Assembly: GCA_910577205.1 (NCBI GenBank) | Contig: CAJTMA010000007.1 | Coordinates: 5,373 to 69,372 of the forward strand | Direction: 5' to 3' | Length of the DNA: 64,000 nt | From: an uncultured Alphaproteobacteria bacterium | GTDB lineage: Bacteria > Pseudomonadota > Alphaproteobacteria > RF32 > CAG-239 | Made by a program: the position numbers and the translations under genes | Part shown: one piece after another, positions 1 to 64,000 of the stretch | How the letters are laid out: each line of letters starts with the position of its first letter | Position numbering within the stretch: position 1 is the stretch's first letter | The notes under the pieces: model-generated | The model's database searches: none | The model's input: only the letters and a program-made list of their open reading frames with translations | What the model was told of the DNA's origin: nothing

Positions 1-222
1 AACGACACCGACATTGTCTTCTTCGAGGTTAAGAGCCATGCCCTTAACGCCGCTTTCAAACTCTACAAGTTCATTGGACTGAACTTTATCGAGGCCGTAA
101 ACATGGGCAATACCATCACCGACAGACAAAACGCGACCGACTTCCGAAACATCAACTTCGACGTCGGCATTCGCAATTTTATCTTTGATGATGGAGGATA
201 TTTCGCTTGCATGTACAGACAT
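1..222 (-). CDS. atpA: ATP synthase F1 alpha subunit, 5' portion only (runs off window start); N-term [44 protein letters not shown]
   Basis: My translation of the reverse strand from 222 gives a canonical AtpA N-terminus. The ATG overlaps the atpH stop as TAATG. Confidence 0.8.
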
Positions 223-776
223 TATTGTCCACCTTTCATCATAATTTCCAAACGATTTAATTTTCCGCGAATTGAATCATCAATCATGGAAGAACCAAAT
301 TTTACAATCAGCCCGCCCAAAATTTCAGGACGGATTTGATAATTGACAACCACTTTTCCAGAAAGCATTTTTTCCAAAGCCGCGGTTAAACTTTTATCCT
401 GAGCCGGACTTAGCGCACCGGCAGACTGAACTTCCACCTCCACAATGCCGTTTTTCCGATACCAGATATGCTTAAACTCATCCAGAATCGGAAGCAGTTC
501 GGCAAATCGGTTATTGGATGCAATTATATCAAGGCAATTCAGAGTTTCTTTATCCAGCTTCAGCTTAGCAGCAATCTCGGCCAACGCCTGTTTTTTAGAA
601 TCCAAATTCCAGACAGGGTTTGCCAGATGCTTAACCATTGTTTCATCAGCATGAAAAATTTCGCTCAGGCATTTGACATCCTCAAAAACCTGAGAGACTG
701 CTTTTTTCTCCTCCGCAGCGCCATACAAGGCTTCAGCGTAAGTAGAAATAACTTTGGCTTTTGAAATTTTCTTCAC
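222..776 (-). CDS. atpH: ATP synthase F1 delta subunit (OSCP)
   Basis: 184 aa ORF with OSCP-like sequence, immediately upstream of atpA on the same strand. Confidence 0.8.
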
Positions 777-844
777 GGCTCTCTCATTTCAGTTTTTTAA
801 TTGAGGTTATCATAAGGGGTAATTCTTTCTAATTTATTAACTTC

Positions 845-3022
845 TCACATAAAACTATAGGGGTCGACATCTATTTCCACACGCACATTTGAAGGGGGCG
901 AAACTTTCCGCAGCCATTCGCGCAAAACATCTTGAATCTTTATGGTTTTAGCGGTTTTCAAGAGCAGGCGGTAACGGAATTTTCCCCGCAGCATATATAC
1001 CGGCGCAGGAGCTGGGCCCAGTGTGGAAATATAGTCATTATTTGGGGCTGTCTGCCCTAGCAAAATGGCTGTTTTTTCGGCTGCGTCACGGTTAGCACCG
1101 GAAACGATTAATGCCGCTAACTTGCCAAAGGGCGGCATCCGCAGCAGGCGGCGGCTTTGCTTTTCCAAGTCAAGGAACTGACTGCGGTCATTTGCCAGCA
1201 AGGCCTTTAATACGGCGTTATCAGGATAGAGAGTTTGCAAATAAACAACGCCTTTTTTAGCGGCACGACCGGCGCGCCCCGAGACCTGCGATAAGAGCTG
1301 ATAAGTTTGTTCTGCCGCTCGCAAATCACTCCCCATCAACCCCAAATCGGCATCTACAATCCCGACCAAAGTCAAACTGGGAAAGTGATGCCCTTTGGCC
1401 AAAATCTGCGTGCCGATTAAAATATCGACCTCGCCTTTTTCCATACGTTCAAACACGGCGGAAACCTCTGCCAGAGATGAGGTTATATCACTGGAAATAA
1501 CGGCAATACGCGCGTCAGGAAAACGCTTTGAAACCTCTTCGGCAATGCGCTCCACTCCCGGCCCGCAGGCGGTCAATCCCTCTTCAGAATGACATTCGGG
1601 ACACATCTTGGGAATCGGCATTGAATAACCGCAGTGGTGGCAAATCAGCCTGCCGGTTTTTCGGTGTTCCGTCAGCCATGCCGTACAATTCGGACACTGG
1701 ATACGATGGCCGCAATCACGGCAAATCGTTAAAGGGGCGTAACCGCGACGGTTCAAAAACAACATGGATTGTTCATTTTTTTCAAGGTTTGCTTTAAGAG
1801 CCTCCACTAATACCGGCGACAACCAAGAAACTCCCCAAACGCCTTTCTGCGGCTTGTCCTTTTTTAAATCGATGACATTAATTTCCGGCATAACCGCGGC
1901 GGCATAACGGCTGGTTAATTTTACGCAACCGTATTTGCCCTCTTCAACATTGCAAACAGTTTCCAAATCAGGCGTAGCGGTTGAGAGAATCAGCGGAAAC
2001 TTTTCAAGCTTGGCGCGCACTACGGCCATATCCCGCCCCTGATAATTAACAACATCTTCTTGTTTAAATGAATGGTCGTGGCTTTCATCAATAACCATCA
2101 GCCCCAAATCGGCATAGGGCAAAAACAAAGCCGACCGCGCCCCGACAATGACTTTCACACGGTTTTCAATAACAGCTTTCCAAGTATCTATTCTTTCCCG
2201 CTGTCCAAGACCGGAATGCCAGCAGGCCGGCTTAACGCCGAATCGTTTTTCAAAACGGCCGAGCCATTGCGTCGTCAGCGCAATTTCAGGCACAAGAATT
2301 ACCACCTGTTTTCCCAACTCCAAAGCGCGGGCAACAGCCTCAAAATAAACCTCGGTTTTGCCCGATCCGGTGACACCGTCAAGCAGTGTTACAGAAAATC
2401 CGGCACCGACTTTTTGCACCAGTTCAGCTGCCGCCATTTCCTGTTCCGCGGTTAATTCTACTTTGGAGAAGCTGCCCAGCGGCTTGTCATAGACTTTCTT
2501 TTTCGGGCGGATAATCGGCTGCAACACCCCGGCTTGTATCAGTGTATTGACAACGCCAAGCCCAACCCCTGCCCCTTGGCAAATTTCCTTGCGGGTATAA
2601 GGAGCATGGCGCAGCAAATCCATCACATGCCAGCGGGCATCCGAATTTTTAAGCTTAGCTTCGGCCAGCGTTTTGCCGCTCAGCGTATAAAGGGTTTCCA
2701 CCTGATTGTCATCAAATACGGCGCGCACGCTGATAACCATTTTCAGCACCAAACCGACAAAAGCCATATTATATTCGGCAACAAATTTGATTAATTGCAA
2801 CAAGGCTGGCGACAGTGCCGGAAAATCCAACTTTTCAATGATTGGCTTTATCTTACCTTCGGGCAAATCTGAAGAGCGGCCATGTTTCCACACGACGCCA
2901 ACCTGTTCCTCACGTCCAAAAGGGACACGGACAATTGTGCCGAGCGGAAGCTCCTCTTCAACTTTATAGTCAAAAGGTTCATTAAACGGCAGCGGCAGCA
3001 TTATTCCGACAACGGAGGTCAT
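845..3022 (-). CDS. priA: primosomal protein N' (replication restart helicase PriA)
   Basis: 725 aa. Walker A GVTGSGKTEVY, DEAH-like motif DESHD, Cys4 zinc-finger cluster (CRDCGH...CPNC...CHHCG), helicase C-terminal motifs. Confidence 0.9.
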   Translation of the reverse strand: MTSVVGIMLPLPFNEPFDYKVEEELPLGTIVRVPFGREEQVGVVWKHGRSSDLPEGKIKPIIEKLDFPALSPALLQLIKFVAEYNMAFVGLVLKMVISVRAVFDDNQVETLYTLSGKTLAEAKLKNSDARWHVMDLLRHAPYTRKEICQGAGVGLGVVNTLIQAGVLQPIIRPKKKVYDKPLGSFSKVELTAEQEMAAAELVQKVGAGFSVTLLDGVTGSGKTEVYFEAVARALELGKQVVILVPEIALTTQWLGRFEKRFGVKPACWHSGLGQRERIDTWKAVIENRVKVIVGARSALFLPYADLGLMVIDESHDHSFKQEDVVNYQGRDMAVVRAKLEKFPLILSTATPDLETVCNVEEGKYGCVKLTSRYAAAVMPEINVIDLKKDKPQKGVWGVSWLSPVLVEALKANLEKNEQSMLFLNRRGYAPLTICRDCGHRIQCPNCTAWLTEHRKTGRLICHHCGYSMPIPKMCPECHSEEGLTACGPGVERIAEEVSKRFPDARIAVISSDITSSLAEVSAVFERMEKGEVDILIGTQILAKGHHFPSLTLVGIVDADLGLMGSDLRAAEQTYQLLSQVSGRAGRAAKKGVVYLQTLYPDNAVLKALLANDRSQFLDLEKQSRRLLRMPPFGKLAALIVSGANRDAAEKTAILLGQTAPNNDYISTLGPAPAPVYMLRGKFRYRLLLKTAKTIKIQDVLREWLRKVSPPSNVRVEIDVDPYSFM

Positions 3023-3105
3023 TCTCTATCCTTATCCATAACGGCTTCATCATAATGCGAAAGGAAAAAAAACAAAAGCCTGCCTCCTGATTATCCCCAC
3101 AAAAA

Positions 3106-3132
3106 AACGGGAGGAATTAATCCGCCCGTTTT
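3106..3132. terminator. putative intrinsic terminator hairpin (aacgggagg..ccgcccgtt + T-run)
   Basis: Imperfect GC stem-loop flanked by an A-run and a T-run. Confidence 0.35.
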
Positions 3133-3140
3133 ACTCTTAA

Positions 3141-3443
3141 TCATTTTCTCATCTGCCAACAATGAATATACAGCAGCGAGATAAAAGTACCAACAGAGAT
3201 ACACATCCCCATCAACATTTGCGCTTCTACGCTCAAAGAGAAATACTTCACCAACAAAGCAATGAAAGACAGTGTCAATACACCCGTCCACACGGCAAAA
3301 AAACTGAGCAAGCTGAATGAATTCAGAACACATAGTTTCTTTTGCATCAAGATGCGAACATAAATTATTCCCATAACAAGCGCAAGCGCCAGGCATATCC
3401 ATACTCCGTATGCAGATGCCGCAATCATCTCAATCGAATTCAT
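3141..3443 (-). CDS. hypothetical small membrane protein (100 aa, about 3 predicted TM segments)
   Basis: Hydrophobic ORF. No recognisable family. Could be spurious. Confidence 0.3.
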   Translation of the reverse strand: MNSIEMIAASAYGVWICLALALVMGIIYVRILMQKKLCVLNSFSLLSFFAVWTGVLTLSFIALLVKYFSLSVEAQMLMGMCISVGTFISLLYIHCWQMRK

Positions 3444-3564
3444 AATAAGTAAAAATTTAATGATAAAGGTTTGCGGCCATTATATCCCCCAATTGCTTTT
3501 TGTCAATTTTTTTATAAACGGAATTTTAAGCAGTCTTGGTTAAACTCAAATAAAGGATAAAAAC

Positions 3565-4512
3565 ATGAAGACTAATATAGAATTTAAAGTTTCGGCAGGG
3601 CTTAAAAAGCACATCAAAGAATGGCAGAGCTGGCTGCTTGACGAACGGCGCTATTCACCGCATACGCTGGATGCTTATTCTCGGGATTTGGCTGAGTTTT
3701 TTGATTTTTTAAGTACTCACCTCAGCAAAGAGCCGGATATTGATGACCTTGCTCAGTTGGAGGTCCGTGATTTCCGGTCTTTTTTAAGCTTCAGAAGCGG
3801 ACAACACATAGATAAAGCTTCTCTGGCGCGTGAATTGTCATCGCTCAAAAATTTCTACAAATGGCTGGCACGGCATGATATTCTTAAAAATCCTGCAATA
3901 TCAGTAATTTCTGCACCAAGGAGGCCTAAAGTTTTGCCTAAAGCTTTGGAAGCAGACCAGACATTTAATGTTATCGAGGTGGCGGGAGAATTTGCCACAA
4001 ATTCATGGCAGGGCTTGCGAGATACTGCAATATTTACATTATTATACGGTTGCGGGTTGCGTATTTCTGAAGCCCTGTCTTTGAATGTGGGAGATGTGAA
4101 TGACAACGATTTTCTGCGCATCAAGGGCAAAGGCAACAAAGAAAGGATCGTTCCCTTACTGCCCATTGTGGCCGAAAACATTAAAAAATATGTCGCAGAA
4201 TGCCCTTATCAATTCAGGCACGGAGAACCCTTATTCGTGGGCGCTCGCGGCGACAGGCTTGTGCCAAGAATTGTCCAGCGGCAATTGCAAAAAATCCGGG
4301 CATATCTGGGACTTTCCGATAATTTGACTCCCCATGCCCTGCGGCATTCTTTTGCAACCCACCTCTTGGCGGAAGGGACCGACCTGCGCTCAATTCAGGA
4401 ATTATTAGGCCATGCGTCCCTGACCACGACCCAGCGCTATACAGATGTTCAGACTGAAACCATCAGAAAAGAATACGAAAAGGCAGGACTGTTAAGCTCG
4501 TCCGAAAGCTGA
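3565..4512 (+). CDS. xerC: tyrosine site-specific recombinase XerC/XerD family
   Basis: 315 aa. C-terminal motifs HALRHSFATHLL...IQELLGHASLTTTQRYT (R-H-R-Y catalytic signature). The RHSFAT/QELLGHA variant resembles XerC more than XerD. Confidence 0.8.
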   Translation: MKTNIEFKVSAGLKKHIKEWQSWLLDERRYSPHTLDAYSRDLAEFFDFLSTHLSKEPDIDDLAQLEVRDFRSFLSFRSGQHIDKASLARELSSLKNFYKWLARHDILKNPAISVISAPRRPKVLPKALEADQTFNVIEVAGEFATNSWQGLRDTAIFTLLYGCGLRISEALSLNVGDVNDNDFLRIKGKGNKERIVPLLPIVAENIKKYVAECPYQFRHGEPLFVGARGDRLVPRIVQRQLQKIRAYLGLSDNLTPHALRHSFATHLLAEGTDLRSIQELLGHASLTTTQRYTDVQTETIRKEYEKAGLLSSSES

Positions 4513-4524
4513 ATATAAAAAGAA

Positions 4525-4551
4525 AAGGGATGCCAGACGGCGTCCCTTTTT
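4525..4551. terminator. bidirectional intrinsic terminator between convergent xerC and rpmG
   Basis: aagggatgcc-agac-ggcgtccc stem with a following T-run and a preceding A-run. Confidence 0.5.
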
Positions 4552-4577
4552 AATCTTTCTCTGAAAACTGAAGATGA

Positions 4578-4745
4578 TTACTTCAATTTCTTTTCAACGA
4601 ACTCTTCGTGCTTTTTAGACTTCTTGTCATATTTTTTCAAAGTCAATTTTTCCGGATGAGTCCGAGGATTTTTTTCAGCAAGATAAAAGGTACCGGTGCC
4701 GGCAGTGCTTTCCAATTTTACTTTTACTTTAATTGCTTTTGCCAT
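4578..4745 (-). CDS. rpmG: 50S ribosomal protein L33
   Basis: My own translation of the reverse strand gives MAKAIKVKVKLESTAGTGTFYLAEKNPRTHPEKLTLKKYDKKSKKHEEFVEKKLK (55 aa). This ORF is below the length cutoff of the ORF track. Confidence 0.85.
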   Translation of the reverse strand: MAKAIKVKVKLESTAGTGTFYLAEKNPRTHPEKLTLKKYDKKSKKHEEFVEKKLK

Positions 4746-5011
4746 GATTCTATACTCTTAAAATTAGGTTATATCAAAACATTTAGGCGTAATATACAGT
4801 TTTTGAAACGTTTGTCAATAAGATTTTTAGGTTACAGAAATATGAAACCTGATAAATTTTGCGAAAATTTATTATTTTGTCTATTGTGTAACGAGAAAAA
4901 TTATGCTATGGTGGCGTTCTAAAATATATTATTTGCCTATTATGATGCCTTATCTCATGGTGACATATCAGGTGAGATTTATTCGGAAATATTAACTAAA
5001 AAAATAACAAT

Positions 5012-5236
5012 ATGGAAAAGAAAATTATTTCCGCAGCAATTGCTGTGGTTGCCGCAGTCATTATTTATTTCGGCGGTTGGGAGATTATCAAATTCATTGG
5101 CAGCAATGTGTTCGAATTTCCTTGGAACTCAGCGGCTATTCTGCTTCTCTCGCTCTGCACCATTGTGCTGATGTTTTGTACGGTGTGTCTTCCCTACAAA
5201 ATTTATCTCAAACTGATAAACACCAATGAAAAATGA
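5012..5236 (+). CDS. small membrane protein (74 aa, 2 TM)
   Basis: Hydrophobic ORF. Its stop overlaps the next start (ATGA), suggesting a coupled pair. Confidence 0.35.
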   Translation: MEKKIISAAIAVVAAVIIYFGGWEIIKFIGSNVFEFPWNSAAILLLSLCTIVLMFCTVCLPYKIYLKLINTNEK

Positions 5237-5505
5237 AAAAAACATTCTTCATCTTACTGATAGCGGCGGCAGCAATTGCTGCCAATATCATTTTCCCCGG
5301 AAGCAAACTTGCCGCCATTATTTTGGCTGTGATTTTGTTTATCGGCGTTCTCCCCAAGCTGATTCTTTTTGCACTCCGCATGGATGAGAAATACGATCCT
5401 ATCAGGCGCAAAAGGCTGATGGAAAAAAGAGCCAAAGAAAAGATGGAACTAGAAGAAAGATTGAACAAAATCTGCCGCGAAGTGCCGCAGGAACACCTTC
5501 CCTAA
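5233..5505 (+). CDS. small membrane protein (90 aa, 2 TM, basic/acidic C-tail)
   Basis: Translationally coupled to the previous ORF and followed by two terminators. Confidence 0.4.
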   Translation: MKKTFFILLIAAAAIAANIIFPGSKLAAIILAVILFIGVLPKLILFALRMDEKYDPIRRKRLMEKRAKEKMELEERLNKICREVPQEHLP

Positions 5506-5527
5506 CTTTCGCTTTTCTCTCCTCTAA

Positions 5528-5557
5528 AGACCGGAAATTATCTTTCCGGTCTTTTTT
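5528..5557. terminator. intrinsic terminator (agaccggaaa-ttatc-tttccggtct + T6)
   Basis: Perfect 10 bp stem followed by a T-run. Confidence 0.6.
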
Positions 5558-5568
5558 ATGCTTCAAAC

Positions 5569-5600
5569 AAAACCGTCCGGCGGATAAACCGGACGGTTTT
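5569..5600. terminator. bidirectional intrinsic terminator (aaaaccgtccgg-cggataaa-ccggacggtttt)
   Basis: Perfect 12 bp stem with A/T runs on both sides. It serves the convergent HTH gene. Confidence 0.6.
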
Positions 5601-5702
5601 CAGATGGCGGTAAGCTGTGTCTTATTTTGAACGTTCAGTTATCCGCTTTGCCGCAATCCGTCCCCGAAAATTCTCTCCCGCTTTTCGGGGATAAAAACTT
5701 TA

Positions 5703-6023
5703 TCAGGCTTCCAAAACCACGCTGACATTAAGCTGATAATAATCCAGCAGGTAACCGATATCCATATTGGTTATGGCGGCGCGCCCGCTTTCTATTTTCT
5801 CCAGGCTTTTAAAGTTAACTTTGGTTTCGCGGCAGACTTGCTCCCGGCTGATGTTGCGCTGTGAGCGTATCATCAACAACCAAATACCGAGCGTCCGCCC
5901 GATGGTGGTTTGCAAATCTTTGGGTGTGATTTGCAGCGTTACTTTTTCTAACATTCCAAGCTCCTTTAGGTTTATTAATCCCCGCTCCTTAGAATTGAGG
6001 AGAGGCTTTAAAACAAAAACCAC
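5703..6023 (-). CDS. XRE-family helix-turn-helix transcriptional regulator
   Basis: 106 aa. HTH_3-like segment ISREQVCRETKVNFKSLEKIESG. Confidence 0.55.
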   Translation of the reverse strand: MVFVLKPLLNSKERGLINLKELGMLEKVTLQITPKDLQTTIGRTLGIWLLMIRSQRNISREQVCRETKVNFKSLEKIESGRAAITNMDIGYLLDYYQLNVSVVLEA

Positions 6024-6227
6024 CTTTTTGGAAAAAAGGTGGAGGAGCTGAAAAACTGCAAAGATACAGTCAGTCTTATTCGTGCTTACGCCTTATATCG
6101 ACCACTCCTCCGAAAAGAGGATATTTTATCTTTGAGATGTTTTTCAGACACCACAATCAGTCTCCCGATTGCGAGAGTTATATTAGGTGATTATTTTTAT
6201 TTTGCAATCAAAATATTGCAATTGTTT

Positions 6228-6680
6228 GGTTGGGAAGAAAGTCGGCTGATGGGGTGGTGAATATTGGGAGGGCGTCTGGGGTGAGTGGCGTATATGGATG
6301 GTCAGGTGTTGAGATGGTGGTGAAAACATGGCGGCAAATATTGGAGCAATGAGTGGTGTGCGGAGGGAGAGAAGGAAAAGGTGATGCAAAGAGCAGTAGG
6401 AGGGAAGAGTGGCTGGCGCAAAAAGGTGGAAGAGTCATTCTGAGGAGCTATGTGACGAAGCATCCATGCTTAAGCAGCCGCACTGTTGGCATCGTGCCGG
6501 TTTGAATATGGATCTTTCACCGCGTTGCGGCTCAGGATGACGAACAAAAAACTGCGGTTCGGGATGACAGATAAAAAAATGGAGAATGGCGCGGAAGAAA
6601 GCGGCGGCTGAAAAAAGAGGAGAACAGCAGCAAGAAAGGTAGAATTTCCGCCGGCGATTTAAGCTGATGCAAGAACAAGA
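6228..6680. other. about 450 bp purine (G+A)-rich, C-depleted noncoding tract on the + strand
   Basis: Long runs such as ggtggtgaatattgggagggcgtctggggtgagtgg...gagggagagaaggaaaaggtg. No credible ORF; only low-complexity Pro-rich antisense ORFs. Confidence 0.4.
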
Positions 6681-6701
6681 GCGACCTAGACCTTAGACTT
6701 T

Positions 6702-7823
6702 TCAGTTCTTTATATTCTGTTGCAGATATGTGTGAGCAACATCAATATCCAAATCAGATGAGCCTCGTTCTTGCCGAACACAAATGGCTGTCTTTTTATG
6801 ACGTTGTATTATTTTTTCAGGGTCTGTCGTTTCCAATTCCCCTACCGTGCAAATATCCGGCATAATGCCTTCGCCTGCTACTTTTTTTCCTGAGGGCAAG
6901 AAGACCAAAGCATTCGTTAAAGCCAGGCGGCTGTGATTAGGCAGTTCAGTTAATTTCTGAACGCTGCCTTTGCCGTAGCTCCGCGCACCGACGACAACAG
7001 CACGGCTTTGTTCCTGCAACGTTCCGGCCAGCACCTCGGCAGAAGATGCCGTTTGGCCGTCAATCAAAACCGCAATGGGTTTATCCCCCAATATATCTCC
7101 ATCCGGCGCATCATAGATTTCTACCGAATCGTCCTCTTTCCCTTGCACCGACGCAACAATTCCGCCGTCTAAAAACATTCCGGCTATTTCAACAGCTTGT
7201 TTAAAAGCGCCACCCGGATTGCCCCGCAAATCTAATATAAGGCCTTTCACTGCCGGATATTTTCTGATACCCGTTGCTAAAGCTTCGCGGCTGAATTTGT
7301 TCATTGCCCCCAAACGGACATAAAGGATGCCGTTATCCATTACCCTCTCGGAGTAAGCGCGCAGAACTTTGCCGGAAGATGCCGGAGAGCGGCTTAACTC
7401 CAAATCAGGATAATAAGTTGAGTCGACATCAAAATCTTTGATACCGTAAGCTAATATTGTATCCACAATTTCAAAATCTTTTCGCATCAACTCGGGAGAG
7501 GCTTTTTGCGCGGCTTTAATCAGTTTTTGCGTTAAAGCAGCCCAAGCTTTGGCATCCTGCCGGTTTTCCGGTTTACGTTGTGTTGTCTGCAATCTGCCAT
7601 TGGCATAAAGGGATAAACGCCCGCCGTCATCCCCTACCCTGATGCGCGAATCAATTTCTTTTAAGGCTTTCAGTGAGGGCACGGCCAATTGCTCTATTTT
7701 TGCAGGAAGGACATATTCATCGCGAACCAACTGATAAACCTGCTCCAGGACTTCGGTATCTCCCGCATAAACCGGAGCGGCTTTCAATAATGATAAAAAT
7801 GTGAAGCAGACTAATCTTTTCAT
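6702..7823 (-). CDS. ctpA: S41-family carboxy-terminal processing protease
   Basis: 373 aa. Signal peptide, GNPGG motif, catalytic region TASSAEVLAG...SYGKGSVQ. Confidence 0.8.
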   Translation of the reverse strand: MKRLVCFTFLSLLKAAPVYAGDTEVLEQVYQLVRDEYVLPAKIEQLAVPSLKALKEIDSRIRVGDDGGRLSLYANGRLQTTQRKPENRQDAKAWAALTQKLIKAAQKASPELMRKDFEIVDTILAYGIKDFDVDSTYYPDLELSRSPASSGKVLRAYSERVMDNGILYVRLGAMNKFSREALATGIRKYPAVKGLILDLRGNPGGAFKQAVEIAGMFLDGGIVASVQGKEDDSVEIYDAPDGDILGDKPIAVLIDGQTASSAEVLAGTLQEQSRAVVVGARSYGKGSVQKLTELPNHSRLALTNALVFLPSGKKVAGEGIMPDICTVGELETTDPEKIIQRHKKTAICVRQERGSSDLDIDVAHTYLQQNIKN

Positions 7824-9886
7824 TGTTTTTGTTTCGCTTTTTTACGATTATTTTGTTTTAATTTTTGTTTGCGCTGTTTCTTTGACAGCTTGTTCTTCTT
7901 TTTGAACTTTTTAGGGGGCGCAAGTTCACACGCCTCAGCCAAAACAAAAGTCAGCGCGCCATTTAATGCCGAAGCTTCCGTCAGGCAGGCTGTCAACATA
8001 TCTCCGAGAATAAAACGCCGTCCGGTCTTAAGTCCGACCATTTCGGCATTTCCCTCAGAAATACAATAGGTATCTTTGGGCAGAGTACGCATTGGTATCA
8101 AACCGTCTGCTCCCAGATTTTCAATAGATACAAAAACGCCGGCATTTGTCAGCCCCGAAATTCTGACTTCAAAATCAGCCCCGACAGATGGCTGTAAATA
8201 AGCAGACACATAGCGGGCTATCGAATCGCGTTCGGCTTGTGCGGCGGTACGTTCAGTTTCACACAAATGTTCGCCAATTTGCTTAAACTGCCCTACGCTT
8301 GCACCATCTTCCAAAGCGCCGGCATCGGGCATCCCGCAAGCTTTAATCAGTGCGCGGTGCACCAACAAATCCGCATAGCGGCGGATTGGCGATGTAAAAT
8401 GCGCATAATCGCTTAATGCCAAGCCGAAGTGGCCGATATTTTCAGGGCTGTATTTTGCCTGACATTGCAGGCGCATAATCATGCTGTTTATGCCTGCTCC
8501 CATATTATGCTTGCGACTTTCATCCAACACCTTGTTTAAATGCGATGGCTTGAGCGACGGATAATTAGGAAGTTTCATATGCAAGCTGTGCAGCAAAGGA
8601 GCAAAATCTTTAAGTTTTTCTTCCAACGGTTTATCATGCACACGGAACATAACCGGCAGCTTACTTTGCTCCAAACGTTTGGCCGCAGAAACATTGGCGG
8701 CAATCATAAATTCTTCGACAATTTCGTGGCTCAAAAAATGTTCGGCACGGCCAACACAAAGTATGTTGCCGCCGGCATCGAGCTTAACCTTAACTTCTAC
8801 CGGATCAAGCTCCAAAGAGCCCCGCCGTTCTCTGGCCTTGCGTAAGGCAAAATAAGCTTCATAAAGCGGCTGGATAACGGTTTTAAATAACCCTTGTGTC
8901 TGCAGCGAATGTCTGCCCTCAAAAGCATTTTGAACTTCACGATACGTCAGGCGGGCGGCTGACTTCATTAAGGCGCGGCAAAACTCATAAGACAGAAGAT
9001 TGCCGTCATTGTCTATTTGCATTGAGCAAGCCAAGCAAGGGCGAATTTTTCCGGGGCGCAGAGAGCAAAGATCATTACTCAATATTTCCGGCAGCATAGG
9101 CACAACCAGCCCCGGCAAATATACCGAATTGCCGCGGCGGTATGCTTCGCGGTCAAGTTCAGCCCCGGGGCGCACATAACAGGCTACATCGGCAATCGCC
9201 ACGACCAAATGAAATCCGCCGTTTGTTTTTTCGGCATAGACTGCATCGTCAAAATCTTTGGAATCATCACCATCAATTGTAACCAGCGGCAGACGGGTCA
9301 AATCTTCCCTTCCGGCCGGGCAGTACCCCTTAAGGCGCGAAGCTTCTTTAAGAACACTCTCAGGAAAGACATCGCTGATGCCATATTTTTCCAATATGAT
9401 TAAATCGGTGGCTTTACTTAAATTAAAGCGCCCATAATTTTTAATGATTTTTGCCTGCTTGAATTTGCGTTCGCCAATGAGCGCTACTTTTACAAAATCT
9501 CCGGTTTGAGATGAGCCGATTTCATCCAGCAGATAATCCATGCGGGAATTTTTTTCGGCTGATTTGAGGTAGTATTTTCCGCCGCGTTCTTCAATCACAC
9601 CGTGAACCTGTTCAACTTCGCAGCCGGCGGCTTCAGTCCGCGCCAAAGGTTTTGCCCACCACACATCTTTTCTCAGCGACAAACGTGCAATAAAACGATC
9701 CCCCTCGGCAAGAGCCGGTTTGATTTTTCCATTACCAGAAAGATAGATTTTGTGCCCGAAAGGATTATCCTCGGGGTCAACGGTTACGGCCATTAAATCG
9801 CCATCTTCAGATATTCCGCTGACTTCCATCAGGCAATTGTCCGGAAGGCGGTTCTTTTTATTCTTCTTATATTTTTTATTACTCAT
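7820..9886 (-). CDS. rnr: ribonuclease R (VacB), with Lys-rich basic C-terminal tail
   Basis: 688 aa. RNB-domain motifs (DGDDSKDFDDAV), C-terminal S1-like region and a KKFKKKNKLSKKQRKQK tail. Confidence 0.85.
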   Translation of the reverse strand: MSNKKYKKNKKNRLPDNCLMEVSGISEDGDLMAVTVDPEDNPFGHKIYLSGNGKIKPALAEGDRFIARLSLRKDVWWAKPLARTEAAGCEVEQVHGVIEERGGKYYLKSAEKNSRMDYLLDEIGSSQTGDFVKVALIGERKFKQAKIIKNYGRFNLSKATDLIILEKYGISDVFPESVLKEASRLKGYCPAGREDLTRLPLVTIDGDDSKDFDDAVYAEKTNGGFHLVVAIADVACYVRPGAELDREAYRRGNSVYLPGLVVPMLPEILSNDLCSLRPGKIRPCLACSMQIDNDGNLLSYEFCRALMKSAARLTYREVQNAFEGRHSLQTQGLFKTVIQPLYEAYFALRKARERRGSLELDPVEVKVKLDAGGNILCVGRAEHFLSHEIVEEFMIAANVSAAKRLEQSKLPVMFRVHDKPLEEKLKDFAPLLHSLHMKLPNYPSLKPSHLNKVLDESRKHNMGAGINSMIMRLQCQAKYSPENIGHFGLALSDYAHFTSPIRRYADLLVHRALIKACGMPDAGALEDGASVGQFKQIGEHLCETERTAAQAERDSIARYVSAYLQPSVGADFEVRISGLTNAGVFVSIENLGADGLIPMRTLPKDTYCISEGNAEMVGLKTGRRFILGDMLTACLTEASALNGALTFVLAEACELAPPKKFKKKNKLSKKQRKQKLKQNNRKKAKQKQ

Positions 9887-10683
9887 TTATCTCTTATTTC
9901 CGCAATCAGGGCTGTATGGTCAGACGGCTTTGAACCGGCTCGCGGCGATTTGTCGACACTGCAGGCAACCAAACGGTCAGCAGCTTTCGGGGACAGCCAC
10001 AAGTAATCAATGCGCAGCCCCATGTCATTAGCAAACGCCCCTCCGGCATAATCCCAATAAGTATAACCGTTGAGCGGCAGCGGATACAACGCACGAAAAG
10101 CATCTGTCCAGCCTTGATATTCAATAGCTTTTAAGCGCTGGACAACCTCAGGGCGAAACAGCGCATTGTTTCGAAACAGCTCGGGATTATAAACGTCATT
10201 ATCCGTTAGAATAACATTAAAATCTCCCCCAAGGATGACCGGTTCCTGCACGTGCAGCAATTCATCGGTATGTTTAAACAAAGCTTCCATCCAGCGCAAC
10301 TTATAGGCAAATTTAGAAGTATCGTCCGGGTCGTTATAAGGCGGGTTGCCGTTGGGCAGATAAATGGACGCCACGCGAACATTTTCACCATTGACAGCCA
10401 CAACGGCTTCAAGGTAACGCGCCTGATCATCCTCAAACCCGGGAAGTCCCTCTCTCACGACTTTGATTTTATGCCGGCTCAACACTGCCACACCATTATA
10501 ACTTTTCTGCCCCCAAATTTTGGCATCATATCCCACAGTCTGAAAATCAAAAAACGGAAAGCTGTTAAACTCGGTTTTAATTTCCTGCAGCAAGACGATA
10601 TCCGGCTGGACCTTTTCCAGCCAGGGCAGCAGGTTTTCCAAACGAGCATTAACAGAATTGACATTGAACGTGGCGATTTTCAT
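9883..10683 (-). CDS. xthA: exodeoxyribonuclease III
   Basis: 266 aa. MKIATFNVNS...LQEIK and the C-terminal SDHTALIAEI motif of ExoIII/AP endonucleases. Confidence 0.9.
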   Translation of the reverse strand: MKIATFNVNSVNARLENLLPWLEKVQPDIVLLQEIKTEFNSFPFFDFQTVGYDAKIWGQKSYNGVAVLSRHKIKVVREGLPGFEDDQARYLEAVVAVNGENVRVASIYLPNGNPPYNDPDDTSKFAYKLRWMEALFKHTDELLHVQEPVILGGDFNVILTDNDVYNPELFRNNALFRPEVVQRLKAIEYQGWTDAFRALYPLPLNGYTYWDYAGGAFANDMGLRIDYLWLSPKAADRLVACSVDKSPRAGSKPSDHTALIAEIRDK

Positions 10684-10749
10684 TTTATACCTTTTTTAAA
10701 CTGTTTGTTATAATGTAATGCAAAATTATATCGTTGGAAAGGGAAAAAT

Positions 10750-11904
10750 ATGGAACTTGCAAATTATGCTTTAACTCCTGAAAAAAGCAGGGGGCGTTTG
10801 TATGCGGATTTTACGAATGTCATCCGCTCTCCTTTTCAACGTGACAGGGACAGGCTGATCCATTCTTCGGCATTCCGTCGTTTGGACGGGAAAACCCAAG
10901 TGTTTGCCTACCACGAGGGCAAGAATTACCGCACACGGCTGACACATAGTATTGAAGTTGCCCAAATCACCAGAACGATTTGCAAATCGCTTAACCTGAA
11001 CGAAGAACTCGGCGAAGCTATCGCGCTGGCCCATGACCTCGGCCATTCGCCTTTCGGCCATGCAGGAGAGCGCGGTTTACAAAATGCCATGTCGAAATTC
11101 GGCGGATTTGACCACAACATCCAATCTCTCAAAATCATGACCAAGCTTGAAAGGCATTATCCGGAATTTCCCGGACTGAACCTAACATGGGAAACACTGG
11201 AAGGCACGGTTAAACATAATGGCCCGATTAAAAAAGTCACTAATGACTATTTGAAAAACTTTAACAAACAATATGATTTGGATTTGAAAAATTATCCGTC
11301 TATGGAAGGGCAAGTCGGCGCAGCGGCAGATGATATCGCATATAACAACCATGATATTGATGATGGTTTCAACGCCGGATTTTTCACCATAAGCCAACTG
11401 CGGGAGCTGCCGTTTATTAACCAGATTCTTACTGATTTTGAAAAAAGCAATCCCGGGAGCGATGACAAGCTGAAGATTTACGCCGTCACCCGCAATATGA
11501 TTGCACGAATGATTTTTGATGTGATGCGCAACACCAAAAATAATTTGAAAAAATTTAATATCCAAAGCGATGCTGACGTACGGAAGCAAAAATCGCTGAC
11601 AGTAGATTTCTCCGCGGAAATGAAAGATGAAATCAAGCAACTGCGCTCTTTCCTCAAAGAATATTTTTATACCCACACCAGTGTTGCGCGAATGGATATG
11701 AAATCGCAGAAAATTATTGAAGAGCTGTTTAATGTTTTTATGAATGACTATAAATTATTGCCTATGGATTTGCGCGGCCGCCTTTCCTCCTGCCGCAAAG
11801 ATGCCGAAGCAGCAGAAATCATTTGCGAGTATATTGCCTGCATGACTGATATGTCCGCCGTTGAAGAACACCGCAAACTCTTTGACGTTCATACCAGATT
11901 TTGA
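10750..11904 (+). CDS. dgt: dGTPase-like deoxynucleoside triphosphate triphosphohydrolase (HD domain)
   Basis: 384 aa. HD motif HSIEVAQI...AHDLGHSPFGH. Confidence 0.85.
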   Translation: MELANYALTPEKSRGRLYADFTNVIRSPFQRDRDRLIHSSAFRRLDGKTQVFAYHEGKNYRTRLTHSIEVAQITRTICKSLNLNEELGEAIALAHDLGHSPFGHAGERGLQNAMSKFGGFDHNIQSLKIMTKLERHYPEFPGLNLTWETLEGTVKHNGPIKKVTNDYLKNFNKQYDLDLKNYPSMEGQVGAAADDIAYNNHDIDDGFNAGFFTISQLRELPFINQILTDFEKSNPGSDDKLKIYAVTRNMIARMIFDVMRNTKNNLKKFNIQSDADVRKQKSLTVDFSAEMKDEIKQLRSFLKEYFYTHTSVARMDMKSQKIIEELFNVFMNDYKLLPMDLRGRLSSCRKDAEAAEIICEYIACMTDMSAVEEHRKLFDVHTRF

Positions 11905-11980
11905 GAAAATGATTAAGGGCTTGTAAAGGATTTTTGTTTATAGTAGCAGAAAAAAGTATTGCATTAACAGGAGACAACAT

Positions 11981-12928
11981 ATGTTTCAGGAATTTCCGGA
12001 AGACAATAAGGGCGATGATTTTTTGAATGAATTTCGCCAGAAAATTGCCGATCAATCCTCAGCTAATCTTGAAGAAAGACGCAACGAATTGAAACGCTCA
12101 AAAAGCGTGTTTATCGGCGCTGTTTCCGGCGTGGCATTGGCCGGCGTTGTCGGCTGGTTTATTTTGGCGCCGCAATATGCCGATAATGGCAATGTCGAAA
12201 TTCCGGTTATCCGCAGACCGCAGACGGCCGTTAAAGTTCAGCCGAGCGAGCCCGGAGGAATGGAGATTCTGAATCAGGACAAGAGTGTTTATGACATCAT
12301 TGAAAAGAAAGACAATGAACCTGTCGTAGAAAATCTGCTGCCGCCGCCCGAACAGCCGAAGCTGCCGGAAATCATTGCCAGCGCGCCATTACCGATTGAA
12401 CCTGCTGTGGTAAACACTGCAGACAACCAATTGCACAGCAATGATATTGCTCCTGAAAAAACGATTGGTTCTGCGCCGGTTCAAGCCGTCAGAGAAAACG
12501 TGCCGGCTGCCATTTCTCAACAGACTGGGGATGCTCCTGAAGCCAAAGTTGTCGGCTTAAAAGAAGTTGTTCAGCAGGAAAATGCCAAAGCGGCAAATAA
12601 CGTTGTTACCGTTCCGGCAAAAGCTCCGGAAATCGTTCAGGCTGAACCTAAAAAAGCGGAAGCTCCGAAGAAAGCAGTCACCGGAATGTGGCAGATTCAG
12701 CTGATGTCTTCTCCGAATAAACAAGCTGTCGAGAAAGCATGGGTTTCTTTGACAAAGAAATATAAAATGCTGGCTAACCAGCCTCATGAAATTGAAGCCG
12801 CGGACTTAGATTTTGACAAGACATTTTATCGTTTGAAAGCTGGCGCTTTCGCTGACCGCAGCGGTGCTGATGAATTATGCAAAGACATCAAAGCTCTCGG
12901 CGGAACTTGTATCGTAAAGAAAAAATAA
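11981..12928 (+). CDS. SPOR-domain cell-division/peptidoglycan-binding protein
   Basis: 315 aa. One TM segment, a Pro/Ala-rich linker and a C-terminal SPOR-like domain (WQIQLMSSPNKQAVEKAW...YRLKAGAF). Confidence 0.65.
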   Translation: MFQEFPEDNKGDDFLNEFRQKIADQSSANLEERRNELKRSKSVFIGAVSGVALAGVVGWFILAPQYADNGNVEIPVIRRPQTAVKVQPSEPGGMEILNQDKSVYDIIEKKDNEPVVENLLPPPEQPKLPEIIASAPLPIEPAVVNTADNQLHSNDIAPEKTIGSAPVQAVRENVPAAISQQTGDAPEAKVVGLKEVVQQENAKAANNVVTVPAKAPEIVQAEPKKAEAPKKAVTGMWQIQLMSSPNKQAVEKAWVSLTKKYKMLANQPHEIEAADLDFDKTFYRLKAGAFADRSGADELCKDIKALGGTCIVKKK

Positions 12929-12929
12929 G

Positions 12930-13586
12930 ATGTGGAACGACCTGGTTTTTAAATTCATTCCCCTGATGGCAGCGATAATTCTGCATGAAGTTGCCCATGG
13001 TTATGCGGCATTATGGATGGGGGATGACACGGCTCAGAAACAAGGGCGTTTGTCATTTAACCCGCTTAAGCATATTGACCCGTTCGGAACAATCTTGCTG
13101 CCATTAATGTTATGGATAGCCCATGCCGGAATTATTCTCGGCTGGGCTAAGCCTGTTCCTGTCGATTTCAGCAATCTGAAACATCCCCGCAAAGGGATGT
13201 TTTGGGTGTCTGCCGCAGGGATTATCATGAACATCTGGCTGGCAATCATTTCAGCCTTGCTTATGCTGTTGATTCCATTTGTTCACAGCCCGTATATGCA
13301 AATGGTTTTGAATTTATTCTTCCTGAACATGATTGTTTATAACATTGTCATCGCCTTATTTAACGCTTTGCCCATTCCGCCGCTGGACGGTTCTAAGATT
13401 TTCTTTGGCTGGATTAACAAACCTTGGGCGGTCAAATATATCAATTCAGGTAAAACCGGACTGGCAATCATTGTTTTTCTGGTTTTCATTCTGCCGGAAA
13501 TCGGACGGGCATTTGGCTGGAACTGGAATCTATTCCGCCATTATATTATTGGCTCTACCCGTTTTTTAACTTCCCTTTTGGTATAG
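12930..13586 (+). CDS. site-2-protease-like membrane Zn-metallopeptidase (M50 family)
   Basis: 218 aa polytopic protein with HEVAHGY (HExxH) in the first TM region. Confidence 0.7.
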   Translation: MWNDLVFKFIPLMAAIILHEVAHGYAALWMGDDTAQKQGRLSFNPLKHIDPFGTILLPLMLWIAHAGIILGWAKPVPVDFSNLKHPRKGMFWVSAAGIIMNIWLAIISALLMLLIPFVHSPYMQMVLNLFFLNMIVYNIVIALFNALPIPPLDGSKIFFGWINKPWAVKYINSGKTGLAIIVFLVFILPEIGRAFGWNWNLFRHYIIGSTRFLTSLLV

Positions 13587-13595
13587 GATGCAGAT

Positions 13596-14666
13596 ATGGA
13601 ACAGCCGATTTTAGCAGCAATGCTTTCTCTTTCATCCACACGTCTGGGGGATGATGAAAAGCGGCTTTTAGCAAAATACAATCCTCTGGGCATCAGTTTA
13701 TTCGGAAGAAATATTGAAAATCTGCCGCAAGTTAAGGCTCTGGTTAAAGAGATAAAGGAAACCATCGGCAGAGATGACATCCTCATTGCCGTTGATCAAG
13801 AAGGCGGGCGAGTTTGCAGGCTGCAGGGCGATGGTTTTTATCCGCTGGCCTCAATGCAGCAATTAGGCAAAATTGCCGCAGAAAAGTCAATGGAACTTGC
13901 CACAGTAACGGCAGCGCAGCACGTTGCCTTAACTTGCTGTGATTTGAAAAAATCCGGAATTAATTTTAATTATGCTCCGGTATTGGACAAGGCTTATCCC
14001 GATACAACTCCTGCCCTGCGCAGCCGCTGTCTGGGCGAAGATGAAAAACTGATTGCAAAGCTTGGCAGAGCTATGCTGCAGGAATATGCCGTTAACCACA
14101 TTTGCCCTTGCATCAAACATCTGCCCGGCCATGGGCGGGCTGTCGTTGACCCGCATTTGCATTTGCCGGTTATTCATGCGTCGCTGAAAGAATTAGAAAA
14201 AGATTTTTATCCTTTCCAACAGTTAAGCGATGCGCCGGCAGGTATGACGGCTCACGTTGTTATTGAAGCCGTAGACAATTTGCCGGCAACGCAATCGCCA
14301 AAAGTTATTAATGAAATTATTCGCGGCGCAATCGGATTTGACGGGTTGTTGATTTCTGATGCAATTGACATGAAGGCACTGACAGGAACAAGCGCAGAAA
14401 AAGCCGCCGCTTCACTGGCTGCCGGCTGTGATGCCGTTTGCTACTGCTCGGGAAATATTAGTGAGATGGAAAGCGTTTGCCGAGCTTGCACAAATTTAGC
14501 GGATAAATCATTAATTCGGTTTGCCAAAGTGAAAAATATCATACAAAGTGAAGTTAACATAAATGCGTTAGCTGATGAGTATTACCGGACTGTCGGCACG
14601 ATTGAAACTTATGACAGCCAGTATGATGCCACAGAAGTATTACACCAAATGCAACAAAAAAATTAA
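13596..14666 (+). CDS. nagZ: beta-N-acetylhexosaminidase NagZ (GH3)
   Basis: 356 aa. AVDQEGGRV and KHLPGHG motifs of GH3 NagZ. Confidence 0.85.
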   Translation: MEQPILAAMLSLSSTRLGDDEKRLLAKYNPLGISLFGRNIENLPQVKALVKEIKETIGRDDILIAVDQEGGRVCRLQGDGFYPLASMQQLGKIAAEKSMELATVTAAQHVALTCCDLKKSGINFNYAPVLDKAYPDTTPALRSRCLGEDEKLIAKLGRAMLQEYAVNHICPCIKHLPGHGRAVVDPHLHLPVIHASLKELEKDFYPFQQLSDAPAGMTAHVVIEAVDNLPATQSPKVINEIIRGAIGFDGLLISDAIDMKALTGTSAEKAAASLAAGCDAVCYCSGNISEMESVCRACTNLADKSLIRFAKVKNIIQSEVNINALADEYYRTVGTIETYDSQYDATEVLHQMQQKN

Positions 14667-14680
14667 ATAAGGAGAAAGAG

Positions 14681-14917
14681 ATGTTTTCAGGTTTTTGGGG
14701 CTGGTTTTTAGTTGTTGTTATTGTTGCCGTCATCTTTGGGGCGGGCAAGCTTCCTGACTTGCAAAAAGAAGCAGAAGAAAAACTAAAATTAGGTTTGGCC
14801 GCTTTGGAAAAAGGCAAAGAAGAATTAAATAAAAAACTTGCCGAGAAAGCTCAAAAAGCCAAAAATAATTCTAAAAATGACTCCCCTAAGAATGATAAAA
14901 CGACTGATGGCGAATAA
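14681..14917 (+). CDS. tatA: twin-arginine translocase subunit TatA/E
   Basis: 78 aa. N-terminal TM helix followed by an amphipathic helix (WFLVVVIVAVIFGAGKLPDL), with a Lys-rich tail. Confidence 0.8.
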   Translation: MFSGFWGWFLVVVIVAVIFGAGKLPDLQKEAEEKLKLGLAALEKGKEELNKKLAEKAQKAKNNSKNDSPKNDKTTDGE

Positions 14918-14938
14918 GAAATCCGCATTAAAAAATTC

Positions 14939-14971
14939 AAGCTGTAACTTAATTGGTTACAGCTTTTTTTT
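14939..14971 (+). terminator. intrinsic terminator after tatA
   Basis: aagctgtaac-ttaattg-gttacagctt stem followed by T8. Confidence 0.6.
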
Positions 14972-15055
14972 ATTATCTGCCACAAAAAACAAAAAAAGAT
15001 GGATTTTCAACTATATTTATGCTAGCATAACAGTATAAACCATTGGAGAAGAGCA

Positions 15056-15493
15056 ATGAGTGTATCGGCAACCAGTAAAGTGTCCAGCTCTTCCTCCCCG
15101 CTGAAACGCACAGAACGTCGTTATGGCACAGGGGCTGAAGGGAATCCTTTTGTGGAAAACATTGACACCACAAATAATGTTTTGGTTCGGGATGAATCCG
15201 GCGAAGACAGACAACAAAAATCAGCTTATGACAATCAGGAAAAAGAAACCAAACGGGACAGCATTTCCGCTTCTCCGGCTTTTGTGTCTTCTGCGGCTAT
15301 AGAAGCTCTCAGCGCCAGCGGCGTTTATGAAATTTCTGACGAAGCAGTTGATTCTGCCCACCATAAAGTCAATGTATATGATAACAACAAAGCAATTATC
15401 GGGGATGACAACGATAATGCCGCAGATAACCCCTATCTAAAACACTTATACGAAAAAAACAAAATTTTAGAAGAAGTCGACGAGTTTGTTTGA
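15056..15493 (+). CDS. hypothetical acidic protein (145 aa)
   Basis: ORF with reasonable composition. No recognisable domain. Confidence 0.35.
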   Translation: MSVSATSKVSSSSSPLKRTERRYGTGAEGNPFVENIDTTNNVLVRDESGEDRQQKSAYDNQEKETKRDSISASPAFVSSAAIEALSASGVYEISDEAVDSAHHKVNVYDNNKAIIGDDNDNAADNPYLKHLYEKNKILEEVDEFV

Positions 15494-15555
15494 ATGTTTT
15501 GCACTAGACGTCATTGCCCTAAAACCAGCGCAAAGCTCATTTAAAATACAGCTTT

Positions 15556-16538
15556 TATCACCTAATTATCTATCTCCTTTAGACCAACAAAAAATCGCCC
15601 CTCATTAATGATTGACAGATTACTTTCGATGTGCTATTCTACATTCAGGCTTTGATTCAGTTATATTTGTGAGGTGTATTATGAAAATAATCAGCAAATC
15701 TTTGTTATGGTCTTCGGCATTCTCCTTAGTTCTGCCGCAGACTGCTTTCGCTTCCTTATCTTCGGCGTATGCCTCCCTCGTAGACACAAGCCAAAACCAA
15801 GCCTTTGAATCAAGGCCTGCACAATTTCTTAAATTAGCGGCGGTGCATTTTATCACCAATGACGGCGGTTTGAACTTTGGCGGAAGCAATCCCGGCGGAC
15901 AAGAGTTTAATCCCGGTGACTTATGCAAATCACGGGGCTATTTGCATAAAGGCTGTCCTGCCGGATATATTCCCGGTGAAGCCTGTACCGAAGACAGCTC
16001 CTTTGTTAAAGAATGCATTGACCCGGACACCTGGTGTCGCGGCAATGGATATAATGTAACGTCTTGTACCTTGCCTAAATATTTGTCCGGCAAATGTCCG
16101 CACAGCTCAACCTTATATAAATCCTGTGAAACAGATAATGCCCGGGCTTGCCGAGATGCCGGATATGCCTCCAGTTGTGAGGTCGGCAAAATCGGGGACA
16201 GAGCTTGCCCTTATGACAGTAAATACAAGACTTGCGTGTGTAATCCCTGCGCGGGGTTTGCCTATACCTCAGCACAAGCTTCGGCGCAGGGTTACGTCCC
16301 GGGTGAAGTCTGTAACTCCTGCGGCACAATGAAATACAAACGCAGCGAAGCGCCTTGCGATGGCTTCAAGACTTGCGACTGCGGCGGGGCGACCGGCGCT
16401 AAAACTTGCTGGAGCGGCACGGTCAAAAAGTTTGACACCTGCAAGGAGTGCTGCGACACGTCGAAATATAAATATGATTCTTCAAACTGCACCGGAGGCA
16501 ATCAGCTGGCAGGTAATTCCTGCGGCGGGAAATATGAC
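15556..16538. repeat. left arm of an about 0.98 kb inverted repeat (promoter/5'UTR plus first 930 bp of the Cys-rich paralog gene)
   Basis: Near-identical to the reverse complement of 54099-55085. The encoded N-terminal 309 aa differ at only a few residues. Confidence 0.85.
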
Positions 16539-17156
16539 ACCTGTAAAGCTCCGTTACAGTATTTGTATTCCGATAAGACATTAAGCTCGGAAGTTATTCC
16601 CAGTAAAAGCATTATTGGTATTGCCGTTGATCCCGAAAACAGGCTGGCGGTCGCCATTGATTACATCAAAGGCAAAGAATGGGGCGGTTACAAAACAGAT
16701 ATTCCAACTTTGGAAAATACGCCCAAAGCCGGGGCTGGTGTTTATGTCAGAGAAGAACGGAAAACTTATGGTATCAGAGATGGTAAGGCCAATACCGCTA
16801 AAATACTAGCTTACGGACGAACCAGCGGTACACCATATCCTATGGCTGAGGCTGCGAATAATTATCAGCCCAGCGCTTGTTCTGCAAGCAGCTGGTGCGG
16901 CAAGGGGAATTGGTATTTACCGTCAAACTGGCAGGTATTCCCTTATTTTGACAACCGAGAAACCATTCTTAATATGTTGGAAGCAATTGGTAAGTTACCG
17001 AATGACTGGTGGTATACAAAAGATGATTTTTATATTCAAACCTCTAATGAAATTAACGCCAGTGAAGCCGGATTTATTTACATCAATATCGGGCTAATGG
17101 CCCATGGCGCTAAAAACAATGACCAAGCGCTAGGATTAATATATATAACTTATTAA
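15681..17156 (+). CDS. secreted Cys-rich protein, paralog A: signal peptide, about 200 aa Cys-rich module, C-terminal DUF1566/Lcl-C-like domain
   Basis: Start placed at MKIISKSLL with RBS gaggtg. The signal peptide ends at FASL. About 40 Cys in the N-terminal half. C-terminal GNWYLPS..W motif resembles the DUF1566 W-x-LP-(S/T) signature. Confidence 0.7.
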   Translation: MKIISKSLLWSSAFSLVLPQTAFASLSSAYASLVDTSQNQAFESRPAQFLKLAAVHFITNDGGLNFGGSNPGGQEFNPGDLCKSRGYLHKGCPAGYIPGEACTEDSSFVKECIDPDTWCRGNGYNVTSCTLPKYLSGKCPHSSTLYKSCETDNARACRDAGYASSCEVGKIGDRACPYDSKYKTCVCNPCAGFAYTSAQASAQGYVPGEVCNSCGTMKYKRSEAPCDGFKTCDCGGATGAKTCWSGTVKKFDTCKECCDTSKYKYDSSNCTGGNQLAGNSCGGKYDTCKAPLQYLYSDKTLSSEVIPSKSIIGIAVDPENRLAVAIDYIKGKEWGGYKTDIPTLENTPKAGAGVYVREERKTYGIRDGKANTAKILAYGRTSGTPYPMAEAANNYQPSACSASSWCGKGNWYLPSNWQVFPYFDNRETILNMLEAIGKLPNDWWYTKDDFYIQTSNEINASEAGFIYINIGLMAHGAKNNDQALGLIYITY

Positions 17157-17166
17157 TTGCCATATT

Positions 17167-17198
17167 AAAACTCCGGGAAAATTCCCGGAGTTTTGTTT
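17167..17198. terminator. bidirectional terminator (aaaactccgggaaaattcccggagtttt)
   Basis: Perfect palindrome between convergent genes. The core is shared with the terminators at 53370 and 63885. Confidence 0.6.
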
Positions 17199-17199
17199 T

Positions 17200-18843
17200 T
17201 TATTTGCCCAATCGTTCCAAGTCATAAGGATAGTTGACATCAAGCAAAATATTCTCATCACCTTTCACTAGTTTTGTATAATCTGAATGCTCCATAAACA
17301 CCGGACGCAAATCAGCATTTTCCGGAACTAAATCCGCCACATCATAAAGTGATTTGCTCCAAATAGCCGGGTTGGATTTAATCCCTTTGACAGCTGCGGT
17401 TACCAGCTGTTTTTCTGCTTTTTTATCAAAAGTCTTAATCATTTTATTGATAAGTTCCGGCGTTATGTTCGGCATATCTGCCGGCAACAGCAAGACACCA
17501 TCGCAAAAACCCGGCACGGATTTGACACCCAATGCAATGCTGGTACGAAGCCCCGAACGATAACCTGAATTATAAATAATGTTGACATCGACATCTTCCA
17601 AAGCTTCTTCTAATTCTGCGGCATGGTCGCCGGTAATAACAAAGACAGGACTGGCCTGAGAACGTACCGCGGCTCTGACTGCCCGCAGAAACAAAGGCTC
17701 TCCCTCAACATCATACAAGAGTTTATTGCGTCCGGTCCGGCGTCCCACTCCGGCAGCCAAAATCACCGCTGCAATATTAGCACTCCCCGGTTTGGTTTTA
17801 GTATTGGCACGGATTAAATCCGCATCAGCGTCACCGTTGAATTTCTGTCCCGGATTAAGCCGGATATTCTGCGGATGTTTAAAATCCGCCGGGCTGATTT
17901 TCTCATTTACCAATGCCAGTTTGATATAATGATCGGCCAATGCGCTGTCTGTACTGTCATAATTAAATGGCAGCATAATGATTTTTTTATCGCGTTTACT
18001 GGCAATCAACAAATCTGACGCTCCGGTTTGGGGAATGGCATAAGCCGCAACTTCATCCGCCACACTGCGGACTGCCGTTGCAACAGTATCGTCCTGACAG
18101 CTGTTTCTTCGACCCGAAATGATAAAAACAACTTGGGCATCACTTTTTAAAGCCGCTTCCAAAGCATCGGCAATTTTTTCAACTTCATGTGGCGCTTGAT
18201 ACTCTGCCCCAAAGCCGAGTTCCAGCAGTTGAAACTGTTTTACCAATTTGGTGACAACTGCTGTCAAATGCACTGTTTCGGCGTTATCATTATAAAATTT
18301 GGTATAAAGCAGCGCTGCTTTTTGTTGTTGAGGCTGCATGACGCTTAACAGCGGCGTATTACCTGACAGGCTGAAGATAATATTATCTGTCTGTTCCACT
18401 GAAATAACCGGAATAGTCAACTCCAGTTGCGCAATTATATCACCTTTTTTTACCGACGTATAAGGCGGTAACGTATTCAGGATAACCTCCGGCGCAAGAC
18501 GATTAAATTTGGCTATCCGGTCATCCGCGGCAACAAATATGCCGTCGCTGTCAGCAACAATTGAACTTATACCGCTGTTTTCTGTCGCAAAGGCCGTATT
18601 TGCGCCGCAGAGTTTACCGCTGATAATACCCAAGGCCGTCACATTATCCAAATCATTTTCGTCCATCTCCGCGCCGAAAATACGTTTAATCCCCGAAAGT
18701 TTGAGCTGGAGAATATCTTCATCGTCAAGTTCATGGCCTTTGGGTAACACCATTCCGTCAAGACGCACCGGCTCAGACAAACGGATGCCTTTCGCCTGAT
18801 TGACATTATATTCTTGATATTTCATGTTCTGCCTTTGCTGCAT
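17200..18843 (-). CDS. fusion protein: N-terminal molybdopterin-binding-like region plus C-terminal MobA/MocA-like nucleotidyltransferase
   Basis: 547 aa. The C-terminus AAVILAAGVGRRTGRNKLL...LLPADMP matches the NTP_transf_3 (MocA/MobA) signature. N-terminal assignment is weak. Confidence 0.45.
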   Translation of the reverse strand: MQQRQNMKYQEYNVNQAKGIRLSEPVRLDGMVLPKGHELDDEDILQLKLSGIKRIFGAEMDENDLDNVTALGIISGKLCGANTAFATENSGISSIVADSDGIFVAADDRIAKFNRLAPEVILNTLPPYTSVKKGDIIAQLELTIPVISVEQTDNIIFSLSGNTPLLSVMQPQQQKAALLYTKFYNDNAETVHLTAVVTKLVKQFQLLELGFGAEYQAPHEVEKIADALEAALKSDAQVVFIISGRRNSCQDDTVATAVRSVADEVAAYAIPQTGASDLLIASKRDKKIIMLPFNYDSTDSALADHYIKLALVNEKISPADFKHPQNIRLNPGQKFNGDADADLIRANTKTKPGSANIAAVILAAGVGRRTGRNKLLYDVEGEPLFLRAVRAAVRSQASPVFVITGDHAAELEEALEDVDVNIIYNSGYRSGLRTSIALGVKSVPGFCDGVLLLPADMPNITPELINKMIKTFDKKAEKQLVTAAVKGIKSNPAIWSKSLYDVADLVPENADLRPVFMEHSDYTKLVKGDENILLDVNYPYDLERLGK

Positions 18844-18914
18844 TTATCCTGCTTTTATATAACATAACCACAGAATGAAAAAAAGGAAAGTTCAAAATGA
18901 ACTTTCCTCTCAAT

Positions 18915-19316
18915 TCAGGGTTTGAGCGTAAAGGCCTCCTTTACCGAACCGTTAAAGGTTACCGAAACACCTACGCCTTCCCGAGCACCCAATACAGTTA
19001 CCACAATCGTATGAGTGACAAAACGTCCGGGGATAAACTCATCCGCAACATAGGTTTTCTCAAAGCGGTAAGTTTTAGGCGTATCCCGCGGAATATACTG
19101 ATCTGCTACCCACGCACTGTTTTTATAACGGTAAACTTGCAAATATGTCTCATGGGATTCTATTCGCAAATTTCCCCACTGCAGCGCTACAATTTTATTG
19201 CTGTTGTACTTTTCAGTGGTTACCGTGGTTTGTTTAGACGTGGTATAAATCTGTTGGGCGAGCATACAAGATGCTCCGGCGATGATTAACATCATCGTAA
19301 CTAAAAACTTTTTCAT
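18915..19316 (-). CDS. small secreted protein (133 aa, signal peptide)
   Basis: MKKFLVTMMLIIAGASCMLAQQ signal peptide. No recognisable domain. Confidence 0.4.
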   Translation of the reverse strand: MKKFLVTMMLIIAGASCMLAQQIYTTSKQTTVTTEKYNSNKIVALQWGNLRIESHETYLQVYRYKNSAWVADQYIPRDTPKTYRFEKTYVADEFIPGRFVTHTIVVTVLGAREGVGVSVTFNGSVKEAFTLKP

Positions 19317-19336
19317 AATAATAAAAATTTAAATGG

Positions 19337-19804
19337 TTATTCTAAATCATATTCTTCGGCAATGTGGTTTCCTGCCATTTTGAAGACGACAGCTTCACAG
19401 TCAGCAACGATAATGCCTACCTTGTATGAAACCGTACCGCCGGGAACTTGGGCTTTGGCCGTGTAAATCTGTTCGCTGTCATACAACTTGGAAATCAGAG
19501 CCAGACGGCTGCGACTGCCATTGTATTGGCGATAAACATCTACACGATCTTTACTGTTGACGATAACCATATCGCCGATAGTAATTTTTTTGACTTTTCG
19601 GCCGACTACCCGAACTTCTGTTGTGCCGCGGCTGTATGTTTTCACAGGGGATAATCTTTTCAAATCATTCCCGGTATTAACAACACGACGGCAAGCTTCT
19701 TCAGCTCGGTTCATCTGGCCGATAAAACGGTCAAACTTGTCTTGAGCCGAAAGCGAGAAAATGCTGAGCATCAGTCCCGCCAAGAGAAATAATAGTTTTT
19801 TCAT
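19337..19804 (-). CDS. small secreted protein (155 aa, signal peptide)
   Basis: MKKLLFLLAGLMLSIFSLSAQ signal peptide. Tandem to the previous ORF. Confidence 0.4.
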   Translation of the reverse strand: MKKLLFLLAGLMLSIFSLSAQDKFDRFIGQMNRAEEACRRVVNTGNDLKRLSPVKTYSRGTTEVRVVGRKVKKITIGDMVIVNSKDRVDVYRQYNGSRSRLALISKLYDSEQIYTAKAQVPGGTVSYKVGIIVADCEAVVFKMAGNHIAEEYDLE

Positions 19805-19876
19805 TTTGTAAAATAATTAGTGTTTATGCATAAATTTTAGCACTAATTATCTTATTCGTCCAGTTTTTTAGATAAA

Positions 19877-20707
19877 TCAATCTGTCAAAGAAAAAGCTGG
19901 GGCTGAGTAGTCTGCTTCTGAATTGTTTTCTGCGCCAATCAACAGCGCTGCTGCTTTGTATCCGGCTTGACGCAAATGCACAGCCCCTTGCCCATCAGCC
20001 TCTAGAGAGTTGCCGATACATAGAATTTTTCCCTGCGCAGGTAATTGTTGAAGTATTTGCCGGTAAGATGCTATATGCGGCTTGCCAAATTCCATCACCT
20101 GCCCACCCAATGAACGGTAATAAGCAAGGATGCTTCGGTTTGACAACACCTCGTGATTATTAATCAGCATTTTATCCGCAAAGGACGGATTACCACAATA
20201 TATGACTTTTTCCTGCTCTCTGGCTTGATGTAAAAAATCAGCAAAAGGTTCTAAAGACGCCGCAAAGCCGAGGTTAGAAAGACCGGGAACATTAATCAGA
20301 TTTTCGGGACGCAGATAAGCCAGAGGCAGCCCCGGAATATCCAGGTAAATAAATTCAGCCATTGTCATCTCCGGCATGAAGATTAATCCCGGCAAAGGGC
20401 GGCTACCAAACAAAAAATAACTAAAATATCCCTGCTGTTGTACATGAGCCATGCAAAGACCGAAAGAGGTGTAAAACAGAAAACCTTTATCTGCCCATTT
20501 CCGCCAATGTGGATTGACAAAATGAGCGGCTGGAAGCAAAGACGAATTGTCATAAATAATAACTTGCTTCCCCTGCTCTGCCAAACCAGCCAATGCGTCC
20601 TCAGCTCCCGGATAAAACGCGCCATCGGGAGATGTCAGAACTCCAGAGCTGCCAATGATAAACGTATCATACGCAGCAAACAAATCAGACAAGTGCGTAT
20701 CAGCCAA
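19877..20707 (-). CDS. HAD-superfamily hydrolase (subfamily IIA-like)
   Basis: 276 aa. N-terminal DxD-like motif (YDTFIIGSSGVL) and the overall HAD IIA pattern. Moderate confidence. Confidence 0.5.
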   Translation of the reverse strand: MADTHLSDLFAAYDTFIIGSSGVLTSPDGAFYPGAEDALAGLAEQGKQVIIYDNSSLLPAAHFVNPHWRKWADKGFLFYTSFGLCMAHVQQQGYFSYFLFGSRPLPGLIFMPEMTMAEFIYLDIPGLPLAYLRPENLINVPGLSNLGFAASLEPFADFLHQAREQEKVIYCGNPSFADKMLINNHEVLSNRSILAYYRSLGGQVMEFGKPHIASYRQILQQLPAQGKILCIGNSLEADGQGAVHLRQAGYKAAALLIGAENNSEADYSAPAFSLTD

Positions 20708-20780
20708 TTATAGATTCTCCCCCTTCTGTATAGACGGGAAGTGTAACACGCGGCTATCAAAAAGTAAACGGGAGAAATGA

Positions 20781-20812
20781 AAAAGCCCCTTTGGGGAAAG
20801 GGGCTTTTTGTT
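20781..20812 (-). terminator. intrinsic terminator downstream of ORF 20930-21184
   Basis: aaaagcccctttggggaaaggggcttttt hairpin with T-run. Confidence 0.5.
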
Positions 20813-20929
20813 CATATCGGGTTGACAGGGAGTGAAAACCCGAATCTGACGTTTTAGACGTCATAGGTACGGTGTTTGTAATGAGCTGATGATGTTGAAA
20901 ATAAACAAAAGCATTGTTTTTTCTCCAGA

Positions 20930-21184
20930 TTACAAACTATAAACGTGTTTACGATAATTTTTTAATGAGGTCTGATACAGCAAAACCGGTGAAGCTTTTT
21001 TCATCCAATCTGCTCCATAAACCTGATTCAACTTAGTTTTATATTCGCGAGTCATTAATTCATCATAAATAGCCTGTTGTTCGTCAGTCAGGCGCGCAAA
21101 AGCATCCTGAAAAGAAATTTTATTTTTTTGGGCAATAACCAAACATAAAGTTTCAATTTCTTTTACAGATTGAGCATTCAGCAT
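20930..21184 (-). CDS. hypothetical protein (84 aa)
   Basis: ORF only. It sits at the left edge of the AT-rich island. Confidence 0.3.
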   Translation of the reverse strand: MLNAQSVKEIETLCLVIAQKNKISFQDAFARLTDEQQAIYDELMTREYKTKLNQVYGADWMKKASPVLLYQTSLKNYRKHVYSL

Positions 21185-21353
21185 TTGTTTAAGTCCTTCT
21201 TTAAGTTGAATAACAAATGCAATATACCACTTTTTGACAATTTCGTCAATAATGTGTTTTTGTCAAATTTGTGAAATTTTTGTTACATAAAGCATCCTAA
21301 TTGAGCTTTGCTGTTTCTTTTCTCGGGTTCTCATCCTACTTGTTCAGACATTA

Positions 21354-21387
21354 AAAAACTCCCCTCTGCTAGAGAGGGGAGTTTTTT
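21354..21387. terminator. bidirectional intrinsic terminator (aaaaaactcccctctgctagagaggggagtttttt)
   Basis: Perfect 9 bp GC-rich stem flanked by A6 and T6. It marks the left edge of the AT-rich island. Confidence 0.65.
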
Positions 21388-21618
21388 AATGGTGATGCAC
21401 TTTGCGAACCCATCGAACTGGTCTAACTGTTCGCAAAATGTTGTATATAAACGCCTTGAGATAGGAATATACTTCTGCGAATCAACCGATTTTTCTCTAG
21501 AATCACTTTTCTCGTATCTCGAACTTATCTAAATTCTAAAATATTTTTTAATATATCAAGAGTAAAATAATTCCTGTATTTTTTTGCATATTTCATAAAT
21601 TTATTTTAACAAATTCGG

Positions 21619-22005
21619 TTACATAATTTTTAAATCTTGTTTTATATTACTTATAAGTTTTTCTATTTTATTATAAATATTTTCATCTGGAGTAGTTTGT
21701 ATTTCTTTTTGCAATCTTATGTATTCTTTTGCGATTTTTGAGGATGCATATAACTTAATATAAGGAACTGTGGAATTTATTTTTTCTTTTACCTCATTGC
21801 AAGGATCGCCTTTAAGAAGCCATTTCAAATCTGTACCTATGGAAATAAGGCAATCAATAGCTTTTAAGTATGTTTCTTCCCGTTTCCTAAGGATATATAT
21901 TTCTTGTTCTCTGGCACTTTTTAGATAATCAATAAACAATGTAAAAAAAGCTGTAATAAGTGAACCAATTATTACACCTATCAAACCAATTATAGCCTCA
22001 TCCAT
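21619..22005 (-). CDS. hypothetical membrane-anchored protein (128 aa, one N-terminal TM)
   Basis: N-terminus IIGLIGVIIGSLITAFFTLFIDYL. Located 30 bp downstream of the NucC-like gene in AT-rich DNA. Confidence 0.4.
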   Translation of the reverse strand: MDEAIIGLIGVIIGSLITAFFTLFIDYLKSAREQEIYILRKREETYLKAIDCLISIGTDLKWLLKGDPCNEVKEKINSTVPYIKLYASSKIAKEYIRLQKEIQTTPDENIYNKIEKLISNIKQDLKIM

Positions 22006-22035
22006 TTCTTTATATCTCCGATATTTAAAATTTTA

Positions 22036-22743
22036 TTATTCAGAAAATCCATTAAAATAACGAGGAATATCCATAGCAGGAACCGTTCCCATTTGCTGTA
22101 ATTGATTTAATAATTCCATAAAAAATGATAATAGATAATGCTCTTTATTATTGCACCAAATGTACTTTCCATTATGGAATTTCCAGCAACAATCTTCAGC
22201 ACAACATCCAATATTCAATAATCCCACATTGTTATTTGAAATATTTTGTTTGATAAGGCATTTTTGCCATGAGTTTCTAGTCGTTAATAAACCACCTAAA
22301 ATAGTATGAGGTGTCCTTCCTTGAGTTTTTATACCAGCATTAAAAATAGAAGCACTTGTACGTTCTAAACTCCGAGCCGATGATACTTTTTTCATAGCGT
22401 ATTCAAAATTTTGTTTATTTAGCTCAGGCTTTACTTCAAATACCGCATAAACACTTTCAGCTGGAATAAAAACATTGTCACGACAGTGGAATAAAAAAGG
22501 TGAGAAATAATTATCAAATATTACAATATCTAATTGCTCACTAAGATTATTATTACAGTCAATTATGAATGCTTTTTTTACATCATAACGTTTAGGTAGA
22601 TGGTCTCTAAATAAATTAAGCCATTGTTCTTCAGTGTAATTTCCATTTTCTCCGGGATGCTCTATAGGATTTTGTATCAGAGAAGCTTTCATAGCTTCTT
22701 GTTTTCCCTTAAATAAGGTTTCCAATGTGACAGAACTCACCAT
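22036..22743 (-). CDS. PD-(D/E)xK restriction-endonuclease-fold protein, NucC-like candidate CBASS effector nuclease
   Basis: 235 aa. Putative catalytic segment LDIVIFDNYF...PAESVYAVFEVKPE (D..D...E-V-K) at residues about 72-105, with a Cys-rich C-terminal half. Start overlaps the upstream nucleotidyltransferase gene by 7 nt. Confidence 0.5.
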   Translation of the reverse strand: MVSSVTLETLFKGKQEAMKASLIQNPIEHPGENGNYTEEQWLNLFRDHLPKRYDVKKAFIIDCNNNLSEQLDIVIFDNYFSPFLFHCRDNVFIPAESVYAVFEVKPELNKQNFEYAMKKVSSARSLERTSASIFNAGIKTQGRTPHTILGGLLTTRNSWQKCLIKQNISNNNVGLLNIGCCAEDCCWKFHNGKYIWCNNKEHYLLSFFMELLNQLQQMGTVPAMDIPRYFNGFSE

Positions 22744-23525
22744 ATAATATCTCTCCAGTTTAATCCACCTAAAATAGTCAATCTATTATTTAGGCAATTA
22801 ACCGCTGTTTTTTGAATTATTAGCTTTTCTTGGCGGTTTAACTCATTTGAAATGATATTAGCAGAATTTCCAGGATCTATTATGATATCATCAATAAAAT
22901 CAGTAGCAAAATAATTTAAAACTTTAGTGAATTTTTCCTCAATATTATAAGCCCTATTATATTTTAAGGCATTTATTGTTGCAAATTCAATTAATACAGA
23001 AGGGCATTCAATAGAATGACAATTTCTCCATATTTTAACTAATTTAATAACATCCTGATAAAAAGATTTTTGTATAGTATTGATTTGTAAGCTGACATTA
23101 GTCTGTGTCCGTCGTCCCGTTTTGGATTGATATAGCCAATGGTAACTAGAACCATAAGGCTGTGCTTTAGCTGGGACTAAATCGACATTAATTGGTTGAC
23201 CATTCTTATTTAAATCAATACCAATAGAAACATTTTGTTTCCTTGGATGAAAATTTTTTTCAACCATTTTATTATATAATGTATCGTAAATATCTTCACA
23301 GCTAGTTGGACACTCGTGTTTTATAGATATAAAAATATCAATATCCGATTTTCCTTTTATGGAAGTTCCTTTAGCAGAGGAACCAGATAAAAATATATCT
23401 CTGATATAAGTATTACCCCATTCAGTTAGAGTAGGACGCAAAAATGCTAACACTTCATTATAGAGGTAAGTGTTATTTACATAATATTTTTGTAATACTT
23501 CGTTTAGATAAGACATTTGCTTCAT
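22737..23525 (-). CDS. minimal CD-NTase/SMODS-like nucleotidyltransferase (candidate cyclic-oligonucleotide synthase)
   Basis: 262 aa. GSSAKGTSIKGKSDIDIF fits GS-x11-DhDh (Pol-beta/cGAS-DncV-like NTase motif). The third acidic residue lies in NVDLVPA. A downstream LVKIWRN helix follows. Confidence 0.55.
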   Translation of the reverse strand: MKQMSYLNEVLQKYYVNNTYLYNEVLAFLRPTLTEWGNTYIRDIFLSGSSAKGTSIKGKSDIDIFISIKHECPTSCEDIYDTLYNKMVEKNFHPRKQNVSIGIDLNKNGQPINVDLVPAKAQPYGSSYHWLYQSKTGRRTQTNVSLQINTIQKSFYQDVIKLVKIWRNCHSIECPSVLIEFATINALKYNRAYNIEEKFTKVLNYFATDFIDDIIIDPGNSANIISNELNRQEKLIIQKTAVNCLNNRLTILGGLNWRDIIW

Positions 23526-23604
23526 CCTAATGATATTAATCGTATATATTTATATTATTAAAATAAAGATACAAGCTTCAAATCTTTTTTGAGAGGTGTT
23601 GTAT

Positions 23605-23982
23605 CTAGTCATCTAGACCGTTACTTTTGAGGAATTCTTTGAGCCTTTCCCGGTTTTCATTTTCCTGATCACCCTTATAATAAATCTCAATAAATGAAAT
23701 CAGTTGTTTTTCTTCTTCCCAAACAAAAATAACCCGAATGCCAGATGCAGCTCCTTTTCCCTTTAACGACATACATGAGAATTTACGAACTTTATTTGCT
23801 GTATAATTTTCTCCGCAACACCCTTCTATTGGAACAATGGCATTAGAAACTATTTTATGAATATACAAGGCTTCAATACTGGCCCTTTTCATAATTTCAA
23901 AATCATTAGGTAAAGTTCTGAAGCGTTTTGTGAGTTTCTTAAAATCTTTATCAAATTCAGGAATAGTCAGATAGTTAAGCAT
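23605..23982 (-). CDS. RelE/ParE-superfamily toxin (PanT-like candidate)
   Basis: C-terminal GIRVIFVWEEEKQLISFIEIYYKGDQEN matches the RelE/ParE hallmark. Start chosen at MLNYLTIPEF. The ORF track extends further upstream, so the start is uncertain. Confidence 0.55.
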   Translation of the reverse strand: MLNYLTIPEFDKDFKKLTKRFRTLPNDFEIMKRASIEALYIHKIVSNAIVPIEGCCGENYTANKVRKFSCMSLKGKGAASGIRVIFVWEEEKQLISFIEIYYKGDQENENRERLKEFLKSNGLDD

Positions 23983-24748
23983 ATTCTTCGTCATACTCCC
24001 GTTGAGATGTCTCGGCAGTTCTATAAAAAACGCTTTCATATTCAAGAATTTCCTTGTCCTTTGCAATAATCCAAGGAATGTCTTTATGGGAAAAATCAGA
24101 TAACTCTTTACCTGTTTTATCTGATAGACGTTCTAGTTCTTTATCAATATGTCTTAATTCTTGGGCAGAAAGCAAAGATAAATTAGGCTCCTTAATTGGA
24201 AGATATTTCGTTTGATCTTTCTTAAAATATTTTGTTTTAACTTCTTCTAGTTCTCCGTTTTTTTCCATTTCCTGAATAAGTTTTGCAAAATCCACAGGAG
24301 TAGGACCGTAAGTGTTTTTAATATATTTTAACCCCATAAGCTGTTCCTCATAAAGCTCATAATAGTCAAAATCAATAAAATATAACAACTTATAAATAAC
24401 GGTTTGACCAACATTAGGTTTGGCACCAACTTTATTAAGAATATAAAGTAAAACTTGTTTAAATTTTGTAATATTTTCCCGAGGAATATCAATACGAATA
24501 TCGTTTTGAGTGGAGGAAACAACTTTTTCTATAATGTTATATGTCGGCCTGTTTGGCATTTTATTATCAATAATACACGAGTAATCGACATCAAAAATAT
24601 CCGCTAATTTTTTAATGATATCGATGGGAAGATTGTTTTCTCCATTTTCATATTTGCTTAAGGTTTGGCGCGTTATTCCTAACTGAGACGCCAAATCGTC
24701 CTGTGAGATATTTTTTTCGTCTCTCAGGACTTTCAAAATTTTAAACAT
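23975..24748 (-). CDS. HTH-XRE plus Panacea (DUF4065) domain antitoxin-like protein (PanA-like)
   Basis: 257 aa. N-terminal HTH_3 (LASQLGITRQTLSKYENGEN). Central KLLYFIDFDYY...YGPTPVDF resembles the DUF4065/SocA-type signature. Confidence 0.6.
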   Translation of the reverse strand: MFKILKVLRDEKNISQDDLASQLGITRQTLSKYENGENNLPIDIIKKLADIFDVDYSCIIDNKMPNRPTYNIIEKVVSSTQNDIRIDIPRENITKFKQVLLYILNKVGAKPNVGQTVIYKLLYFIDFDYYELYEEQLMGLKYIKNTYGPTPVDFAKLIQEMEKNGELEEVKTKYFKKDQTKYLPIKEPNLSLLSAQELRHIDKELERLSDKTGKELSDFSHKDIPWIIAKDKEILEYESVFYRTAETSQREYDEEYA

Positions 24749-24791
24749 TTTAAGCTCCTATTTATTATTTATTTGAATATAATACAAAAAC

Positions 24792-24815
24792 GTTAAAATG
24801 TCAATATATTTTAAC
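24792..24815. promoter_or_regulatory. inverted repeat gttaaaat-N8-attttaac upstream of the HTH-Panacea gene (putative autoregulatory operator)
   Basis: Perfect 8 bp arms in the promoter region, with a ttgaatataat -10-like element nearby. Confidence 0.3.
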
Positions 24816-24942
24816 ACATAGGTGTAAGCGGAGTTTAACTTGAATTTGTAGATAAAAAACTCAACCAATCTTTAGGAATGCAAATACTTTTTAATTTTTT
24901 ATATCCGTATTGTATCAAATAATATATTATAAAAAATCTTTC

Positions 24943-26337
24943 CTATTCATCATTTGATAAATATTCCATTTTTTGTTTTAAGTATGGAATTATTCTTTGA
25001 GCATCTATTCCAAATCTACTATCAAGATCATCATGCAGTTGATATACCTTATGATAATCAGTTAGTTCTTTTAGAATTTCATCTTGTGTTATTGGCGTAT
25101 TGGGATTAGTTTGCTTTTCGATATTAAGTTGAGTATTTTTTTCTTTCAACTCATTAATTTTTTTGCATAGATCATTAAAAGGAATCATAGCCATCATTAA
25201 ACAATGTTTTAAACATTTTATATTTTGATCATTTGCATTAACTATTTTTTCAAGTTCCTTCCATAAATCATAAAAAGATATTCTTTCTATGTTTTGGTAG
25301 ATTGAGTATTTTTTATGTTTTAAAACCATTAAGAGTGCAAGTATAGGGCTCATTTTTAAATAATTATCAGGTACAACTTTTTGTATAATTGCAATATCTG
25401 TAAAACATTGGCTTATTTCTCGTAACGATAAATTATACCCATCTGCCAAAATAGAAAAATAATCACAATAACAATTCCATCCGTTTATTATACTATTAGC
25501 ATCATAAGCTTTTTGATTTTTTATACCAAATTTATTCATTAATACTTTGCAAAAAGCTTTTCTATTAGGTTTGGGTAAATGTAATTCTAAATCAACAAAT
25601 CTTTTAAGATAGCCTTCACTATCCATATCAGAACCATATAAAGCTGAAATAGTATGTTTTAATTGTGTCCTATCAATTCCTAAAATAAATATGACATTAG
25701 GGATATCAAATATATGTTTAATTGTTTCTAATACTTCAACAGCATATGTTGGACGACATCTTTCTAATTCATCGACAAATATAAACAGTTTATTATCTTT
25801 TATTTTCTCACAAAGCGTATTTCGGAAATCATTGATAAGTTTTTGTTTGGCTTCATATTGTTCAATTTTATTATCGGGATTTACAATTTGTAATAGCTTA
25901 TCTAATGTACTTTCAGGTCCGCCAACACATTCAATAATCAAATTGCCACAATTTTTTATAGACTTTAATAGTCCTATACTTTTTTCTTTGAGTATTGTAC
26001 CAATACTTTCTGGGAATGAATCTATAATTGTTTTTATAAATGGAACCATAGGGTCTTTTTCCCAATCTGTATTCCATGCATTAAAAAAAGCAACCTGATA
26101 TCCATCTTTTTTTAATTGTTCTCGCCATCTGCTCAGAAAAAAACTTTTTCCCATGCCATATGAAGCATCTACAGAAACGACAAAAGGTTGTTCAACATCC
26201 GCTAATATGCGGGTAAAATCTTCCGCAACTTCTTTGCGGTTAAGAATATCATCTTTCCAAATATCTTGTGTATCAATTTCTAGATCCTGAATTTTTTGGC
26301 AAATACTCATATCGTTTCCTTTTATTGCTATCAACAT
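24943..26337 (-). CDS. KAP-family P-loop NTPase
   Basis: 464 aa. Walker A SYGMGKSFF followed by the FNAW motif typical of KAP NTPases, then a Walker B region IFVDELERC. Confidence 0.7.
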   Translation of the reverse strand: MLIAIKGNDMSICQKIQDLEIDTQDIWKDDILNRKEVAEDFTRILADVEQPFVVSVDASYGMGKSFFLSRWREQLKKDGYQVAFFNAWNTDWEKDPMVPFIKTIIDSFPESIGTILKEKSIGLLKSIKNCGNLIIECVGGPESTLDKLLQIVNPDNKIEQYEAKQKLINDFRNTLCEKIKDNKLFIFVDELERCRPTYAVEVLETIKHIFDIPNVIFILGIDRTQLKHTISALYGSDMDSEGYLKRFVDLELHLPKPNRKAFCKVLMNKFGIKNQKAYDANSIINGWNCYCDYFSILADGYNLSLREISQCFTDIAIIQKVVPDNYLKMSPILALLMVLKHKKYSIYQNIERISFYDLWKELEKIVNANDQNIKCLKHCLMMAMIPFNDLCKKINELKEKNTQLNIEKQTNPNTPITQDEILKELTDYHKVYQLHDDLDSRFGIDAQRIIPYLKQKMEYLSNDE

Positions 26338-26409
26338 CTGTTAAATTAACACAAAATTTTATCTGATAAACTTTAATTTATTAGATATTAAAAGCTTTGT
26401 AGCTAAAAC

Positions 26410-27715
26410 AGCACCAGATTTGGTGCTGTTTAATAATAGATATTCCTTTGAAATACAATAAAATTCTCTTGTAAATATTAATGCAAAGGAGAATAAAAAT
26501 GGGAATGTCAAAATTTACTCAGGAAATTAAAAGTGAAATTGCAGAAAAATACAAAAAAGGAGCGGATGTTATTTTGTTGTGCCAAGAATATGGCATCTCC
26601 AGAAGTTACCTATACAGGATTGTCAAGCTAAAAAAGAAACATCGAAATCCGCATCAAAAAAGCACATATACCCTCTGGGATATAGAATTTATGAAAAGAG
26701 AGTTGATGACGCTTAAAACAGAAAATGAGATTTTCAGAAAAAGCGGTTGTGGATTGAGTGCTTCTAATGATGAGAAAATAGCCGTAGTTGAAAAGTTAAA
26801 AGATGAATATTCCATACATATCATTTGTAAAACGTTAGGATTACTAAAATCAACATATTATCACAGAATAATGAGGGCTCCGGAAAAGAAATGGTATGAA
26901 ATTCGCAATGAAACGCTTAAGCCCGAGATTCTTGAAATATTTAAAGAGAGCAAAGAACGTTTCGGAGCTCCCAAGATAAAAATAAAATTGGAAGAAAAGG
27001 GGATCGCGGCAAGTATTGAAACTGTTGCGAAACTAATGAAAGAAATGGGATTGATTTGCAAACAGAATTGTGTAAAGAAACATAATCCGACAAAAAACTA
27101 TTATGCATCTCCTCTAAACATATTAGAACGAAATTTCAATCCGGATGCTCCAAACAAGTGTTGGGTAAGCGACATCTCTTATATGAATACTGATGGAGGA
27201 TGTTGTTATATCTGTGTTGTGTTGGAGCTTTTTTCAAGAAAAGTTATTGCATATAATGTTTCTGACAGAATTGATACAGATTTGGTTTTAACAACTTTTG
27301 ACAAAGCGTATTTTGACAGGGGCAATCCTAAAAATCTGATTTTTCATTCAGACCAAGGAACACAATATACTTCTTCTAGATTCCAATATGCCTTACAGAA
27401 GAACAATGTTCGTCAATCGCTTTCAAAACCGGGAACGCCGTATGACAATGCGGTAATGGAACGATTTTTCAAATCGATAAAATATGAGTGTTTAAAACAT
27501 AAAACCTTTCAAAACATAGATGAATTGAGGACAACTGTTGAAGAATATATAAATTATTACAACGGAATGAGACCGATGAAAACGCGGGAAAATCTGCCTC
27601 CTAATGAATTTGAACGGCGATATTTTGAGAAAACGGCGTGTTAAGATTATGATTTAAACGAATAAAGCTCCGTAAAACGGAGCTTTATTTTGTAGACCTA
27701 GTCTACTAAAAAGAG
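26410..27715 (+). mobile_element. IS3-family insertion sequence (approximate boundaries)
   Basis: Contains a single fused transposase ORF. Terminal inverted repeats could not be defined by eye; both flanks share a ttgtag motif. Confidence 0.35.
26481..27644 (+). CDS. IS3-family transposase (fused OrfAB, HTH plus DDE/rve integrase core)
   Basis: 387 aa. N-terminal HTH and leucine zipper (ELMTLKTENEIF), HTH_21-like region (ERFGAPKIKIKLEEKGIAASIETVAKLMKEMGL), and a DDE core (WVSDISY, HSDQGTQYTS, MERFFKSIKYE). Confidence 0.8.
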   Translation: MQRRIKMGMSKFTQEIKSEIAEKYKKGADVILLCQEYGISRSYLYRIVKLKKKHRNPHQKSTYTLWDIEFMKRELMTLKTENEIFRKSGCGLSASNDEKIAVVEKLKDEYSIHIICKTLGLLKSTYYHRIMRAPEKKWYEIRNETLKPEILEIFKESKERFGAPKIKIKLEEKGIAASIETVAKLMKEMGLICKQNCVKKHNPTKNYYASPLNILERNFNPDAPNKCWVSDISYMNTDGGCCYICVVLELFSRKVIAYNVSDRIDTDLVLTTFDKAYFDRGNPKNLIFHSDQGTQYTSSRFQYALQKNNVRQSLSKPGTPYDNAVMERFFKSIKYECLKHKTFQNIDELRTTVEEYINYYNGMRPMKTRENLPPNEFERRYFEKTAC

Positions 27716-27740
27716 TCTAAAAAAGCCTCTTACTTACAAA

Positions 27741-27816
27741 TGGTGAGCGCGTCGGGATTCGAACCCGAGACCCTTTGATTAAAAGTCAAATGCTCTACCA
27801 GCTGAGCTACGCACCC
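27741..27816 (-). tRNA. tRNA-Lys (anticodon TTT)
   Basis: Manual fold: acceptor GGGTGCG/CGCGCTC, D-arm GCTC..GAGC, anticodon stem TTTGA/TCAAA with loop CTTTTAA, T-arm TCGGG-TTCGAAT-CCCGA, and an encoded 3' CCA. Confidence 0.85.
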
Positions 27817-27988
27817 GTTAATTGAGATGAACTCAAACAACGAAGTGATATATAGAAGATAAAAAACACTTAGTCAACATAAAAAATGAAATTTATGCAA
27901 AAAAAATAAAATGTAGTATATTTGTTAATAATTATATGCTATCGTTTTTTCAAATTTTGATATTTTAACCAATTGAGGCAGGTAAATT

Positions 27989-28303
27989 ATGGTTCAAGCT
28001 AATAATTCCGAACAAGAAGGCAAATATGATATTTTGCAGAATGCAGCCGGCGAAATCCTAATTATCATCAAATATCATCAAGGAGGCCCGGAAAATCCGC
28101 GTTTCGTATATGATGGCGGTTCAACAGCTCTGCTTTATCGCAGCCGTGAAAGCGCAATTATGTTGGATAATATTAATGATAAAGCCAAAATGCCTTTGAA
28201 ATCCGTCAACGAGTTGTTGATTGTTGAAATTGAGGACGATGATGTGGCTCGTGAATATAAAGTTCCGGTCAGACATATTCAAAGCTTGGATAGATTTCTT
28301 TAA
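27989..28303 (+). CDS. hypothetical protein (104 aa)
   Basis: ORF followed by a strong terminator. No recognisable domain. Confidence 0.4.
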   Translation: MVQANNSEQEGKYDILQNAAGEILIIIKYHQGGPENPRFVYDGGSTALLYRSRESAIMLDNINDKAKMPLKSVNELLIVEIEDDDVAREYKVPVRHIQSLDRFL

Positions 28304-28310
28304 GCCATCT

Positions 28311-28347
28311 AAAAAAACACCCTGTATTAATACAGGGTGTTTTTTTA
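28311..28347. terminator. bidirectional terminator (aaaaaaacaccctgtattaatacagggtgttttttt)
   Basis: Perfect 11 bp stem flanked by A7 and T7. Confidence 0.65.
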
Positions 28348-28456
28348 TGGTTCAAAGAGCTGGCAGATGCAAATATTTCAGCTCAACTACAGGACTTGCA
28401 AGGCCTTAAGACTTGATGGACAAAGAGCAAAATGGTTTTGCTTTGCCGGTAGAAAT

Positions 28457-29056
28457 TTATACTCTTTTTTGCAATCTTGCTGGAACACCATAATAAATTC
28501 CCGGTTCAATCAAATCAGACACTACAACTGAACCAGCACCTATAATTACGTTATCACCTACGTTTATATCCGGCTTAATTGTTGTTCCTGCTCCAACGAG
28601 AACATTGCTGCCTATGCGGCATTTTCCACAAATTGTGCTATTAGGAGCGATATGCGTATAGTCACCAACAATTACCTGATGTTCAACAACAGCTCCGGTA
28701 TTTATGATGCAGCCTTTTCCGATTTGGGTTTCAACAGCGCAATAAGCGTTATGCGCGATAAAGCTTCCCTCACCTATTTGGCAACTGTCAGAAATATACG
28801 CATCTGGTGCAATGATTGTGACACTATTTAATGCACCGTAATCTGCTCTGGTCTGATTATCTCCTGAAGCGACATGAACAGCAGAAATATCTTCCAGCAG
28901 TTCAGTAATAACCGGAAAACCAAGAACTGTTTCACCAGGACGCCCGTATTTATCAACAAAGACTATCGATTTTGCACCGTTTGAGATTAAGACATCTGCG
29001 ACACTTCGCGCATGACCGCCACAACCAATTATGTAAGCTGTTTCAGATTGTTTCAT
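28457..29056 (-). CDS. NeuD/PglD-family hexapeptide-repeat sugar N/O-acetyltransferase
   Basis: 199 aa. N-terminal Rossmann-like YIIGCGGHARSV followed by left-handed beta-helix hexapeptide repeats. Confidence 0.7.
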   Translation of the reverse strand: MKQSETAYIIGCGGHARSVADVLISNGAKSIVFVDKYGRPGETVLGFPVITELLEDISAVHVASGDNQTRADYGALNSVTIIAPDAYISDSCQIGEGSFIAHNAYCAVETQIGKGCIINTGAVVEHQVIVGDYTHIAPNSTICGKCRIGSNVLVGAGTTIKPDINVGDNVIIGAGSVVVSDLIEPGIYYGVPARLQKRV

Positions 29057-29148
29057 TTATAGGGACTCCTTTTTGTCAAATCAGCCCCTATAAAATATAA
29101 AAATAAGCACTTACAAACAACAATTAAATAAAGAATATCCCCGTTATC

Positions 29149-30282
29149 TTAAACTTCCTTTATCAAATTTGCTAAATAGTTTCCTAAGGTTTCCATATTG
29201 GTTTGACTTTTAGCAATCAAGTCGCGAACGGGAATGGGCATATAAGCTTTAGCGACAATCGAACGCATTTGGGCACAAAGGTCTTGAGCATCTCCTGCAC
29301 GAAAATAGAGGATACGATCATAGACAACACCAAGGTTGGTTTTAATATCTGAAACGACAACAGGCACACCTAAAGCTGCGGCATCATAAACAGAACCTCC
29401 GCCTGGTCCGCCTTCAAACAGGGTTGTCTGAATGACAGCTGTTGCCCCTTTCATAATTTGCAATTGTTCTTCTTTGGGAATTAAGCCTAAGAATCTGACT
29501 TTATCTTCAATATTCAGCTCTTTTAGCAAATCTTTCAGTTCCCTGATATATTCCGGCCGGCGTCCGTCTTCCATTGCCCCGGTGAAGATAAATTCCATAT
29601 CTGCATCTGTTTTTAAATACTCGGCAAATGCACGAAAAGCTGTCGGATGGTCTTTATGAATCCAAAACTGGTTAGACATCATAAAATAACGCTTGGGAAG
29701 ATGATATTTTTTTATTTGCCGAGAATAATCTTTGTAATAGCATAAATCAATCTTCGGTGTATAAGGCAATACACAGATTTTCTCCGGAGAAGCCTTAAAA
29801 AATTTTATCAAATCATCTTTTACAGTTTCGGCATTAACGATAATTTTCTGCTGACAATCGACCACATTCTGAAAATAGGCATCTCGGGCTTTAATCTCAT
29901 CATCAGAAAAAAATTCCGGCAAATAACAATGCTGGCAATCATAGAGATAGGCAATAGTCTTGATATCGAGCAGCTTTGTTCCCATATAAGGTAAAACGAC
30001 ATCTAGATTATTTTTCAAAAACGCGCTAGCAAGAGATGAGAAATAAATAAATTTAATATTTTTAAATTCTTTAAAAATGCTTTTAGCTTGCCGTATTTCA
30101 CGCTGCTTAACAAAAAAACGTTTTATTCCCTTGAAATTCCGATAATTAATTACATCAAGCATAATAAATAATTCTAACTGTTGTTTTTTGGCAACACTTT
30201 GCAGAGAAAAAATAATATGTTTCAAAAAATCATTGGCACCGGAAAGGCCGGTAAAATTTTGCGTCAAAATGCCAACACGCAT
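29149..30282 (-). CDS. glycosyltransferase (GT1/GT4-like, GT-B fold)
   Basis: 377 aa. C-terminal E-x7-E-like region TTLFEGGPGGGSVYDAAALGVPVVVSD. Confidence 0.55.
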   Translation of the reverse strand: MRVGILTQNFTGLSGANDFLKHIIFSLQSVAKKQQLELFIMLDVINYRNFKGIKRFFVKQREIRQAKSIFKEFKNIKFIYFSSLASAFLKNNLDVVLPYMGTKLLDIKTIAYLYDCQHCYLPEFFSDDEIKARDAYFQNVVDCQQKIIVNAETVKDDLIKFFKASPEKICVLPYTPKIDLCYYKDYSRQIKKYHLPKRYFMMSNQFWIHKDHPTAFRAFAEYLKTDADMEFIFTGAMEDGRRPEYIRELKDLLKELNIEDKVRFLGLIPKEEQLQIMKGATAVIQTTLFEGGPGGGSVYDAAALGVPVVVSDIKTNLGVVYDRILYFRAGDAQDLCAQMRSIVAKAYMPIPVRDLIAKSQTNMETLGNYLANLIKEV

Positions 30283-30292
30283 TTCATATCTC

Positions 30293-30757
30293 CTATAGTC
30301 TTTTTATGCAAGATAAACGATCCGTTACAAAACCTAATTTTTGATACAGGGAAACTGCAGTTTTATTATCTGCCGACACATCAAGCGATATCTCGGCAAT
30401 TTGTAACTCTGCGGCCAAATCCATTACCGCTGCCATTAATTGTTTTCCTAATCCTTTGCCCGAAAATTCAGGAAGAACAGCAATATGGTTTAGATGTAAA
30501 CGCATTATCCCAAAACAATCTTTGGGGTAGACATAAGCCAAGCCGAGCATTTCCCCTGCGTCAAATAAGCCGAAAACAACAGCTTCTCCGGCGTTCAGAA
30601 AATCTGCGCATTGCTTTACTTTGTCCGCAATGAATTCGTTAGAAAAGACAGCGGCAGGAAATGAATGTTGAAAAGACTCTAAAAAAAGTTCCCTTATTGT
30701 TTCATCATAAACAGAAAAATCTTCTGATTTCAATTTTCTGATATTTATACCAGTCAT
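30293..30757 (-). CDS. GNAT-family N-acetyltransferase
   Basis: 154 aa. Acetyl-CoA binding motif VLPEFSGKGLGKQLM. Confidence 0.7.
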   Translation of the reverse strand: MTGINIRKLKSEDFSVYDETIRELFLESFQHSFPAAVFSNEFIADKVKQCADFLNAGEAVVFGLFDAGEMLGLAYVYPKDCFGIMRLHLNHIAVLPEFSGKGLGKQLMAAVMDLAAELQIAEISLDVSADNKTAVSLYQKLGFVTDRLSCIKRL

Positions 30758-31458
30758 ACCAGCTTTCCTTTGGTAACCATATTTTTGACGGTGTCAACAT
30801 CATTAAACATCAGCACATCGATAATTGACAAGAACGGAACAAACTCTTTCCCAAATTGGGGATAGGCTTCTATTTCTTTTTCTAAGAATTTTAAAGTTAA
30901 ATTTTGCGCCGCAAAATCTTCTCGGTTATAGAGATGCTGCCCGTTTATGTTGTTAATGTATGTTTCCCCATTTAATTTTTGGGTGATGTCAATGATTTTG
31001 CTTTGAGCATTAACATCACGGTTATAATCAATATCTGATGAAAACAACAATTCCGTAGTTATTCCCAGACGGGCGTTAAGGTGTCTGAGGCTATACTCAA
31101 TTAATTTCGGAACATTTCGGTTATCATAATTGACGACATCTTCAATGAGCGAAAATGTTTCCTTAAAATACGGCGCATGGCGATAGGCATTGGCAATCTT
31201 ATTTAAGTAGTCAGCTTTAAGCTCCGGATTTGACGTAAACGACACTTGGTTGATTAAATCCCGAGAGCCATGCTTATCGACAGCCAACGTTACTTTCGTT
31301 TCTTCACCATTTTGCAAAATCGTATGGCGATTAATCCAGCCTCTTATCCATTGAACATCATCATAAAGAACATATACATCCACTGCATTTATCAGTTGAA
31401 AGTAGCCAATATAAGGAAAAAGATATGGCTGCATTACGGCAATTTTTTTATTTGGCAT
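30754..31458 (-). CDS. WbqC-family protein (O-antigen sugar modification)
   Basis: 234 aa. N-terminal IAVMQPYLFPYIGYFQLI is characteristic of WbqC-like proteins. Confidence 0.65.
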   Translation of the reverse strand: MPNKKIAVMQPYLFPYIGYFQLINAVDVYVLYDDVQWIRGWINRHTILQNGEETKVTLAVDKHGSRDLINQVSFTSNPELKADYLNKIANAYRHAPYFKETFSLIEDVVNYDNRNVPKLIEYSLRHLNARLGITTELLFSSDIDYNRDVNAQSKIIDITQKLNGETYINNINGQHLYNREDFAAQNLTLKFLEKEIEAYPQFGKEFVPFLSIIDVLMFNDVDTVKNMVTKGKLV

Positions 31459-32542
31459 AAAATTCTCCTATTTTAGCGCAAATATAATCCACGTCTTTTT
31501 CTTCCAATGCCGGATAGGAGGGCAGATTAATACCGCGCAACGCAATATCTTCAGCTACGGCATGGCGTTCATATTTCTGCGCATAGACCGGCATGGTGTG
31601 AATCGGGTAAAATGTCGGACGGGTTTCAATTCCCTGCTCTTTCAGATAATTACGCAGTTCTTCGCGCTCGCTTTCACTATCGGCCAGAATTGAGCACATC
31701 CACCATGTATGGCGAACCTTGCCGACAGCGTCATGGAATTTGACCGGAAGATTTTTTAATTTTTCTTTATACCATTTGGCAACATTTTGCTTGCGGGCAA
31801 TAAAATCTTCCACCTGCTCAAACTGAGCCAAGCCAATGGCAGCCTGAATATTAGTCATCCGGTAATTATAGCCCATGGTATCATGCCAATATTCCCGATA
31901 TTTGGCCAAGCCCTGTCCTTTGAAATGCACCAAACGACCATACAAATAATCACTATTGGTTAAAACCATGCCGCCCTCACCGCAAGTAATGGTTTTATTG
32001 CCAAAGAATGAGAAGCAGGCGACATCGCCGAAAGAACCGACTTTTTTGCCTTTATATTCCGAGCCAATAGCCTCGGCGCAATCTTCAATAACAAAGAGAT
32101 TATGTTCTTTGGCAATAGCCATAATTGTATCCATATCGCAGGGATGCCCATAGAGGTGGACAACCATAATCGCTTTGGTTTTCGGCGTAATTTTGGCTTT
32201 GACATCTTCCGCATCCAACTGCCAAGTATCCGCCCGGCTGTCAGCAAAGACAGGCGTTGCGCCGACTTGCAAAATCGGATTAGCGGAGGCTATGTAGGTA
32301 AATGTCGGCACAATAACCTCATCCCCTTCTCCCAAACCCAGAGCAACCAAAGCCAAGTGAATGGCAACCGTTCCGTTGCACACGCCGGTGCCGTGTTTGA
32401 CGTCGATATAACCAGAAAAGGCTTTTTCAAAATCATTGACGAATTTTCCCTTTGATGAAATCCATGTTGAATCAAGGCATTCGTTCACATACTTTTTTTC
32501 ATTTCCGGTCAAGCTCGGCTGATAAACGGCATATTTATACAT
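31448..32542 (-). CDS. DegT/DnrJ/EryC1/StrS-family PLP-dependent sugar aminotransferase
   Basis: 364 aa. Fold-type I aminotransferase pattern with the FSFFGNKTITCGEGG (active-site Lys) region. Confidence 0.85.
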   Translation of the reverse strand: MYKYAVYQPSLTGNEKKYVNECLDSTWISSKGKFVNDFEKAFSGYIDVKHGTGVCNGTVAIHLALVALGLGEGDEVIVPTFTYIASANPILQVGATPVFADSRADTWQLDAEDVKAKITPKTKAIMVVHLYGHPCDMDTIMAIAKEHNLFVIEDCAEAIGSEYKGKKVGSFGDVACFSFFGNKTITCGEGGMVLTNSDYLYGRLVHFKGQGLAKYREYWHDTMGYNYRMTNIQAAIGLAQFEQVEDFIARKQNVAKWYKEKLKNLPVKFHDAVGKVRHTWWMCSILADSESEREELRNYLKEQGIETRPTFYPIHTMPVYAQKYERHAVAEDIALRGINLPSYPALEEKDVDYICAKIGEFYAK

Positions 32543-32600
32543 TCAGATATTCCTCCTAAAAGCTATACTATAAAAAAGCAGGATCAGTTTTTATCATCTA

Positions 32601-33434
32601 TCAGCCCCTTACCTTTAATGCCGGAATGAAACCGAAGAGATAATGACGAGATGTTTTATTAAAAGATATAATTCTCCATATCAAAAGCCCACAGAAATAA
32701 TAAGATTTGATTTTATGTGCAAGATTAATATGCTTTTTATAGATTGCAGAATGATCTTTTGCTTGACGGTCCTTATATTTTCGATTAGTGCTTAAACCAC
32801 CGAGTTCAAAATTAGCTATTATTTCATTCAAGTAAGAAACTTTTTTACCTGCAAACTTCCAAGCCCTAATATTGAATTCATAGTCAGCATAAATCGGATA
32901 TGCTAAATCATACCCTCCTAATTTTTCAAAAATTTTTTTATGATAAAAAATAACCTGATGGCAAATACCTTTACGAAATACACTTTTAGCATTTTGAGCA
33001 TAGCCATAGTAATTAACTGTATTACCTTCATGGTAATCACTTGTATCCTCTCCGCTTTCCGGATTTAGAAAAAAGATATCTCCGAAAACAATCAACGGCT
33101 GGGTCTCATTAAACCTATCAACCACTTTTTGGCAAACATCATCTGAATAAAAGCTATCATTAGAATTTAAAAAGTATATAATATCGCCGTGTGCTGCTTT
33201 AATACCTTTATTCATAGCATCATAGACACCCTTATCTGGCTCCGAAACCAAATAACCTAAAAGAGCCTCATACTCTTGAAATATTTTAACAGTATCATCG
33301 TTTGAACCGCCATCGACAGCAATAACTTCAATATTCTGATAGGTTTGCGATTTAATACTCTCCAAAGTTTTTCGCAAAGTAACTGCCGAATTCTTGGTTA
33401 CAACAATAATTGAGATTAAAGGATTATGCTTCAT
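32601..33434 (-). CDS. family 2 glycosyltransferase
   Basis: 277 aa. ISIIVVTKNSAVTLRKTLESIKSQTY...AVDGGSNDDT and a DxD region. Confidence 0.75.
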   Translation of the reverse strand: MKHNPLISIIVVTKNSAVTLRKTLESIKSQTYQNIEVIAVDGGSNDDTVKIFQEYEALLGYLVSEPDKGVYDAMNKGIKAAHGDIIYFLNSNDSFYSDDVCQKVVDRFNETQPLIVFGDIFFLNPESGEDTSDYHEGNTVNYYGYAQNAKSVFRKGICHQVIFYHKKIFEKLGGYDLAYPIYADYEFNIRAWKFAGKKVSYLNEIIANFELGGLSTNRKYKDRQAKDHSAIYKKHINLAHKIKSYYFCGLLIWRIISFNKTSRHYLFGFIPALKVRG

Positions 33435-34489
33435 TGTTTAATATACCATTCATAAAAGTCTTTGATACCTTGTTTGAGGGGGATTTTGGGTGTCCAGCCC
33501 AGAGATTTAATACGGGTAGCATCCATCATTTTGCGCGGTGTGCCGTTTGGTTTGGAAGTGTCATATTCCAGTTTTCCGGCAAAGCCCGTGGCTTCTTTAA
33601 CGATTTCAAACAAGTCTTTTAACTGAATATCATCCCCATTGGTGATATTGACGTGTTCTCCGATATCCTCATAGTCTTTATTTTCCATCAGGTAGACACA
33701 GGCATCAGCCAAATCGTCAGAGCTCATCAATTCACGATAAACAGAACCATCTCCCCAGAGAACAACCTTGTCCCGGAAAGCACCAACTTGATTCAAAGCC
33801 CATTCAAGCGAAGCATTATCGGTATAATTAACTTTCTCATCCAATCCCCAGCCTAATTTATATTTCTGCAAATCGGTGCGGATAGCTTCAAAATTATTTT
33901 CAGACAGCAGCTTAGCTAAATGGAAACGGCGCATAATCATCGGCAGCAAGTGTGCGGTTTCCATATTAAAATTATCGCCAATACCATATTGGTTTGTCGG
34001 CATAACCGAAATATAATTTGTGCCATATTGTTCATTGTAATAACGGCACATTTTTATTGCGGCAATTTTAGCCAAAGCATAAGCTTCATTGGTTTTTTCT
34101 AATTCCGAAGTGAGGAGGCAATCCTCTTTCATCGGCTGCGGCGCCAAACGCGGATAAATACAGGATGACCCCAAGTTCAAAAGTTTTTTAACCCCGGTGA
34201 GGTAAGAACTGTGAATAACGTTAGCATCTATCATCAAGTTTTGATAAATAAATTCCGCCGGATAGGTTTGGTTAGCCATAATCCCGCCGACTTTAGCCGC
34301 GGCCAGAAAGACGTAATCAGGTTTTTCTGCTTCAAAAAATGCTAATGTCGCCGCCTGATTGGTTAAATCCAATTCCTGAGAACTGCGGGTTATGATATTG
34401 GCATAACCCTTTTCTTTCAGTTTACGAACGATTGCCGAACCTACTAACCCTCTGTGGCCGGATACATAAATCTTCGCATCCTTTTCCAT
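33431..34489 (-). CDS. fcl: GDP-L-fucose synthase (GDP-4-keto-6-deoxy-D-mannose 3,5-epimerase/4-reductase)
   Basis: 352 aa. KIYVSGHRGLVGSAIVRKL Rossmann motif and YxxxK. Adjacent to gmd. Confidence 0.85.
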   Translation of the reverse strand: MEKDAKIYVSGHRGLVGSAIVRKLKEKGYANIITRSSQELDLTNQAATLAFFEAEKPDYVFLAAAKVGGIMANQTYPAEFIYQNLMIDANVIHSSYLTGVKKLLNLGSSCIYPRLAPQPMKEDCLLTSELEKTNEAYALAKIAAIKMCRYYNEQYGTNYISVMPTNQYGIGDNFNMETAHLLPMIMRRFHLAKLLSENNFEAIRTDLQKYKLGWGLDEKVNYTDNASLEWALNQVGAFRDKVVLWGDGSVYRELMSSDDLADACVYLMENKDYEDIGEHVNITNGDDIQLKDLFEIVKEATGFAGKLEYDTSKPNGTPRKMMDATRIKSLGWTPKIPLKQGIKDFYEWYIKQ

Positions 34490-34492
34490 GAT

Positions 34493-35560
34493 TTAAGCCT
34501 CTCTGGGGGTTAAAGTTTCATAACCGTTATCGTTCAAAAGCTTTTCTTTCTTGGCCAGCTTCAAATCTTCGGCAACCATTTCTTTAACCAAAGCGGCTAA
34601 ATCATAATTAGGTTTCCAACCCAGTTTTGTTCTGGCTTTGGTACTGTCGCCTAAAAGGAGTTCTACTTCGGCCGGGCGGAAGAAGCGCGGATCAACTTCA
34701 ACCAACACTCTGCCGCTCTGCTTATCAATACCTTTTTCATTAACGCCTTCGCCCTGCCATTCAATATCAATGCCCAATTCTTTGAAAGTCATGCTTACAA
34801 AGTCACGGATTGAAGTGGTCGTGCCGGTCGCCAAAACATAATCTTCGGGTTTGTCCTGCTGCAATATCCGCCACATTCCTTCAACATAGTCTTTCGCGTG
34901 ACCCCAGTCGCGTTTGGCGCTTAAATTGCCAAGGTATAACTTATCCTGCATTCCTAAAGAAATGCGGGAGGCGGCCATGGTAATTTTACGGGTTACGAAA
35001 GTTTCGCCACGACGCGGGCTTTCATGGTTAAACAAAATGCCGTTAGAGGCAAAAATACCAAAGCTTTCGCGGTAATTGACGCAAATCCAATAAGCATAAA
35101 GTTTAGCTACGGCATAAGGCGACCGCGGATAAAACGGGGTGGTTTCGGACTGTATCGGCTCTTGTATCAAACCATATAATTCGGAAGTCGACGCCTGATA
35201 AAACTTTGTCTTTTTTTCCAAACCGCAAACGCGAATGGCCTCTAACAAACGCAATGTGCCAAGCGCATCCGTATCTGCAGTATATTCCGGGCAATCCCAA
35301 GAAACTTTAACGTGCGACTGCGCAGCCAGATTATAGACTTCATCAGGCTCAACTTCTTTTATCAGGCGGATAAGGTTAGAACTGTCAGTTAAATCACCGT
35401 CATGCAGCTTTATTTTTCCGGCAAGGTGGTCAATTCTCCCGGTGTTAAAGAGTGACGACCGGCGTTTTATGCCATGAACTTCATAGCCTTTTTCCAGCAA
35501 AAGCTCTGCCAAATATGATCCGTCTTGTCCTGTAATACCTGTAATTAATGCTTTTTTCAT
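34493..35560 (-). CDS. gmd: GDP-mannose 4,6-dehydratase
   Basis: 355 aa. [19 protein letters not shown] and the conserved SDR extended-family motifs. Confidence 0.9.
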
Positions 35561-36483
35561 TACTTGTCCTCGTTAATTAAGTTAATTCCCATGATACGGA
35601 TGACGCGGCGGCCTTTCCGTAAACGAAAAGTCAACAGCCAATGGCGAAGCTGTTTCAGTTTCTCATAATGTTTCCAATAAAAAAGATATTTGTGTTTGTT
35701 CGGCAGAGAGGTTCGGCTTAAAATTTTAAGCAGCAAACCAAGCGGCATCTTGCGATTATCTTCGATTTCCTGTGCCAGTTCTTTGCTACAGCCATAAACT
35801 TCTCGTTTGACTTCAACACTCTCTGCATTCAACATATCCATATGTGTGCCTGACAAACCGTCTTTGCCGAAAACAGCATAAGATACCGGCACTTTTACAA
35901 AAGAAGCCCCTTTTAACAAACTGCGCAGAATGAAATCATAGTCCGCAGAGATTTTATATTTGATGTTGTGCAATCCGACACGTTCAAACAGGCTGCGTTT
36001 AAACACCATTCCCTGATGGCAGCAAGCCATAGCGCCGAATATGGTTCGAAAATCCATATCTTTTTCATCATTGCCTATGATTTTTCCGCCTTTTTCATAA
36101 CTGACGGGAGAATATGAGAAATCCGCCCGACTGTGACGCAAGGCTTTTACGGCCTCTGCCAAACCAGCCGGATTATTCAGATAGTCGTCAGAATTAATGA
36201 AGCAGACATATTCACCCTGAGCCTTTGCAATACCGCGATTAAACGCATCATAAATTCCTTTGTCCGGCTCAGAGAATATTTTTATCCAACCCTGATTTTC
36301 ATAGGATTTAAGAAAATCAAGCGTTCCATCCGTCGAAGCGCCGTCAATTACCAAGTGTTCGATACGGACATCTTGCTGACTGCGAATACTCTCCAGGCAA
36401 CGGAGCATTTGCTCCCGCCGCCCGCTAGACAACAGGTTAAACGATGCGGTAATCACACTGACATCAAATGGCTTAGGCATCAA
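35560..36483 (-). CDS. family 2 glycosyltransferase
   Basis: 307 aa. VSVITASFN...SIRSQQ...DGASTDGT and a DxD region. Confidence 0.75.
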
Positions 36484-36957
36484 TCAAGCTTCCTTTTTCC
36501 ATTCAGCCAGAATCCATGAAGATGAATTAGCCTTATTTTCACCGCCGACACCAAACGCTAAACTAACATTTAACTTTTGGCAAACCGCAGATTCCGGAAT
36601 ATTATCTTTGGTGCGATCACCGCCATTGGCAAAAACCAAGACGCTGTCTTTATATTTCTCGCGGGCGCGGCTAATGCCGTCACTGGCGGAGTTATCATCA
36701 TCATTGAAAGCCAAAACATCCACAACGCCTTTCAGATTTTCGCAAATCACACGGCGGGTGTGAAAATTCATAAAATTTTTGCCTTTTTTGCGGCACAGCC
36801 ACTCATCTGAATTTAACAGCAGAATCACGCCGTCGCTGGCTGCCGCACTGGCGCGTATCATTTCAATATGACCCTCGTGTATCGGGTCAAAGCCGCCGCT
36901 TACTATGTAATATTTTTTAGCAGAAGCTGCGTCATTATTCTCAGGGTGACGATACAT
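36484..36957 (-). CDS. cytidylyltransferase-like nucleotidyltransferase (HldE domain II / glycerol-3-phosphate cytidylyltransferase-like)
   Basis: 157 aa. YIVSGGFDPIHEGHIEMI, the HxGH motif of the class-I aaRS-like NTase family. Confidence 0.6.
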   Translation of the reverse strand: MYRHPENNDAASAKKYYIVSGGFDPIHEGHIEMIRASAAASDGVILLLNSDEWLCRKKGKNFMNFHTRRVICENLKGVVDVLAFNDDDNSASDGISRAREKYKDSVLVFANGGDRTKDNIPESAVCQKLNVSLAFGVGGENKANSSSWILAEWKKEA

Positions 36958-37263
36958 ATCTGTTTTCCTCTTAACTATTACAAAAAACCACCCAAAGGGC
37001 GGCAGAGTTTTAAACAGGTATGCAATAAGATTAGGACGAATCCCACTTTAACAAGCTCTACATCAGAGCAATCAATTTTCTATCCGATTACAAAAGCCGT
37101 TCAAAGCTCCGGGCGGGATGCGCCCTAAACAGCAGGCTCATTCCCGCGGTTTGGACTAATAATAACGGAGGGGGCAAAGTTTTTCAAGCAAATTTTAGCA
37201 ATTATGCTATTAATCAGAGAAAAAATTTAAATATATCCATCTAATGGAAAAACTCTGGTTTTA

Positions 37264-39093
37264 CTATAAGTTTTCCAGCTTTTCAGAAAATTCCAGCCAA
37301 GCATCTTCCGCCGTCTGCAGCTGGACGGCAATATCCGACAGCTCCTTTTGAGCCTGAATGCTTTGTTCAACCGTCAAGGGCGTGTGAAAAAGGTTCTCCA
37401 GACGTTCCTTTTCAGCTGTGAGCCGCTGTATTTCCTTTTCCTGGCGGCGTATTCCACTTTGCAGCTGCTTTTTCTCCAAACGGGAATCGGTTTTGGAGAC
37501 CGATGGTTTTGGCTGGGCAACGACCGCAGGTTCTGCATTAAGAAGAAGATTTTTATAGTCTTCCAAATCGCCGTCATAGGGTTTACATAAACCGTTTTTA
37601 ACCAGCCACAAATCATCAGCGACCAGTTCAATCAAATGCAAATCATGGGTAATCAGAATGACCGAGCCGCGATAATCGTTCAGTGCTTTAATCAACGCCT
37701 CGCGGCCATCAATATCCAAATGGTTGGTCGGCTCGTCCAAGATGAGCAGCTGCGGCGCATTATACGTCATCGCCGCAAACAGCAGGCGCGCCTTTTCTCC
37801 GCCGGAAAGCTTGGCGATGACCGTCAGAGCCTTTTCCTGATTAAGGCCAAACCGGGCAAGATGCACCCGCACCTGCGTTTCGCTTTTATCCGGCAGCAGC
37901 GAAGACATAAATTCCGCGGCAGTTTGCTCCAGCGGCAATTCCTCAGCCTGATGCTGGGCAAAATAGCCGATTTTCAGTTTGGATGACACCCGGCGAGTAC
38001 CTGACAACAACGGCAAGCGTCCGGATATTACCTTTGCCAAAGTGGACTTACCATTGCCATTTGCGCCTAACAGGGCTATCCGGTCATTATCGACAATCTG
38101 TAAATTTAAGCGCCGCAGCACAGTTTTATCGTCATATCCGGCAGTGCCGTCTTCAACAGACAACAAGGGCGGCGGCAGTTCATTCGGTTCGGGAAAGTCA
38201 AAAGAGGTGGCGGCAGCATCTTCCAACAAGGTAACCGTTTCAAGCTTTTCAAGCATTTTTATGCGGCTTTGCGCCTGTTTGGCTTTGCTTGCCTTATAGC
38301 GAAAACGATCAACAAAAGACTGCAAATGACGGCGTTTTTCTTCCTGGCGTTCGGCTTGGCGCAGCAGGACTTCCTTTTGCATCGCGCGGGCAGAACGGAA
38401 AGCATCATAATTACCCGAGTAAGAAACTAATCTGCCGTTATCAAAATGGATAATATGATTGCACAGCAAATTGAGAATATTGCTGTCATGGCTGATTATC
38501 AGCAATGTGCCGCGATATTTGGCAAGGTGATTTTCCAGCCAGAGAGACGCTTCCAAATCAAGGTGGTTGGTTGGTTCATCCAACAGCAAAATATCTGACG
38601 GACGGAACAACGCCGCGGCCAAAGCCAAGCGCATCCGCCAGCCACCGGAAAACTCACAGACTTTCCGCGCCAAATCATCCGGAGCGAATCCCAAACCGTG
38701 TAAAATTTCTGCCGCCCGGGCTTCCGCCGAAGCCGCTCCGATAATATTCAGGCGTTCATGAATGGCGGCTAATTCAGCAGCGGCAGCTGTTTCAAGGCAC
38801 TTCAGCAAATCTGCGCGTTCTTTGTCTTGAGCTAAAACAAAATCCAGAATCGGCATATCCAGGCTGGCAGCGGAAAACTCCTGCTCGACAAAGACCACCT
38901 GATATCCGCTGGGGAAAAAGACACTGCCGGTTTCAGTTTCCAACTCGCCTTTAAGCACGCGGAATAAAGTGGATTTACCGCAGCCGTTAGCTCCAACCAC
39001 GCCAACTTTCCAACCATCAGAGATATGCGCTGAGGCATTCTCCAACAAAACTTTAGAGCCGATGCGGACGGTTATGTCATTAATGTCTATCAT
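37264..39093 (-). CDS. ABC-F family ATPase (Uup/YheS/EttA-like), two ABC domains plus a C-terminal coiled coil
   Basis: 609 aa. Two Walker A sites (GANGCGKST, GANGNGKST), two LSGG signatures, no TM domain. Confidence 0.85.
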   Translation of the reverse strand: MIDINDITVRIGSKVLLENASAHISDGWKVGVVGANGCGKSTLFRVLKGELETETGSVFFPSGYQVVFVEQEFSAASLDMPILDFVLAQDKERADLLKCLETAAAAELAAIHERLNIIGAASAEARAAEILHGLGFAPDDLARKVCEFSGGWRMRLALAAALFRPSDILLLDEPTNHLDLEASLWLENHLAKYRGTLLIISHDSNILNLLCNHIIHFDNGRLVSYSGNYDAFRSARAMQKEVLLRQAERQEEKRRHLQSFVDRFRYKASKAKQAQSRIKMLEKLETVTLLEDAAATSFDFPEPNELPPPLLSVEDGTAGYDDKTVLRRLNLQIVDNDRIALLGANGNGKSTLAKVISGRLPLLSGTRRVSSKLKIGYFAQHQAEELPLEQTAAEFMSSLLPDKSETQVRVHLARFGLNQEKALTVIAKLSGGEKARLLFAAMTYNAPQLLILDEPTNHLDIDGREALIKALNDYRGSVILITHDLHLIELVADDLWLVKNGLCKPYDGDLEDYKNLLLNAEPAVVAQPKPSVSKTDSRLEKKQLQSGIRRQEKEIQRLTAEKERLENLFHTPLTVEQSIQAQKELSDIAVQLQTAEDAWLEFSEKLENL

Positions 39094-39095
39094 CG

Positions 39096-40913
39096 TTACT
39101 TAAGCTGGGTGCGATAAAGCGAGCGGTAAACGCTGTCTTCTTTCTGCATCAATTCGTCATGGCTGCCCATTTCAACCAATTCGCCATAATTGACGACGAC
39201 AATTTTATCCGCATTACGGACTGTCGACAAACGGTGGGCAATGATAAATACCGTCCGGTCAGCCATGAGGTTATCAATTGCCTGCTGCACAATAGCTTCG
39301 GATTTGTTATCGAGCGCAGAAGTAGCTTCATCCAAAATAACAATCGGCGCGTTTTTAATAAAGGCACGGGCAATCGCAATACGCTGCTTTTGGCCGCCGG
39401 ACAGAAGCACGCCGCGTTCGCCGATTTCGGTATCCAGTCCTTTTTCCAAGGACGCAATAAATTCCTCTAGGCAGGCAGATTTAACCGCGCGGTCTATCTC
39501 GTCCTGCGTTGCATTTTCGCGACCGAGGAGGATATTTTCGCGGATTGTGCCGGCAAACAGGAAATTGTCCTGAAAAACGATGGCAATCTTATCGCGTAAC
39601 GAATCGAGTTCAATGTCGCGCACATCAACGCCGTCAATCTTCACCGAACCGGACATAACGTCATAAAAACGCGGCAAGAGGTTAACCATTGTGGTTTTGC
39701 CGCCGCCGGAATTACCGACAAAGGCAATCGTCTGCCCAACGCCAACTTTCAGATTGACGTGTTTTAATATCGGTTTGCCCGGAACATATTCAAAGCAGAC
39801 GTCCTTGTATTCAATCGTTTTTTCGATTTTTTGAAGCGGTTGAGCATCAGGTTTGTTGGTAATCGCCGGTACTTGTTCCAGCAACCCGAAGACCCGTTCC
39901 ATTGCCATCAGTGACAACTGGACGCTGTTGAAGTTATTGCCGATACTTTTAATCGGGTTATAAAGCATTATCAGCGCGGTGATAAAAGACACAAAGTTAC
40001 CGGCAGAAATCTGTTTAGTGACAATCAGATAGCTGCCAAGCCAGATAATCAGCGCAATACCAAGAGAAACCACAAAGTGCATCAGCGGCGACATCAATCC
40101 GGTACGCTGAATCATCTTAATCCCCAGCTTGAACACACTGTTGAGCGTGTTTCTAAAACGCAGCAATTGATATTGATATAAGTTATAGGATGTCACAATA
40201 CGGTTGCCGTTAAAGGTTTCATTATAATGGGTCATTACTGCCGAACCGGAGAAAATAGTTTTATCCATCAGGCTTTTAATGCGGCGGCGGACAGTCGTTA
40301 AAGGATAAAGAGCTCCCAGCAGCACAACGATTGCAACAATTGCCAACTGCCAAGAGTTATAAATCAACACACCGATTAATGACAGAGAAGAAAAAACACG
40401 GGTTGTAAACAGTTTCAGATTAGACAACAACCCGGCACAGGCCATATCAACATCATAATTAAAGCGGAAAAGAATATCCCCTGAAGTTGATTTGTCAAAA
40501 AATCCGGCGTCATAACGCATCAGCTTTTCAAAAAGGGTAATTTTCAAACCTTGGGAGATTTTCTGCCCCACCCAGGTATTCAGATATGTTGCCGTGTAGT
40601 TTAACAGACTTTGCAAAGAGCTGAAGAGGATAATCAACAACGGAATGTAAGACGTTGAAGCCGTGTTTTTTTCCACCATAACAATATCCATGTACGGCTT
40701 CAAAGACCATGCGATAACAGCATCCATTGAGCCGATGGGAATCGTAATCAACACACCGAGCAAACCGCGAATCCAATATGGTTTCACATAGGGCAGGATT
40801 TTGCAGTAATTACTGATGAGATAGGATGATTTGATTTTTTTTAACAATTTTGCGAACATCATAAACCTTGTTGCGATATTATAAATTACCCACAACATAG
40901 TACATTCTGCCAC
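39096..40913 (-). CDS. MsbA-like ABC exporter (fused permease and ATPase)
   Basis: 605 aa. Six TM helices in the N-terminal half. Walker A GNSGGGKTT, LSGGQKQR signature, Walker B ILDEATSALD. Confidence 0.8.
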   Translation of the reverse strand: MAECTMLWVIYNIATRFMMFAKLLKKIKSSYLISNYCKILPYVKPYWIRGLLGVLITIPIGSMDAVIAWSLKPYMDIVMVEKNTASTSYIPLLIILFSSLQSLLNYTATYLNTWVGQKISQGLKITLFEKLMRYDAGFFDKSTSGDILFRFNYDVDMACAGLLSNLKLFTTRVFSSLSLIGVLIYNSWQLAIVAIVVLLGALYPLTTVRRRIKSLMDKTIFSGSAVMTHYNETFNGNRIVTSYNLYQYQLLRFRNTLNSVFKLGIKMIQRTGLMSPLMHFVVSLGIALIIWLGSYLIVTKQISAGNFVSFITALIMLYNPIKSIGNNFNSVQLSLMAMERVFGLLEQVPAITNKPDAQPLQKIEKTIEYKDVCFEYVPGKPILKHVNLKVGVGQTIAFVGNSGGGKTTMVNLLPRFYDVMSGSVKIDGVDVRDIELDSLRDKIAIVFQDNFLFAGTIRENILLGRENATQDEIDRAVKSACLEEFIASLEKGLDTEIGERGVLLSGGQKQRIAIARAFIKNAPIVILDEATSALDNKSEAIVQQAIDNLMADRTVFIIAHRLSTVRNADKIVVVNYGELVEMGSHDELMQKEDSVYRSLYRTQLK

Positions 40914-40947
40914 TGTTTGGCAAGCGGAATTAGCTAAATATCAATTT

Positions 40948-41892
40948 TTAATTGGATATTTCTAACCCTGACAACAGTACAGGCGAAATATCATAAACTT
41001 GCAGAAAGCCTGTTGCGTCTTTCTGACAAGCCCGCGGGTGGCTGTTGGTGCAGCGGACACCTGAGATTAAGCCGGAATCTTGCATCCGTTGCAGCGCGCC
41101 GTCAATAAATACACCATGGACAACGGCAACATAAACTTCTGCCGCTCCGGCATCTTTGTAAGCACGCGCAGCATTGATAATCGAACTTCCCGAGCGTATC
41201 ATATCATCATAGATAACCACTCTGCGACCGGAAACATTCGCATTAAGTGCCGTCACTTCCGTATGCGTACCGGACAAGCGTTGTTTCATAATATAGGCAC
41301 TGTCTAACCCCAGACGTCCGCTCATTTTCTGCACCCATTTGGCTCGCCCCATGTCTGCCGTTGCCAGAACAATATCCGGTCCGATGTCTGACAGCATTCG
41401 AGCCACAACAGGCTCCGCCGTCAGGTGAACCGGACGCACTGAACCTTCAAAGTAATATTGTGTTCCCAAGGAGTGTAAATCCATCATATAGATAAAATTG
41501 CCATTGGCCGAACGGGGAATGGAGCTTAGCAGCCGGGCAATATTTTTGGCAATCACAACCTCACCCCGTTTGGTTGACCGCTCCATTGTCGAATATCCAA
41601 AATATGGTATTACGATATGCAGAGAAGAGCACTGTTCCATAACCAGTGCGCTGCAAATATTATAGAGTTCAAGAATCGCGGCATCGTCAATTGTCCCCGC
41701 CACATAGACTGCCGGACGGTTCAAAATCTCTTTGGAATTCAGCAGACGGTAATAATTTTCACCGTCCGGAAAAAGTTTGTGTTCAAATTCTCCAGGACAA
41801 AGAGAAAATAAGGCATCGGATGTTCCTGCCATTTTTTCAGCCAGATACGCATAAGCCTGCGATGAAAACAAATTTGCAACTTTATCGCTCAT
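40948..41892 (-). CDS. prs: ribose-phosphate pyrophosphokinase family protein (PRPP synthetase-like)
   Basis: 314 aa. PRPP-binding loop VVIYDDMIRSGSSI and an N-terminal Prs-like domain. Confidence 0.7.
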   Translation of the reverse strand: MSDKVANLFSSQAYAYLAEKMAGTSDALFSLCPGEFEHKLFPDGENYYRLLNSKEILNRPAVYVAGTIDDAAILELYNICSALVMEQCSSLHIVIPYFGYSTMERSTKRGEVVIAKNIARLLSSIPRSANGNFIYMMDLHSLGTQYYFEGSVRPVHLTAEPVVARMLSDIGPDIVLATADMGRAKWVQKMSGRLGLDSAYIMKQRLSGTHTEVTALNANVSGRRVVIYDDMIRSGSSIINAARAYKDAGAAEVYVAVVHGVFIDGALQRMQDSGLISGVRCTNSHPRACQKDATGFLQVYDISPVLLSGLEISN

Positions 41893-42070
41893 GATATTCC
41901 TTTCCTGATGTGAGATATTAATTTAATCTGATAAACTTTAATTTTCAGCTAATAATTATGCTTTATCTTATTGATAATTTAAATTATAGTATGTCGGTCA
42001 AAGAAAGTAAAAACTTTGAATTTTTATATTTCTTTGGTGAATGTAACTTTCAATTCACTATGAGGAAAAA

Positions 42071-43147
42071 ATGAAAATATTAGTCGGAATGAGCGGCGGA
42101 GTTGATTCTTCCGCGGCTGCTTTGTTGTTAAAGAAAGCCGGGTACGACGTTATCGGCGCAACAATGTCTATTTGGGATAAATCTCAAAATTTTGCAGGCA
42201 TGACAGGAAAAGAAGGGTGTTTCAGTCCACATGAAGAACAGGATGTGGAAGCGGCGAAAAAAGTTTGTGCCAAGCTTGATATTCCTTACCATGTTATTGA
42301 CTGCACCGAGGAATATAAAAAAATCGTCTTATCCAATTTCAAATCGGAATATTTGGCAGGAAGAACACCGAATCCTTGCGTTTTATGCAATGCAACCATT
42401 AAATTTGCAGCTCTTCCCCGCGCTGCCAAAGCTTTGGGACTGGAATTTGATAAATTTGCAACCGGGCATTATGCCGGATTAGGCTATGATGAAACCACAA
42501 AACGTTACCAGCTGCATTGCGGCAAAGATTTACGCAAAGATCAGGCTTATTTTTTATATCGTCTGACACAAGAGCAGCTTTCTGAAATTTTATTGCCCCT
42601 CGGCGACTACAGCAAGCAGGAAATCCGCGATTTGGCCAGAGAAGCAGGCTTAGAAGTTTGCGACAAACCCGACAGTCAGGATTTTTATTCCGGTGACATC
42701 AATGATATCATTCAAGAAGAACCCAAAACAGGAAATTTTGTTGACAAGGACGGAAAAATCCTCGGGCAGCACCATGGCTTTTGGAACTTTACCATCGGGC
42801 AGCGCCGCGGATTGGGAATCGCTGCGGAAAAGCCGTTGTATGTCATTGAACTGCGCCCTGAACAAAATGAAGTGGTATTAGGATTTGCTGACCAAACGCT
42901 GCAAAAAGGCCTCGAAGCTAACCGGCTCAACTGGGTTTCAATTTCCAAACCCTCTGCACCGTTTTGCTGCCAAGCGAAAATCCGCTCATCTCAGAAAGCA
43001 GTTCAAGTCCGTGTTTCCCCTCTTGGGAATGACAGTGTCAAAGTGGAATTTGAAGATTTACAAAAAGCATTAACTCCCGGACAATCCGTCGTTTTCTATG
43101 ACGGGAGCTTATTGCTCGGCGGCGGATTTATCACGGAAGCTTATTAA
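42071..43147 (+). CDS. mnmA: tRNA-specific 2-thiouridylase MnmA
   Basis: 358 aa. PP-loop VGMSGGVDSS and the catalytic Cys region NPCVLCN. Confidence 0.9.
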   Translation: MKILVGMSGGVDSSAAALLLKKAGYDVIGATMSIWDKSQNFAGMTGKEGCFSPHEEQDVEAAKKVCAKLDIPYHVIDCTEEYKKIVLSNFKSEYLAGRTPNPCVLCNATIKFAALPRAAKALGLEFDKFATGHYAGLGYDETTKRYQLHCGKDLRKDQAYFLYRLTQEQLSEILLPLGDYSKQEIRDLAREAGLEVCDKPDSQDFYSGDINDIIQEEPKTGNFVDKDGKILGQHHGFWNFTIGQRRGLGIAAEKPLYVIELRPEQNEVVLGFADQTLQKGLEANRLNWVSISKPSAPFCCQAKIRSSQKAVQVRVSPLGNDSVKVEFEDLQKALTPGQSVVFYDGSLLLGGGFITEAY

Positions 43148-44031
43148 AATTTGACGTTCAGCAGAACTTTGCGGTAAAATTCTAAAACAGCGCGAATCTT
43201 TGGAATATCTTTGGTTAAACGGTGCGCAACCAGATAAAATGTCATTTGCGGTTTCATGGTGATATTCTTTAAGCGGACTAAATCCGTATCGCGGGTTTCA
43301 TCGTGAACCATAATTCCAATGCCGCCACCGCTGCGGACAACATTGGCAATAGAATGGTTAGAGTTTGAGGTAAAACTGATGTAAGACCCTCTGCTCATAA
43401 TATCTTTCCATTCTTTCAAGTAACGGTAATTAATCAGCTTGCCGCAAATACGGTGATTTTGAATGAGGTCTTCCAAATCTTTAGGTTCGCCATACTTTGC
43501 CAGATAAGAGGGCGCGGCCACAAAGCTACAGCTAATCACTTTGCTTTCGACGATAACCAAATCAGAACCGCTCGGCGGCTCCAGCATAAAACCTAAATCA
43601 ACGTCCAAAACATTAAGGTTTGGCGATTGGTAATGGGATACAGATTCGATACGGATATTGGGATAATTTTGCCAGAATTCATCAATTCCATCAGCGTGCA
43701 AAACGGAAGCAACAGCCAAAGGCAAGCCGACCCGCACCACACCGGACATGGTATTTTTATGAGAGGCAACAACATCTACGCCGCGGATAACCTTTTTGAC
43801 ATCAAATCCCATTTTGATAATATGCTGCGCTTCATGCGTCAGAACCGATCCTCGCCCATTGCTGGTTACCAGTTTGATACCCAGCTCTTTCTCCAAATCG
43901 GCCAAATACTTATTAAGCGTATCAACTGACAGGCTGAGCGACTCGGCTACTTTTTTCTTACTATTGTTCTCTGCAAGGGCAACCAACATCAACAGCCCTT
44001 CCAGTTTAGCAATATCCTGTTTGCTAATCAT
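43144..44031 (-). CDS. LysR-family transcriptional regulator
   Basis: 295 aa. N-terminal HTH (LVALAENNSKKKVAESLSLSVDTLNKYLADLEKELGIKL) and a C-terminal substrate-binding domain. Confidence 0.8.
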   Translation of the reverse strand: MISKQDIAKLEGLLMLVALAENNSKKKVAESLSLSVDTLNKYLADLEKELGIKLVTSNGRGSVLTHEAQHIIKMGFDVKKVIRGVDVVASHKNTMSGVVRVGLPLAVASVLHADGIDEFWQNYPNIRIESVSHYQSPNLNVLDVDLGFMLEPPSGSDLVIVESKVISCSFVAAPSYLAKYGEPKDLEDLIQNHRICGKLINYRYLKEWKDIMSRGSYISFTSNSNHSIANVVRSGGGIGIMVHDETRDTDLVRLKNITMKPQMTFYLVAHRLTKDIPKIRAVLEFYRKVLLNVKF

Positions 44032-44063
44032 TCCGCCTATCCCCGCCTGTCAGCCACAGTCTG

Positions 44064-44576
44064 TTAGACTTCCCAACTACGGGAAAACTCTTCGTCTTTA
44101 AATAACGATGCCAAGCCGGTTATTTGTTTGAGGCGCAGCACTTCATCGGCAGACATTCCGATATTGCGGCAAATCCACGAATCGCTTTTGCCCATTTCCA
44201 ACAACTCGGCAACAATGTTGCTCATCAAATCTACATTGTGACTACCGCGCGCACGGTTATGGCGGATGGTAGAAGCCATACGATCGCCCAGCGGTTTGTC
44301 AATCACAACAACAGGCATCAAGCCGCGTTCCCGCTCATAAATACGCGGGCTGGTCATCATTGTGGTATAGCGGTGGAAGCCGTCAACGACGATATATTCA
44401 TCATTTTCTTTATCATAATAACAAACAATCGGCTGGGTATAACCATCCTCCCAGATGGAAATTTCCAGCAATTTCATTTCCGGAGGAGCTACACGGTTCG
44501 GGTTGTAGTCGTTAGCTTTAATTTTTTCGACTGGAATAGCCTGTACATTATAGACCGGACTCTTAAATTCACTCAT
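44064..44576 (-). CDS. ParB-like nuclease domain protein (IbrB/YbdM-like)
   Basis: 170 aa. ParB-N/sulfiredoxin-like core VEKIKANDYNPNRV...IVVDGFHRY. Confidence 0.65.
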   Translation of the reverse strand: MSEFKSPVYNVQAIPVEKIKANDYNPNRVAPPEMKLLEISIWEDGYTQPIVCYYDKENDEYIVVDGFHRYTTMMTSPRIYERERGLMPVVVIDKPLGDRMASTIRHNRARGSHNVDLMSNIVAELLEMGKSDSWICRNIGMSADEVLRLKQITGLASLFKDEEFSRSWEV

Positions 44577-44586
44577 TAGTCATTCC

Positions 44587-45924
44587 TCACAAATTACGAT
44601 ATTTTTCCATTAATTCCCGTTCACGCTCCGCCTGTTTTTTGGTTTGGGTAAAGCCCATATATTTGCAGAGGTGGTCATTTTTCAAGATACAGACCGCCAT
44701 ACGCTTCCATGACGGAATGTCGATAGATGATTTGATGTCATCCGTGTTGTCCGGCGTTCCGAGAAAACGAATTTTATCGCGCGTTTTATTGTAACCGCTC
44801 GGACCGTTATGGCGGATGGGATAGTTACAATCCTCCAATTCTTTCAATGCCGCTTCATTAACCACGCCGCCTTTTTTCCACCAAAAACGAATGGAGGTTT
44901 TGAATTTGGCAACATAGTTCTGGCGCATACTTTCAGGAAGCGTCGCCAGCAAAAACTTGACATAAGAACGCCAGGTATGCCCCGGAGGAAGCGTAAACTT
45001 GCGAGCGCCTAAAGCTTTGGTATTGCCATAAATAGCTCCAAAATTAGCACCCTGCACCCGCCCGACAACGCGAATCCATGTATCCGGCTCTAAGACGCGA
45101 TATAAGTTCAAGCTGTCTTTGGCACTTTCATGGTAAGGGCTGGCAACGCGCATTTGGTTAATTGACAAACCGGCCTTATAGAAGAGGTCATAAATGTGGT
45201 TATAATCATAGTCATATTTGCCGTTAGCGACCCAGACATCCTTGGTTGTCCAGTCATACAGCGGATAAGCATGGTAGAAGTCCTTGCCCATTTTAGTCGT
45301 CCATTTGCCTTCGCCAAAACTGGTTTTCCGTTCGTTGGCATAGGCTCTGTATCGGTTCAGGGATTCATCGGCGCGAATGCCCAGCAGGCAGATTGTTGTC
45401 CCTTCATGCTGTCTGGCATACCATCTGCCAAATTCTGCATAAAAGTCTTCCTGCGGCATTTTATATTTATAAAAATCAAAGTTATGGTTTTCCAACTTGA
45501 TAATGTAGTCCTGCTTAGGCATAGAGCGCACCCAGGCGGCTTTTTTATCCGGGTCCCATGTATACCAATACATTTGGTAATTGCTTACAGCACAGCGCGA
45601 GGCCTGCGGAATGCAGACCCAATAAGGCTCAATATCATTAATATTGTTTTCAAACATACGGGTAACATAATCCGTTGTTGTCTGGTATTGCGCTTCAAAA
45701 TCCTGGTGGAAAACGCCGATTTTCTTCTGGATATTATTACGGCGTTTATAATCCAGCACCATGTTGAGCAGCAGGCCGCTGTCTTTGCCGCCGGAGAAAG
45801 ACACATAAATATTGTCAAAGTTATCAAATATATATTTCAAACGAGCCTGTGTCGCCTCGTACACATTGATATCCAAATATTTTTTCACAGTCGCAATGCC
45901 TCCTCTTTCGTAATCATATGGCAA
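44587..45924 (-). CDS. PAPS-reductase-family ATP pyrophosphatase, IbrA/YbdN-like (DUF3440-like C-terminus)
   Basis: 445 aa. PP-loop SFSGGKDSG near the N-terminus, with a long C-terminal extension. Gene order with the ParB-like and LysR genes mirrors E. coli ybdN-ybdM-ybdO. Confidence 0.65.
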   Translation of the reverse strand: MPYDYERGGIATVKKYLDINVYEATQARLKYIFDNFDNIYVSFSGGKDSGLLLNMVLDYKRRNNIQKKIGVFHQDFEAQYQTTTDYVTRMFENNINDIEPYWVCIPQASRCAVSNYQMYWYTWDPDKKAAWVRSMPKQDYIIKLENHNFDFYKYKMPQEDFYAEFGRWYARQHEGTTICLLGIRADESLNRYRAYANERKTSFGEGKWTTKMGKDFYHAYPLYDWTTKDVWVANGKYDYDYNHIYDLFYKAGLSINQMRVASPYHESAKDSLNLYRVLEPDTWIRVVGRVQGANFGAIYGNTKALGARKFTLPPGHTWRSYVKFLLATLPESMRQNYVAKFKTSIRFWWKKGGVVNEAALKELEDCNYPIRHNGPSGYNKTRDKIRFLGTPDNTDDIKSSIDIPSWKRMAVCILKNDHLCKYMGFTQTKKQAERERELMEKYRNL

Positions 45925-47141
45925 ACGTTTGACAGAACGTTCTTTTTGCGTTCAAGGTTATCATTAATCAGTTGTTCCAAATTGGTTTTTACCCAAAAGT
46001 CATAAATGTTTAGTTTACGGGCAATGCCTTTGCTGCTGATGCTGTCCAACCCTTCCACCTTACATTTATAATCAAAAGTCTGTGAAAAATATATAATATT
46101 ATTACACAATTGCATATCTAAACCGAATTTATCAACACCATAAGTGCAAAACATGATATCGGCATGACGCTCAAACTCTTTGATGGCTTTACGCTTGTTG
46201 GATTTGCCGGTTAACTCGACAAATTTGACATCCCCGAAAAATTTACTTTCTTTGAAAAAAGTAATTTCATCTAAAAACTTAATAAAAATAATAACTTTTT
46301 CCCCTCTGGCCAAAATCTGTTTAACCAGCTCCCGCAAGGCTTCCAGCTTGTTTTGTGACAGCGTATACATCCGCTGGAAATTTTGCACAACATCCATAAA
46401 CGCTACCTGTTCCCGCTCTTGCAGAAAGAGATTTTTTTCATCATTATAACTTTCTTCTTCACGCGGTGTCAGTTCAAAATATTGGTTCCTGTGGGTAATT
46501 TCGATTTCTTCTCCGAAATCATACCCCAAGACATAGGGTTTTATGTATTCAAAAAGGCGTTGTTCGTCTTCAGGGCGCGACCACTGCTTTATGACAAGAT
46601 AGTTACTATAGCTGGAAGGCATAAAGATATGACCGAACTGGTTTTCATTCATACGCAAAATCCGCGTATCCAGAAATTCTATTTGCGAATATAAATCAAT
46701 TAATCCCTGTGTCAACGGTATACTGCTCAATATCAGGCGGTAACTGAATTTAGAACTTAAGGAAAGAAGGCGCTGTGTTCGGCCAGCTTCTGTGTTTTTG
46801 ATGGTAATACTTTCGTCTACAACGCAAAAAATTTTAAAATTATGGATTAAATTATAAAGCTCTAGGTACTTCTCATCAGAAACAGACACACTCTCTATTG
46901 AATAAAAATATATGCGGTGGCGGAAAGTGCGGTTGTTCTTTTTAATCTCATTCATATAAGAACGAGTCGCCAGAAATCCTGACGGGGCTATCCAAATAAT
47001 AAAATCAACCTCGTCCAGTTTTTCTTCAACCAAAGCCAAGGCCATTTGAATTTTTTTAACGGCTTGGTTTATGAATAAAATGCCCGATCGCAAATCGCTT
47101 AATTTTTGGTGAGCTGCCATCAATACATCATCTTTTATCAT
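45885..47141 (-). CDS. SNF2/DEAD-like helicase core fragment lacking motif I (possibly N-terminally truncated)
   Basis: 418 aa. DExx box CVVDESI, SNF2 motif III-like LILSSIPLTQG, and helicase-C motifs (KVIIFIKF..., VELTGKS, FCTYGVDKFGLDMQ). No Walker A. Only 147 bp separate it from divergent flgI. Confidence 0.5.
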   Translation of the reverse strand: MIKDDVLMAAHQKLSDLRSGILFINQAVKKIQMALALVEEKLDEVDFIIWIAPSGFLATRSYMNEIKKNNRTFRHRIYFYSIESVSVSDEKYLELYNLIHNFKIFCVVDESITIKNTEAGRTQRLLSLSSKFSYRLILSSIPLTQGLIDLYSQIEFLDTRILRMNENQFGHIFMPSSYSNYLVIKQWSRPEDEQRLFEYIKPYVLGYDFGEEIEITHRNQYFELTPREEESYNDEKNLFLQEREQVAFMDVVQNFQRMYTLSQNKLEALRELVKQILARGEKVIIFIKFLDEITFFKESKFFGDVKFVELTGKSNKRKAIKEFERHADIMFCTYGVDKFGLDMQLCNNIIYFSQTFDYKCKVEGLDSISSKGIARKLNIYDFWVKTNLEQLINDNLERKKNVLSNVCHMITKEEALRL

Positions 47142-47288
47142 AGTCGTTTCCTTAAGTTTATTAGTACCTATCTAATATATAATATCACAATAAAAACTTC
47201 CAAGCTTCTCTTAATAGTTGCCAATAGCGTTTTTGGCACGGATATTGCATATGCTCACACAAGTTTATTGTATTTTTGGTAGGATGTT

Positions 47289-48419
47289 ATGGTTATGACA
47301 ACTCTTTTATTTAAGAAATCTGCGGTGTTCAGCATTGTTTGCGCTATGTGGCTGGGAATAGCACCTTCCGCAGCAGCAAGCTCGCGAATAAAAGATATTG
47401 CCGACTTTGAAGGAGTCAGAGAGAACCAATTGGTCGGTTACGGCCTGGTTGTGGGTTTAAACGGCAGCGGCGATAACATCAAATCCATCAATTTCACCAA
47501 GGAAAGTTTAATCAGTATGCTCGACCAACTTGGCATTAATGCCAGAGATGGGCAGCTGAAGTCCAAAAACATAGCCGCGGTGATGGTTACGGCCAGCCTG
47601 CCGGCTTTTGCCCGTCAAGGCAGCCGGATTGACGTTATGGTCAGCGCTATGGGCGATGCCAAGAGCCTGCAAGGCGGTACTTTGGTTGCCACGCCGCTGG
47701 TCGGTGCCAATGGCGAGGTATATGCTGTTGCGCAAGGGCAAATAGCAACCGGCAGCGTCGCCGCACAGTCCGGCGGCACTTCGGTTACCCGCGGTGTTCC
47801 GACATCGGGAAGAATCGCCAACGGCGCAATTATTGAAAATGAAATTCAATTTGCTTTGGACAGCCTTGATAATATCCGCATTGCCCTGCGCAATCCGGAT
47901 TTCACCACCGCACGCAGAGTATCCGATGCGATTAACGCCATGTTGGGGCAGCCGGCAGCAAAAGCTACTGACCCGGCAACTGTCGACCTGCAAATTCCGC
48001 AGGAATATCAGGACAAGGTGGTTGATTTGATGACAAAAATCGAACAGTTGCAAGTCCAGCCGGATCAGCTAGCCAAAGTTGTCATCGACGAAAGTTCCGG
48101 CATTATCGTTATCGGCAAAGATGTTAAAATTAACAAGCTGGCAATTGCCCAAGGAAACCTGACCATCAAAATTTCTGAAATTCCGTTGGTTTCCCAGCCC
48201 CTACCCTTTACCGGCGGCACAACAATTACCCGTAATGTGACGGCTATTGACATTAATGAAGAGGTTAACAGCAAACTGAGCGTGTTGGATACCGGCGTAA
48301 ATCTGCAGGAACTGGTAGACGGACTGAATGCATTGGGCGTTACCCCGAGGGATTTAATCAGCATTTTGCAAGCGGTTAAGGCCAGCGGCGCATTACAGGC
48401 TGACATAGAGGTTATTTAA
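47289..48419 (+). CDS. flgI: flagellar P-ring protein FlgI
   Basis: 376 aa. Signal peptide, then RIKDIADFEGVRENQLVGYGLVVGLNGSGD. Confidence 0.9.
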   Translation: MVMTTLLFKKSAVFSIVCAMWLGIAPSAAASSRIKDIADFEGVRENQLVGYGLVVGLNGSGDNIKSINFTKESLISMLDQLGINARDGQLKSKNIAAVMVTASLPAFARQGSRIDVMVSAMGDAKSLQGGTLVATPLVGANGEVYAVAQGQIATGSVAAQSGGTSVTRGVPTSGRIANGAIIENEIQFALDSLDNIRIALRNPDFTTARRVSDAINAMLGQPAAKATDPATVDLQIPQEYQDKVVDLMTKIEQLQVQPDQLAKVVIDESSGIIVIGKDVKINKLAIAQGNLTIKISEIPLVSQPLPFTGGTTITRNVTAIDINEEVNSKLSVLDTGVNLQELVDGLNALGVTPRDLISILQAVKASGALQADIEVI

Positions 48420-48420
48420 G

Positions 48421-48783
48421 ATGGAAAACGCGCAGATTAACAGTTTTGACACGGCGGCGTTGGCTTTATATCAAAAGCCGAATACGTCACTGACGGGAAA
48501 GAAAACGGTCAGTCAGGAAGAAGCAGAAAAGGCAGCTAAAGACTTTGAGGCTTTTTTCATCAGCCGAATGATGGAAACAATGTTTGAAGGGATTTCCACA
48601 GACGGAATGTTTGGCGGCGGTCAGGCGGAAAAAGTTTACCGCTCGCTATTGATTAACGAATATGGCAAAGCTATGGCCAAAACCGGAAGCATCGGTGTTG
48701 CCGACGAGGTTATGCGTTCAATTATCGAAATGCAGGAAATGGCTTCGCAAGGCTATATCAACGGTACTAATGCAAGACAGTGA
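48421..48783 (+). CDS. flgJ: flagellar rod-binding protein (FlgJ N-terminal-domain-only type)
   Basis: 120 aa. Rod_binding-like FEAFFISRMMETMF...GGGQAE. No muramidase domain. Confidence 0.65.
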   Translation: MENAQINSFDTAALALYQKPNTSLTGKKTVSQEEAEKAAKDFEAFFISRMMETMFEGISTDGMFGGGQAEKVYRSLLINEYGKAMAKTGSIGVADEVMRSIIEMQEMASQGYINGTNARQ

Positions 48784-49247
48784 GGTGTGAGATGGAACAT
48801 TCAGGACAACAGATTGATGTTCAGCAGAAGATAAGCGATTATCAGGAAATTATCCATACTTTTGCCGCTCTGCTGCAAGAAGAAAATCAGGCTTTACGCG
48901 ATTATGACGTTGTGAGCGTCAGCGAACTGTATGAGCAAAAAGCACAGATTGTAACCGTTTATCGCAATTTGGTAGCTTTTTTCATCAAACATCAGGAAAT
49001 TTTGGCATCTATGGAAAGTACAGCCAAAGCCAATCTGAAAGAAGCCTCTCTGAAGCTTGATGCCCTGCTTCAGGAAAATAACTTATTATTACAAACCAGA
49101 ATGGAAACCAGCAAATCGGTTATCGGCACGATTGTCAATGTTGCCAAGATGACAACGAAATCCAATTCGACATCTTATGGCGCGCAGGGGCAGTTCTCGC
49201 CGCTTGATAACCAACACAGCGCGCTGGCCGTCAACAGAACTTTATAG
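48780..49247 (+). CDS. FlgN-like flagellar export chaperone (putative)
   Basis: 155 aa alpha-helical protein sitting between flgJ and flgK. The assignment rests mainly on its position. Confidence 0.35.
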   Translation: MRCEMEHSGQQIDVQQKISDYQEIIHTFAALLQEENQALRDYDVVSVSELYEQKAQIVTVYRNLVAFFIKHQEILASMESTAKANLKEASLKLDALLQENNLLLQTRMETSKSVIGTIVNVAKMTTKSNSTSYGAQGQFSPLDNQHSALAVNRTL

Positions 49248-49257
49248 GAGTTGAATC

Positions 49258-51450
49258 ATGGTAATGCTCTCAGGATTACAGACCGCCCTCAGCGGCATGA
49301 AAGTTGCCCAAAACCAGATGGATATCATCGGGCGCAATCTGGCTAATATTGATACTGTCGGCTATACGCGCAAGACTGCACTGCAAAGCAATGTTGTTTT
49401 GGGCGGACAAAGTGCCGGCGTGCAAATCGGCGATATTACCCGCACGGTCAATGAAGGGCTGCTTAAAAGCTATCTGGCCTCCAACAGCACAACCGGCAAT
49501 CTTAATGCCAAGCAGCAATACCTCGGTAAAACCGAAACATTGCTGGGCACGCCGCAGGGGAACAACTCCATTGCCGCTAACGTCGGCAATCTGCAATCGG
49601 CATTTGAATCTTTCGCTTCAGATGTTACTTCGGCAACCAGCCGTTATAATTTGCTAAATAATGCGGATACCGTTGCTTCCCGTTTGAATTCGCTGACAAC
49701 GGAAATTCAGAAATTGCGCGGCGATGCTGACCTCAATATCAGCGAGGCTTGCGATCAGGTTAATGACTATCTTGATAAATTACAGGCTCTTAACGACCAG
49801 ATTGTCAAATATAAGGTTTTGGGCTACGAAGGCGTTGCCGATTTGGAAGATCAGCGCGACCAGGCATTGCGCGAATTGAGCGGACTTATGGACATCTCCT
49901 ATTTTAAGCGGGAAACCGGTGAAATCGTTATTCAGACGACTAACGGTGTCACACTGCTTGACCGTTATCCGCATCATTTGTCACATAATGCCGTGGCACA
50001 AGCCAGCCCGACAACGTCTTATGCCGGCGGCGGCATTGGCGGCATTTATGTTGACGGCGAAGATATTACTTCTCAAATTCGTGATGGCGAAATCAAAGGC
50101 TTGATTGATATTCGCGACAACCAGCTTACGTCGTTGCAGAGCCAATTAAATGAATTGGCCTCAACCTTAAAGGAAAGCATCAACCAAATTCATAACCGTG
50201 GGACGTCTTTCCCCAATGCACCGTCAGAAATGACCGGGACAAGACGGTTTATTGATCCGGCAAACCAAAATATTCAGATTTCTAACGGCGATGTACGCTT
50301 TACAATTTTTGACTCTGAAGGCAAACAGGTTGCGACAACCACCCTGCTCGGCGGATTAGGTTTTCCTGATGCCGGCGGCAGCGTCACCGACATGGTCAGC
50401 CGTATTAACGACTGGCTGACTTCTGCTGATGGAGCTAATCTGCCGCAAGCTTATGCCGAAATCAACAAAGACGGACAGGTTGTTATTAATACTGGGGACA
50501 GTAATTATTCTTTCTCCATTCGCGATGAGGCTTCTTCAACGCCGGGCAGCGCCCAGCAGGATGTTTCCATCAAGTTTGATGTTAACGGCGATGGCGCATT
50601 TGACCGTTCATTTGAGGGATTTTCTTATTTCTTTGGAATGAATGACTTTTTCACAAACACCACAAATGAGCATATTTATGATTCCAAGGTGATGAGCAAA
50701 AACGCCAATTTGGGTGTAAGGGAAAAAATTACCCTGAACTTTGCTACCGGCAACAATCCGGCTCTGGGTTCTATTACCATTAACACCAATGACAGCCTGC
50801 AGGATATTGTTAACAAAATTAACAGCGATGAGGCTCTTAATGCCCAAATTAAAGCTTCGCTCGTGCCTAACGGCAACGGTTATGTGTTGCAGATTAATAA
50901 TACCTCGGGCGAACAGCTGGAAATCAGCGAAGCCGTTAACCCGGCCAGCGGCACGACCAGCGGCTTTTTGGAGCGTATCGGGCTGCACCCGTCTAATGCT
51001 GACAGTGCCGGTTCTTTGAAAGTTCGCGATGATTTGATGAGCAATCCTTCCGGGATTGCGTCAGGTACGCCTGAGTTTAATCCCAATTCCGGCGTATATC
51101 AGCTTAATCCGGCAGCCAATGACATCGCCAATGCCATGGCTAAAGTATTCAGCGAATCTCAAGATTTCGGACAAGCAGGGACTATTGCCAAAACCAGCAC
51201 CACTCTGGCAAATTATGCGGCAACCTTTGTCGGCGCTATCGCGACAGAAGCCAACAGCGCAGAAGCTAATCTGGGATATCAGCAAGAACTGACAAACTCG
51301 ATTTCGCTAAAAGAAGCTAAATTAAGCGGTGTCGACCGTGATGAAGAATTAGCGCAGCTGATTGTCTTTCAACAGAGCTATGCGGCCTGCGCCCAAACTT
51401 TTACAGCGTCCAAAGAAATGCTGGATATGCTGTTGAATATGGTTAACTAG
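49258..51450 (+). CDS. flgK: flagellar hook-associated protein 1 FlgK
   Basis: 730 aa. N-terminal LSGLQTALSGM...NIANIDTVGYTR and a C-terminal flagellar basal-body-rod domain (FQQSYAACAQTF). Confidence 0.85.
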   Translation: MVMLSGLQTALSGMKVAQNQMDIIGRNLANIDTVGYTRKTALQSNVVLGGQSAGVQIGDITRTVNEGLLKSYLASNSTTGNLNAKQQYLGKTETLLGTPQGNNSIAANVGNLQSAFESFASDVTSATSRYNLLNNADTVASRLNSLTTEIQKLRGDADLNISEACDQVNDYLDKLQALNDQIVKYKVLGYEGVADLEDQRDQALRELSGLMDISYFKRETGEIVIQTTNGVTLLDRYPHHLSHNAVAQASPTTSYAGGGIGGIYVDGEDITSQIRDGEIKGLIDIRDNQLTSLQSQLNELASTLKESINQIHNRGTSFPNAPSEMTGTRRFIDPANQNIQISNGDVRFTIFDSEGKQVATTTLLGGLGFPDAGGSVTDMVSRINDWLTSADGANLPQAYAEINKDGQVVINTGDSNYSFSIRDEASSTPGSAQQDVSIKFDVNGDGAFDRSFEGFSYFFGMNDFFTNTTNEHIYDSKVMSKNANLGVREKITLNFATGNNPALGSITINTNDSLQDIVNKINSDEALNAQIKASLVPNGNGYVLQINNTSGEQLEISEAVNPASGTTSGFLERIGLHPSNADSAGSLKVRDDLMSNPSGIASGTPEFNPNSGVYQLNPAANDIANAMAKVFSESQDFGQAGTIAKTSTTLANYAATFVGAIATEANSAEANLGYQQELTNSISLKEAKLSGVDRDEELAQLIVFQQSYAACAQTFTASKEMLDMLLNMVN

Positions 51451-51462
51451 GAGGACTGAATT

Positions 51463-53367
51463 ATGCGTGTACCTACTTATGCAACTTATATGAATATGGC
51501 CAATGCAACGATTAAGAATAAAAACATGGTCGATTTATACAGTTTTCAGTCCATCACCGGCCTGAAATCAATGAACTATTCCGGTTACGGCATGAGCGCA
51601 TCCAGTATCGTTTCGCTGGAAGCTTCGCTGGGCGTAACCAATACTTTTATGGAAAACAACAAAATTACCAATGTTGAAATCAAAACCATGAATACATCTA
51701 TGGATGCTATTCAAAAAGCGATTAATGATTTCAAAAGCACATTAACCAATGCCAGCGGTATGGATTTGGACAAGATTACACCGGATTATACCGGCGGAGA
51801 AATCTCTTTTACCAATAATAATACGGCTGATTATCTCGGCAAAACCATTACCGTCAACGGCACTCAATATACATTTGCCAACGACGGAACAGGCAACAAT
51901 ATCGACATCAGCGGCGCAGCTAATGCCCAAGATGTTATGGCTGCTCTGAAAAATAAACTGCCGGCCAATGTTGACTTCAAGTTTGAAGACAACAAGTTCT
52001 CTTTTCCGCTGTATACGATTGATGGTACTTCCAGCGTATTAAATGTGGACGGTGTCAAAACCGGCGAACCGCATACCATGAGCGGCGACCAATACCGCGA
52101 AATGCAGCAACTGCAAGCGCAGGCATTTTCTGCGCTCAAAATGCTGGTGGACAGCCTAAATACCTTTGCCAACGGCAAATATCTGTTTGGCGGCGGCGTT
52201 TCCAATGAACCACCGGTGAACTTCCCGTTTAAAACGCTTGATGAATTTCAGGCTTATTATGACGGCATGAACATCAAATATCCGTCTAATGCCAGCGCAG
52301 ATTTATCTAACTTTTCGATTAACGCGGAAAACACCGGAGATATATCCCTGAAATTAAACGGTTCAAACACCAATCAGGGAACGATTACCGCAGCTAAGGA
52401 CGGCGGCTTTTTGAAACCGGCAATTACAGCCAATGCAAAAACAACCGGCAAAGTGACATTTAACAGTGACAAAAACACTGTTAACGCGACAGAATATGGC
52501 GCTTTTAACACCTTCAGCCCCGGAGATACCGTGGTAATGGGCGGCGATGCGGCGGGAGCCAATGCCAAAGCCTATATTGTCAAATCAGTTTCTGCTGACG
52601 GTAAAACCGTGACCTTTGAGGAATCAACTCCGGTGATGACAGATGATGTGATTACGCCGGATAATGATGTGACTTTCAGCAAATCTTTCCCTGTCGGATC
52701 TGTAATTAACATGAACGGCTTCGGCAATAGCAATTTGGCAGGACAAGTTCAGGTTACAGGTATCAGCGATGACGGTACAGAACTATACGTCACGGTTGAT
52801 CCGGCTCGTTTCCCCGATATGACTATTCCGGCTTCCAGCTCTTGGAGCTTGTCAAATGAATCTTATTATCATGGCGGCGATTTGAGCTCAGAAAAACGGA
52901 TTTCCGAAAACCAGTCATTGACCTTTGATGTCAACGCCAATGACCCGGCATTTGAAAAGCTGTTCCGGGCATTAGGCTCTATTGCGCAGGGAAATCTGGT
53001 AGATACCCGCAATCCGGCAGACGAAATGATTGGCACTATCAACCAAGAAAGCGCCTTGGACAGGATTAACGAGGCTCTGGACCTGGTCAGCGATGCCTTG
53101 TTTAATGCCGGGCAAAATTCGACAGTTAAAAATGCAGATATTTATACGGTGTCGGCGAAGATTAATGCCAACTATGTGGTTCTGAACCAGACGACAGAGA
53201 ATCAGACAAATATTGCAGCCAATCTTCAGAATAACATTACCTCTCTGAAAAATGTCGATAAAACCGAAGCAGGCGTTAAGCTGCTGCTGGCCTCGCAAAA
53301 TCTGGAAGCCTCTTATGCGGTTTTGCAACAGGCCATGAGTTTAAGTCTGCTGAATTATTTGAAATAG
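51463..53367 (+). CDS. flgL: flagellar hook-associated protein 3 FlgL (unusually long, 634 aa)
   Basis: Flagellin-like N- and C-terminal helices (LLASQNLEASYAVLQQAMSLSLLNYL) with a large central insert. Position follows flgK. Confidence 0.7.
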   Translation: MRVPTYATYMNMANATIKNKNMVDLYSFQSITGLKSMNYSGYGMSASSIVSLEASLGVTNTFMENNKITNVEIKTMNTSMDAIQKAINDFKSTLTNASGMDLDKITPDYTGGEISFTNNNTADYLGKTITVNGTQYTFANDGTGNNIDISGAANAQDVMAALKNKLPANVDFKFEDNKFSFPLYTIDGTSSVLNVDGVKTGEPHTMSGDQYREMQQLQAQAFSALKMLVDSLNTFANGKYLFGGGVSNEPPVNFPFKTLDEFQAYYDGMNIKYPSNASADLSNFSINAENTGDISLKLNGSNTNQGTITAAKDGGFLKPAITANAKTTGKVTFNSDKNTVNATEYGAFNTFSPGDTVVMGGDAAGANAKAYIVKSVSADGKTVTFEESTPVMTDDVITPDNDVTFSKSFPVGSVINMNGFGNSNLAGQVQVTGISDDGTELYVTVDPARFPDMTIPASSSWSLSNESYYHGGDLSSEKRISENQSLTFDVNANDPAFEKLFRALGSIAQGNLVDTRNPADEMIGTINQESALDRINEALDLVSDALFNAGQNSTVKNADIYTVSAKINANYVVLNQTTENQTNIAANLQNNITSLKNVDKTEAGVKLLLASQNLEASYAVLQQAMSLSLLNYLK

Positions 53368-53369
53368 CC

Positions 53370-53399
53370 AAAGCCCGGGAAATTCCCGGGCTTTTTTTT
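53370..53399. terminator. bidirectional terminator (aaagcccgggaaattcccgggcttttttt) between convergent flgL and Cys-rich paralog B
   Basis: Perfect palindrome. Same core as the terminators at 17167 and 63885. Confidence 0.6.
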
Positions 53400-53405
53400 C
53401 GACAG

Positions 53406-54956
53406 CTAGTATTTTATCATTGGAAGGACATGACTTGAGTACATACTTTTAAACAGTTCAGATGTTTCTCCCATTTTCATATTGAAATTACAATAATAAT
53501 TATATTTGCTATTGTTGTGATTAGAGGACATATAGCCGTTCATATAGTCATCAAAAACAATATCTTGGGCTTCTGGTATTAACTTTAAGGTGTTTTTGGT
53601 TGTTTCCTTATTGTTGTAGAATATTTGCAATTCATGGAGGCTTGGCACAAACCAATTTCCTTTGCTGCACCAACTGCCGGAGGAGCATCCCTTTGCCGGC
53701 TGATAATTGTTGGCAAATTCGGCGGCATTAAAGGTTAAACCACTTGTTTTTCCATAAGCCAGTATTTTTGCTGTATTGTCTTTGCCGCTGGAGGCAACGC
53801 AAGAAACGCTGCATTCGGGGCAATCTTCTAAGCCCGGAATATCCTTATAATCGCCCCATACTCGGCGCGCACTTCCACATAAATATAAACAATGTTTTAT
53901 AGCTCTTTCTTCTGTAACACCTTTCTTATTTTGCTCATAGCAATTGTCAAATGTTGTTTGGTCATATGAGTAATAATTAATCGCAGCGGCAATTCTAAGG
54001 TTTGCATCAACCACAACCCCGATGGCAATTTTATTGGGCAGATATTGGCTGGATGTTGTGCGGTCGGAATAAAGGATTAAGCCCGGTTTGATACATTTGT
54101 CATACTTCCCGCCACAGGAATTACCTGCCAGCTGATTGCCTCCGGTGCAGTTTGAAGAATCATACTTATACTTCGACGTGTCGCAGCACTCCTTGCAGGT
54201 GTCAAACTTTTTGACCGTGCCGCTCCAACAGGTCTTAGCGCCGGTCGCCCCGCCGCAGTCGCAAGTCTTGAAGCCATCGCAAGGCGCTTCGCTGCGTTTG
54301 TATTTCATTGTGCCGCAGGAGTTACAGACTTCACCCGGGACATACCCCTGCGCCGAAGCTTGTGCTGAGGTATAGGCAAACCCCGCGCAGGGATTACACA
54401 CGCAGGTCTTGTATTTACTGTCATAAGGGCAAGCTCTGTCCCCGATTTTACCGACCTCACAACTGGAGGCATATCCGGCATCTTGACAAGCCCGGGCATT
54501 ATCGGTTTCACAGGATTTATATAAGGTTGAGCTGTGCGGACATTTGCCGGACAGGTATTTAGGCAAAGTACAGGAAGTTACGTTATATCCATTGCCGCGA
54601 CACCAGGTGTTCGGGTCAATACATTCTTTAACAAAGGAGCTATCCTCGGTACAGGCTTCACCGGGAATATATCCGGCAGGGCAGCCTTTATGCAGATAGC
54701 CTCGTGATTTGCACAAGTCACCGGGATTAAACTCTTGTCCGCCGGGATTGCCGCCGCCAAATTTTAATCCGCCGTCATTAGTGATAAAATGCACTGCCGC
54801 TAATTTAAGAAATTGTGCAGGCTTCGATTCAAAGGCTTGGTTTTGGCTTGTGTCTACGAGGGAGGCATATGCCGAAGATAAGGAAGCGAAAGCAGCCTGC
54901 GGCAGAACTAAGGAGAATGCCGAAGACCATAACAAAGATTTGCTGATTATTTTCAT
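53406..54956 (-). CDS. secreted Cys-rich protein, paralog B: signal peptide, Cys-rich module, divergent DUF1566/Lcl-C-like C-terminus
   Basis: Start placed at MKIISKSLL (54956). The first 309 ORF residues are nearly identical to paralog A. C-terminal GNWFVPSLHELQIFY matches the DUF1566 W-x-LP-(S/T)-x-x-EL motif. Confidence 0.7.
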   Translation of the reverse strand: MKIISKSLLWSSAFSLVLPQAAFASLSSAYASLVDTSQNQAFESKPAQFLKLAAVHFITNDGGLKFGGGNPGGQEFNPGDLCKSRGYLHKGCPAGYIPGEACTEDSSFVKECIDPNTWCRGNGYNVTSCTLPKYLSGKCPHSSTLYKSCETDNARACQDAGYASSCEVGKIGDRACPYDSKYKTCVCNPCAGFAYTSAQASAQGYVPGEVCNSCGTMKYKRSEAPCDGFKTCDCGGATGAKTCWSGTVKKFDTCKECCDTSKYKYDSSNCTGGNQLAGNSCGGKYDKCIKPGLILYSDRTTSSQYLPNKIAIGVVVDANLRIAAAINYYSYDQTTFDNCYEQNKKGVTEERAIKHCLYLCGSARRVWGDYKDIPGLEDCPECSVSCVASSGKDNTAKILAYGKTSGLTFNAAEFANNYQPAKGCSSGSWCSKGNWFVPSLHELQIFYNNKETTKNTLKLIPEAQDIVFDDYMNGYMSSNHNNSKYNYYCNFNMKMGETSELFKSMYSSHVLPMIKY

Positions 54957-55085
54957 AATACACCTCACAAATATAACTGAATCAAAGCCTGAATGTAGAA
55001 TAGCACACTGAAAGCAATCTGTCAATCATTAATGAGGGGCGATTTTTTATTGGTCTAAAGAGGATAGATAATTAGGTGATAAAAT
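54099..55085. repeat. right arm of the about 0.98 kb inverted repeat
   Basis: Reverse complement of 15556-16538 (promoter plus 5' coding region). Confidence 0.85.
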
Positions 55086-55112
55086 TACACGGCAGATTGT
55101 GCTTCTGCCGTG
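55080..55112 (-). terminator. intrinsic terminator downstream of malQ
   Basis: acacggcaga-ttgtgcttc-tgccgtgt hairpin followed on the minus strand by a ttttat run. It abuts the repeat arm. Confidence 0.5.
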
Positions 55113-55146
55113 TAAATATATTTATCAGAATTGCAAAGCGCCGTTT

Positions 55147-57339
55147 TTACCTTTCGCGGCGGATAGCGTTAATATTGCGGATATAGGCAATATCACTTTC
55201 CAGACGTTCCAGGCTGACCGGCAATTTACGCCGCCAGTTGGGATGCTTGTCCCTATCTGTTCCCGGCAGGTTTTGCAGCTTTTCAACGTGCAGGATATCT
55301 TCCAATTGCGCCAGAAAAACTTTGGACGCCGTGCGGGCGGCAAAGCGGTGAACCGCCTCTTCTATTCCCTCAGGATAAGCCTGCCCGTAGATATAATTAT
55401 CTTTGCGCAAGTTGTCTTCCGGCCAACAACCGTTATTATCCAAGGCAGATAAAAGTTTCCAGCGGTCAAGTTCCCGTTTATGGTAAGCGCCGTTTTTGTC
55501 GTCCTCACTCATTAAACCGAGCGAAGCCATGACCTCAATATCATAGCCGAACCACCACATCCGCAGCGGAGCCATGTCATGTGTTCCGACTGACGTAAAT
55601 GCCGCAACAGGATATTCTGACGGAGAATTAAAATCGCCCCAGCCCGCGTCTTTGCGTTCCGCCCAGAGCACGCTCAAAGCAAAGATGTTTTTCTCGGCTA
55701 ACGTTTCCAGAAAACCTTCCGGCACATTACCGATACTTTCGCCGACAATCTGGCACTGATTGCGATAACTTTCGATAGCCACGATGTTAAGCATATCCTT
55801 AAAGTTATACATCATGTAAGTTCCCTCTTCGCCATTATCGGGAATCACATAAAGCCGCATTAAGCCCATTACATGGTCGATACGCAACGCGCCGGCAGAA
55901 CGCATATTGGCACGGAGAATTTTAATAAACGGTTCATAGCAGCGTTCTTTTAACACGTAAGGATTAAACGCGCCAAGACACCATTTTTGCCCTGCCGGGA
56001 AGAATGCGTCAGGCGGCGCACCGGCTCCGACATCTTTGATAAATAAATCATAGTCAGACCAGAGTTCGGCACTGTCTTTGCCGACGCCTACTGCCAAGTC
56101 ACGATAAAGACCGACTTTTAATCCATATTCTTTAACCTTATTGCTGGCTAAATTAAATTGCCTGTCGGCTTCAAACTGCAAATATTTGAAAAAGCGGATA
56201 CGGTCGGCATATTCTTCGGCAAATTTGCGTACGGCCGGAGAATACGGATTTTGAAATTCATCTTCCCATGCGCGCCAACCGCCCCAAATATAGGTGCTTT
56301 TAATGTCATATAAGGTCTGGAACAGCGCCAGTTTGTGCAAGTCTTCGCCCTCGGCCTCGACATAAGCGCGGAAAGCCTGCTGGCGTTCGCTGTGCAAATC
56401 AGCCATAAAACGTCCGTAAAGTTTTTCCAGAACGGCAATTTTCAGTGGATAAACTTCACCGTACTGAATCAACTCACTATTACGCAATTCAGTGATTTTA
56501 TCGTTGATGTCATTTTTATCTTCCGGTTTAAATTCCGGCACAGCTTCAATATCAATGTAAATCGGATTCAGGTACAAGCGGCTGATAGAGCAATAAGGGC
56601 TGGCTTCTTCCGGGTAAGTATGCACCAAAACGTTTAGCGGGTTCAGGCCGATGATATCTGCGCCGCTGTGTGAACAGACTTTGATGAAATCTGCCAAATC
56701 CGTAAAGTCGCCGACACCCCAGTTGCGTTCGCTGCGCAGAGAATAAAGCTGCAACGCATAACCCCAGATTTTGCCATCTTTCAGGGCTTGGTTTTCATAA
56801 CAGCACCGGGGCGCTACCGCCAAAGTACTCTTGTAACTTTTATCGCCGACTTTAAATGTCAGGTTATAATAGCCGACAGGCAAATCGCCAGTCACCGCCA
56901 CCAAAAGCTTTACATAAACCGTTTTGCCGATGGTATAAGTTTCATCCGTCGGATGAACATCAAAAGTCACATCAGAGCGAATGCCCGTATCTTTATTTTC
57001 AATTTGCAAAGCAAAAAAACTTTGTGCCTGATCGGCAGGAATGACTGCGTCAAAATGCAGTTTTCCCTGTTCGACAACATAAATATTTTCCAAAGTTTGC
57101 TGCCAGCGGCGCTTGTCAAAATCAGCCAAGGATTTTTCGACTTCTCCACGATTGCCTGCCTTATATCCCAAACGTTCGGCAATAAAGCGGATAACGCCCT
57201 CACTGATTTCATAGTCTTTCTTAGACATTCCGGCATCGCTGAATTTAGTGACGATACCAAGTTTGTCCGCCAGTTTTTGCAGCATTTCTTCCATATTTAT
57301 GCTCCTTATTTTTTGATTTCGTAGACCAGAACGCTCCAA
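55147..57339 (-). CDS. malQ: 4-alpha-glucanotransferase (amylomaltase, GH77) with N-terminal extension
   Basis: 730 aa. GH77 catalytic region (ALRIDHVMGL, ...GESIGNVPEG) and an about 200 aa N-terminal domain. Confidence 0.85.
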   Translation of the reverse strand: MERSGLRNQKIRSINMEEMLQKLADKLGIVTKFSDAGMSKKDYEISEGVIRFIAERLGYKAGNRGEVEKSLADFDKRRWQQTLENIYVVEQGKLHFDAVIPADQAQSFFALQIENKDTGIRSDVTFDVHPTDETYTIGKTVYVKLLVAVTGDLPVGYYNLTFKVGDKSYKSTLAVAPRCCYENQALKDGKIWGYALQLYSLRSERNWGVGDFTDLADFIKVCSHSGADIIGLNPLNVLVHTYPEEASPYCSISRLYLNPIYIDIEAVPEFKPEDKNDINDKITELRNSELIQYGEVYPLKIAVLEKLYGRFMADLHSERQQAFRAYVEAEGEDLHKLALFQTLYDIKSTYIWGGWRAWEDEFQNPYSPAVRKFAEEYADRIRFFKYLQFEADRQFNLASNKVKEYGLKVGLYRDLAVGVGKDSAELWSDYDLFIKDVGAGAPPDAFFPAGQKWCLGAFNPYVLKERCYEPFIKILRANMRSAGALRIDHVMGLMRLYVIPDNGEEGTYMMYNFKDMLNIVAIESYRNQCQIVGESIGNVPEGFLETLAEKNIFALSVLWAERKDAGWGDFNSPSEYPVAAFTSVGTHDMAPLRMWWFGYDIEVMASLGLMSEDDKNGAYHKRELDRWKLLSALDNNGCWPEDNLRKDNYIYGQAYPEGIEEAVHRFAARTASKVFLAQLEDILHVEKLQNLPGTDRDKHPNWRRKLPVSLERLESDIAYIRNINAIRRER

Positions 57340-59387
57340 GCCGGAACTTGAATAGTCTGTTCCGCTCCCGCTTTGGCTTCATCCTTAAATTTTGACGAAC
57401 TGTCGAGCAGCAAATTCCATGTATATTTTCCATCCATGGCCGGCAGCTTCCACGCCACGTCATTGTAATTGGCATTGAAGATTGCCATCACAAAGCGGCT
57501 GCCGGTATAAACGCAATATGACAAAGCCTTGCGGTTGCCGTCATGCCAGTCCTCAGTCGTAAATTCTGTTCCGCGCTCATTATACCAAGTGATGTCCTTG
57601 CAACTGTTTTTAACTGTTTTACCGCAGAAGAAATGACGGCGGTTAAAGATGCGCAGTTTCTTACGCAGGGCAATAACGCGGCGAATAAATTTAACCAGTT
57701 CTTTGTCTTCTTTAGAAATGCCTTCCCAAGCAATCCAAGTCAGCACATTATCCTGACAATACGGGTTATTATTACCAAACTGAGTATGGGCAAATTCGTC
57801 ACCGGCCACCATCATCGGCGTCCCGAAAGACAACAGCAAAGTGCTGGCCAGCGCTTTTAATCGCTGACGGCGGTTTTCCAGTATTATGGCGTTATCAGTT
57901 TCACCCTCTGCGCCGGAATTCCAGCTCCAGTTGCTGTCTGTACCATCCCGGTTATTTTCACCGTTGCTCAAATTATGTTTGCCGTTATAGCTGACCAAAT
58001 CCTGCAGGCTAAACCCGTCATGGGCCGTCACAAAATTAACACTGGTCCAGATATCGCGGTTTTGATAATTGAACACATCGCTAGACCCCGCCAATCTACT
58101 TGCAAGCTCCGGCGTTTGATACTGATCGCCTTTCCAAAAGCGGCGGACGGTATCACGATATTTGTCATTCCATTGCGCCCAGCCCGGCGGGAAAGCGCCG
58201 ACCTGATAACCGCCGTAACCAACATCCCACGGTTCTGCAATTAACTTGACTTGGCGGGTTTTGGGATCTTGTCCCGTGGCATACAAAAAGCCGCTGTCGA
58301 GTTTAAATTCCATATTCTGACGGCAAAGAGAAGTTGCCAAGTCAAAACGGAAACCGTCAACGTGCATTTGTTCAATCCAATAACGCAGGGAATCCATCAC
58401 CAAAGTCAGCACATTGGGGTTTTGAACATTAAATGACGCGCCGCAACCGGTGCTGTCATAGTAATAGCGTTTGTTATCAGGATTAAGCGTATAATAAGAC
58501 GCGTTGTCTATGCCGCGGTAACACAAGGTCGGGCCCATCTGGTTGCCTTCGCCGGTATGGTTATAGACAACGTCAAGAATAACCTCTATGCCCTTGGAGT
58601 GCAGAGTTTTAACCATCTGCTTAAACTCGTCAATTTCATCAGAGGCCATATAGGTTTGTTCGGGCGCAAAGAAAGTAAAGCTTTCATAGCCCCAGTAATT
58701 GTCCTTGATATACCCTTTTTTGTGACGGTTGCCAAAGAATGCGTGCACTGGAAGCAGTTCAACAGTCGTAACGCCCAGCCACTTCAGATAACTGGTGACA
58801 CTTTTATCGGCAAAGCCGGCAAAAGTTCCCCGTTTGTCGTCTGGAATCTGCGGGTGTAATTTGGTAAAACCGCGCAGCTGGGTTTCGTAAACAATGGTTT
58901 CTTCCATGCTGTAACGAGGGCGGATTTCATCATCATCCCCCCAGTCAAAAGTATTGCCGACAACAACGGATTTGGGTACATAAGGCGCGCTGTCAAGCTC
59001 GGAAAAAGACAAATCCTTATCGGGGCTGTCCCAGTCATAGCCGAAAATGGCCTTATGCCAAATCAGCTTGCCGACCAACTTGCGCCCATAGGGGTCTATC
59101 AGTAATTTATTGTGGTTAAAACGATGCCCTTCCTGCGGCTTGTATGGCCCGTAAACGCGATAGCCATAGACTTGTCCCGGCTCAACATCGGAGAGATATA
59201 TGTGCCAAATGCTGTTATCATTTTCGGTAATGGCATAACGCTCCAGTTCTTGCGAACCGGAAGCGTCAAACAGACAAAGTTCCACCTTTTCGGCATGGGC
59301 AGAGAACAAGGCAAAGTTTACGCCCTTCCCGTCATAAGTCGCACCTAACGGATAAGCTTTTCCGGAATTGGATTTGTAACGAGGCAT
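57306..59387 (-). CDS. glgX: glycogen debranching enzyme GlgX (GH13)
   Basis: 693 aa. N-terminal CBM48-like LGATYDGKGVNFALFS and GH13 catalytic motifs (VDGFRFDLA, EPWD). Confidence 0.85.
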   Translation of the reverse strand: MPRYKSNSGKAYPLGATYDGKGVNFALFSAHAEKVELCLFDASGSQELERYAITENDNSIWHIYLSDVEPGQVYGYRVYGPYKPQEGHRFNHNKLLIDPYGRKLVGKLIWHKAIFGYDWDSPDKDLSFSELDSAPYVPKSVVVGNTFDWGDDDEIRPRYSMEETIVYETQLRGFTKLHPQIPDDKRGTFAGFADKSVTSYLKWLGVTTVELLPVHAFFGNRHKKGYIKDNYWGYESFTFFAPEQTYMASDEIDEFKQMVKTLHSKGIEVILDVVYNHTGEGNQMGPTLCYRGIDNASYYTLNPDNKRYYYDSTGCGASFNVQNPNVLTLVMDSLRYWIEQMHVDGFRFDLATSLCRQNMEFKLDSGFLYATGQDPKTRQVKLIAEPWDVGYGGYQVGAFPPGWAQWNDKYRDTVRRFWKGDQYQTPELASRLAGSSDVFNYQNRDIWTSVNFVTAHDGFSLQDLVSYNGKHNLSNGENNRDGTDSNWSWNSGAEGETDNAIILENRRQRLKALASTLLLSFGTPMMVAGDEFAHTQFGNNNPYCQDNVLTWIAWEGISKEDKELVKFIRRVIALRKKLRIFNRRHFFCGKTVKNSCKDITWYNERGTEFTTEDWHDGNRKALSYCVYTGSRFVMAIFNANYNDVAWKLPAMDGKYTWNLLLDSSSKFKDEAKAGAEQTIQVPAWSVLVYEIKK

Positions 59388-59417
59388 TGTTCTCTCCTTT
59401 TAATCTGCCGAAAGGGA

Positions 59418-61619
59418 TTAATCTCTAATCGGTTTCAAAACGATAGTCGACAACGGCGGCAAAGTCACTTTTACCGAATAAGGCTTGTTATTCCACTCGC
59501 CTGCTTCTGCCGGGAGCAGACCTTCATTTTTCACGCCGCTGCCCCAATAGTTGACATCGTCACTGTTGAAGATTTCCTGGAAGCGGCAACCTTCATTGAC
59601 ACCAATCCGGTAATCATGGCGTACAACAGGCGTAAAGTTAGAAATAACTACCATATAGTCACCCGGATTATGCCCTTTGCGCATATAAGAAATAACGCTG
59701 TCGTCTGCGTTTGAATGGTCAATCCATTCAAAGCCGCGGTAGTCAAAATCTTCCTCATAGAAAGCAGGATTGCCTTTATACATCAGGTTCAAATCACGAA
59801 CGCAGTTCTGCATTCCTTTGTACATCGGGTGTTCCAACAAATGCCAACGCAGACTTTCTTCAGAATTCCATTCCCAATCCTGACCAAACTCGCAGCCCAT
59901 GAACAACAGCTTTTTACCCGGATGGGTATACATAAAGCCGTAATAAGCGCGGAGGTTGGCAAATTTTTGCCATTCATCGCCCGGCATTTTGCCCAACATT
60001 GACCCTTTGCCATGAACAACTTCATCATGAGAAATCGGCAAAATAAAGTTTTCATTGAAAGCATAGAGCAAACCAAAAGTGAGCATACCGTGGTGGTATT
60101 TGCGATGAATCGGTTCGTGGCTGATATACTTCAAAGTATCATTCATCCAGCCCATGTTCCATTTGTAGCCAAAGCCCAAACCGCCCATAGATGTCGGACG
60201 AGAAACCATCGGCCATGCGGTAGACTCTTCGGCGCAAGTAACGCCACCTTTGCATTGGCCGTAAACCAGTTCATTCATCTTGCGCAAAAAGGCAATAGCT
60301 TCGATATTTTCGTTGCCGCCGTAAACGTTGGGAATCCATTCGCCGTTTTTACGGGAATAATCCAAATACAGCATGGAAGCAACCGCATCTACACGCAAGC
60401 CGTCAATGTGATATTCTTTCAACCAATACAAGGCACTGGCACAGAGGAAGTTGCAAACTTCCGTACGACCGTAGTTATAAATTTTTGTGCCCCAGTCGAT
60501 ATGTTCACCTTTGCGCGGATCAGCGTGTTCATAAAGGTGTGTGCCGTCAAACTCAACCAACCCGTGACCATCTTTGGGGAAGTGCGCCGGAACCCAGTCC
60601 ATAATAACCGCAATACCTGCCTGGTGGAATTTATCAATCATATAACGGAAATCATCCGGCGTGCCGAAACGGCTGGTCGGAGCAAACATTCCGATAACCT
60701 GATATCCCCAAGAGCAATCAAGCGGATGTTCGGCCAGCGGCAAAAATTCAACATGGGTAAAGCCCATATTAACCACATAAGGCACTAAGTTGTCTGCCAG
60801 TTCGCGATAGGTTAAAAATTCAGAACCGTTTTCGCCTTTGCGTTTCCAAGAACCGAGATGGACTTCGTAAATAGACATCGGCTTATCAAAGGCATTATAT
60901 TCCTCACGATAACCCATCCAATTTTGATCCTGCCAATTGTAATGATTCAAGTCATAAACAACGGATGCCGTTTTCGGGCGGACTTCGCTCCAGAAAGCAA
61001 GCGGGTCGGATTTAACCAGGATATAATCTTCCTGCGTTTTGACTTCAAATTTATAAACTTCGCCTTCGTTCAACCCCGGAATAAAAATATCCCATACGCC
61101 GCAGGTCGGATGCTTGCGCATAACATTAACGCGGCCATCCCAATTATTGAAATTTCCGACCACGGAAACACGTTTGGCATTCGGTGCCCAAACGGCAAAA
61201 CTAACACCGCGAACGCCGTCCATTTCTGTGACGTGCGCGCCGAGTTTTTTATACATATCAAGATGATTGCCTTCAGCCAGAAGATAGATGTCAATATCGC
61301 CGAGAATAGAGGAGAAACGATAAGCATCTTCAAGTTCGTAGACCTGCCCCTTATCATTTTCAATACGGAATTTATATGCAAAATTTTCAATTTGCCCGAG
61401 GTTAATCTGATAGAAACCGCGATTATCAAGTTTGCTCATTTTTCCCAAAGACGAACCGTCTTTTTTGAGGAGTTCGACAGACTTGGTATTCGGCTGGTAA
61501 GTGCGGATAAATACCTCTTTGCTGCCTTTGTCACGGTGGATACCCAAGACAGCAAAAACATTGCCGTGATCACCGTTTATTACTGCGTTCATTTCTTCTT
61601 TAGATAATAAGTTTTCCAT
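59418..61619 (-). CDS. glgB: 1,4-alpha-glucan branching enzyme GlgB (GH13)
   Basis: 733 aa. GH13 branching-enzyme motifs (DWVPAHF, GLRVDAV, CEFGQ). Confidence 0.9.
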
Positions 61620-61862
61620 TCGGTAGCCCCCTATTAGACTATATTAACATAATTAGATTTTTGATAATATTCAAACGACTTAGTTTATAAGACTCTATCA
61701 TTCGTTATCTATAATTCATATAGTTTTAAATGCAAGCAAATTGCTTAAGCGTTTTGATAATATTTATAATTCAAATAAAAAACAACCTTTTATTATTGAC
61801 GTATTAATTTTTGATTGTATATTAAACAGTGTTTACCAAACATTTTTTATTTGGAGTTAGTT

Positions 61863-62096
61863 ATGGTTAATAATAGTAATGAAAATGCAATCAGAGAAGC
61901 TGCTTACTTCATCTGGCAAAATGCAGGCTGCCCTTCCGGCAGAGATCAGGAATTCTGGGCTATGGCCGTTGAACAATTCAACTGCTGCAACAGCAAATCT
62001 TCTTCTAAAAAGTCTTGCTCCAGCAGCAAAAAATCAACGACTGCTACCTGCAAATCTACAACTGCAAAAAAGACTTCTTCTAAAAAATCTAAATAA
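61863..62096 (+). CDS. DUF2934-family small protein with Ser/Lys-rich tail
   Basis: 77 aa from MVNNS (RBS ggag). REAAYFIWQNAGCPSGRDQEFWAMAV matches the DUF2934 signature. Confidence 0.55.
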   Translation: MVNNSNENAIREAAYFIWQNAGCPSGRDQEFWAMAVEQFNCCNSKSSSKKSCSSSKKSTTATCKSTTAKKTSSKKSK

Positions 62097-62129
62097 TTTT
62101 CAGATTAAAGAAAAGAAGAAAAAAAATTA

Positions 62130-62161
62130 AAAACCTCTTTGTTTCAAAAGAGGTTTTTTTA
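62130..62161. terminator. bidirectional terminator (aaaacctctttgtttcaaaagaggttttttt)
   Basis: Perfect 9 bp stem with A/T runs on both sides. Confidence 0.6.
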
Positions 62162-62181
62162 TGAAAAAAATCTGACTTAAA

Positions 62182-63690
62182 TTATTCTTTCACAGCCGAA
62201 ACCATATAGCCCCAGACTTGGCTGTCACCTTCATTTCGCAAACGTTCGCGCTCAAAAAATTCTTCTCGCAGCCCGCATTGTTTGAGAACTTTTTTTACAT
62301 AATTTTTGTGATGCAGATAACGCCCTGACGGATGCAAAAAATAGTCGTTTTTATTCTCGTTATTTTCACTGACAGTGAAAATAATTCTGCCGTTTTTTTT
62401 CAGGTTTGAAGCTATGCCGGCAAAGAGATTTTGCAGATCTCCGAAATAAGTAAAAACATCTGCCGAAACTATCAAATCAAACGGCTTTTTATTAGATGAA
62501 AAATAGCTCTCAAGTTCCGCGCGAATCAAACGGGAATAACATTTTTTCGCCTTCGCCTGCTCTAACATTTTTTCTGAAATATCTACACCATACAAACCAA
62601 ATATGCGACTGTAATTTTGCAAAAAAACACCACAGAATCCAGTGCCGCAGCCGGCATCCAGAATCCGCAGTCCGGGGTTCTTTTTCTCCGGATAAATCCG
62701 TACCAAACATTTGCGAATCAATTCAGGAGCCTGATAATCCAAACCAGTTAAAACCTGCTCAAAATCGGGGGCGAAAACATCAAAAATATTTGTCAGATAT
62801 TCATTATTGGCGCGCAGGGGAATCGAGTGGTTTAACACCGCATTTCCCATATGTTTTGCCACAGAATTTTCCGGGTATTTTTTCAACCATTTTTCTGCAT
62901 ATTCTTTTAATAGGGAATCCTTTTTGCCAAGTGAAGATTCATACAGCAGATAACCGAAATTTATATGCTGAGAATCCTCGCCGCCGCTCAGCTCTAAAGC
63001 CTGCCAGCCTTCGGCAAAAGCCTGCTCCCAGTTTTCCATTTTCTGCCAAACCTGACTAAGATAATTATGCAGCCAAAAATCTGAAGAATCCAATTTAACG
63101 GCCTGCTGAAATGCCCGCAGGGAATCCGAAAAATTTTCCTGTTCCAGCTGCGCGTTTCCGAGAATAGTCCAAGCGGTTACGCTGGAAGAATCCAGTTCTG
63201 TGGCAAACGATGCAAACTTCGCCGCCTCTGTATAATTTTTTAAATCTATATATGTATTGGCCAAATTAACTGCCGCAATATAATAACCGGAATTAATCTC
63301 ATAAGCACGGCGATAAAAAGACAGCGCCGAATCATAATTGCTTTGCTGATAAAAGATGTTTCCCATATTTATCAAAGCAGGTAAATTTTTATCATCTAAT
63401 TTTAACGCCTGCTTACAAAATTTTTGCGCTTTGGCATAACTTCCGGTTTCGTACAATACCGTTGCCAAATTAGTCAGAGCCAATAAGGAATGGGGATTTT
63501 GACGGCGGGCTTTATCATACCATTCTGCTGCGGCATTTTTATCCCCCTGCCCGTCATAACAATTTCCCAACATTATCATTAGATTGTCATCATGAGGGTT
63601 ATTTTTCAGAAGCTTATCATACATTTCACGCGCCGCAGCATACTCATGTTGCGCATATAAATTGCGGGCTTGGCTCTCGATTTCAGACAC
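62182..63690 (-). CDS. TPR-repeat protein fused to a class I SAM-dependent methyltransferase
   Basis: 502 aa. Multiple TPR units (AWTILGNAQ..., YYIAAVNLANTY...) then SAM motif I ILDAGCGTGFCGVFL. Confidence 0.75.
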   Translation of the reverse strand: MSEIESQARNLYAQHEYAAAREMYDKLLKNNPHDDNLMIMLGNCYDGQGDKNAAAEWYDKARRQNPHSLLALTNLATVLYETGSYAKAQKFCKQALKLDDKNLPALINMGNIFYQQSNYDSALSFYRRAYEINSGYYIAAVNLANTYIDLKNYTEAAKFASFATELDSSSVTAWTILGNAQLEQENFSDSLRAFQQAVKLDSSDFWLHNYLSQVWQKMENWEQAFAEGWQALELSGGEDSQHINFGYLLYESSLGKKDSLLKEYAEKWLKKYPENSVAKHMGNAVLNHSIPLRANNEYLTNIFDVFAPDFEQVLTGLDYQAPELIRKCLVRIYPEKKNPGLRILDAGCGTGFCGVFLQNYSRIFGLYGVDISEKMLEQAKAKKCYSRLIRAELESYFSSNKKPFDLIVSADVFTYFGDLQNLFAGIASNLKKNGRIIFTVSENNENKNDYFLHPSGRYLHHKNYVKKVLKQCGLREEFFERERLRNEGDSQVWGYMVSAVKE

Positions 63691-63795
63691 GAATATAACT
63701 TCCTTTTTAAATTATTTTAAATTTATAGCTTTTTTAAGTAAAAAAACTATTGACGTGGGCAAAATATTATTATATTTATTCCTCATGATTTTGAT

Positions 63796-63881
63796 GGGGG
63801 TATGGCGGAACTGGTAGACGCGCTAGACTCAAAATCTTGTTCCCTCTGGGAGTGTCAGTTCAAGTCTGACTACCCCTACCA
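63796..63881 (+). tRNA. tRNA-Leu (anticodon CAA), long variable arm
   Basis: Manual fold: acceptor GGGGGTA/TACCCCT, anticodon loop CTCAAAA, variable arm TCCC-TCT-GGGA, T-arm GTCAG-TTCAAGT-CTGAC, and an encoded 3' CCA. Confidence 0.8.
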
Positions 63882-63884
63882 ATT

Positions 63885-63916
63885 AAAAGCTCTGGAAATT
63901 TCCGGAGCTTTTTTGT
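63885..63916 (+). terminator. intrinsic terminator after tRNA-Leu (aaagctctggaaatttccggagctttttt)
   Basis: Near-perfect stem plus T6. Same ggaaatttcc core family. Confidence 0.5.
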
Positions 63917-64000
63917 TTTCATATCTGCTCATTGTTCTAATTTTTCGGACACTGTGTCAGAAATTTTGTTGTTTATTTTTTTCATAAAATCTGTTTTTCT

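Follow-up and report, generated by a model that had tools for sequence, protein, structure and literature searches.

An inverted repeat in an uncultured gut alphaproteobacterium as the common front end of two members of a dispersed, putatively lectin-like gene family

The locus considered here raises the question of whether two nearly identical sequences, lying in opposite orientation at the front of two convergent genes (A and B) and about 37.5 kb apart, constitute a switch for the inversion of the DNA between them or belong to something larger. The DNA analysed, hereafter called the window, is a stretch of 64,000 nucleotides from the genome of an uncultured gut alphaproteobacterium. It had previously been read from its letters and open reading frames only (the sequence-only reading), as a possible inversion or gene-conversion cassette.

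The inverted repeat and the leader of the two genes

A repeat search of the whole window returned one inverted pair, 15553-16545 on the forward strand (arm A) and 54092-55084 on the reverse strand (arm B), 993 nt long, 95% complementary and 37,546 nt apart, and no second repeat of 60 nt or more. In an ungapped comparison the arms differ by 47 mismatches and no indels (95.3% identity), the longest exact run between them being 111 nt. The near-identical arms placed by the sequence-only reading at 15556-16538 and 54099-55085 are confirmed, with coordinates right to within 7 nt, and self-alignment of the window puts the shared 993 nt above the limit of about 90% identity proposed there, but the "handful of substitutions" is in reality the 47 nucleotide differences given above. 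At the outer edge of the repeat (15552/55085) identity reaches the background level after a few bases, and at the inner edge (16546/54091) it drops to about 55-60%; past this point the genes diverge abruptly and yet stay homologous, as had been noticed, with proteins only 42% identical. Being inverted, hundreds of base pairs long and highly identical, the A/B pair has the properties of a substrate for homologous recombination.

The intervening 37.5 kb (16546-54091) comprise the two variable heads of genes A and B, a MobA-like gene, a low-GC defence and IS island carrying tRNA-Lys, a polysaccharide cluster and ABC transporters, the genes prs and mnmA, an IbrAB-like plus SNF2 trio and the genes flgI-J-N-K-L, in agreement with the polysaccharide (LPS) cluster, the tRNA-Lys island and the flagellar genes recognized there before. 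The GC skew of this interior has the sign of both flanks, which argues against frequent flipping of the segment, and the gene strand is mostly that of the flanks too. A gene for a XerC-like tyrosine recombinase is located at 3565-4512, 11 kb from arm A.

Gene A almost certainly starts at the ATG at 15681 (MKIISK...), since all homologues begin there, a GAGG motif lies 6 nt upstream, and the promoter-like -35 and -10 hexamers would otherwise fall within the first 10 codons; on these same grounds a start at the TTG at 15612 is very unlikely. It follows that the repeat corresponds to a 128-nt leader and 288 codons, a unit hereafter called the module, which in arm A stands at the front of gene A and in arm B at the front of gene B. 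The promoter region that had been assigned to the repeat is retained, whereas its 309 codons are reduced to 288, and Y4C and R6Q, previously given as protein changes, become changes in the promoter spacer, upstream of the ATG. In the earlier reading frame, 33 of the differing codons were synonymous and 9 were not.

The leader was aligned in 15 copies of the family described below. Homology between the copies begins, at the outer edge of the module, with a conserved box, AATTATCTATC (15564-15574, forward strand; 55073-55063 in the B copy). Further downstream, a perfect palindrome, TCATTAATGA (15602-15611, forward strand; 55035-55026 in the B copy), abuts the -35 hexamer, is invariant in all copies and could be the site of a regulator (a putative operator). 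It is followed by the promoter-like site TTGACA-17 nt-TG(C)TATTCT (15612-15640, forward strand; 55025-54997 in the B copy), recognized by 10 of 12 matches with an extended -10 and by its pattern of conservation, in which invariant hexamers enclose a spacer that differs from copy to copy (family consensus TTGACA-17-TGnTATTCT). The GAGG ribosome-binding site, 6 nt before the ATG, occupies 15671-15674 on the forward strand (54966-54963 in the B copy, where the GAGGTG match covers 54966-54961). The -35, the -10, the ribosome-binding site and the ATG are invariant in 15/15 aligned copies, the variable parts of the leaders differing by up to about 25%, and the promoter-like site may well be active in each copy as a sigma-70-like promoter. 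The leaders of A and B, which are non-coding, differ at 6 of 128 nt (~95% identity).

A dispersed family with a module that evolves in concert

Gene A (15681-17156, forward strand) encodes 491 aa which, from homologue alignment and an AF2 model (mean pLDDT 79), comprise a signal peptide cleaved after AFA, ~50 disordered aa, a stalk rich in Cys at about 75-290 and an A-type head; an exact copy of this protein is present in NCBI data, encoded by a contig of 71,250 nt, and a terminator-like hairpin with a 13-bp stem and a T-run follows the gene (17166-17195, forward strand). Gene B (53406-54956, reverse strand), convergent with gene A, encodes 516 aa, identical to P0004, built in the same way and ending in a B-type head. 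The A head (203 aa; 16545-17153, forward strand) is a putative Lcl_C/DUF1566-like alpha/beta domain by BLASTP and Foldseek and is 42-43% identical in protein to the B head (228 aa; 53409-54092, reverse strand). Against the head of P0009, which has a weak PF07603 match, BLASTP gives E 5e-17 for the A head and E 2e-15 for the B head. PF07603 matches occur in 5 of 13 close relatives (best E 7.8e-6); the proteins of genes A and B have no PF07603 match even at E <= 1 and lie below every Pfam and NCBIfam threshold, and the N-terminal module has no Pfam match of any kind, WND (PF07861) included. In Foldseek the AF2 model matches the fimbrial protein 4eps (E 3.5e-5) and, weakly, the Lcl C-terminal domain 8q4e (E 0.4, TM(target) 0.41). 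The DUF1566-like label that had been given to both C-terminal domains is thus kept in a transitive sense, by way of homologues and a weak fold match, and not through a threshold match of A or B themselves; in this sense the heads would be Lcl_C/DUF1566-like, that is, C-type-lectin-like.

Genes A and B belong to a family whose members are dispersed. The homologues with variable C-termini number 163, one MAG (OSJ76) carries at least six members, and at least seven upstream contexts of family copies are found in the species. The copies are located among unrelated housekeeping genes, with identical 5' and 3' module edges in all dispersed copies, and each module runs into a different, putatively Lcl_C/DUF1566-like head, the Cys pattern of the stalk being nearly invariant among 68 homologues. 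The 1-kb front end common to A and B is accounted for by their membership in this family, and the two-copy cassette bracketing a special segment, as the locus had been described, gives way to a pair that is just two of at least six dispersed, equivalent members. Since each member combines a protein predicted to be Sec-exported, the conserved Cys-rich stalk and a head of this type, the family is probably a set of adhesins or lectins.

Module and head differ in their divergence. Between A and B, the module (codons 1-288) has dS 0.20 and dN 0.011 (dN/dS about 0.055), while after codon 288 the synonymous sites are saturated (pS 0.77) and dN is 0.63; synonymous divergence steps up at codon 288, as a tract boundary predicts. 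The N-terminal parts are 97.6% identical between A and B and 96-99% among the paralogues of a human-gut sister species, in contrast to 67% between the two species, whereas the A-type heads of the two species are 76% identical; that is, in the module paralogues within a species are closer than orthologues between species, and in the heads the pattern is the reverse. In one human-gut assembly, paralogues on contigs of 312 kb and 320 kb have only a 757-nt module in common, at 99.9%. Module copies are 88-99% identical over the family, paralogues within one genome being 90-99% identical in DNA and their heads 30-45%. Patchiness within the module emerges from data that come from short-read assemblies: 1967 of 3916 informative site pairs (50%) fail the four-gamete test (Rm of at least 27), and all 19 differences in 21,071 nt between the window and one other contig (L103, GCA_949347555.1) fall inside 15812-16103 (forward strand), an apparent gene-conversion tract of 292 nt. 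In six more contigs, 7-13 kb of flank contain 0-1 mismatches and the covered portion of the module 0-61; the two whose coverage of arm B ends after 14 and 301 nt have 0 mismatches there.

These observations give good support to a module that evolves in concert by gene conversion among its copies. Of the recent conversion homogenising the 5' halves beside diverse C-termini, as proposed by the sequence-only reading, the conversion is upheld by the dS step, the tract and the species pattern; "recent" does not hold for the A/B pair as a whole (dS 0.20). Across the family, homogenisation is patchy and ongoing. Gene conversion would overwrite patches of the module again and again, so that the paralogues in one genome stay alike, and the heads, older than the species, would stay diverse.

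Alternative junctions between strains and how they may arise

Copies of the module coincide exactly with places where the synteny of closely related strains breaks off. Upstream flanks, 97-100% identical between strains, are joined to the following heads with their downstream flanks: nagZ to A (window, L103 and 2 more) or P10/uvrA (L123); nadE to A (L001), P10 (L124) or a third head (L025); malQ to B (window) or P10 (L109, L126); enolase to P10 (L012, L125) or P138/valS (>20 contigs); hemN to B (L014) or P6/trx-addAB (L011, L127); and fadL to P10 (L122). The uvrA-linked head (P10) is found behind five upstream flanks, with an identical encoded protein, and for one reciprocal exchange all four junctions are present (nagZ-A, nadE-P10, nagZ-P10, nadE-A). 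Re-pairing of the same kind is seen in a second species, where nadE occurs with two heads (L024/L029). All comparators are short-read metagenome assemblies or MAGs, of which a minority of contigs cross the module and most stop there, and nadE-A, hemN-B, nagZ-P10, fadL-P10 and the window's own malQ-B were each seen once.

Since one flank occurs with several heads, and one head with several flanks, in strains whose flanks are this similar, the modules behave as breakpoints of homologous recombination. The C-terminal variation for which the sequence-only reading proposed to compare strains is seen in these assemblies, in the form of upstream flanks re-paired with different heads and downstream flanks. 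As to the repeats as substrates for RecA-mediated inversion, the general idea of a recombination substrate agrees with the synteny breaks, but the specific 37.5-kb inversion was not found: among the crossing contigs, a small sample, nagZ leads four times to A and once to P10 and malQ once to B and twice to P10, and the junctions expected from a flip (nagZ to B, malQ to A) are absent.

In L125, a single switch between an enolase-type and a P10-type parent, within an interval of 16 nt, fits 409/409 informative sites; the junction k-mers must be present in the reads, since no final assembly k-mer is as short as this interval. The switch points vary by contig (about 15710, 16160 and 16260, and, for arm B compared with its parents, about 16450), a scatter expected for homologous and not for site-specific recombination. 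L014 and winB need more than one switch, or a mosaic module, which places their original crossover points beyond reconstruction. In L123, L122 and L126 both leader and coding part differ from the leader found with that flank elsewhere. The apparent break in these three contigs lies near the outer edge of the module, an odd place for a homologous crossover.

The explanation that we hold to be probable is a dispersed lectin-like family whose modules are homogenised by gene conversion and serve, in addition, as crossover sites for rearrangement. The copies, being long and similar, would be substrates for reciprocal homologous recombination, presumably RecA-dependent, and crossovers within the module would re-pair upstream flanks with heads and downstream flanks. 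The visible outcome would be rearrangement of the chromosome on a large scale, most simply by inversion, between near-clonal strains, and the alternative junctions may have arisen in this way. Because every product would be an intact gene with its own promoter, such rearrangements would be tolerated. The A/B pair would be one potential substrate, whose inversion is possible and was not observed; as both copies have their own promoter-like site, an A/B flip would not switch expression.

A small but real share of the probability goes to the view that only the concerted evolution is real, the alternative junctions and part of the mosaicism being chimeras of short-read assembly at a multi-copy 1-kb repeat. 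For most contigs the end coincides with the module (43 of 72 blocks at the nagZ flank, 20 of 22 contigs on the flgL side), several rearrangements would have to be assumed between strains that have 0-1 SNPs in 7-13 kb of flank, the uvrA-linked head has its five upstream flanks with an identical protein, and the longest exact run between copies, 61-728 nt with a median of 116, is enough to confuse small-k graphs. Against this, the switch intervals (16, 23, 37, 45 and 63 nt) are for the most part smaller than the final k (55-119) and than read length, which requires the junction k-mers to be in the reads, and several junctions turn up again in separate samples and with different assemblers: malQ-P10 in MEGAHIT and SPAdes assemblies, enolase-P10 in two JGI samples, hemN-P6 in three and enolase-P138 in >20. 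Furthermore, contigs of 250-276 kb cross the module, and the second species shows the re-pairing at nadE as well.

It is distinctly unlikely that the family is shuffled, as programmed variation, by a site-specific recombinase dedicated to it and acting at one fixed leader site (cf. Mycoplasma vpma/Xer1, Bacteroides fragilis Mpi, SusC/D shufflons). The invariant edge box and the perfect palindrome of every leader, the apparent breaks of L123, L122 and L126 in or at the edge of the leader, and the XerC-like gene would suit it; against this, switch points span the whole module, each copy has its own promoter and start codon and hence nothing to switch, and the patchy internal mosaicism (Rm of at least 27) is typical of homologous gene conversion. 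A search for a linked dedicated recombinase with a fixed crossover site found only that XerC-like gene near arm A, no recombinase gene adjoining any of the other copies, although an enzyme could conceivably act in trans. Still harder to sustain is a specific invertible cassette, in which the 37.5-kb flip would be functional, for phase or antigenic variation or for regulation of the LPS and flagellar genes. The 993-nt inverted repeats at 95.3% identity, and the swap of two heads between two leaders that a flip would bring about, speak for it, but nagZ-B and malQ-A are absent from all crossing contigs, both leaders carry the same promoter-like site, the interior has the GC-skew sign and mostly the gene strand of its flanks, and A and B are only two of at least six equivalent copies. 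Finally, strong purifying selection on the stalk could by itself have kept the 5' half, with no gene conversion, as the module dN/dS and the nearly invariant Cys pattern of the 68 homologues might suggest. Protein selection, however, cannot hold synonymous sites at dS 0.20 beside a saturated head or explain a non-coding leader at 95%; with paralogues at 97-99% within and 67% between species, orthologous heads at 76%, and a discrete 292-nt tract as the sole difference in 21 kb between two strains, selection alone is already contradicted and practically without credit.

Related systems and meaning for the family

In mechanism only, the closest analogue would be the WiSP/WND family of Tropheryma whipplei, paralogous surface proteins in one pair of which the N-terminal coding region (WND repeats) is 99% identical over 784 bp; a large inversion and a 19-kb deletion, both ending in WiSP genes, separate strains >99% identical, and reshuffling of the exposed proteins by recombination was proposed (PMC2078596; Raoult 2003 and Bentley 2003, cited there). 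Both families consist of paralogues with a conserved, near-identical N-terminal region. The domains are unrelated (no PF07861 match here), the host there is an actinobacterial pathogen and here a gut alphaproteobacterium, the shared unit here also includes promoter, 5'UTR and signal peptide, and the copies here are less identical (88-99%) and known from metagenome assemblies as opposed to closed genomes.

In the S-layer homologues sapA/sapB of Campylobacter fetus, studied by Dworkin and Blaser, a conserved 5' region starting upstream of the ORF is reportedly followed by variable 3' regions, and RecA-dependent recombination in the former is said to invert DNA and re-pair 5' ends with 3' bodies; a single promoter on the invertible element reportedly drives one of several clustered promoterless cassettes, inversion switching expression. 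The conserved 5' region reaching upstream of the ORF and the variable 3' parts recur in the A/B family, whose copies, however, lie scattered round the chromosome, each with a promoter-like site of its own. One expression site serving promoterless cassettes was not found, all 15 aligned copies carrying the promoter-like site. Mycoplasma agalactiae vpma/Xer1 is a surface-protein multigene family with a conserved 5' region and rearrangement by DNA inversion (PMC5634654); of the dedicated recombinase, fixed site and single expression site of shufflons of this type, none was found here.

Host-restricted Salmonella serovars undergo chromosomal rearrangements mediated by rrn operons (PMC3107234, PMC2957434). 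A few dispersed, concertedly evolving repeats act there too as sites of homologous recombination, with many arrangements among near-identical strains; the repeat there is a 5-kb rRNA operon that yields no protein chimeras, and here it is the 5' third of a protein gene. In design, the proteins recall Lcl of Legionella pneumophila, a secreted collagen-like stalk with a C-type-lectin-like DUF1566/Lcl_C head that binds host glycans (PMC11162425; PDB 8q4e). Some family members match PF07603 and the model head matches 8q4e weakly, although the A/B proteins stay below Pfam thresholds, Lcl is single-copy, and the stalk here is a disulfide-rich beta-hairpin array in place of collagen repeats.

The A/B repeat adds one more instance of something already known and is no dedicated inversion switch. 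A more far-reaching possibility, to be held with considerable doubt, is that the family is a genome-wide head-swapping system in which crossovers are frequent within an invariant core of ~100 nt that surrounds the start codon. If so, at least seven leader/promoter contexts would be re-paired with at least seven lectin-like heads, even in near-clonal gut populations, giving combinatorial variation in the expression strength of each adhesin head. Many chromosome arrangements would be a side effect, the protein-gene analogue of rrn-driven genome types, and the stalk would be fast-evolving between species and uniform within a genome.

An inverted repeat and the dispersed family to which it belongs

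Self-comparison of the window yields a single long repeat, an inverted pair formed by arm A (15553-16545) and arm B (54092-55084), of 993 nt each and 37,546 nt apart. In ungapped register the arms differ by 47 mismatches and no indels (95.3% identity), which confirms the long near-identical pair described by the sequence-only reading, whose coordinates were correct to within 7 nt. At the outer edges identity falls to background within a few bases, and the fall at the inner edges is to about 55-60%. An ORF starts in each arm, gene A (15681-17156, + strand) and gene B (54956-53406, – strand); as these are convergent, their shared 5′ parts face outward and the 37.5-kb segment contains their divergent 3′ parts. 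The true start of gene A is almost certainly the ATG at 15681, and not the TTG at 15612 from which codons had earlier been numbered, because every homologue begins MKIISK..., a GAGG ribosome-binding site lies 6 nt upstream, and a promoter-like site, TTGACA-17-TG(C)TATTCT, fills 15612-15640. With this start the repeat comprises a 128-nt leader and 288 codons (the module), and the substitutions once read as Y4C and R6Q become promoter-spacer changes outside the protein.

When homologues were located on their contigs, the module, of ~985 nt, was found to recur at unrelated chromosomal sites, in each copy with the same start, about 120 nt before the ATG, and the same end. In the window it follows nagZ-like and malQ genes, and in comparison contigs (L numbers) it follows nadE (L001), hemN (L011, L014, L127), enolase (L012, L015-L022, L125), polA (L013) and a fadL-like gene (L122); at least six family genes occur in one NCBI MAG (locus tags OSJ76_). 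A repeat family scattered through a genome can present itself locally as a striking inverted pair. A mobile element was rejected as the explanation, since the copies have no transposase or recombinase beside them and are flanked by housekeeping genes. A scan of genome contigs returned only distant relatives (24-46% identity, in Ca. Scatocola and other MAGs), none from the window's species, and exact look-up of the gene B protein (P0004) gave no match among the indexed contigs. A metagenome scan returned mostly contigs of a human-gut sister species, not of conspecific strains, and served for the between-species test.

In an alignment of 15 leaders the –35 and –10 hexamers are invariant and the spacer is variable, while the 5′UTR, the ribosome-binding site and the start are also invariant, so that each copy looks autonomously expressible; the start of transcription in arm A is predicted at about 15647. 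A perfect 10-bp palindrome, TCATTAATGA, abuts the –35 element (15602-15611 in arm A, 55035-55026 in arm B) and is unchanged in 15/15 module copies compared, which suggests that one regulator may serve the entire family. An Rfam search of the leader gave chance matches only (E 0.28-0.67, far under gathering scores).

The surroundings of some copies vary as well. A 424-aa gene downstream of an enolase-linked member occurs as two tandem copies (99.35%) in some strains and as a single copy in other strains (L015 11567-14860 vs L017). The hemN gene upstream of another copy differs between strains and encodes 592 aa with a DUF559 domain, 509 aa, or 430 aa after a separate 94-aa GIY-YIG ORF (L014 7880-9658, L011 8163-9692, L127 4035-5711), a length variation that suggests a homing-endonuclease-like insertion. 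A stretch of ~0.4-1 kb with a small HTH_31 gene (window 5565-6577), near an XerC-like integrase gene (3565-4512) and rpmG, is 83-94.5% identical to L013 13721-14992, which lies in unrelated surroundings, 2 kb away from a further member of the family. The stretch may represent a small element of mobile or toxin-antitoxin-like nature.

Predicted stalk-and-head architecture of the encoded proteins

Neither Pfam nor NCBIfam (both at E <= 1), nor a PDB sequence profile search, returned anything meaningful for proteins A and B or for the N-terminal module. A homologue search retrieved 163 proteins, all from uncultured Alphaproteobacteria of gut metagenomes, which have their N-terminal ~290 residues in common and C-termini of widely differing length. 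In an AlphaFold model built on 68 homologues (mean pLDDT 79), residues 1-73 form a signal peptide and disordered linker, residues about 75-290 a long array of short beta-hairpins with many invariant cysteines, and residues about 295-491 a compact alpha/beta head. Foldseek against the PDB matched a Bacteroides ovatus fimbrial protein (4eps, E 3.5e-5) and, for the head, the C-terminal domain of Legionella Lcl (8q4e, E 0.4, TM on target 0.41). Pfam Lcl_C/DUF1566 is matched by 5/13 close relatives (best E 7.8e-6), and alignment of the A and B heads to the head of one such relative gives E 5e-17 and 2e-15, respectively. Lcl, a secreted adhesin of stalk-plus-head design, binds glycosaminoglycans through its C-type-lectin-like DUF1566 head (PMC11162425). 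We infer that A and B are exported stalk-and-head proteins of lectin- or adhesin-like character. The family, in which a cysteine-rich stalk absent from Pfam and NCBIfam is joined to a lectin-like head, is an uncharacterised, previously undescribed group of predicted secreted proteins, found in mouse, human and chicken samples in uncultured Alphaproteobacteria of the gut.

Concerted evolution of the module

Between A and B, the module has a dS of 0.20 and a dN of 0.011, while from codon 289 on saturation is reached at synonymous sites (pS 0.77) and the proteins are 42% identical. The human-gut sister species (L023-L035, L053-L056) has the same family design: its paralogues on different long contigs have only the module in common, over 750-1030 nt at 96-99.9% nucleotide identity, and many of its contigs end inside the module. 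N-termini are 97-99% identical within each species vs 67% between species, whereas for the A-type head identity is 76% between species and 43% with the B head of the same genome. The stalk therefore diverges more between species than the orthologous A-type head, and these identities indicate that the heads are older than the species and that each lineage has homogenised its modules independently. Among 15 module copies the four-gamete test fails for half of the informative site pairs, and at least 27 recombination events are needed. At strain level, GCA_949347555.1 differs from the window at 19 sites over 21,071 nt, all of them in 15812-16103. Six other contigs carry 0-1 mismatches over 7-13 kb of flanking sequence and 0-61 in whatever portion of the module they cover; two of these, L120 and L121, extend only 301 and 14 nt into arm B and have no mismatches there.

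Purifying selection alone was rejected as the cause of module identity on the 21,071-nt strain comparison, the dS step at codon 289 and the within- and between-species identities. Four independent lines of support, namely the dS step, these identities, the four-gamete failures and the 19-site tract, support concerted evolution by gene conversion. The gene conversion proposed in the sequence-only reading thus holds, but it is family-wide, patchy and ongoing rather than recent and restricted to A and B. This is an unusually clean case of concerted evolution limited to a promoter-plus-N-terminus module.

Alternative junctions and the 37.5-kb segment

Among contigs whose flanks match the window or one another at 97-100% identity, one upstream flank joins different heads and downstream flanks, and the reverse (REARRANGEMENTS). 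The nagZ flank leads to the A head and the mobA-like gene in the window, L103 (from GCA_949347555.1) and two others, and to another head type, P10, followed by uvrA-ssb-gyrA in L123, a 276-kb contig; nadE leads to A (L001), to P10 (L124) or to a third, longer head (L025), and in the sister species it again has two different heads (L024, L029). Likewise, malQ is joined to B and flgL in the window and to P10 in L109 and L126, enolase to P10 (L012, L125) or to the P138 head and valS (more than 20 contigs), hemN to B and flgL (L014) or to the P6 head and trx-addAB (L011, L127 and one more), and fadL to P10 (L122). The junctions nagZ-A, nadE-P10, nagZ-P10 and nadE-A correspond to the set that a single reciprocal exchange is expected to leave. 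By cross-species synteny, the older pairings seem to be nadE to A-type and fadL to P10-type to uvrA; if so, the nagZ-A junction of the window is itself derived. The flgL-linked orthologue of another species (L085) has a broken-up ORF layout and gave no ancestral partner for the B head.

This pattern fits homologous recombination within the module, which would produce inversions between inverted copies, and the alternative junctions probably reflect real rearrangement. The main rival, that they are chimeric assembly joins, draws on the comparators being short-read assemblies throughout, most of whose contigs stop at the module, and on several junctions being single observations, the window's own malQ-B among them. 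It is nevertheless unlikely, as several junctions recur across independent samples and assemblers, very long contigs traverse the module, and the switch intervals, at 16-63 nt, are short when set against assembly k-mers and read length; in L125 a single switch within 16 nt between enolase-type and P10-type parents fits 409/409 informative sites. A site-specific recombinase acting in the leader is conceivable, given its edge box and palindrome, the XerC-like gene at 3565-4512 and some breaks near the leader, but the switch points are scattered (about 16160 or 16260 in other recombinants, about 16450 in arm B) and there is internal mosaicism.

For the segment between the arms, the sequence-only reading had proposed a dedicated inversion cassette, and this is not sustained: exact look-ups of nagZ-like, MalQ and FlgL-like proteins found no nagZ-B or malQ-A junction in any crossing contig, the GC skew of the interior (–0.050) has the same sign as that of the flanks (–0.032 and –0.093), and the predominant gene strand is the same. 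As recombination substrates, by contrast, the repeats are plausible, and comparisons across the family support this role well. The arm leaders differ at 6/128 positions and both carry the full promoter-like site, so a flip is predicted to leave both genes intact and expressed, with no on/off effect.

The LPS cluster, tRNA-Lys island and flagellar genes ascribed to the segment are present as described. It holds a MobA-like gene, a low-GC island (KAP NTPase, Panacea-domain HTH protein, IS3 transposase, tRNA-Lys), a polysaccharide cluster (GDP-mannose dehydratase, DegT, WbqC, glycosyltransferases), ABC transporters, prs, mnmA, a ParB/PAPS-reductase/SNF2 trio and flgI-J-N-K-L. The island (21384-27816, GC 27-36%) is variable and lies beside tRNA-Lys(ttt) at 27741-27816; it encodes DUF6602, NTP_transf_2, an HTH + SocA_Panacea protein, the KAP NTPase and an IS3-type transposase, and L001, whose synteny with the window ends at 21383, has RelA_SpoT, GmrSD_N and an Eco57I-type methyltransferase in this slot, which looks like a defence-island hot spot. 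The trio (44064-47141), a ParB_N protein, a PAPS_reduct/DUF3440 protein (IbrB/IbrA-like) and an SNF2 helicase, directly adjoins flgI and may serve in DNA modification or defence. The flgL-like gene and gene B converge on a gap of 38 nt, in which a GC-rich hairpin with T-runs on both sides, AAAGCCCGGGAAATTCCCGGGCTTT (53371-53399), is probably a shared bidirectional terminator.

The proposed module-based rearrangement has parallels in the WiSP/WND family of Tropheryma whipplei, where an inversion and a deletion that separate strains >99% identical end in conserved N-terminal repeats of surface-protein genes (PMC2078596), and in the rrn-driven genome types of Salmonella (PMC3107234, PMC2957434). 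The system belongs to a known type, that of surface-protein families which evolve in concert, and its conserved 5′ module probably drives rearrangement; the family itself is uncharacterised. If the junctions are real, the chromosome of a commensal is rearranged at half a dozen protein-coding repeats among strains with almost no SNPs in the surrounding 7-13 kb, which would have consequences for strain tracking, for MAG binning and for assembly, where breaks in contigs at the module are systematic, and for how gut bacteria diversify their surface lectins.

What the first reader, a model, noticed from the sequence alone, without database searches (positions are those of the whole stretch)
21354..27816. 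AT-rich genomic island of about 6.4 kb abutting tRNA-Lys(TTT), packed with defence/addiction genes and an IS3 element
Between a strong bidirectional terminator (21354-21387) and the 3' end of tRNA-Lys (27741) the sequence becomes visibly AT-rich, with long A/T runs and poly-Asn/Lys/Ile codons. It encodes only accessory functions: a membrane protein, the NTase plus nuclease pair, a PanAT-like TA, a KAP NTPase and a fused IS3 transposase. tRNA-Lys is a classical integration site. No integrase remains and I could not find a convincing direct repeat of the tRNA 3' end at the distal edge, only a weak tggtga...gcgaaccc similarity near 21390. This suggests an old or decayed island.
Basis: seen in the sequence. 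Interest (0 to 1): 0.6.

Follow-up and report, generated by a model that had tools for sequence, protein, structure and literature searches.

The report
Modular defence islet at tRNA-Lys
This is a real, recently acquired 6.4-kb island of anti-phage genes inserted at the very end of a tRNA-Lys gene, and its "IS3 transposase" is a conserved end module that sits beside tRNA ends in many related gut bacteria, so it may be the island's integration machinery.

Summary
Window 21388-27740 has 29.9% GC against 43.8% elsewhere, and strains of the same species have an empty site. The island is flanked by an 8-bp direct repeat, AATGGTGA, which occurs nowhere else on this strand. That repeat is the tRNA-Lys 3' end plus 2 bp.

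The cargo is intact:
- a two-gene CBASS (short CD-NTase plus NucC);
- an HTH-Panacea antitoxin with a RelE/HigB2-fold toxin;
- a KAP NTPase (PADLOC PDC-S20);
- a small membrane protein;
- an intact, fused IS3-family transposase.

The reading "old, decayed island with no integrase" is not supported. At least the KAP region is 99.7-99.8% identical in other species. Islands with different defence cargo share the same two ends: a roughly 175-bp left arm and a 1.3-kb transposase module that stops 2 bp before the tRNA.

Among transposase relatives at 55% identity or more, 15 of 21 lie about 100 bp from a tRNA-Lys 3' end. Among ordinary IS3 relatives it is 1 of 51. Homologues at 41-56% identity abut tRNA-Glu, tRNA-Ala and a cut tRNA 3' end read by eye as tRNA-Thr.

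Whether this transposase performs the integration is inferred, not shown. I found no significant terminal inverted repeats.

The parts
21354..21387 (.). Bidirectional intrinsic terminator. This is the original terminator of tRNA-Lys, now separated from the tRNA by the island.
   Evidence: In empty-site genomes a copy of this hairpin lies directly against the tRNA 3' end.
21388..21395 (+). Left copy of the direct repeat AATGGTGA. It duplicates the tRNA 3' terminus (TCACCA) plus 2 bp.
   Evidence: There are only two occurrences on the + strand in 64 kb, at 21388 and 27739. Homology to the empty site ends at 21383.
21396..21570 (.). Conserved non-coding 'left arm' of the island family. It contains CGAACTGGTCTAAC and CGAACTTATCTAAA repeats and the inverted repeat CACTTTGCGAAC / GTTCGCAAAATG.
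   Evidence: It is 74-87% identical (depending on the stretch aligned) to the left ends of islands with other cargo: L022/L025, L023, L127, L202-L209 and L210.
21619..22005 (-). A 128-aa protein of unknown function with one N-terminal transmembrane helix.
   Evidence: Kyte-Doolittle maximum is 2.45 at residues 5-23. No family match. It is not conserved next to homologous CBASS pairs.
22036..22743 (-). NucC-type endonuclease, the CBASS effector (235 aa; D72, E103, K105).
   Evidence: PADLOC NucC effector model 2e-79. Pfam DUF6602 2e-31. PDB 6uxf Vibrio metoecus NucC 3.6e-49. Motif positions.
22737..23525 (-). Short CD-NTase, the CBASS cyclase (262 aa; G48-S49, D61, D63, D115).
   Evidence: PADLOC cyclase PDLC00803 2.9e-73. 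Closest solved structures are CdnC of E. coli MS115-1 (2.6e-5) and a chain deposited only as 'Nucleotidyltransferase' (6p82). The pairing with a DUF6602 gene is conserved in distant homologues.
23605..23982 (-). RelE/HigB2-fold toxin (125 aa).
   Evidence: Profile against PDB hits HigB-2 at 1.4e-3. The AlphaFold2 model has pLDDT 93, and the top Foldseek hits are RelE 1wmi and HigB2 8a0x. Several homologues are named RelE by JGI.
23975..24748 (-). HTH-Panacea (PanA-type) antitoxin (257 aa). It overlaps the toxin gene by 8 bp. A promoter-like site lies at 24804-24776.
   Evidence: Pfam SocA_Panacea 9e-17 and HTH_3 2.8e-16. Promoter-like site matches 11 of 12 positions. The same two-gene cassette occurs inside a prophage, with the toxin 69% identical.
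24943..26337 (-). KAP-family P-loop NTPase (464 aa), matching the PADLOC candidate single-gene defence system PDC-S20.
   Evidence: Pfam KAP_NTPase 5.8e-38. PADLOC PDC-S20 1.3e-99. It is 99-100% identical at the protein level in L123, L126 and L127, which come from other species.
26412..26426 (.). Palindrome CACCAGATTTGGTGC at the left edge of the transposase module. It holds a third TGGTG copy, at 26422.
   Evidence: This is the boundary between variable cargo and the conserved module. It is conserved even beside a 56% transposase homologue (L211).
26412..27738 (+). Conserved transposase module, the right-hand end of the island family. It ends in ...CTTACTTACA.
26499..27644 (+). Intact IS3-family DDE transposase in a single fused ORF (381 aa; D225, D285, E321).
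   Evidence: NCBIfam transpos_IS3 scores 331 bits against a cut-off of 160, covering model positions 2-369 of 369. Pfam rve 2.3e-25. Motif positions.
27645..27738 (+). Conserved 94-bp right end. It holds a hairpin at 27664-27686, the palindrome GTAGACCTAGTCTAC at 27692-27706, GAGTCTAAAAAAG, and a terminal CA.
   Evidence: Alignment of 15 loci. The same motifs lie next to tRNA-Glu in L211.
27739..27746 (+). Right copy of the direct repeat AATGGTGA, overlapping the tRNA 3' end.
27741..27816 (-). tRNA-Lys(UUU), intact, the integration target.
   Evidence: ARAGORN. Rfam tRNA model 72.6 bits.

Best explanation
Window 21388-27740 is a horizontally acquired 6.35-kb defence islet. It sits between tRNA-Lys(UUU) and the tRNA's own terminator. 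It is bracketed by an 8-bp duplication of the tRNA 3' terminus (AATGGTGA).

It belongs to a modular family found in uncultured gut Alphaproteobacteria. Members share three parts:
- a conserved left arm of about 175 bp;
- an exchangeable block of defence genes;
- a conserved 1.3-kb right module that encodes an intact IS3-family DDE transposase and ends 2 bp from the tRNA's 3' end.

The cargo here is a two-gene CBASS, a toxin-antitoxin pair, a KAP NTPase and a small membrane protein. In the CBASS, the CD-NTase would make a cyclic oligonucleotide on infection, probably cyclic tri-AMP, which would activate the NucC DNase and kill the infected cell. The toxin-antitoxin pair is an HTH-Panacea antitoxin with a RelE/HigB2-type toxin.

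Shown: the insertion polymorphism, the junctions, the gene identities, the shared ends, the reassortment of modules between species, and the specific association of this transposase clade with tRNA 3' ends.

Inferred: the islet integrates as a unit at the sequence TGGTGA. I put about 45% on the transposase module itself providing the integration or targeting activity. One possible route is insertion of its CA-ending right end 2-3 bp from a TGGTG sequence, which also occurs at the module's own left edge. Cargo would then be swapped by recombination between tandem or related islets.
For: Composition.

Empty sites, plus at least four other occupants of the same site in one species.

Unique 8-bp direct repeat at the two junctions.

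Same architecture in other genomes. In L202 the order is terminator, TGGTGA, left arm, cargo, transposase module, TGGTGA-tRNA-Lys, with different cargo and different core neighbours; within the 8.6 kb of L202 that I scanned around the island, TGGTGA occurs only at the two junctions. L210 shows the same left junction, left arm and transposase module, but its contig ends before the tRNA.

Module reassortment:
- the same cargo (99.7-99.8%) occurs with transposase modules 83-91% identical and core flanks 69-75% identical;
- the same module (99.5%) occurs with different cargo in one host;
- the same module (98.8%) occurs in hosts whose flanks are 75% identical.

tRNA association: 15 of 21 relatives at 55% identity or more abut tRNA-Lys, against 1 of 51 IS3 relatives below 45%. 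Homologues at 56%, 50% and 41% abut tRNA-Glu, a cut tRNA 3' end (read by eye as tRNA-Thr) and tRNA-Ala, with the right-end motifs conserved in L211.

No other recombinase or remnant is present.

The exact transposase protein is found only at this one site.

Gene identities.
Against: There is no significant terminal inverted repeat between the left arm and the right end, or within the transposase module alone. Observed alignment scores equal the shuffle means in most loci tested. IS3-family elements normally have such repeats and make 3-5-bp target duplications, not 6-8 bp (my own knowledge).

The conserved short GTCTA-type motifs at the two ends are mostly in direct orientation. That looks more like the arm sites of a tyrosine integrase.

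The KAP cargo is 99.7-99.8% identical where the transposase module is only 83-91% identical. So the cargo has moved without the transposase gene at least at times.

Islands without this transposase (L001, L004/L005) join the tRNA at the same nucleotide.

About half of the homologous transposase genes carry frameshifts.

Full islands were seen for only three members: the window, L202 and L210.
Confidence: 0.75

Rival explanations
1. The islet is a recombinase-less, satellite-like element. A tyrosine or serine recombinase from a larger element that uses the same tRNA-Lys site integrates and excises it in trans. The left arm and the 94-bp right end would be the attL and attR arms. The IS3-family transposase would be a linked passenger.
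For: Large serine recombinases occur in other occupants of the same site (L001, L023). Those occupants join the tRNA at the same nucleotide. L022, L023 and L025 carry the same left arm. The two arms together span about 270 bp, carry repeated GTCTA-type motifs and share a 6-8-bp core, which resembles a lambda-type attP (my own knowledge). No inverted repeats were found. The cargo has moved without the transposase gene.
Against: No tyrosine integrase was seen in any occupant that I examined. Serine recombinases do not use long arms (my own knowledge). The right-end motifs stay linked to the transposase down to 56% identity and across a change of tRNA target. The window, L202 and L210 islets have no other recombinase, yet they sit in different species.
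Confidence: 0.3
2. The 1.3-kb transposase module is an autonomous IS3-family insertion sequence with strong target specificity for tRNA 3' ends. The defence cargo and left arm are a separate element that later landed beside it, for example at the TGGTGC at the module's left edge.
For: The module is a coherent unit from 26412 to 27738 and is conserved down to 56% identity. It has a terminal CA, and contexts outside tRNAs define its right end exactly (L122, L145). A third TGGTG copy lies at 26422. The break in identity between cargo and module is sharp, at about 26412-26432. IS3-family elements with target specificity are known, for example IS1397 in REP sequences and IS911 next to sequences resembling its own ends (my own knowledge).
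Against: No site carrying the module alone was found. Every left neighbour examined is a defence-type gene. The empty site differs from the occupied one by the whole segment including the module. No inverted repeats were found.
Confidence: 0.25
3. One reading: an old, decaying island that lost its integrase and was later hit by an unrelated IS3 element.
For: No tyrosine or serine recombinase gene or remnant is present. Related occupants of the site do show truncated recombinase genes (L022).
Against: All seven genes are intact. The cargo is 99.7-99.8% identical across species. The transposase holds the same position and orientation in 15 of 21 related loci, against 1 of 51 controls. An exact direct repeat is present.
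Confidence: 0.07

Closest known systems
tRNA-linked genomic or defence islands and defence hot spots (for example the E. coli defence-island hot spots, PMC10121019; P4-like and PICI-type satellites)
   Same: Deviant GC, insertion at a tRNA 3' end, flanking direct repeat, presence/absence polymorphism, several alternative occupants of one site, and exchangeable defence cargo.
   Different: There is no tyrosine or serine integrase and no replication or packaging genes. The tRNA-proximal position that an integrase gene normally holds is taken by an IS3-family DDE transposase. The direct repeat is only 6-8 bp.
IS3-family insertion sequences, including target-specific members (IS1397/ISKpn1 in REP sequences; IS911 insertion next to sequences resembling its own ends). 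These examples are from my own knowledge.
   Same: The transposase matches the NCBIfam IS3 model over its full length with an intact DDE triad. The module is about 1.3 kb with a terminal CA. It lies 2-3 bp from a fixed sequence.
   Different: There is one fused ORF in place of orfA/orfB with a frameshift. There are no significant inverted repeats. It is single-copy per genome, always beside a tRNA 3' end, and always accompanied by defence cargo.
IS1202-family elements that insert 5 bp from XerC sites of dif/pdif (PMC10132070)
   Same: An IS-encoded DDE transposase found in a fixed orientation a few bp from a conserved host sequence.
   Different: A different transposase family and a different target. 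Those elements have clear 24-26-bp inverted repeats.
Integrative elements driven by DDE transposases (TnGBS, ICE6013). From my own knowledge.
   Same: A DDE transposase takes the place of an integrase on an element that carries cargo.
   Different: Those are large conjugative elements with other transposase families and other targets, for example upstream of promoters. Here there are no transfer genes.
CdnC-HORMA-TRIP13-NucC CBASS of E. coli MS115-1 (type III; PDB 6P80, 6P7O)
   Same: The NucC effector matches at 3.6e-40. Among solved structures the cyclase is closest to CdnC.
   Different: No HORMA, TRIP13, Cap2 or Cap3 genes are present. The cyclase is short (262 aa). The architecture is the minimal two-gene (type I) form.

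Membership tests
Classical tRNA-integrated genomic island | Base composition deviates from the host genome | tested here: met
   GC 0.299 against 0.438. No other window of the same length falls below 0.388.
Classical tRNA-integrated genomic island | Presence/absence polymorphism with an empty site in close relatives | tested here: met
   In L019-L021, L024 and L026 the flanks are 97-99% identical, with only 172-338 bp between the left junction (the end of left-flank homology) and the tRNA.
Classical tRNA-integrated genomic island | Insertion at the tRNA 3' end with a flanking direct repeat of that end | tested here: met
   AATGGTGA at 21388 and 27739, the only two copies on the strand.
Classical tRNA-integrated genomic island | Encodes a tyrosine or serine site-specific recombinase | tested here: not met
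   No Pfam hit. tblastn with two serine recombinases from the same site and one tyrosine integrase gave nothing better than E = 0.5.
CBASS (type I, two-gene) | CD-NTase with the GS...DxD...D catalytic motifs | tested here: met
   G48-S49, D61, D63 and D115. PADLOC cyclase 2.9e-73. The NCBIfam CBASS_cyclase_a score is only 71.6 bits, below the cut-off of 200.
CBASS (type I, two-gene) | Adjacent effector gene | tested here: met
   NucC overlaps the cyclase gene by 7 bp. PDB NucC match 3.6e-49. The pairing is conserved in three distant homologues.
CBASS (type I, two-gene) | No Cap2/Cap3 or HORMA/TRIP13 accessory genes | tested here: met
   None was found among the island proteins in Pfam or PADLOC.
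CBASS (type I, two-gene) | Makes a cyclic oligonucleotide and protects against phage | not testable with these tools
   Needs biochemistry and phage challenge.
Panacea (PanA) toxin-antitoxin pair | Antitoxin with a Panacea domain next to a small toxin gene | tested here: met
   SocA_Panacea 9e-17. The toxin has a RelE/HigB2 fold. The genes overlap by 8 bp. The cassette recurs elsewhere.
Panacea (PanA) toxin-antitoxin pair | The toxin is neutralised by the antitoxin | not testable with these tools
   Needs a co-expression assay.
IS3-family insertion sequence | IS3-type DDE transposase | tested here: met
   NF033516 at 331 bits against a cut-off of 160. D225, D285 and E321 are present.
IS3-family insertion sequence | orfA and orfB joined by a programmed -1 frameshift | tested here: not met
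   One continuous 381-aa ORF. A6G heptamers exist, but no frameshift is needed.
IS3-family insertion sequence | Terminal inverted repeats of 20-40 bp (TG...CA) | tested here: not met
   The right end does finish in CA, but alignment scores of the two ends equal the shuffle means in most loci tested. Only a 9-bp match (TGTAAGTAA) was seen in some relatives.
IS3-family insertion sequence | Several copies at varied sites | tested here: not met
   The exact protein and its 81% relative occur in one context each. 15 of 21 relatives lie beside tRNA-Lys.
KAP NTPase defence candidate (PADLOC PDC-S20) | KAP P-loop domain with Walker A and Walker B motifs | tested here: met
   Pfam 5.8e-38 and PADLOC 1.3e-99. 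GMGK64S and VDELE at residue 188. A defence function has not been tested.

The most novel reading that the evidence does not exclude
A clade of IS3-family DDE transposases (41-100% identical) has become specific for the 3' ends of tRNA genes (Lys, Glu, Ala and probably Thr). In this reading it acts as the integration module of small modular defence islets, or as a resident platform that captures defence cassettes beside the tRNA. That would be a DDE-transposase counterpart of integrase-driven tRNA islands, or of integron-like cassette capture.
Probability: 0.4. Interest if true: 0.75.

Novelty: new variant of a known kind. Interest (0 to 1): 0.6.

Why it matters
A defence island at a tRNA hot spot is ordinary. 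The unusual part is that the only recombinase is an IS3-family transposase, and that it keeps the same position beside tRNA 3' ends across species and across several tRNAs. The defence cargo next to it is exchanged between species at near-identity.

If the transposase does the targeting, this would be a new way of building site-specific defence islands. It would also be a compact, single-protein, sequence-specific DDE insertion system, active in a poorly studied group of uncultured gut Alphaproteobacteria.

It also gives a practical rule for finding defence cargo in metagenomes: look to the left of this transposase module.

Tried and rejected
- A species-level search with the flanking HAD protein in genome contigs found no relative. 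PriA then placed the host only as an uncultured gut alphaproteobacterium, best identity 84%.
- Repeat search inside the island gave only chance-level repeats apart from the terminator.
- Inverted-repeat searches for the transposase module and for the whole islet were not significant.
- Recombinase remnants were sought with tblastn and none was found.
- Rfam found only the two tRNAs in the window.
- The 128-aa membrane protein has no family match and is not conserved beside homologous CBASS pairs.
- The KAP gene of another occupant of the site (L022) is only 27% identical, so that island is not a direct relative of this cargo.
- The 165-bp units at the empty site occur only there among the sequences held, and ARAGORN does not call them as tRNAs.
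- The plasmid and phage collections hold nothing resembling the islet beyond short KAP matches.
- In viral contigs there are only two loci, each with a truncated 62% transposase relative.
- Three literature searches found no description of this transposase-tRNA association.
- The idea that the islet is a decayed derivative of the 80-kb serine-recombinase element was set aside. Only the left arm is shared, and intact islets with the same two ends exist in other species.
Full report
**Observation.** The composition shift is real and large. The segment 21384-27740 has 29.9% GC against 43.8% for the rest of the window. None of 180 other windows of the same length falls below 38.8%. GC3 of the island genes is 0.17-0.32 against 0.41-0.53 for core genes. 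The tetranucleotide distance is 0.47 against at most 0.18 elsewhere. tRNA-Lys(ttt) lies at 27741-27816 on the minus strand, with its 3' end towards the island. The hairpin at 21359-21379 scores as a terminator on both strands.

**Is it an island?** I looked up the exact flanking proteins in public assemblies, and this gave the decisive comparison. In L019, L020, L021, L024 and L026 the 84-aa gene (window 20930-21184) and the 104-aa gene (27989-28303) lie about 780 bp apart. blastn aligns window 19000-21383 and 27741-28304 to these loci at 92-99% identity, with only 172-338 bp between the two blocks. Other strains carry quite different content at the same place:
- an element with a large serine recombinase, DUF2924 and HU (L001);
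- a region of about 80 kb with a serine recombinase, ParB and a two-partner-secretion haemagglutinin (L005 and L023, which are on one contig);
- an island with HATPase_c_3, Dcm, a truncated resolvase, another KAP NTPase and Fic (L022, L025).

The site is therefore a hot spot with at least five states.

In empty sites a copy of the terminator hairpin lies directly against the tRNA (...GGGGATTTTTTTAT|TGGTGAGCG). In the window the terminator is followed by AATGGTGA and then island DNA. The same octamer spans the island-tRNA junction. It occurs nowhere else on that strand in the 64 kb. It consists of the last bases of the tRNA (TCACCA) plus two more.

**Host.** PriA from the window is at best 84% identical to MAGs labelled uncultured Alphaproteobacteria, "Azospirillum sp." and Proteobacteria bacterium CAG:495, from human and animal guts. 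The window also encodes flagellar proteins, RNase R and a polysaccharide gene cluster.

**Cargo.**
- *CBASS.* The 262-aa protein is a short CD-NTase (PADLOC cyclase 2.9e-73; nearest solved structure CdnC). Its GS, DxD and D motifs are intact. The overlapping 235-aa gene is a NucC endonuclease (PDB 6uxf 3.6e-49) with D72, E103 and K105. Homologues outside this lineage are at most 45% identical, all are 250-280 aa long, and three that I examined keep the cyclase-DUF6602 pair. No HORMA, TRIP13, Cap2 or Cap3 gene is present, so this is a minimal two-gene CBASS. From what is established for NucC systems (my own knowledge), the likely signal is cyclic tri-AMP and the outcome is abortive infection through DNA degradation.
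- *Toxin-antitoxin pair.* The 257-aa protein is an HTH-Panacea antitoxin. The 125-aa protein that overlaps it by 8 bp has no Pfam hit. Its profile matches HigB-2. A confident model (pLDDT 93) finds RelE and HigB2 as the top folds. Its nearest relative is the same two-gene cassette inside a prophage.
- *KAP NTPase.* The 464-aa protein matches PADLOC candidate PDC-S20 at 1.3e-99.
- *Membrane protein.* The 128-aa protein has a single N-terminal hydrophobic helix and no known relatives in the libraries searched.
- *Transposase.* It matches the NCBIfam IS3 model over its full length as one ORF, with an intact DDE triad.

**The transposase is not an incidental IS.** The exact protein occurs only in this one context. 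A metagenome scan found relatives at 60-95% identity. I restricted the count to relatives at 55% or more with a complete C-terminus and enough downstream sequence. Of these, 15 of 21 have a tRNA on the opposite strand about 100 bp after the stop codon, and in every case it is tRNA-Lys. L140 shows a degenerate tRNA-Lys followed by tRNA-Thr. Among 51 IS3 relatives below 45% identity, only one has a tRNA nearby, and it directly abuts tRNA-Ala. Homologues at 56% and 50% abut tRNA-Glu(ctc) and a tRNA 3' end (TGGTGCC) respectively, again with KAP or restriction-modification cargo on the other side.

The 94 bp after the stop codon are conserved in all of these loci. They hold a hairpin, the palindrome GTAGACCTAGTCTAC, the motif GAGTCTAAAAAAG and the terminal ...CTTACTTACA. 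They end 2 bp before TGGTGA. The few non-tRNA contexts show the same end followed by TGGTGA-like sequence. In L127 it is followed by TGGTGA and then a left arm, which is a tandem arrangement of islands. The left edge of the conserved module is the palindrome CACCAGATTTGGTGC at 26412. This palindrome is kept even beside the 56% homologue.

**A family with two conserved ends.**
- L202-L209 come from a different species, with other core genes on both sides. The order there is terminator, TGGTGA, left arm (83% identical to window 21390-21569), HATPase_c_3-Dcm-HTH-Vsr cargo, transposase module, TGGTGA-tRNA-Lys. Within the 8.6 kb I scanned around that island, TGGTGA occurs only at the two junctions.
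- L210 has a left arm after ...TTTCTTTACAA-TGGTGA. It then carries Dcm, HATPase_c_3 and Fic cargo and the transposase, and another island lies to its left.

Modules reassort:
- The KAP region is 99.7-99.8% identical in L123, L126 and L127. Their transposase modules are 83-91% identical to the window's. The core flanks of L123 and L126 are 69-75% identical; L127 has no comparable flank.
- L125 and L126 share host and transposase module but not cargo.
- L126 and L202 share the module (98.8%) but not the host.
- L123 and L139 share the host but not the module.

Every left neighbour of a transposase module that I examined is a defence-type gene. Within the window's own lineage all island-bearing contigs are identical. 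One sample pair joins the island to a different right flank and a different polysaccharide cluster.

**Mechanism: what is shown and what is inferred.** Shown: precise insertion polymorphism at TGGTGA, conserved ends, horizontal spread, and a specific link between this transposase clade and tRNA 3' ends. Not shown: which enzyme performs the integration.

For the transposase:
- it is the only recombinase on three complete islets in different hosts;
- it holds the tRNA-proximal position that an integrase gene normally holds;
- its flanking sequences stay with it across a change of tRNA target.

Against the transposase:
- there are no significant inverted repeats;
- the repeat is 6-8 bp, where IS3 elements make 3-5 bp;
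- the cargo has moved without the transposase gene;
- islands without this transposase join the tRNA at the same base;
- about half of the homologous genes carry frameshifts.

Two rivals remain open. One is mobilisation in trans by a recombinase of a co-resident element. The other is an autonomous tRNA-specific IS beside separately acquired cargo.

**Verdict.** The finding is confirmed as an island. "Decayed" and "no direct repeat" are wrong. The "IS3 element" is the most interesting part. The island itself is an ordinary kind of thing. The transposase-tRNA architecture appears to be an undescribed variant, judged from three literature searches that found only analogues such as the IS1202 family at dif sites.

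Noticed in passing
L019:9473-9810 (empty site); the corresponding point in the window is 21383/21384: Between the 84-aa gene and tRNA-Lys, empty-site genomes carry tandem units of about 165-170 bp. Each unit ends in a copy of the terminator hairpin and begins with a tRNA-3'-like stretch (TGTGTCGGGATT). Copy number is 2 in L019-L021 and L024, 1 in L026, L022 and L023, and 0 in the window. They may be scars of earlier integration and excision events.
   Followed up: partly
window 28457-33434: The first part of the polysaccharide cluster to the right of the tRNA (NeuD-type acetyltransferase, GT4, GNAT, WbqC, aminotransferase, GT2) has lowered GC (0.33-0.45). In other strains a different GT2/GT4/epimerase set replaces it. 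This is a second variable region next to the hot spot.
   Followed up: partly
L012, L027, L029, L030 (samples ERR5031971 and ERR5031972): These contigs carry the island and a left flank identical to the window (0 differences). Their right flank has 8 differences in 564 bp and the alternative polysaccharide cluster. This is a recombinant with a breakpoint at or near the tRNA.
   Followed up: partly
window 20930-21184 and 27989-28303: Two small conserved genes of unknown function (84 and 104 aa, GC 0.33 and 0.39, no family hits) bracket the hot spot in the window's species. The 104-aa gene accompanies tRNA-Lys in many related species, at 58-92% identity.
   Followed up: partly
L122:2741-4134, compared with L022: In L122 the transposase module (93% identical) is not beside a tRNA. 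It abuts ...ACA|CCTTGGTAATG inside the remnant of a serine-recombinase gene of an L022-like island. So the module has also landed at a TGGTGA-like sequence within another island.
   Followed up: partly
L211:5330-5400: Beyond the 5' end of the tRNA-Glu that the 56% transposase homologue abuts, on the side away from the transposase, there is a second, partial tRNA-like 3' half (TTGGTGAACCGAAAGAGAGTCGAACTCG). It is possibly a displaced attachment-site remnant.
   Followed up: no
window 26553, 26630, 26656: Three A6G heptamers lie in the 5' part of the fused transposase ORF. In classical IS3 elements such a motif drives -1 frameshifting. Here a frameshift would truncate the protein, not fuse two ORFs.
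   Followed up: no
window 10750-11904: A dGTP triphosphohydrolase gene in the core region. It scores highest on housekeeping dGTPase models and also matches the anti-phage dGTPase family, below that family's cut-off.
   Followed up: no
window 24943-26337; L212:2307-3875; L211:2222-3400: KAP-family NTPase genes recur next to this transposase clade, even beside the 50% and 56% homologues. They are absent from several other members (L202, L210, L125). I did not test whether this is more than common defence cargo.
   Followed up: no

Follow-up and report, generated by a model that had tools for sequence, protein, structure and literature searches.

A short CD-NTase and a NucC nuclease encoded in an alphaproteobacterial AT-rich island form a very probable type I CBASS module

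In a window of 64,000 nt (the whole stretch of DNA analysed) from an uncultured alphaproteobacterium, a short nucleotidyltransferase gene overlaps the gene of a restriction-like nuclease. The question raised by this locus is whether the two genes constitute a complete CBASS anti-phage system, type I CBASS being defined as a two-gene cyclase–effector operon. An initial annotation had read the pair as a possible, very compact, type I-like CBASS; the assignment as a type I module was supported by the present analysis, whereas the novelty of the arrangement had been overestimated, cyclase–NucC operons being both established and catalogued. As judged from sequence, predicted structures and analogy with characterised systems, the pair is very probably a type I CBASS anti-phage system, the cyclase of which would deliver cA3 to NucC.

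Gene boundaries and island context

Both genes are located on the minus strand of the window. The ORF at 22737–23525 (262 aa) was assigned as a short CD-NTase (CBASS oligonucleotide cyclase), based on PADLOC, an AF2 model, PDB fold matches and an invariant triad. The ORF at 22036–22743 (235 aa) was assigned as a NucC-family effector and predicted cyclic-trinucleotide-activated DNA endonuclease, based on PADLOC, Pfam, phmmer and an AF2 model. As read from the sequence, the cyclase ORF ends with ...ATA TGG TGA and the NucC ORF starts with ATG GTG, the 7 nt ATGGTGA (22737–22743, minus strand) being common to both, an overlap implying that the two genes are likely to be translationally coupled. 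The two ORFs and their overlap were thus recovered as initially annotated, but the cyclase probably comprises 259 aa. An AGGA ribosome-binding site at 23528–23525 directly adjoins the first cyclase ATG and precedes the second (23516) by 8 nt, and identical or near-identical cyclase genes have mostly been called as 259 aa in databases; because of this spacing and these calls, the second ATG is more likely to be the true start. The upstream intergenic region (23517–23604, minus strand), analysed by sequence inspection and a consensus scan, further contains a weak sigma-70-like match, TTGAAG-16-AATAAT, from 23581 to 23554. Since this match scored 9/12, and since the sites found in the promoter and terminator scan were no commoner than in shuffled sequence, it is only suggestive of a promoter.

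The module is embedded in an island of 30% GC, with values of 0.27–0.32 over approximately 21,000–28,000 compared to 0.42–0.50 in the flanks. Strain collinearity and the GC profile delimit a conserved AT-rich block at 21990–28304 (not assigned to a strand), which comprises the CBASS module, a Panacea TA pair, a KAP NTPase, an IS and a tRNA-Lys. Upstream of the cyclase, the HTH-Panacea antitoxin gene (23975–24748) forms a TA pair with a small downstream ORF, followed by the genes of the KAP NTPase (24943–26337) and of an rve-family IS transposase (26481–27644) and by the tRNA-Lys (27741–27816). The AT-rich surroundings with IS, KAP NTPase and TA pair, noted from the outset, were therefore all located; the block is regarded as context, outside the CBASS mechanism. 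Collinearity with the window extends over 28304–21990 in three 96–97% identical strain variants (L001–L003), starting at 27418 in the shorter L003. Synteny between the strains ends at 21990, i.e. 46 nt past the NucC stop.

Two neighbouring genes were considered as additional components and rejected. A 128-aa ORF located just downstream (21619–22005), the N-terminus of which is hydrophobic, had no homologue in 89 related loci, and the strain synteny breaks at 21990, where the variants have a 465-aa ORF instead; because no homologue was present beside other family members, this ORF is regarded as variable cargo. The upstream HTH-Panacea gene was evaluated as a CapH-like regulator, but gave a weak PADLOC capH match restricted to the HTH (6e-5) and is not a conserved neighbour. 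Clustering of the neighbouring ORFs of 80 loci yielded no further conserved neighbour family. Six recurrent clusters of small ORFs (6 to 38 loci) look like shadow ORFs, since the example member of each sits inside the cyclase or the NucC gene, and were not accepted as partners.

Accessory genes known from other systems were searched for in the same regions. On the contigs carrying identical genes, no HORMA/TRIP13, Cap2/Cap3 (E1/E2/JAB) or Cas genes were found within 10 kb, no Pfam or PADLOC matches to the accessory genes of type II, III or IV CBASS were obtained among the neighbours of the module, and no CRISPR array was detected in the 64-kb window. The lack of HORMA/TRIP13, E1/E2 and SAVED partners, as initially described, was hence also seen among the neighbours and within 10 kb.

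The nucleotidyltransferase

Among the PADLOC models, the best match of the cyclase was Cyclase PDLC00803 (2.9e-73), with residues 1–262 aligned to profile positions 1–253 of 253, and 19 of the 21 PADLOC matches were CBASS cyclase models. As far as the PADLOC paper describes them, the models for cyclases and for effectors both derive from clusters of proteins in the CBASS catalogue of Millman et al. 2020. A match along all 253 positions of such a cyclase model indicates that the cluster of short cyclases has already been catalogued.

In an alignment of 58 homologues, residues G48, S49, D61, D63, D115, K164 and W166 were invariant, in agreement with the GS, DxD, third-acid and K..K.W motifs that had been recognised earlier; of these, G48-S49, D61, D63 and D115 are the predicted catalytic residues. 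The AF2 model (pLDDT 92, pTM 0.87) is free of disordered segments. Its closest PDB folds were E. coli CdnC and P. aeruginosa CdnD (E = 2e-12 to 5e-12, 18–23% identity, TM approximately 0.7 when normalised to the query), followed by other CD-NTases, OAS1 and cGAS, and the top 50 fold matches consisted of CD-NTases, OAS, cGAS, NF45/NF90 and Cid1. Both features by which a CD-NTase is recognised, the Pol-beta fold and the residues GS ... [D/E]xD ... D, are accordingly present.

General family databases gave a less specific result. The Pfam SMODS score (PF18144) was 23.1 and thus below the gathering threshold of 26.5, NTP_transf_2 being the only Pfam family above cut-off. In NCBIfam, CBASS_cyclase_a (NF041116) scored 71.6 at a cut-off of 200, and the CBASS cyclase equivalogs were far below. 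A precomputed SMODS match is present in most homologues of the cyclase, which is 45% identical to its nearest relative outside its own 90%-identity cluster. At 18–23% identity to CdnC/CdnD, the cyclase is a divergent branch. As a consequence of the sub-threshold SMODS and NCBIfam scores, public annotation says merely "nucleotidyltransferase": the NCBI name of the cyclase is "nucleotidyltransferase domain-containing protein", that of its partner "hypothetical" or "DUF6602". The sub-threshold SMODS and CBASS_cyclase_a scores, together with the low identity to CdnC/CdnD, were counted against the type I CBASS reading.

With the generic NTP_transf_2 as sole Pfam family above threshold and a TA pair immediately upstream, the protein could also be taken for an unrelated MenT/AbiEii-like nucleotidyltransferase toxin beside a restriction-like nuclease, an outcome that had been named at the start as the alternative to a CBASS cyclase. 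This reading is effectively refuted, given the predominance of CBASS cyclase models among the PADLOC matches, the lack of any MenT or AbiEii protein among the top 50 folds and in the PADLOC, Pfam and NCBIfam matches, and a partner that is unmistakably NucC.

Cyclases of this family are approximately 250–280 aa long, compared to 271–374 residues in the matched solved CD-NTase chains; the protein is indeed shorter than most CD-NTases, as the initial annotation had pointed out, but the difference is modest. CD-NTases of clades A, D and G have a large activation loop that can be cleaved by phage proteases, and a long disordered loop of this type was not seen in the cyclase model. CdnC and CdnD have been shown to make cAAA for NucC (Lau et al.), and their activity requires HORMA proteins plus DNA. 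That the closest characterised cyclases are HORMA-dependent, while HORMA is absent here, was likewise counted against the type I CBASS reading.

The nuclease and its ligand pocket

The 235 aa nuclease matched the PADLOC model Effector "Endonuclease (NucC)" PDLC00745 over its full length (2.2e-79) and Pfam DUF6602 at 2e-31, so that both proteins of the window match catalogue-derived PADLOC profiles, PDLC00803 and PDLC00745, full length. In phmmer searches, V. metoecus NucC (6uxf) was found at 3.6e-49 and the NucCs of E. coli and P. aeruginosa at approximately 1e-40. The AF2 model of the monomer (pLDDT 91) superimposed with a TM of 0.91 on 6uxf and of 0.88–0.90 on cAAA-bound E. coli and P. aeruginosa NucC (0.85–0.91 overall), the next-best folds being type II restriction enzymes with E > 0.01. 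The nuclease is NucC. For both proteins of the pair, the profile and structure comparisons hence bore out the initial reading, with full-length matches to CBASS cyclase and NucC effector models and predicted folds matching CdnC/CdnD and NucC.

Residues D72, E103 and K105 were invariant in 59 homologues and are aligned with Asp73, Glu104 and Lys106 of the E. coli NucC active site; the D/E/K signature with an Asp near position 72–73, noted initially, was thus verified. According to Lau et al., Asp73 of E. coli NucC is essential for catalysis and Glu104 coordinates Mg, Arg53, Tyr81 and Thr226 are essential for cAAA-dependent activation, and Val227 contacts adenine. In the window NucC, the cAAA phosphate contacts Arg53 and Thr226 are kept as R52 and T220, the main-chain contact to adenine by Val227 is kept as V221, and the adenine-stacking Tyr81 is conservatively changed to F80, a position occupied by Y in 35 and by F in 24 family members. 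Across the 59 homologues, the active-site and ligand-contact positions were either invariant or conservatively varied. The restriction-endonuclease-like fold with its ID-x30-E-x-K active site and the residues of the cAAA pocket, which characterise the NucC family, are hence present; the gate-loop latch is not.

This latch is formed in E. coli NucC by His136 and Tyr141, mutation of which abolishes activation (Lau et al.). In the window NucC, the gate loop comprises approximately residues 128–146, and the latch residues are replaced by N135 and T140. Within the family, the two positions vary, with H in 28/59 and Y in 10/59 sequences, and the closest alphaproteobacterial relatives carry a "CNG" loop motif in place of "HAGG". 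The window NucC is 53% identical to its nearest relative outside its own 90%-identity cluster. Judging from the alignment, the family is probably not strictly defined by the His/Tyr latch, and owing to the replacement of the latch residues the gating, or even the ligand, of the window NucC may be different. The change from His136/Tyr141 to Asn135/Thr140 was also counted against the type I CBASS reading.

The signal in the same architecture might accordingly be a molecule other than cA3 (e.g. cAAG, a 2'-5'-linked trinucleotide or a dinucleotide), read by a re-tuned NucC gate loop. Besides the replaced latch and the "CNG" loop of the closest alphaproteobacterial NucCs, a cyclase merely 18–23% identical to cA3 synthases and the weak response of E. 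coli NucC to cAA and cAAG are in favour of such a signal. Nevertheless, it is considered unlikely: the cAAA phosphate and adenine contacts are all kept (R52, T220, V221 and the aromatic F80), the position of the pocket on a three-fold axis favours a symmetric trinucleotide, and Serratia NucC, likewise without His/Tyr at the aligned latch positions, was solved in the cA3-bound state (7zgv). Since Serratia NucC binds cA3 without the latch, divergence at these positions is compatible with cA3, which remains the most probable ligand.

The best sequence and structure matches of the window nuclease were NucCs of type III CRISPR systems, i.e. those of Vibrio metoecus (6uxf/6uxg) and Serratia (7zgv/7zgw), with the V. 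metoecus protein as best sequence match among solved structures. That the nuclease acts, as in V. metoecus, for a type III CRISPR-Cas system encoded at another genomic site, with only an incidental cyclase at its side, is nonetheless very improbable. The margin of the V. metoecus match is small (38% identity vs 35–36% for CBASS NucCs), a CRISPR array is absent from the 64 kb and cas genes are absent within 10 kb, and cyclase and nuclease form a conserved, often translationally coupled pair that co-diverges, as detailed below. In contrast to CRISPR-associated NucC, the source of the signal in the window would be a CD-NTase and not Cas10.

Gene pairing, system class and proposed mechanism

Recurrence of the pair was assessed by scanning one genome for each species with a 12-sequence cyclase alignment as query, which yielded 168 cyclase relatives; pairing was counted in the 80 loci kept from these. 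The gene pairing is obligate in character, NucC being encoded directly downstream on the same strand in 68/80 loci and nearby on the opposite strand in 2/80, and absent in 10/80. The hosts include Alphaproteobacteria, Gammaproteobacteria, Bacillota, Cyanobacteria, Acidobacteriota, Chloroflexota, candidate-phyla-radiation bacteria and one archaeon, so the pair, as the initial annotation had anticipated for a genuine system, recurs across phyla. For each of four cyclase homologues (37–98% identity), the next gene downstream encodes DUF6602/NucC. Among the 68 pairs, the two genes mostly overlap or are separated by a few nt, and an identical 7-nt overlap was found in L001–L003 and in L005–L006. 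Pairwise distances of cyclases and NucCs were correlated with r = 0.82, a value reached in 0/999 permutations, as expected for a pair inherited and transferred as a single unit. Members of the cyclase family also reside on rhizobial and Cupriavidus conjugative plasmids, and no cyclase homologues were found in a phage genome collection.

Among the loci without NucC, at least two, L015 and L039, encode a catalogued CBASS "1TM" effector instead (1e-70 and 3e-62), and L019 contains a near-identical 172-aa ORF as a further candidate. Such exchange of the effector is a typical trait of CBASS.

The module thus consists of a CD-NTase and an adjacent, recognised effector without ancillary genes, the composition of type I CBASS. 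Because HORMA and TRIP13/Pch2, which are part of the operon in type III CBASS, are absent, it was not filed as type III despite a cyclase fold closest to CdnC/CdnD. The type III systems of E. coli MS115-1 and P. aeruginosa ATCC27853 (CdnC/CdnD + HORMA + TRIP13/Pch2 + NucC; Ye et al., Lau et al., 2019/2020) share with the window the effector family, including catalytic and cA3-contact residues, and their CdnC and CdnD are the closest folds to the window cyclase. They differ from the window in the presence of HORMA/Pch2, in a cyclase that is approximately 40–60 aa longer and only 18–23% identical, and, for E. coli NucC, in the His136/Tyr141 latch. Owing to the lack of HORMA/Pch2, the shorter and divergent cyclase and the changed latch, the activation cue must be different from that of type III CBASS. 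The operon of XpCdnC03 and NucC, a two-gene type I system shown experimentally to restrict phages (Richmond-Buccola et al., bioRxiv 10.1101/2023.05.21.541620), likewise combines a CD-NTase with NucC without accessory genes; it is compared here by gene layout alone, and membership of the window cyclase in clade C03 is not implied.

Given that CdnC and CdnD, structurally the closest to the cyclase, need HORMA and that the module resides in an IS-bearing island, it could be regarded as a decayed type III CBASS (CdnC/D + HORMA + TRIP13 + NucC) that has lost its regulators and its signalling. This is highly unlikely in view of the recurrence of the two-gene layout in 68/80 species-level genomes from many phyla, in which the ORFs are intact and the catalytic residues invariant, and of the co-divergence of cyclase and NucC. 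Moreover, the family length is consistent at approximately 250–280 aa, and neighbour clustering placed no HORMA/TRIP13 cluster near any member of the cyclase family. The two-gene layout is a stable architecture and not a product of decay.

For the type I CBASS module, the following mechanism is proposed, in which product, oligomeric state, phenotype and trigger are deduced by analogy with characterised systems. Upon infection, the 259-aa cGAS/DncV-like nucleotidyltransferase would be switched on, and its GS / DxD / D site would convert ATP to a cyclic oligonucleotide, most probably 3',3',3'-cyclic tri-AMP (cA3). This molecule would be bound in the three-fold pocket of a NucC trimer via R52, F80, T220 and V221, whereupon the gate loops would close and two NucC trimers would associate to a hexamer. 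The D72/E103/K105 sites of the hexamer would then cut dsDNA without sequence specificity, so that the cell's genomes would be destroyed and the infection aborted. In a more speculative and rather doubtful extension, the cyclases of approximately 250–280 aa might represent a HORMA-independent offshoot of CdnC/CdnD, maybe the smallest natural CD-NTase scaffold, with autonomous sensing, and the NucC gate loop might have been re-engineered and could read a signal other than cA3.

Taken as a whole, the short cyclase and NucC very probably form a real but ordinary type I CBASS, of a kind that has already been catalogued. The nearest characterised relatives of the cyclase need HORMA and the window cyclase occurs without it; the locus thereby offers a compact example for the question how minimal type I cyclases stay off and are then switched on, a question which is general to type I CBASS and does not newly arise from this locus. 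The main value of the finding is one of annotation: a widespread pair, named "nucleotidyltransferase" and "DUF6602/hypothetical" by NCBI, is recognisable as CBASS, and its annotation in this gut alphaproteobacterium and in over 160 further species can be amended accordingly.

Partners of the short cyclase in related loci

At three loci of related genomes, the place of NucC beside the short cyclase was taken by a protein of 172–185 aa with a hydrophobic N-terminus (L015, 5773–6291; L019, 1989–2507; L039, 4442–4999). The L015 and L039 proteins were matched by the PADLOC profile for the CBASS "1TM" effector (1e-70 and 3e-62, respectively) and, weakly, by a membrane protein associated with type III CRISPR, whose annotation gives a possible diverged CARF domain. 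The 1TM profile matches cover these two proteins, and a near-identical ORF lies beside the short cyclase of L019. In L039, the gene for this protein is located upstream of the cyclase gene.

An archaeal locus from a Bathyarchaeia MAG (L034, 1515–4028) carries two cyclases around one NucC. Here the short family member adjoins, in convergent orientation, a second SMODS cyclase of standard size (290 aa, PADLOC 3.6e-81) and a NucC of 280 aa on the opposite strand. For three cyanobacterial loci (L024, L033 and L079), no recognisable effector was found on either side of the short cyclase among the ORFs listed; in L079, the upstream side holds an ORF of 802 aa on the opposite strand.

Borders of the island

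Past NucC, an ORF of 128 aa with a hydrophobic N-terminus (21619–22005, minus strand) starts 30 nt beyond the nuclease stop codon and is followed by an ORF of 84 aa (20930–21184, minus strand); neither gave an informative family match in Pfam, PADLOC or NCBIfam. The same position is occupied by unrelated ORFs of 465, 117 and 193 aa in the near-identical strain variants, from which the window departs at a break point at 21990. At this edge, the island appears to have a slot for variable cargo.

Towards the other side, an rve-family IS transposase of 387 aa (381 aa in most relatives) is placed between the gene for a KAP-family NTPase and a tRNA-Lys(UUU) gene (transposase and tRNA together 26481–27816; tRNA 27741–27816, minus strand), the 3' end of which faces the AT-rich island. 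Outside the island, a polysaccharide or O-antigen-type cluster was located at 28457–34489 on the minus strand, comprising genes for glycosyltransferases, a DegT aminotransferase, WbqC, an acetyltransferase and epimerases. Strains with an identical CBASS island differ in the make-up of this cluster, as seen between contigs L090 and L092.

Further genes within the island

Immediately upstream of the cyclase gene and on the same (minus) strand, a gene of the HTH_3 and SocA/Panacea antitoxin type (257 aa) and a small ORF after it together span 23605–24748; the small ORF is 153 aa as listed, with a TTG start, and 125 aa in most database calls. The small ORF had no match in Pfam, PADLOC or NCBIfam, and the two genes probably form a TA pair of the Panacea type, the toxin of which is unclassified. 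Clustering of the neighbouring ORFs of related loci revealed no conservation of this pair beside other members of the short-cyclase family.

The KAP-family P-loop NTPase (464 aa; 24943–26337, minus strand), recognised by Pfam and PADLOC profiles, was matched over almost its full length by the PADLOC candidate single-gene defence system PDC-S20 (1.3e-99), with weaker matches to the PifA and QatA models of PADLOC. With this NTPase, the CBASS-bearing island probably holds a second defence gene.
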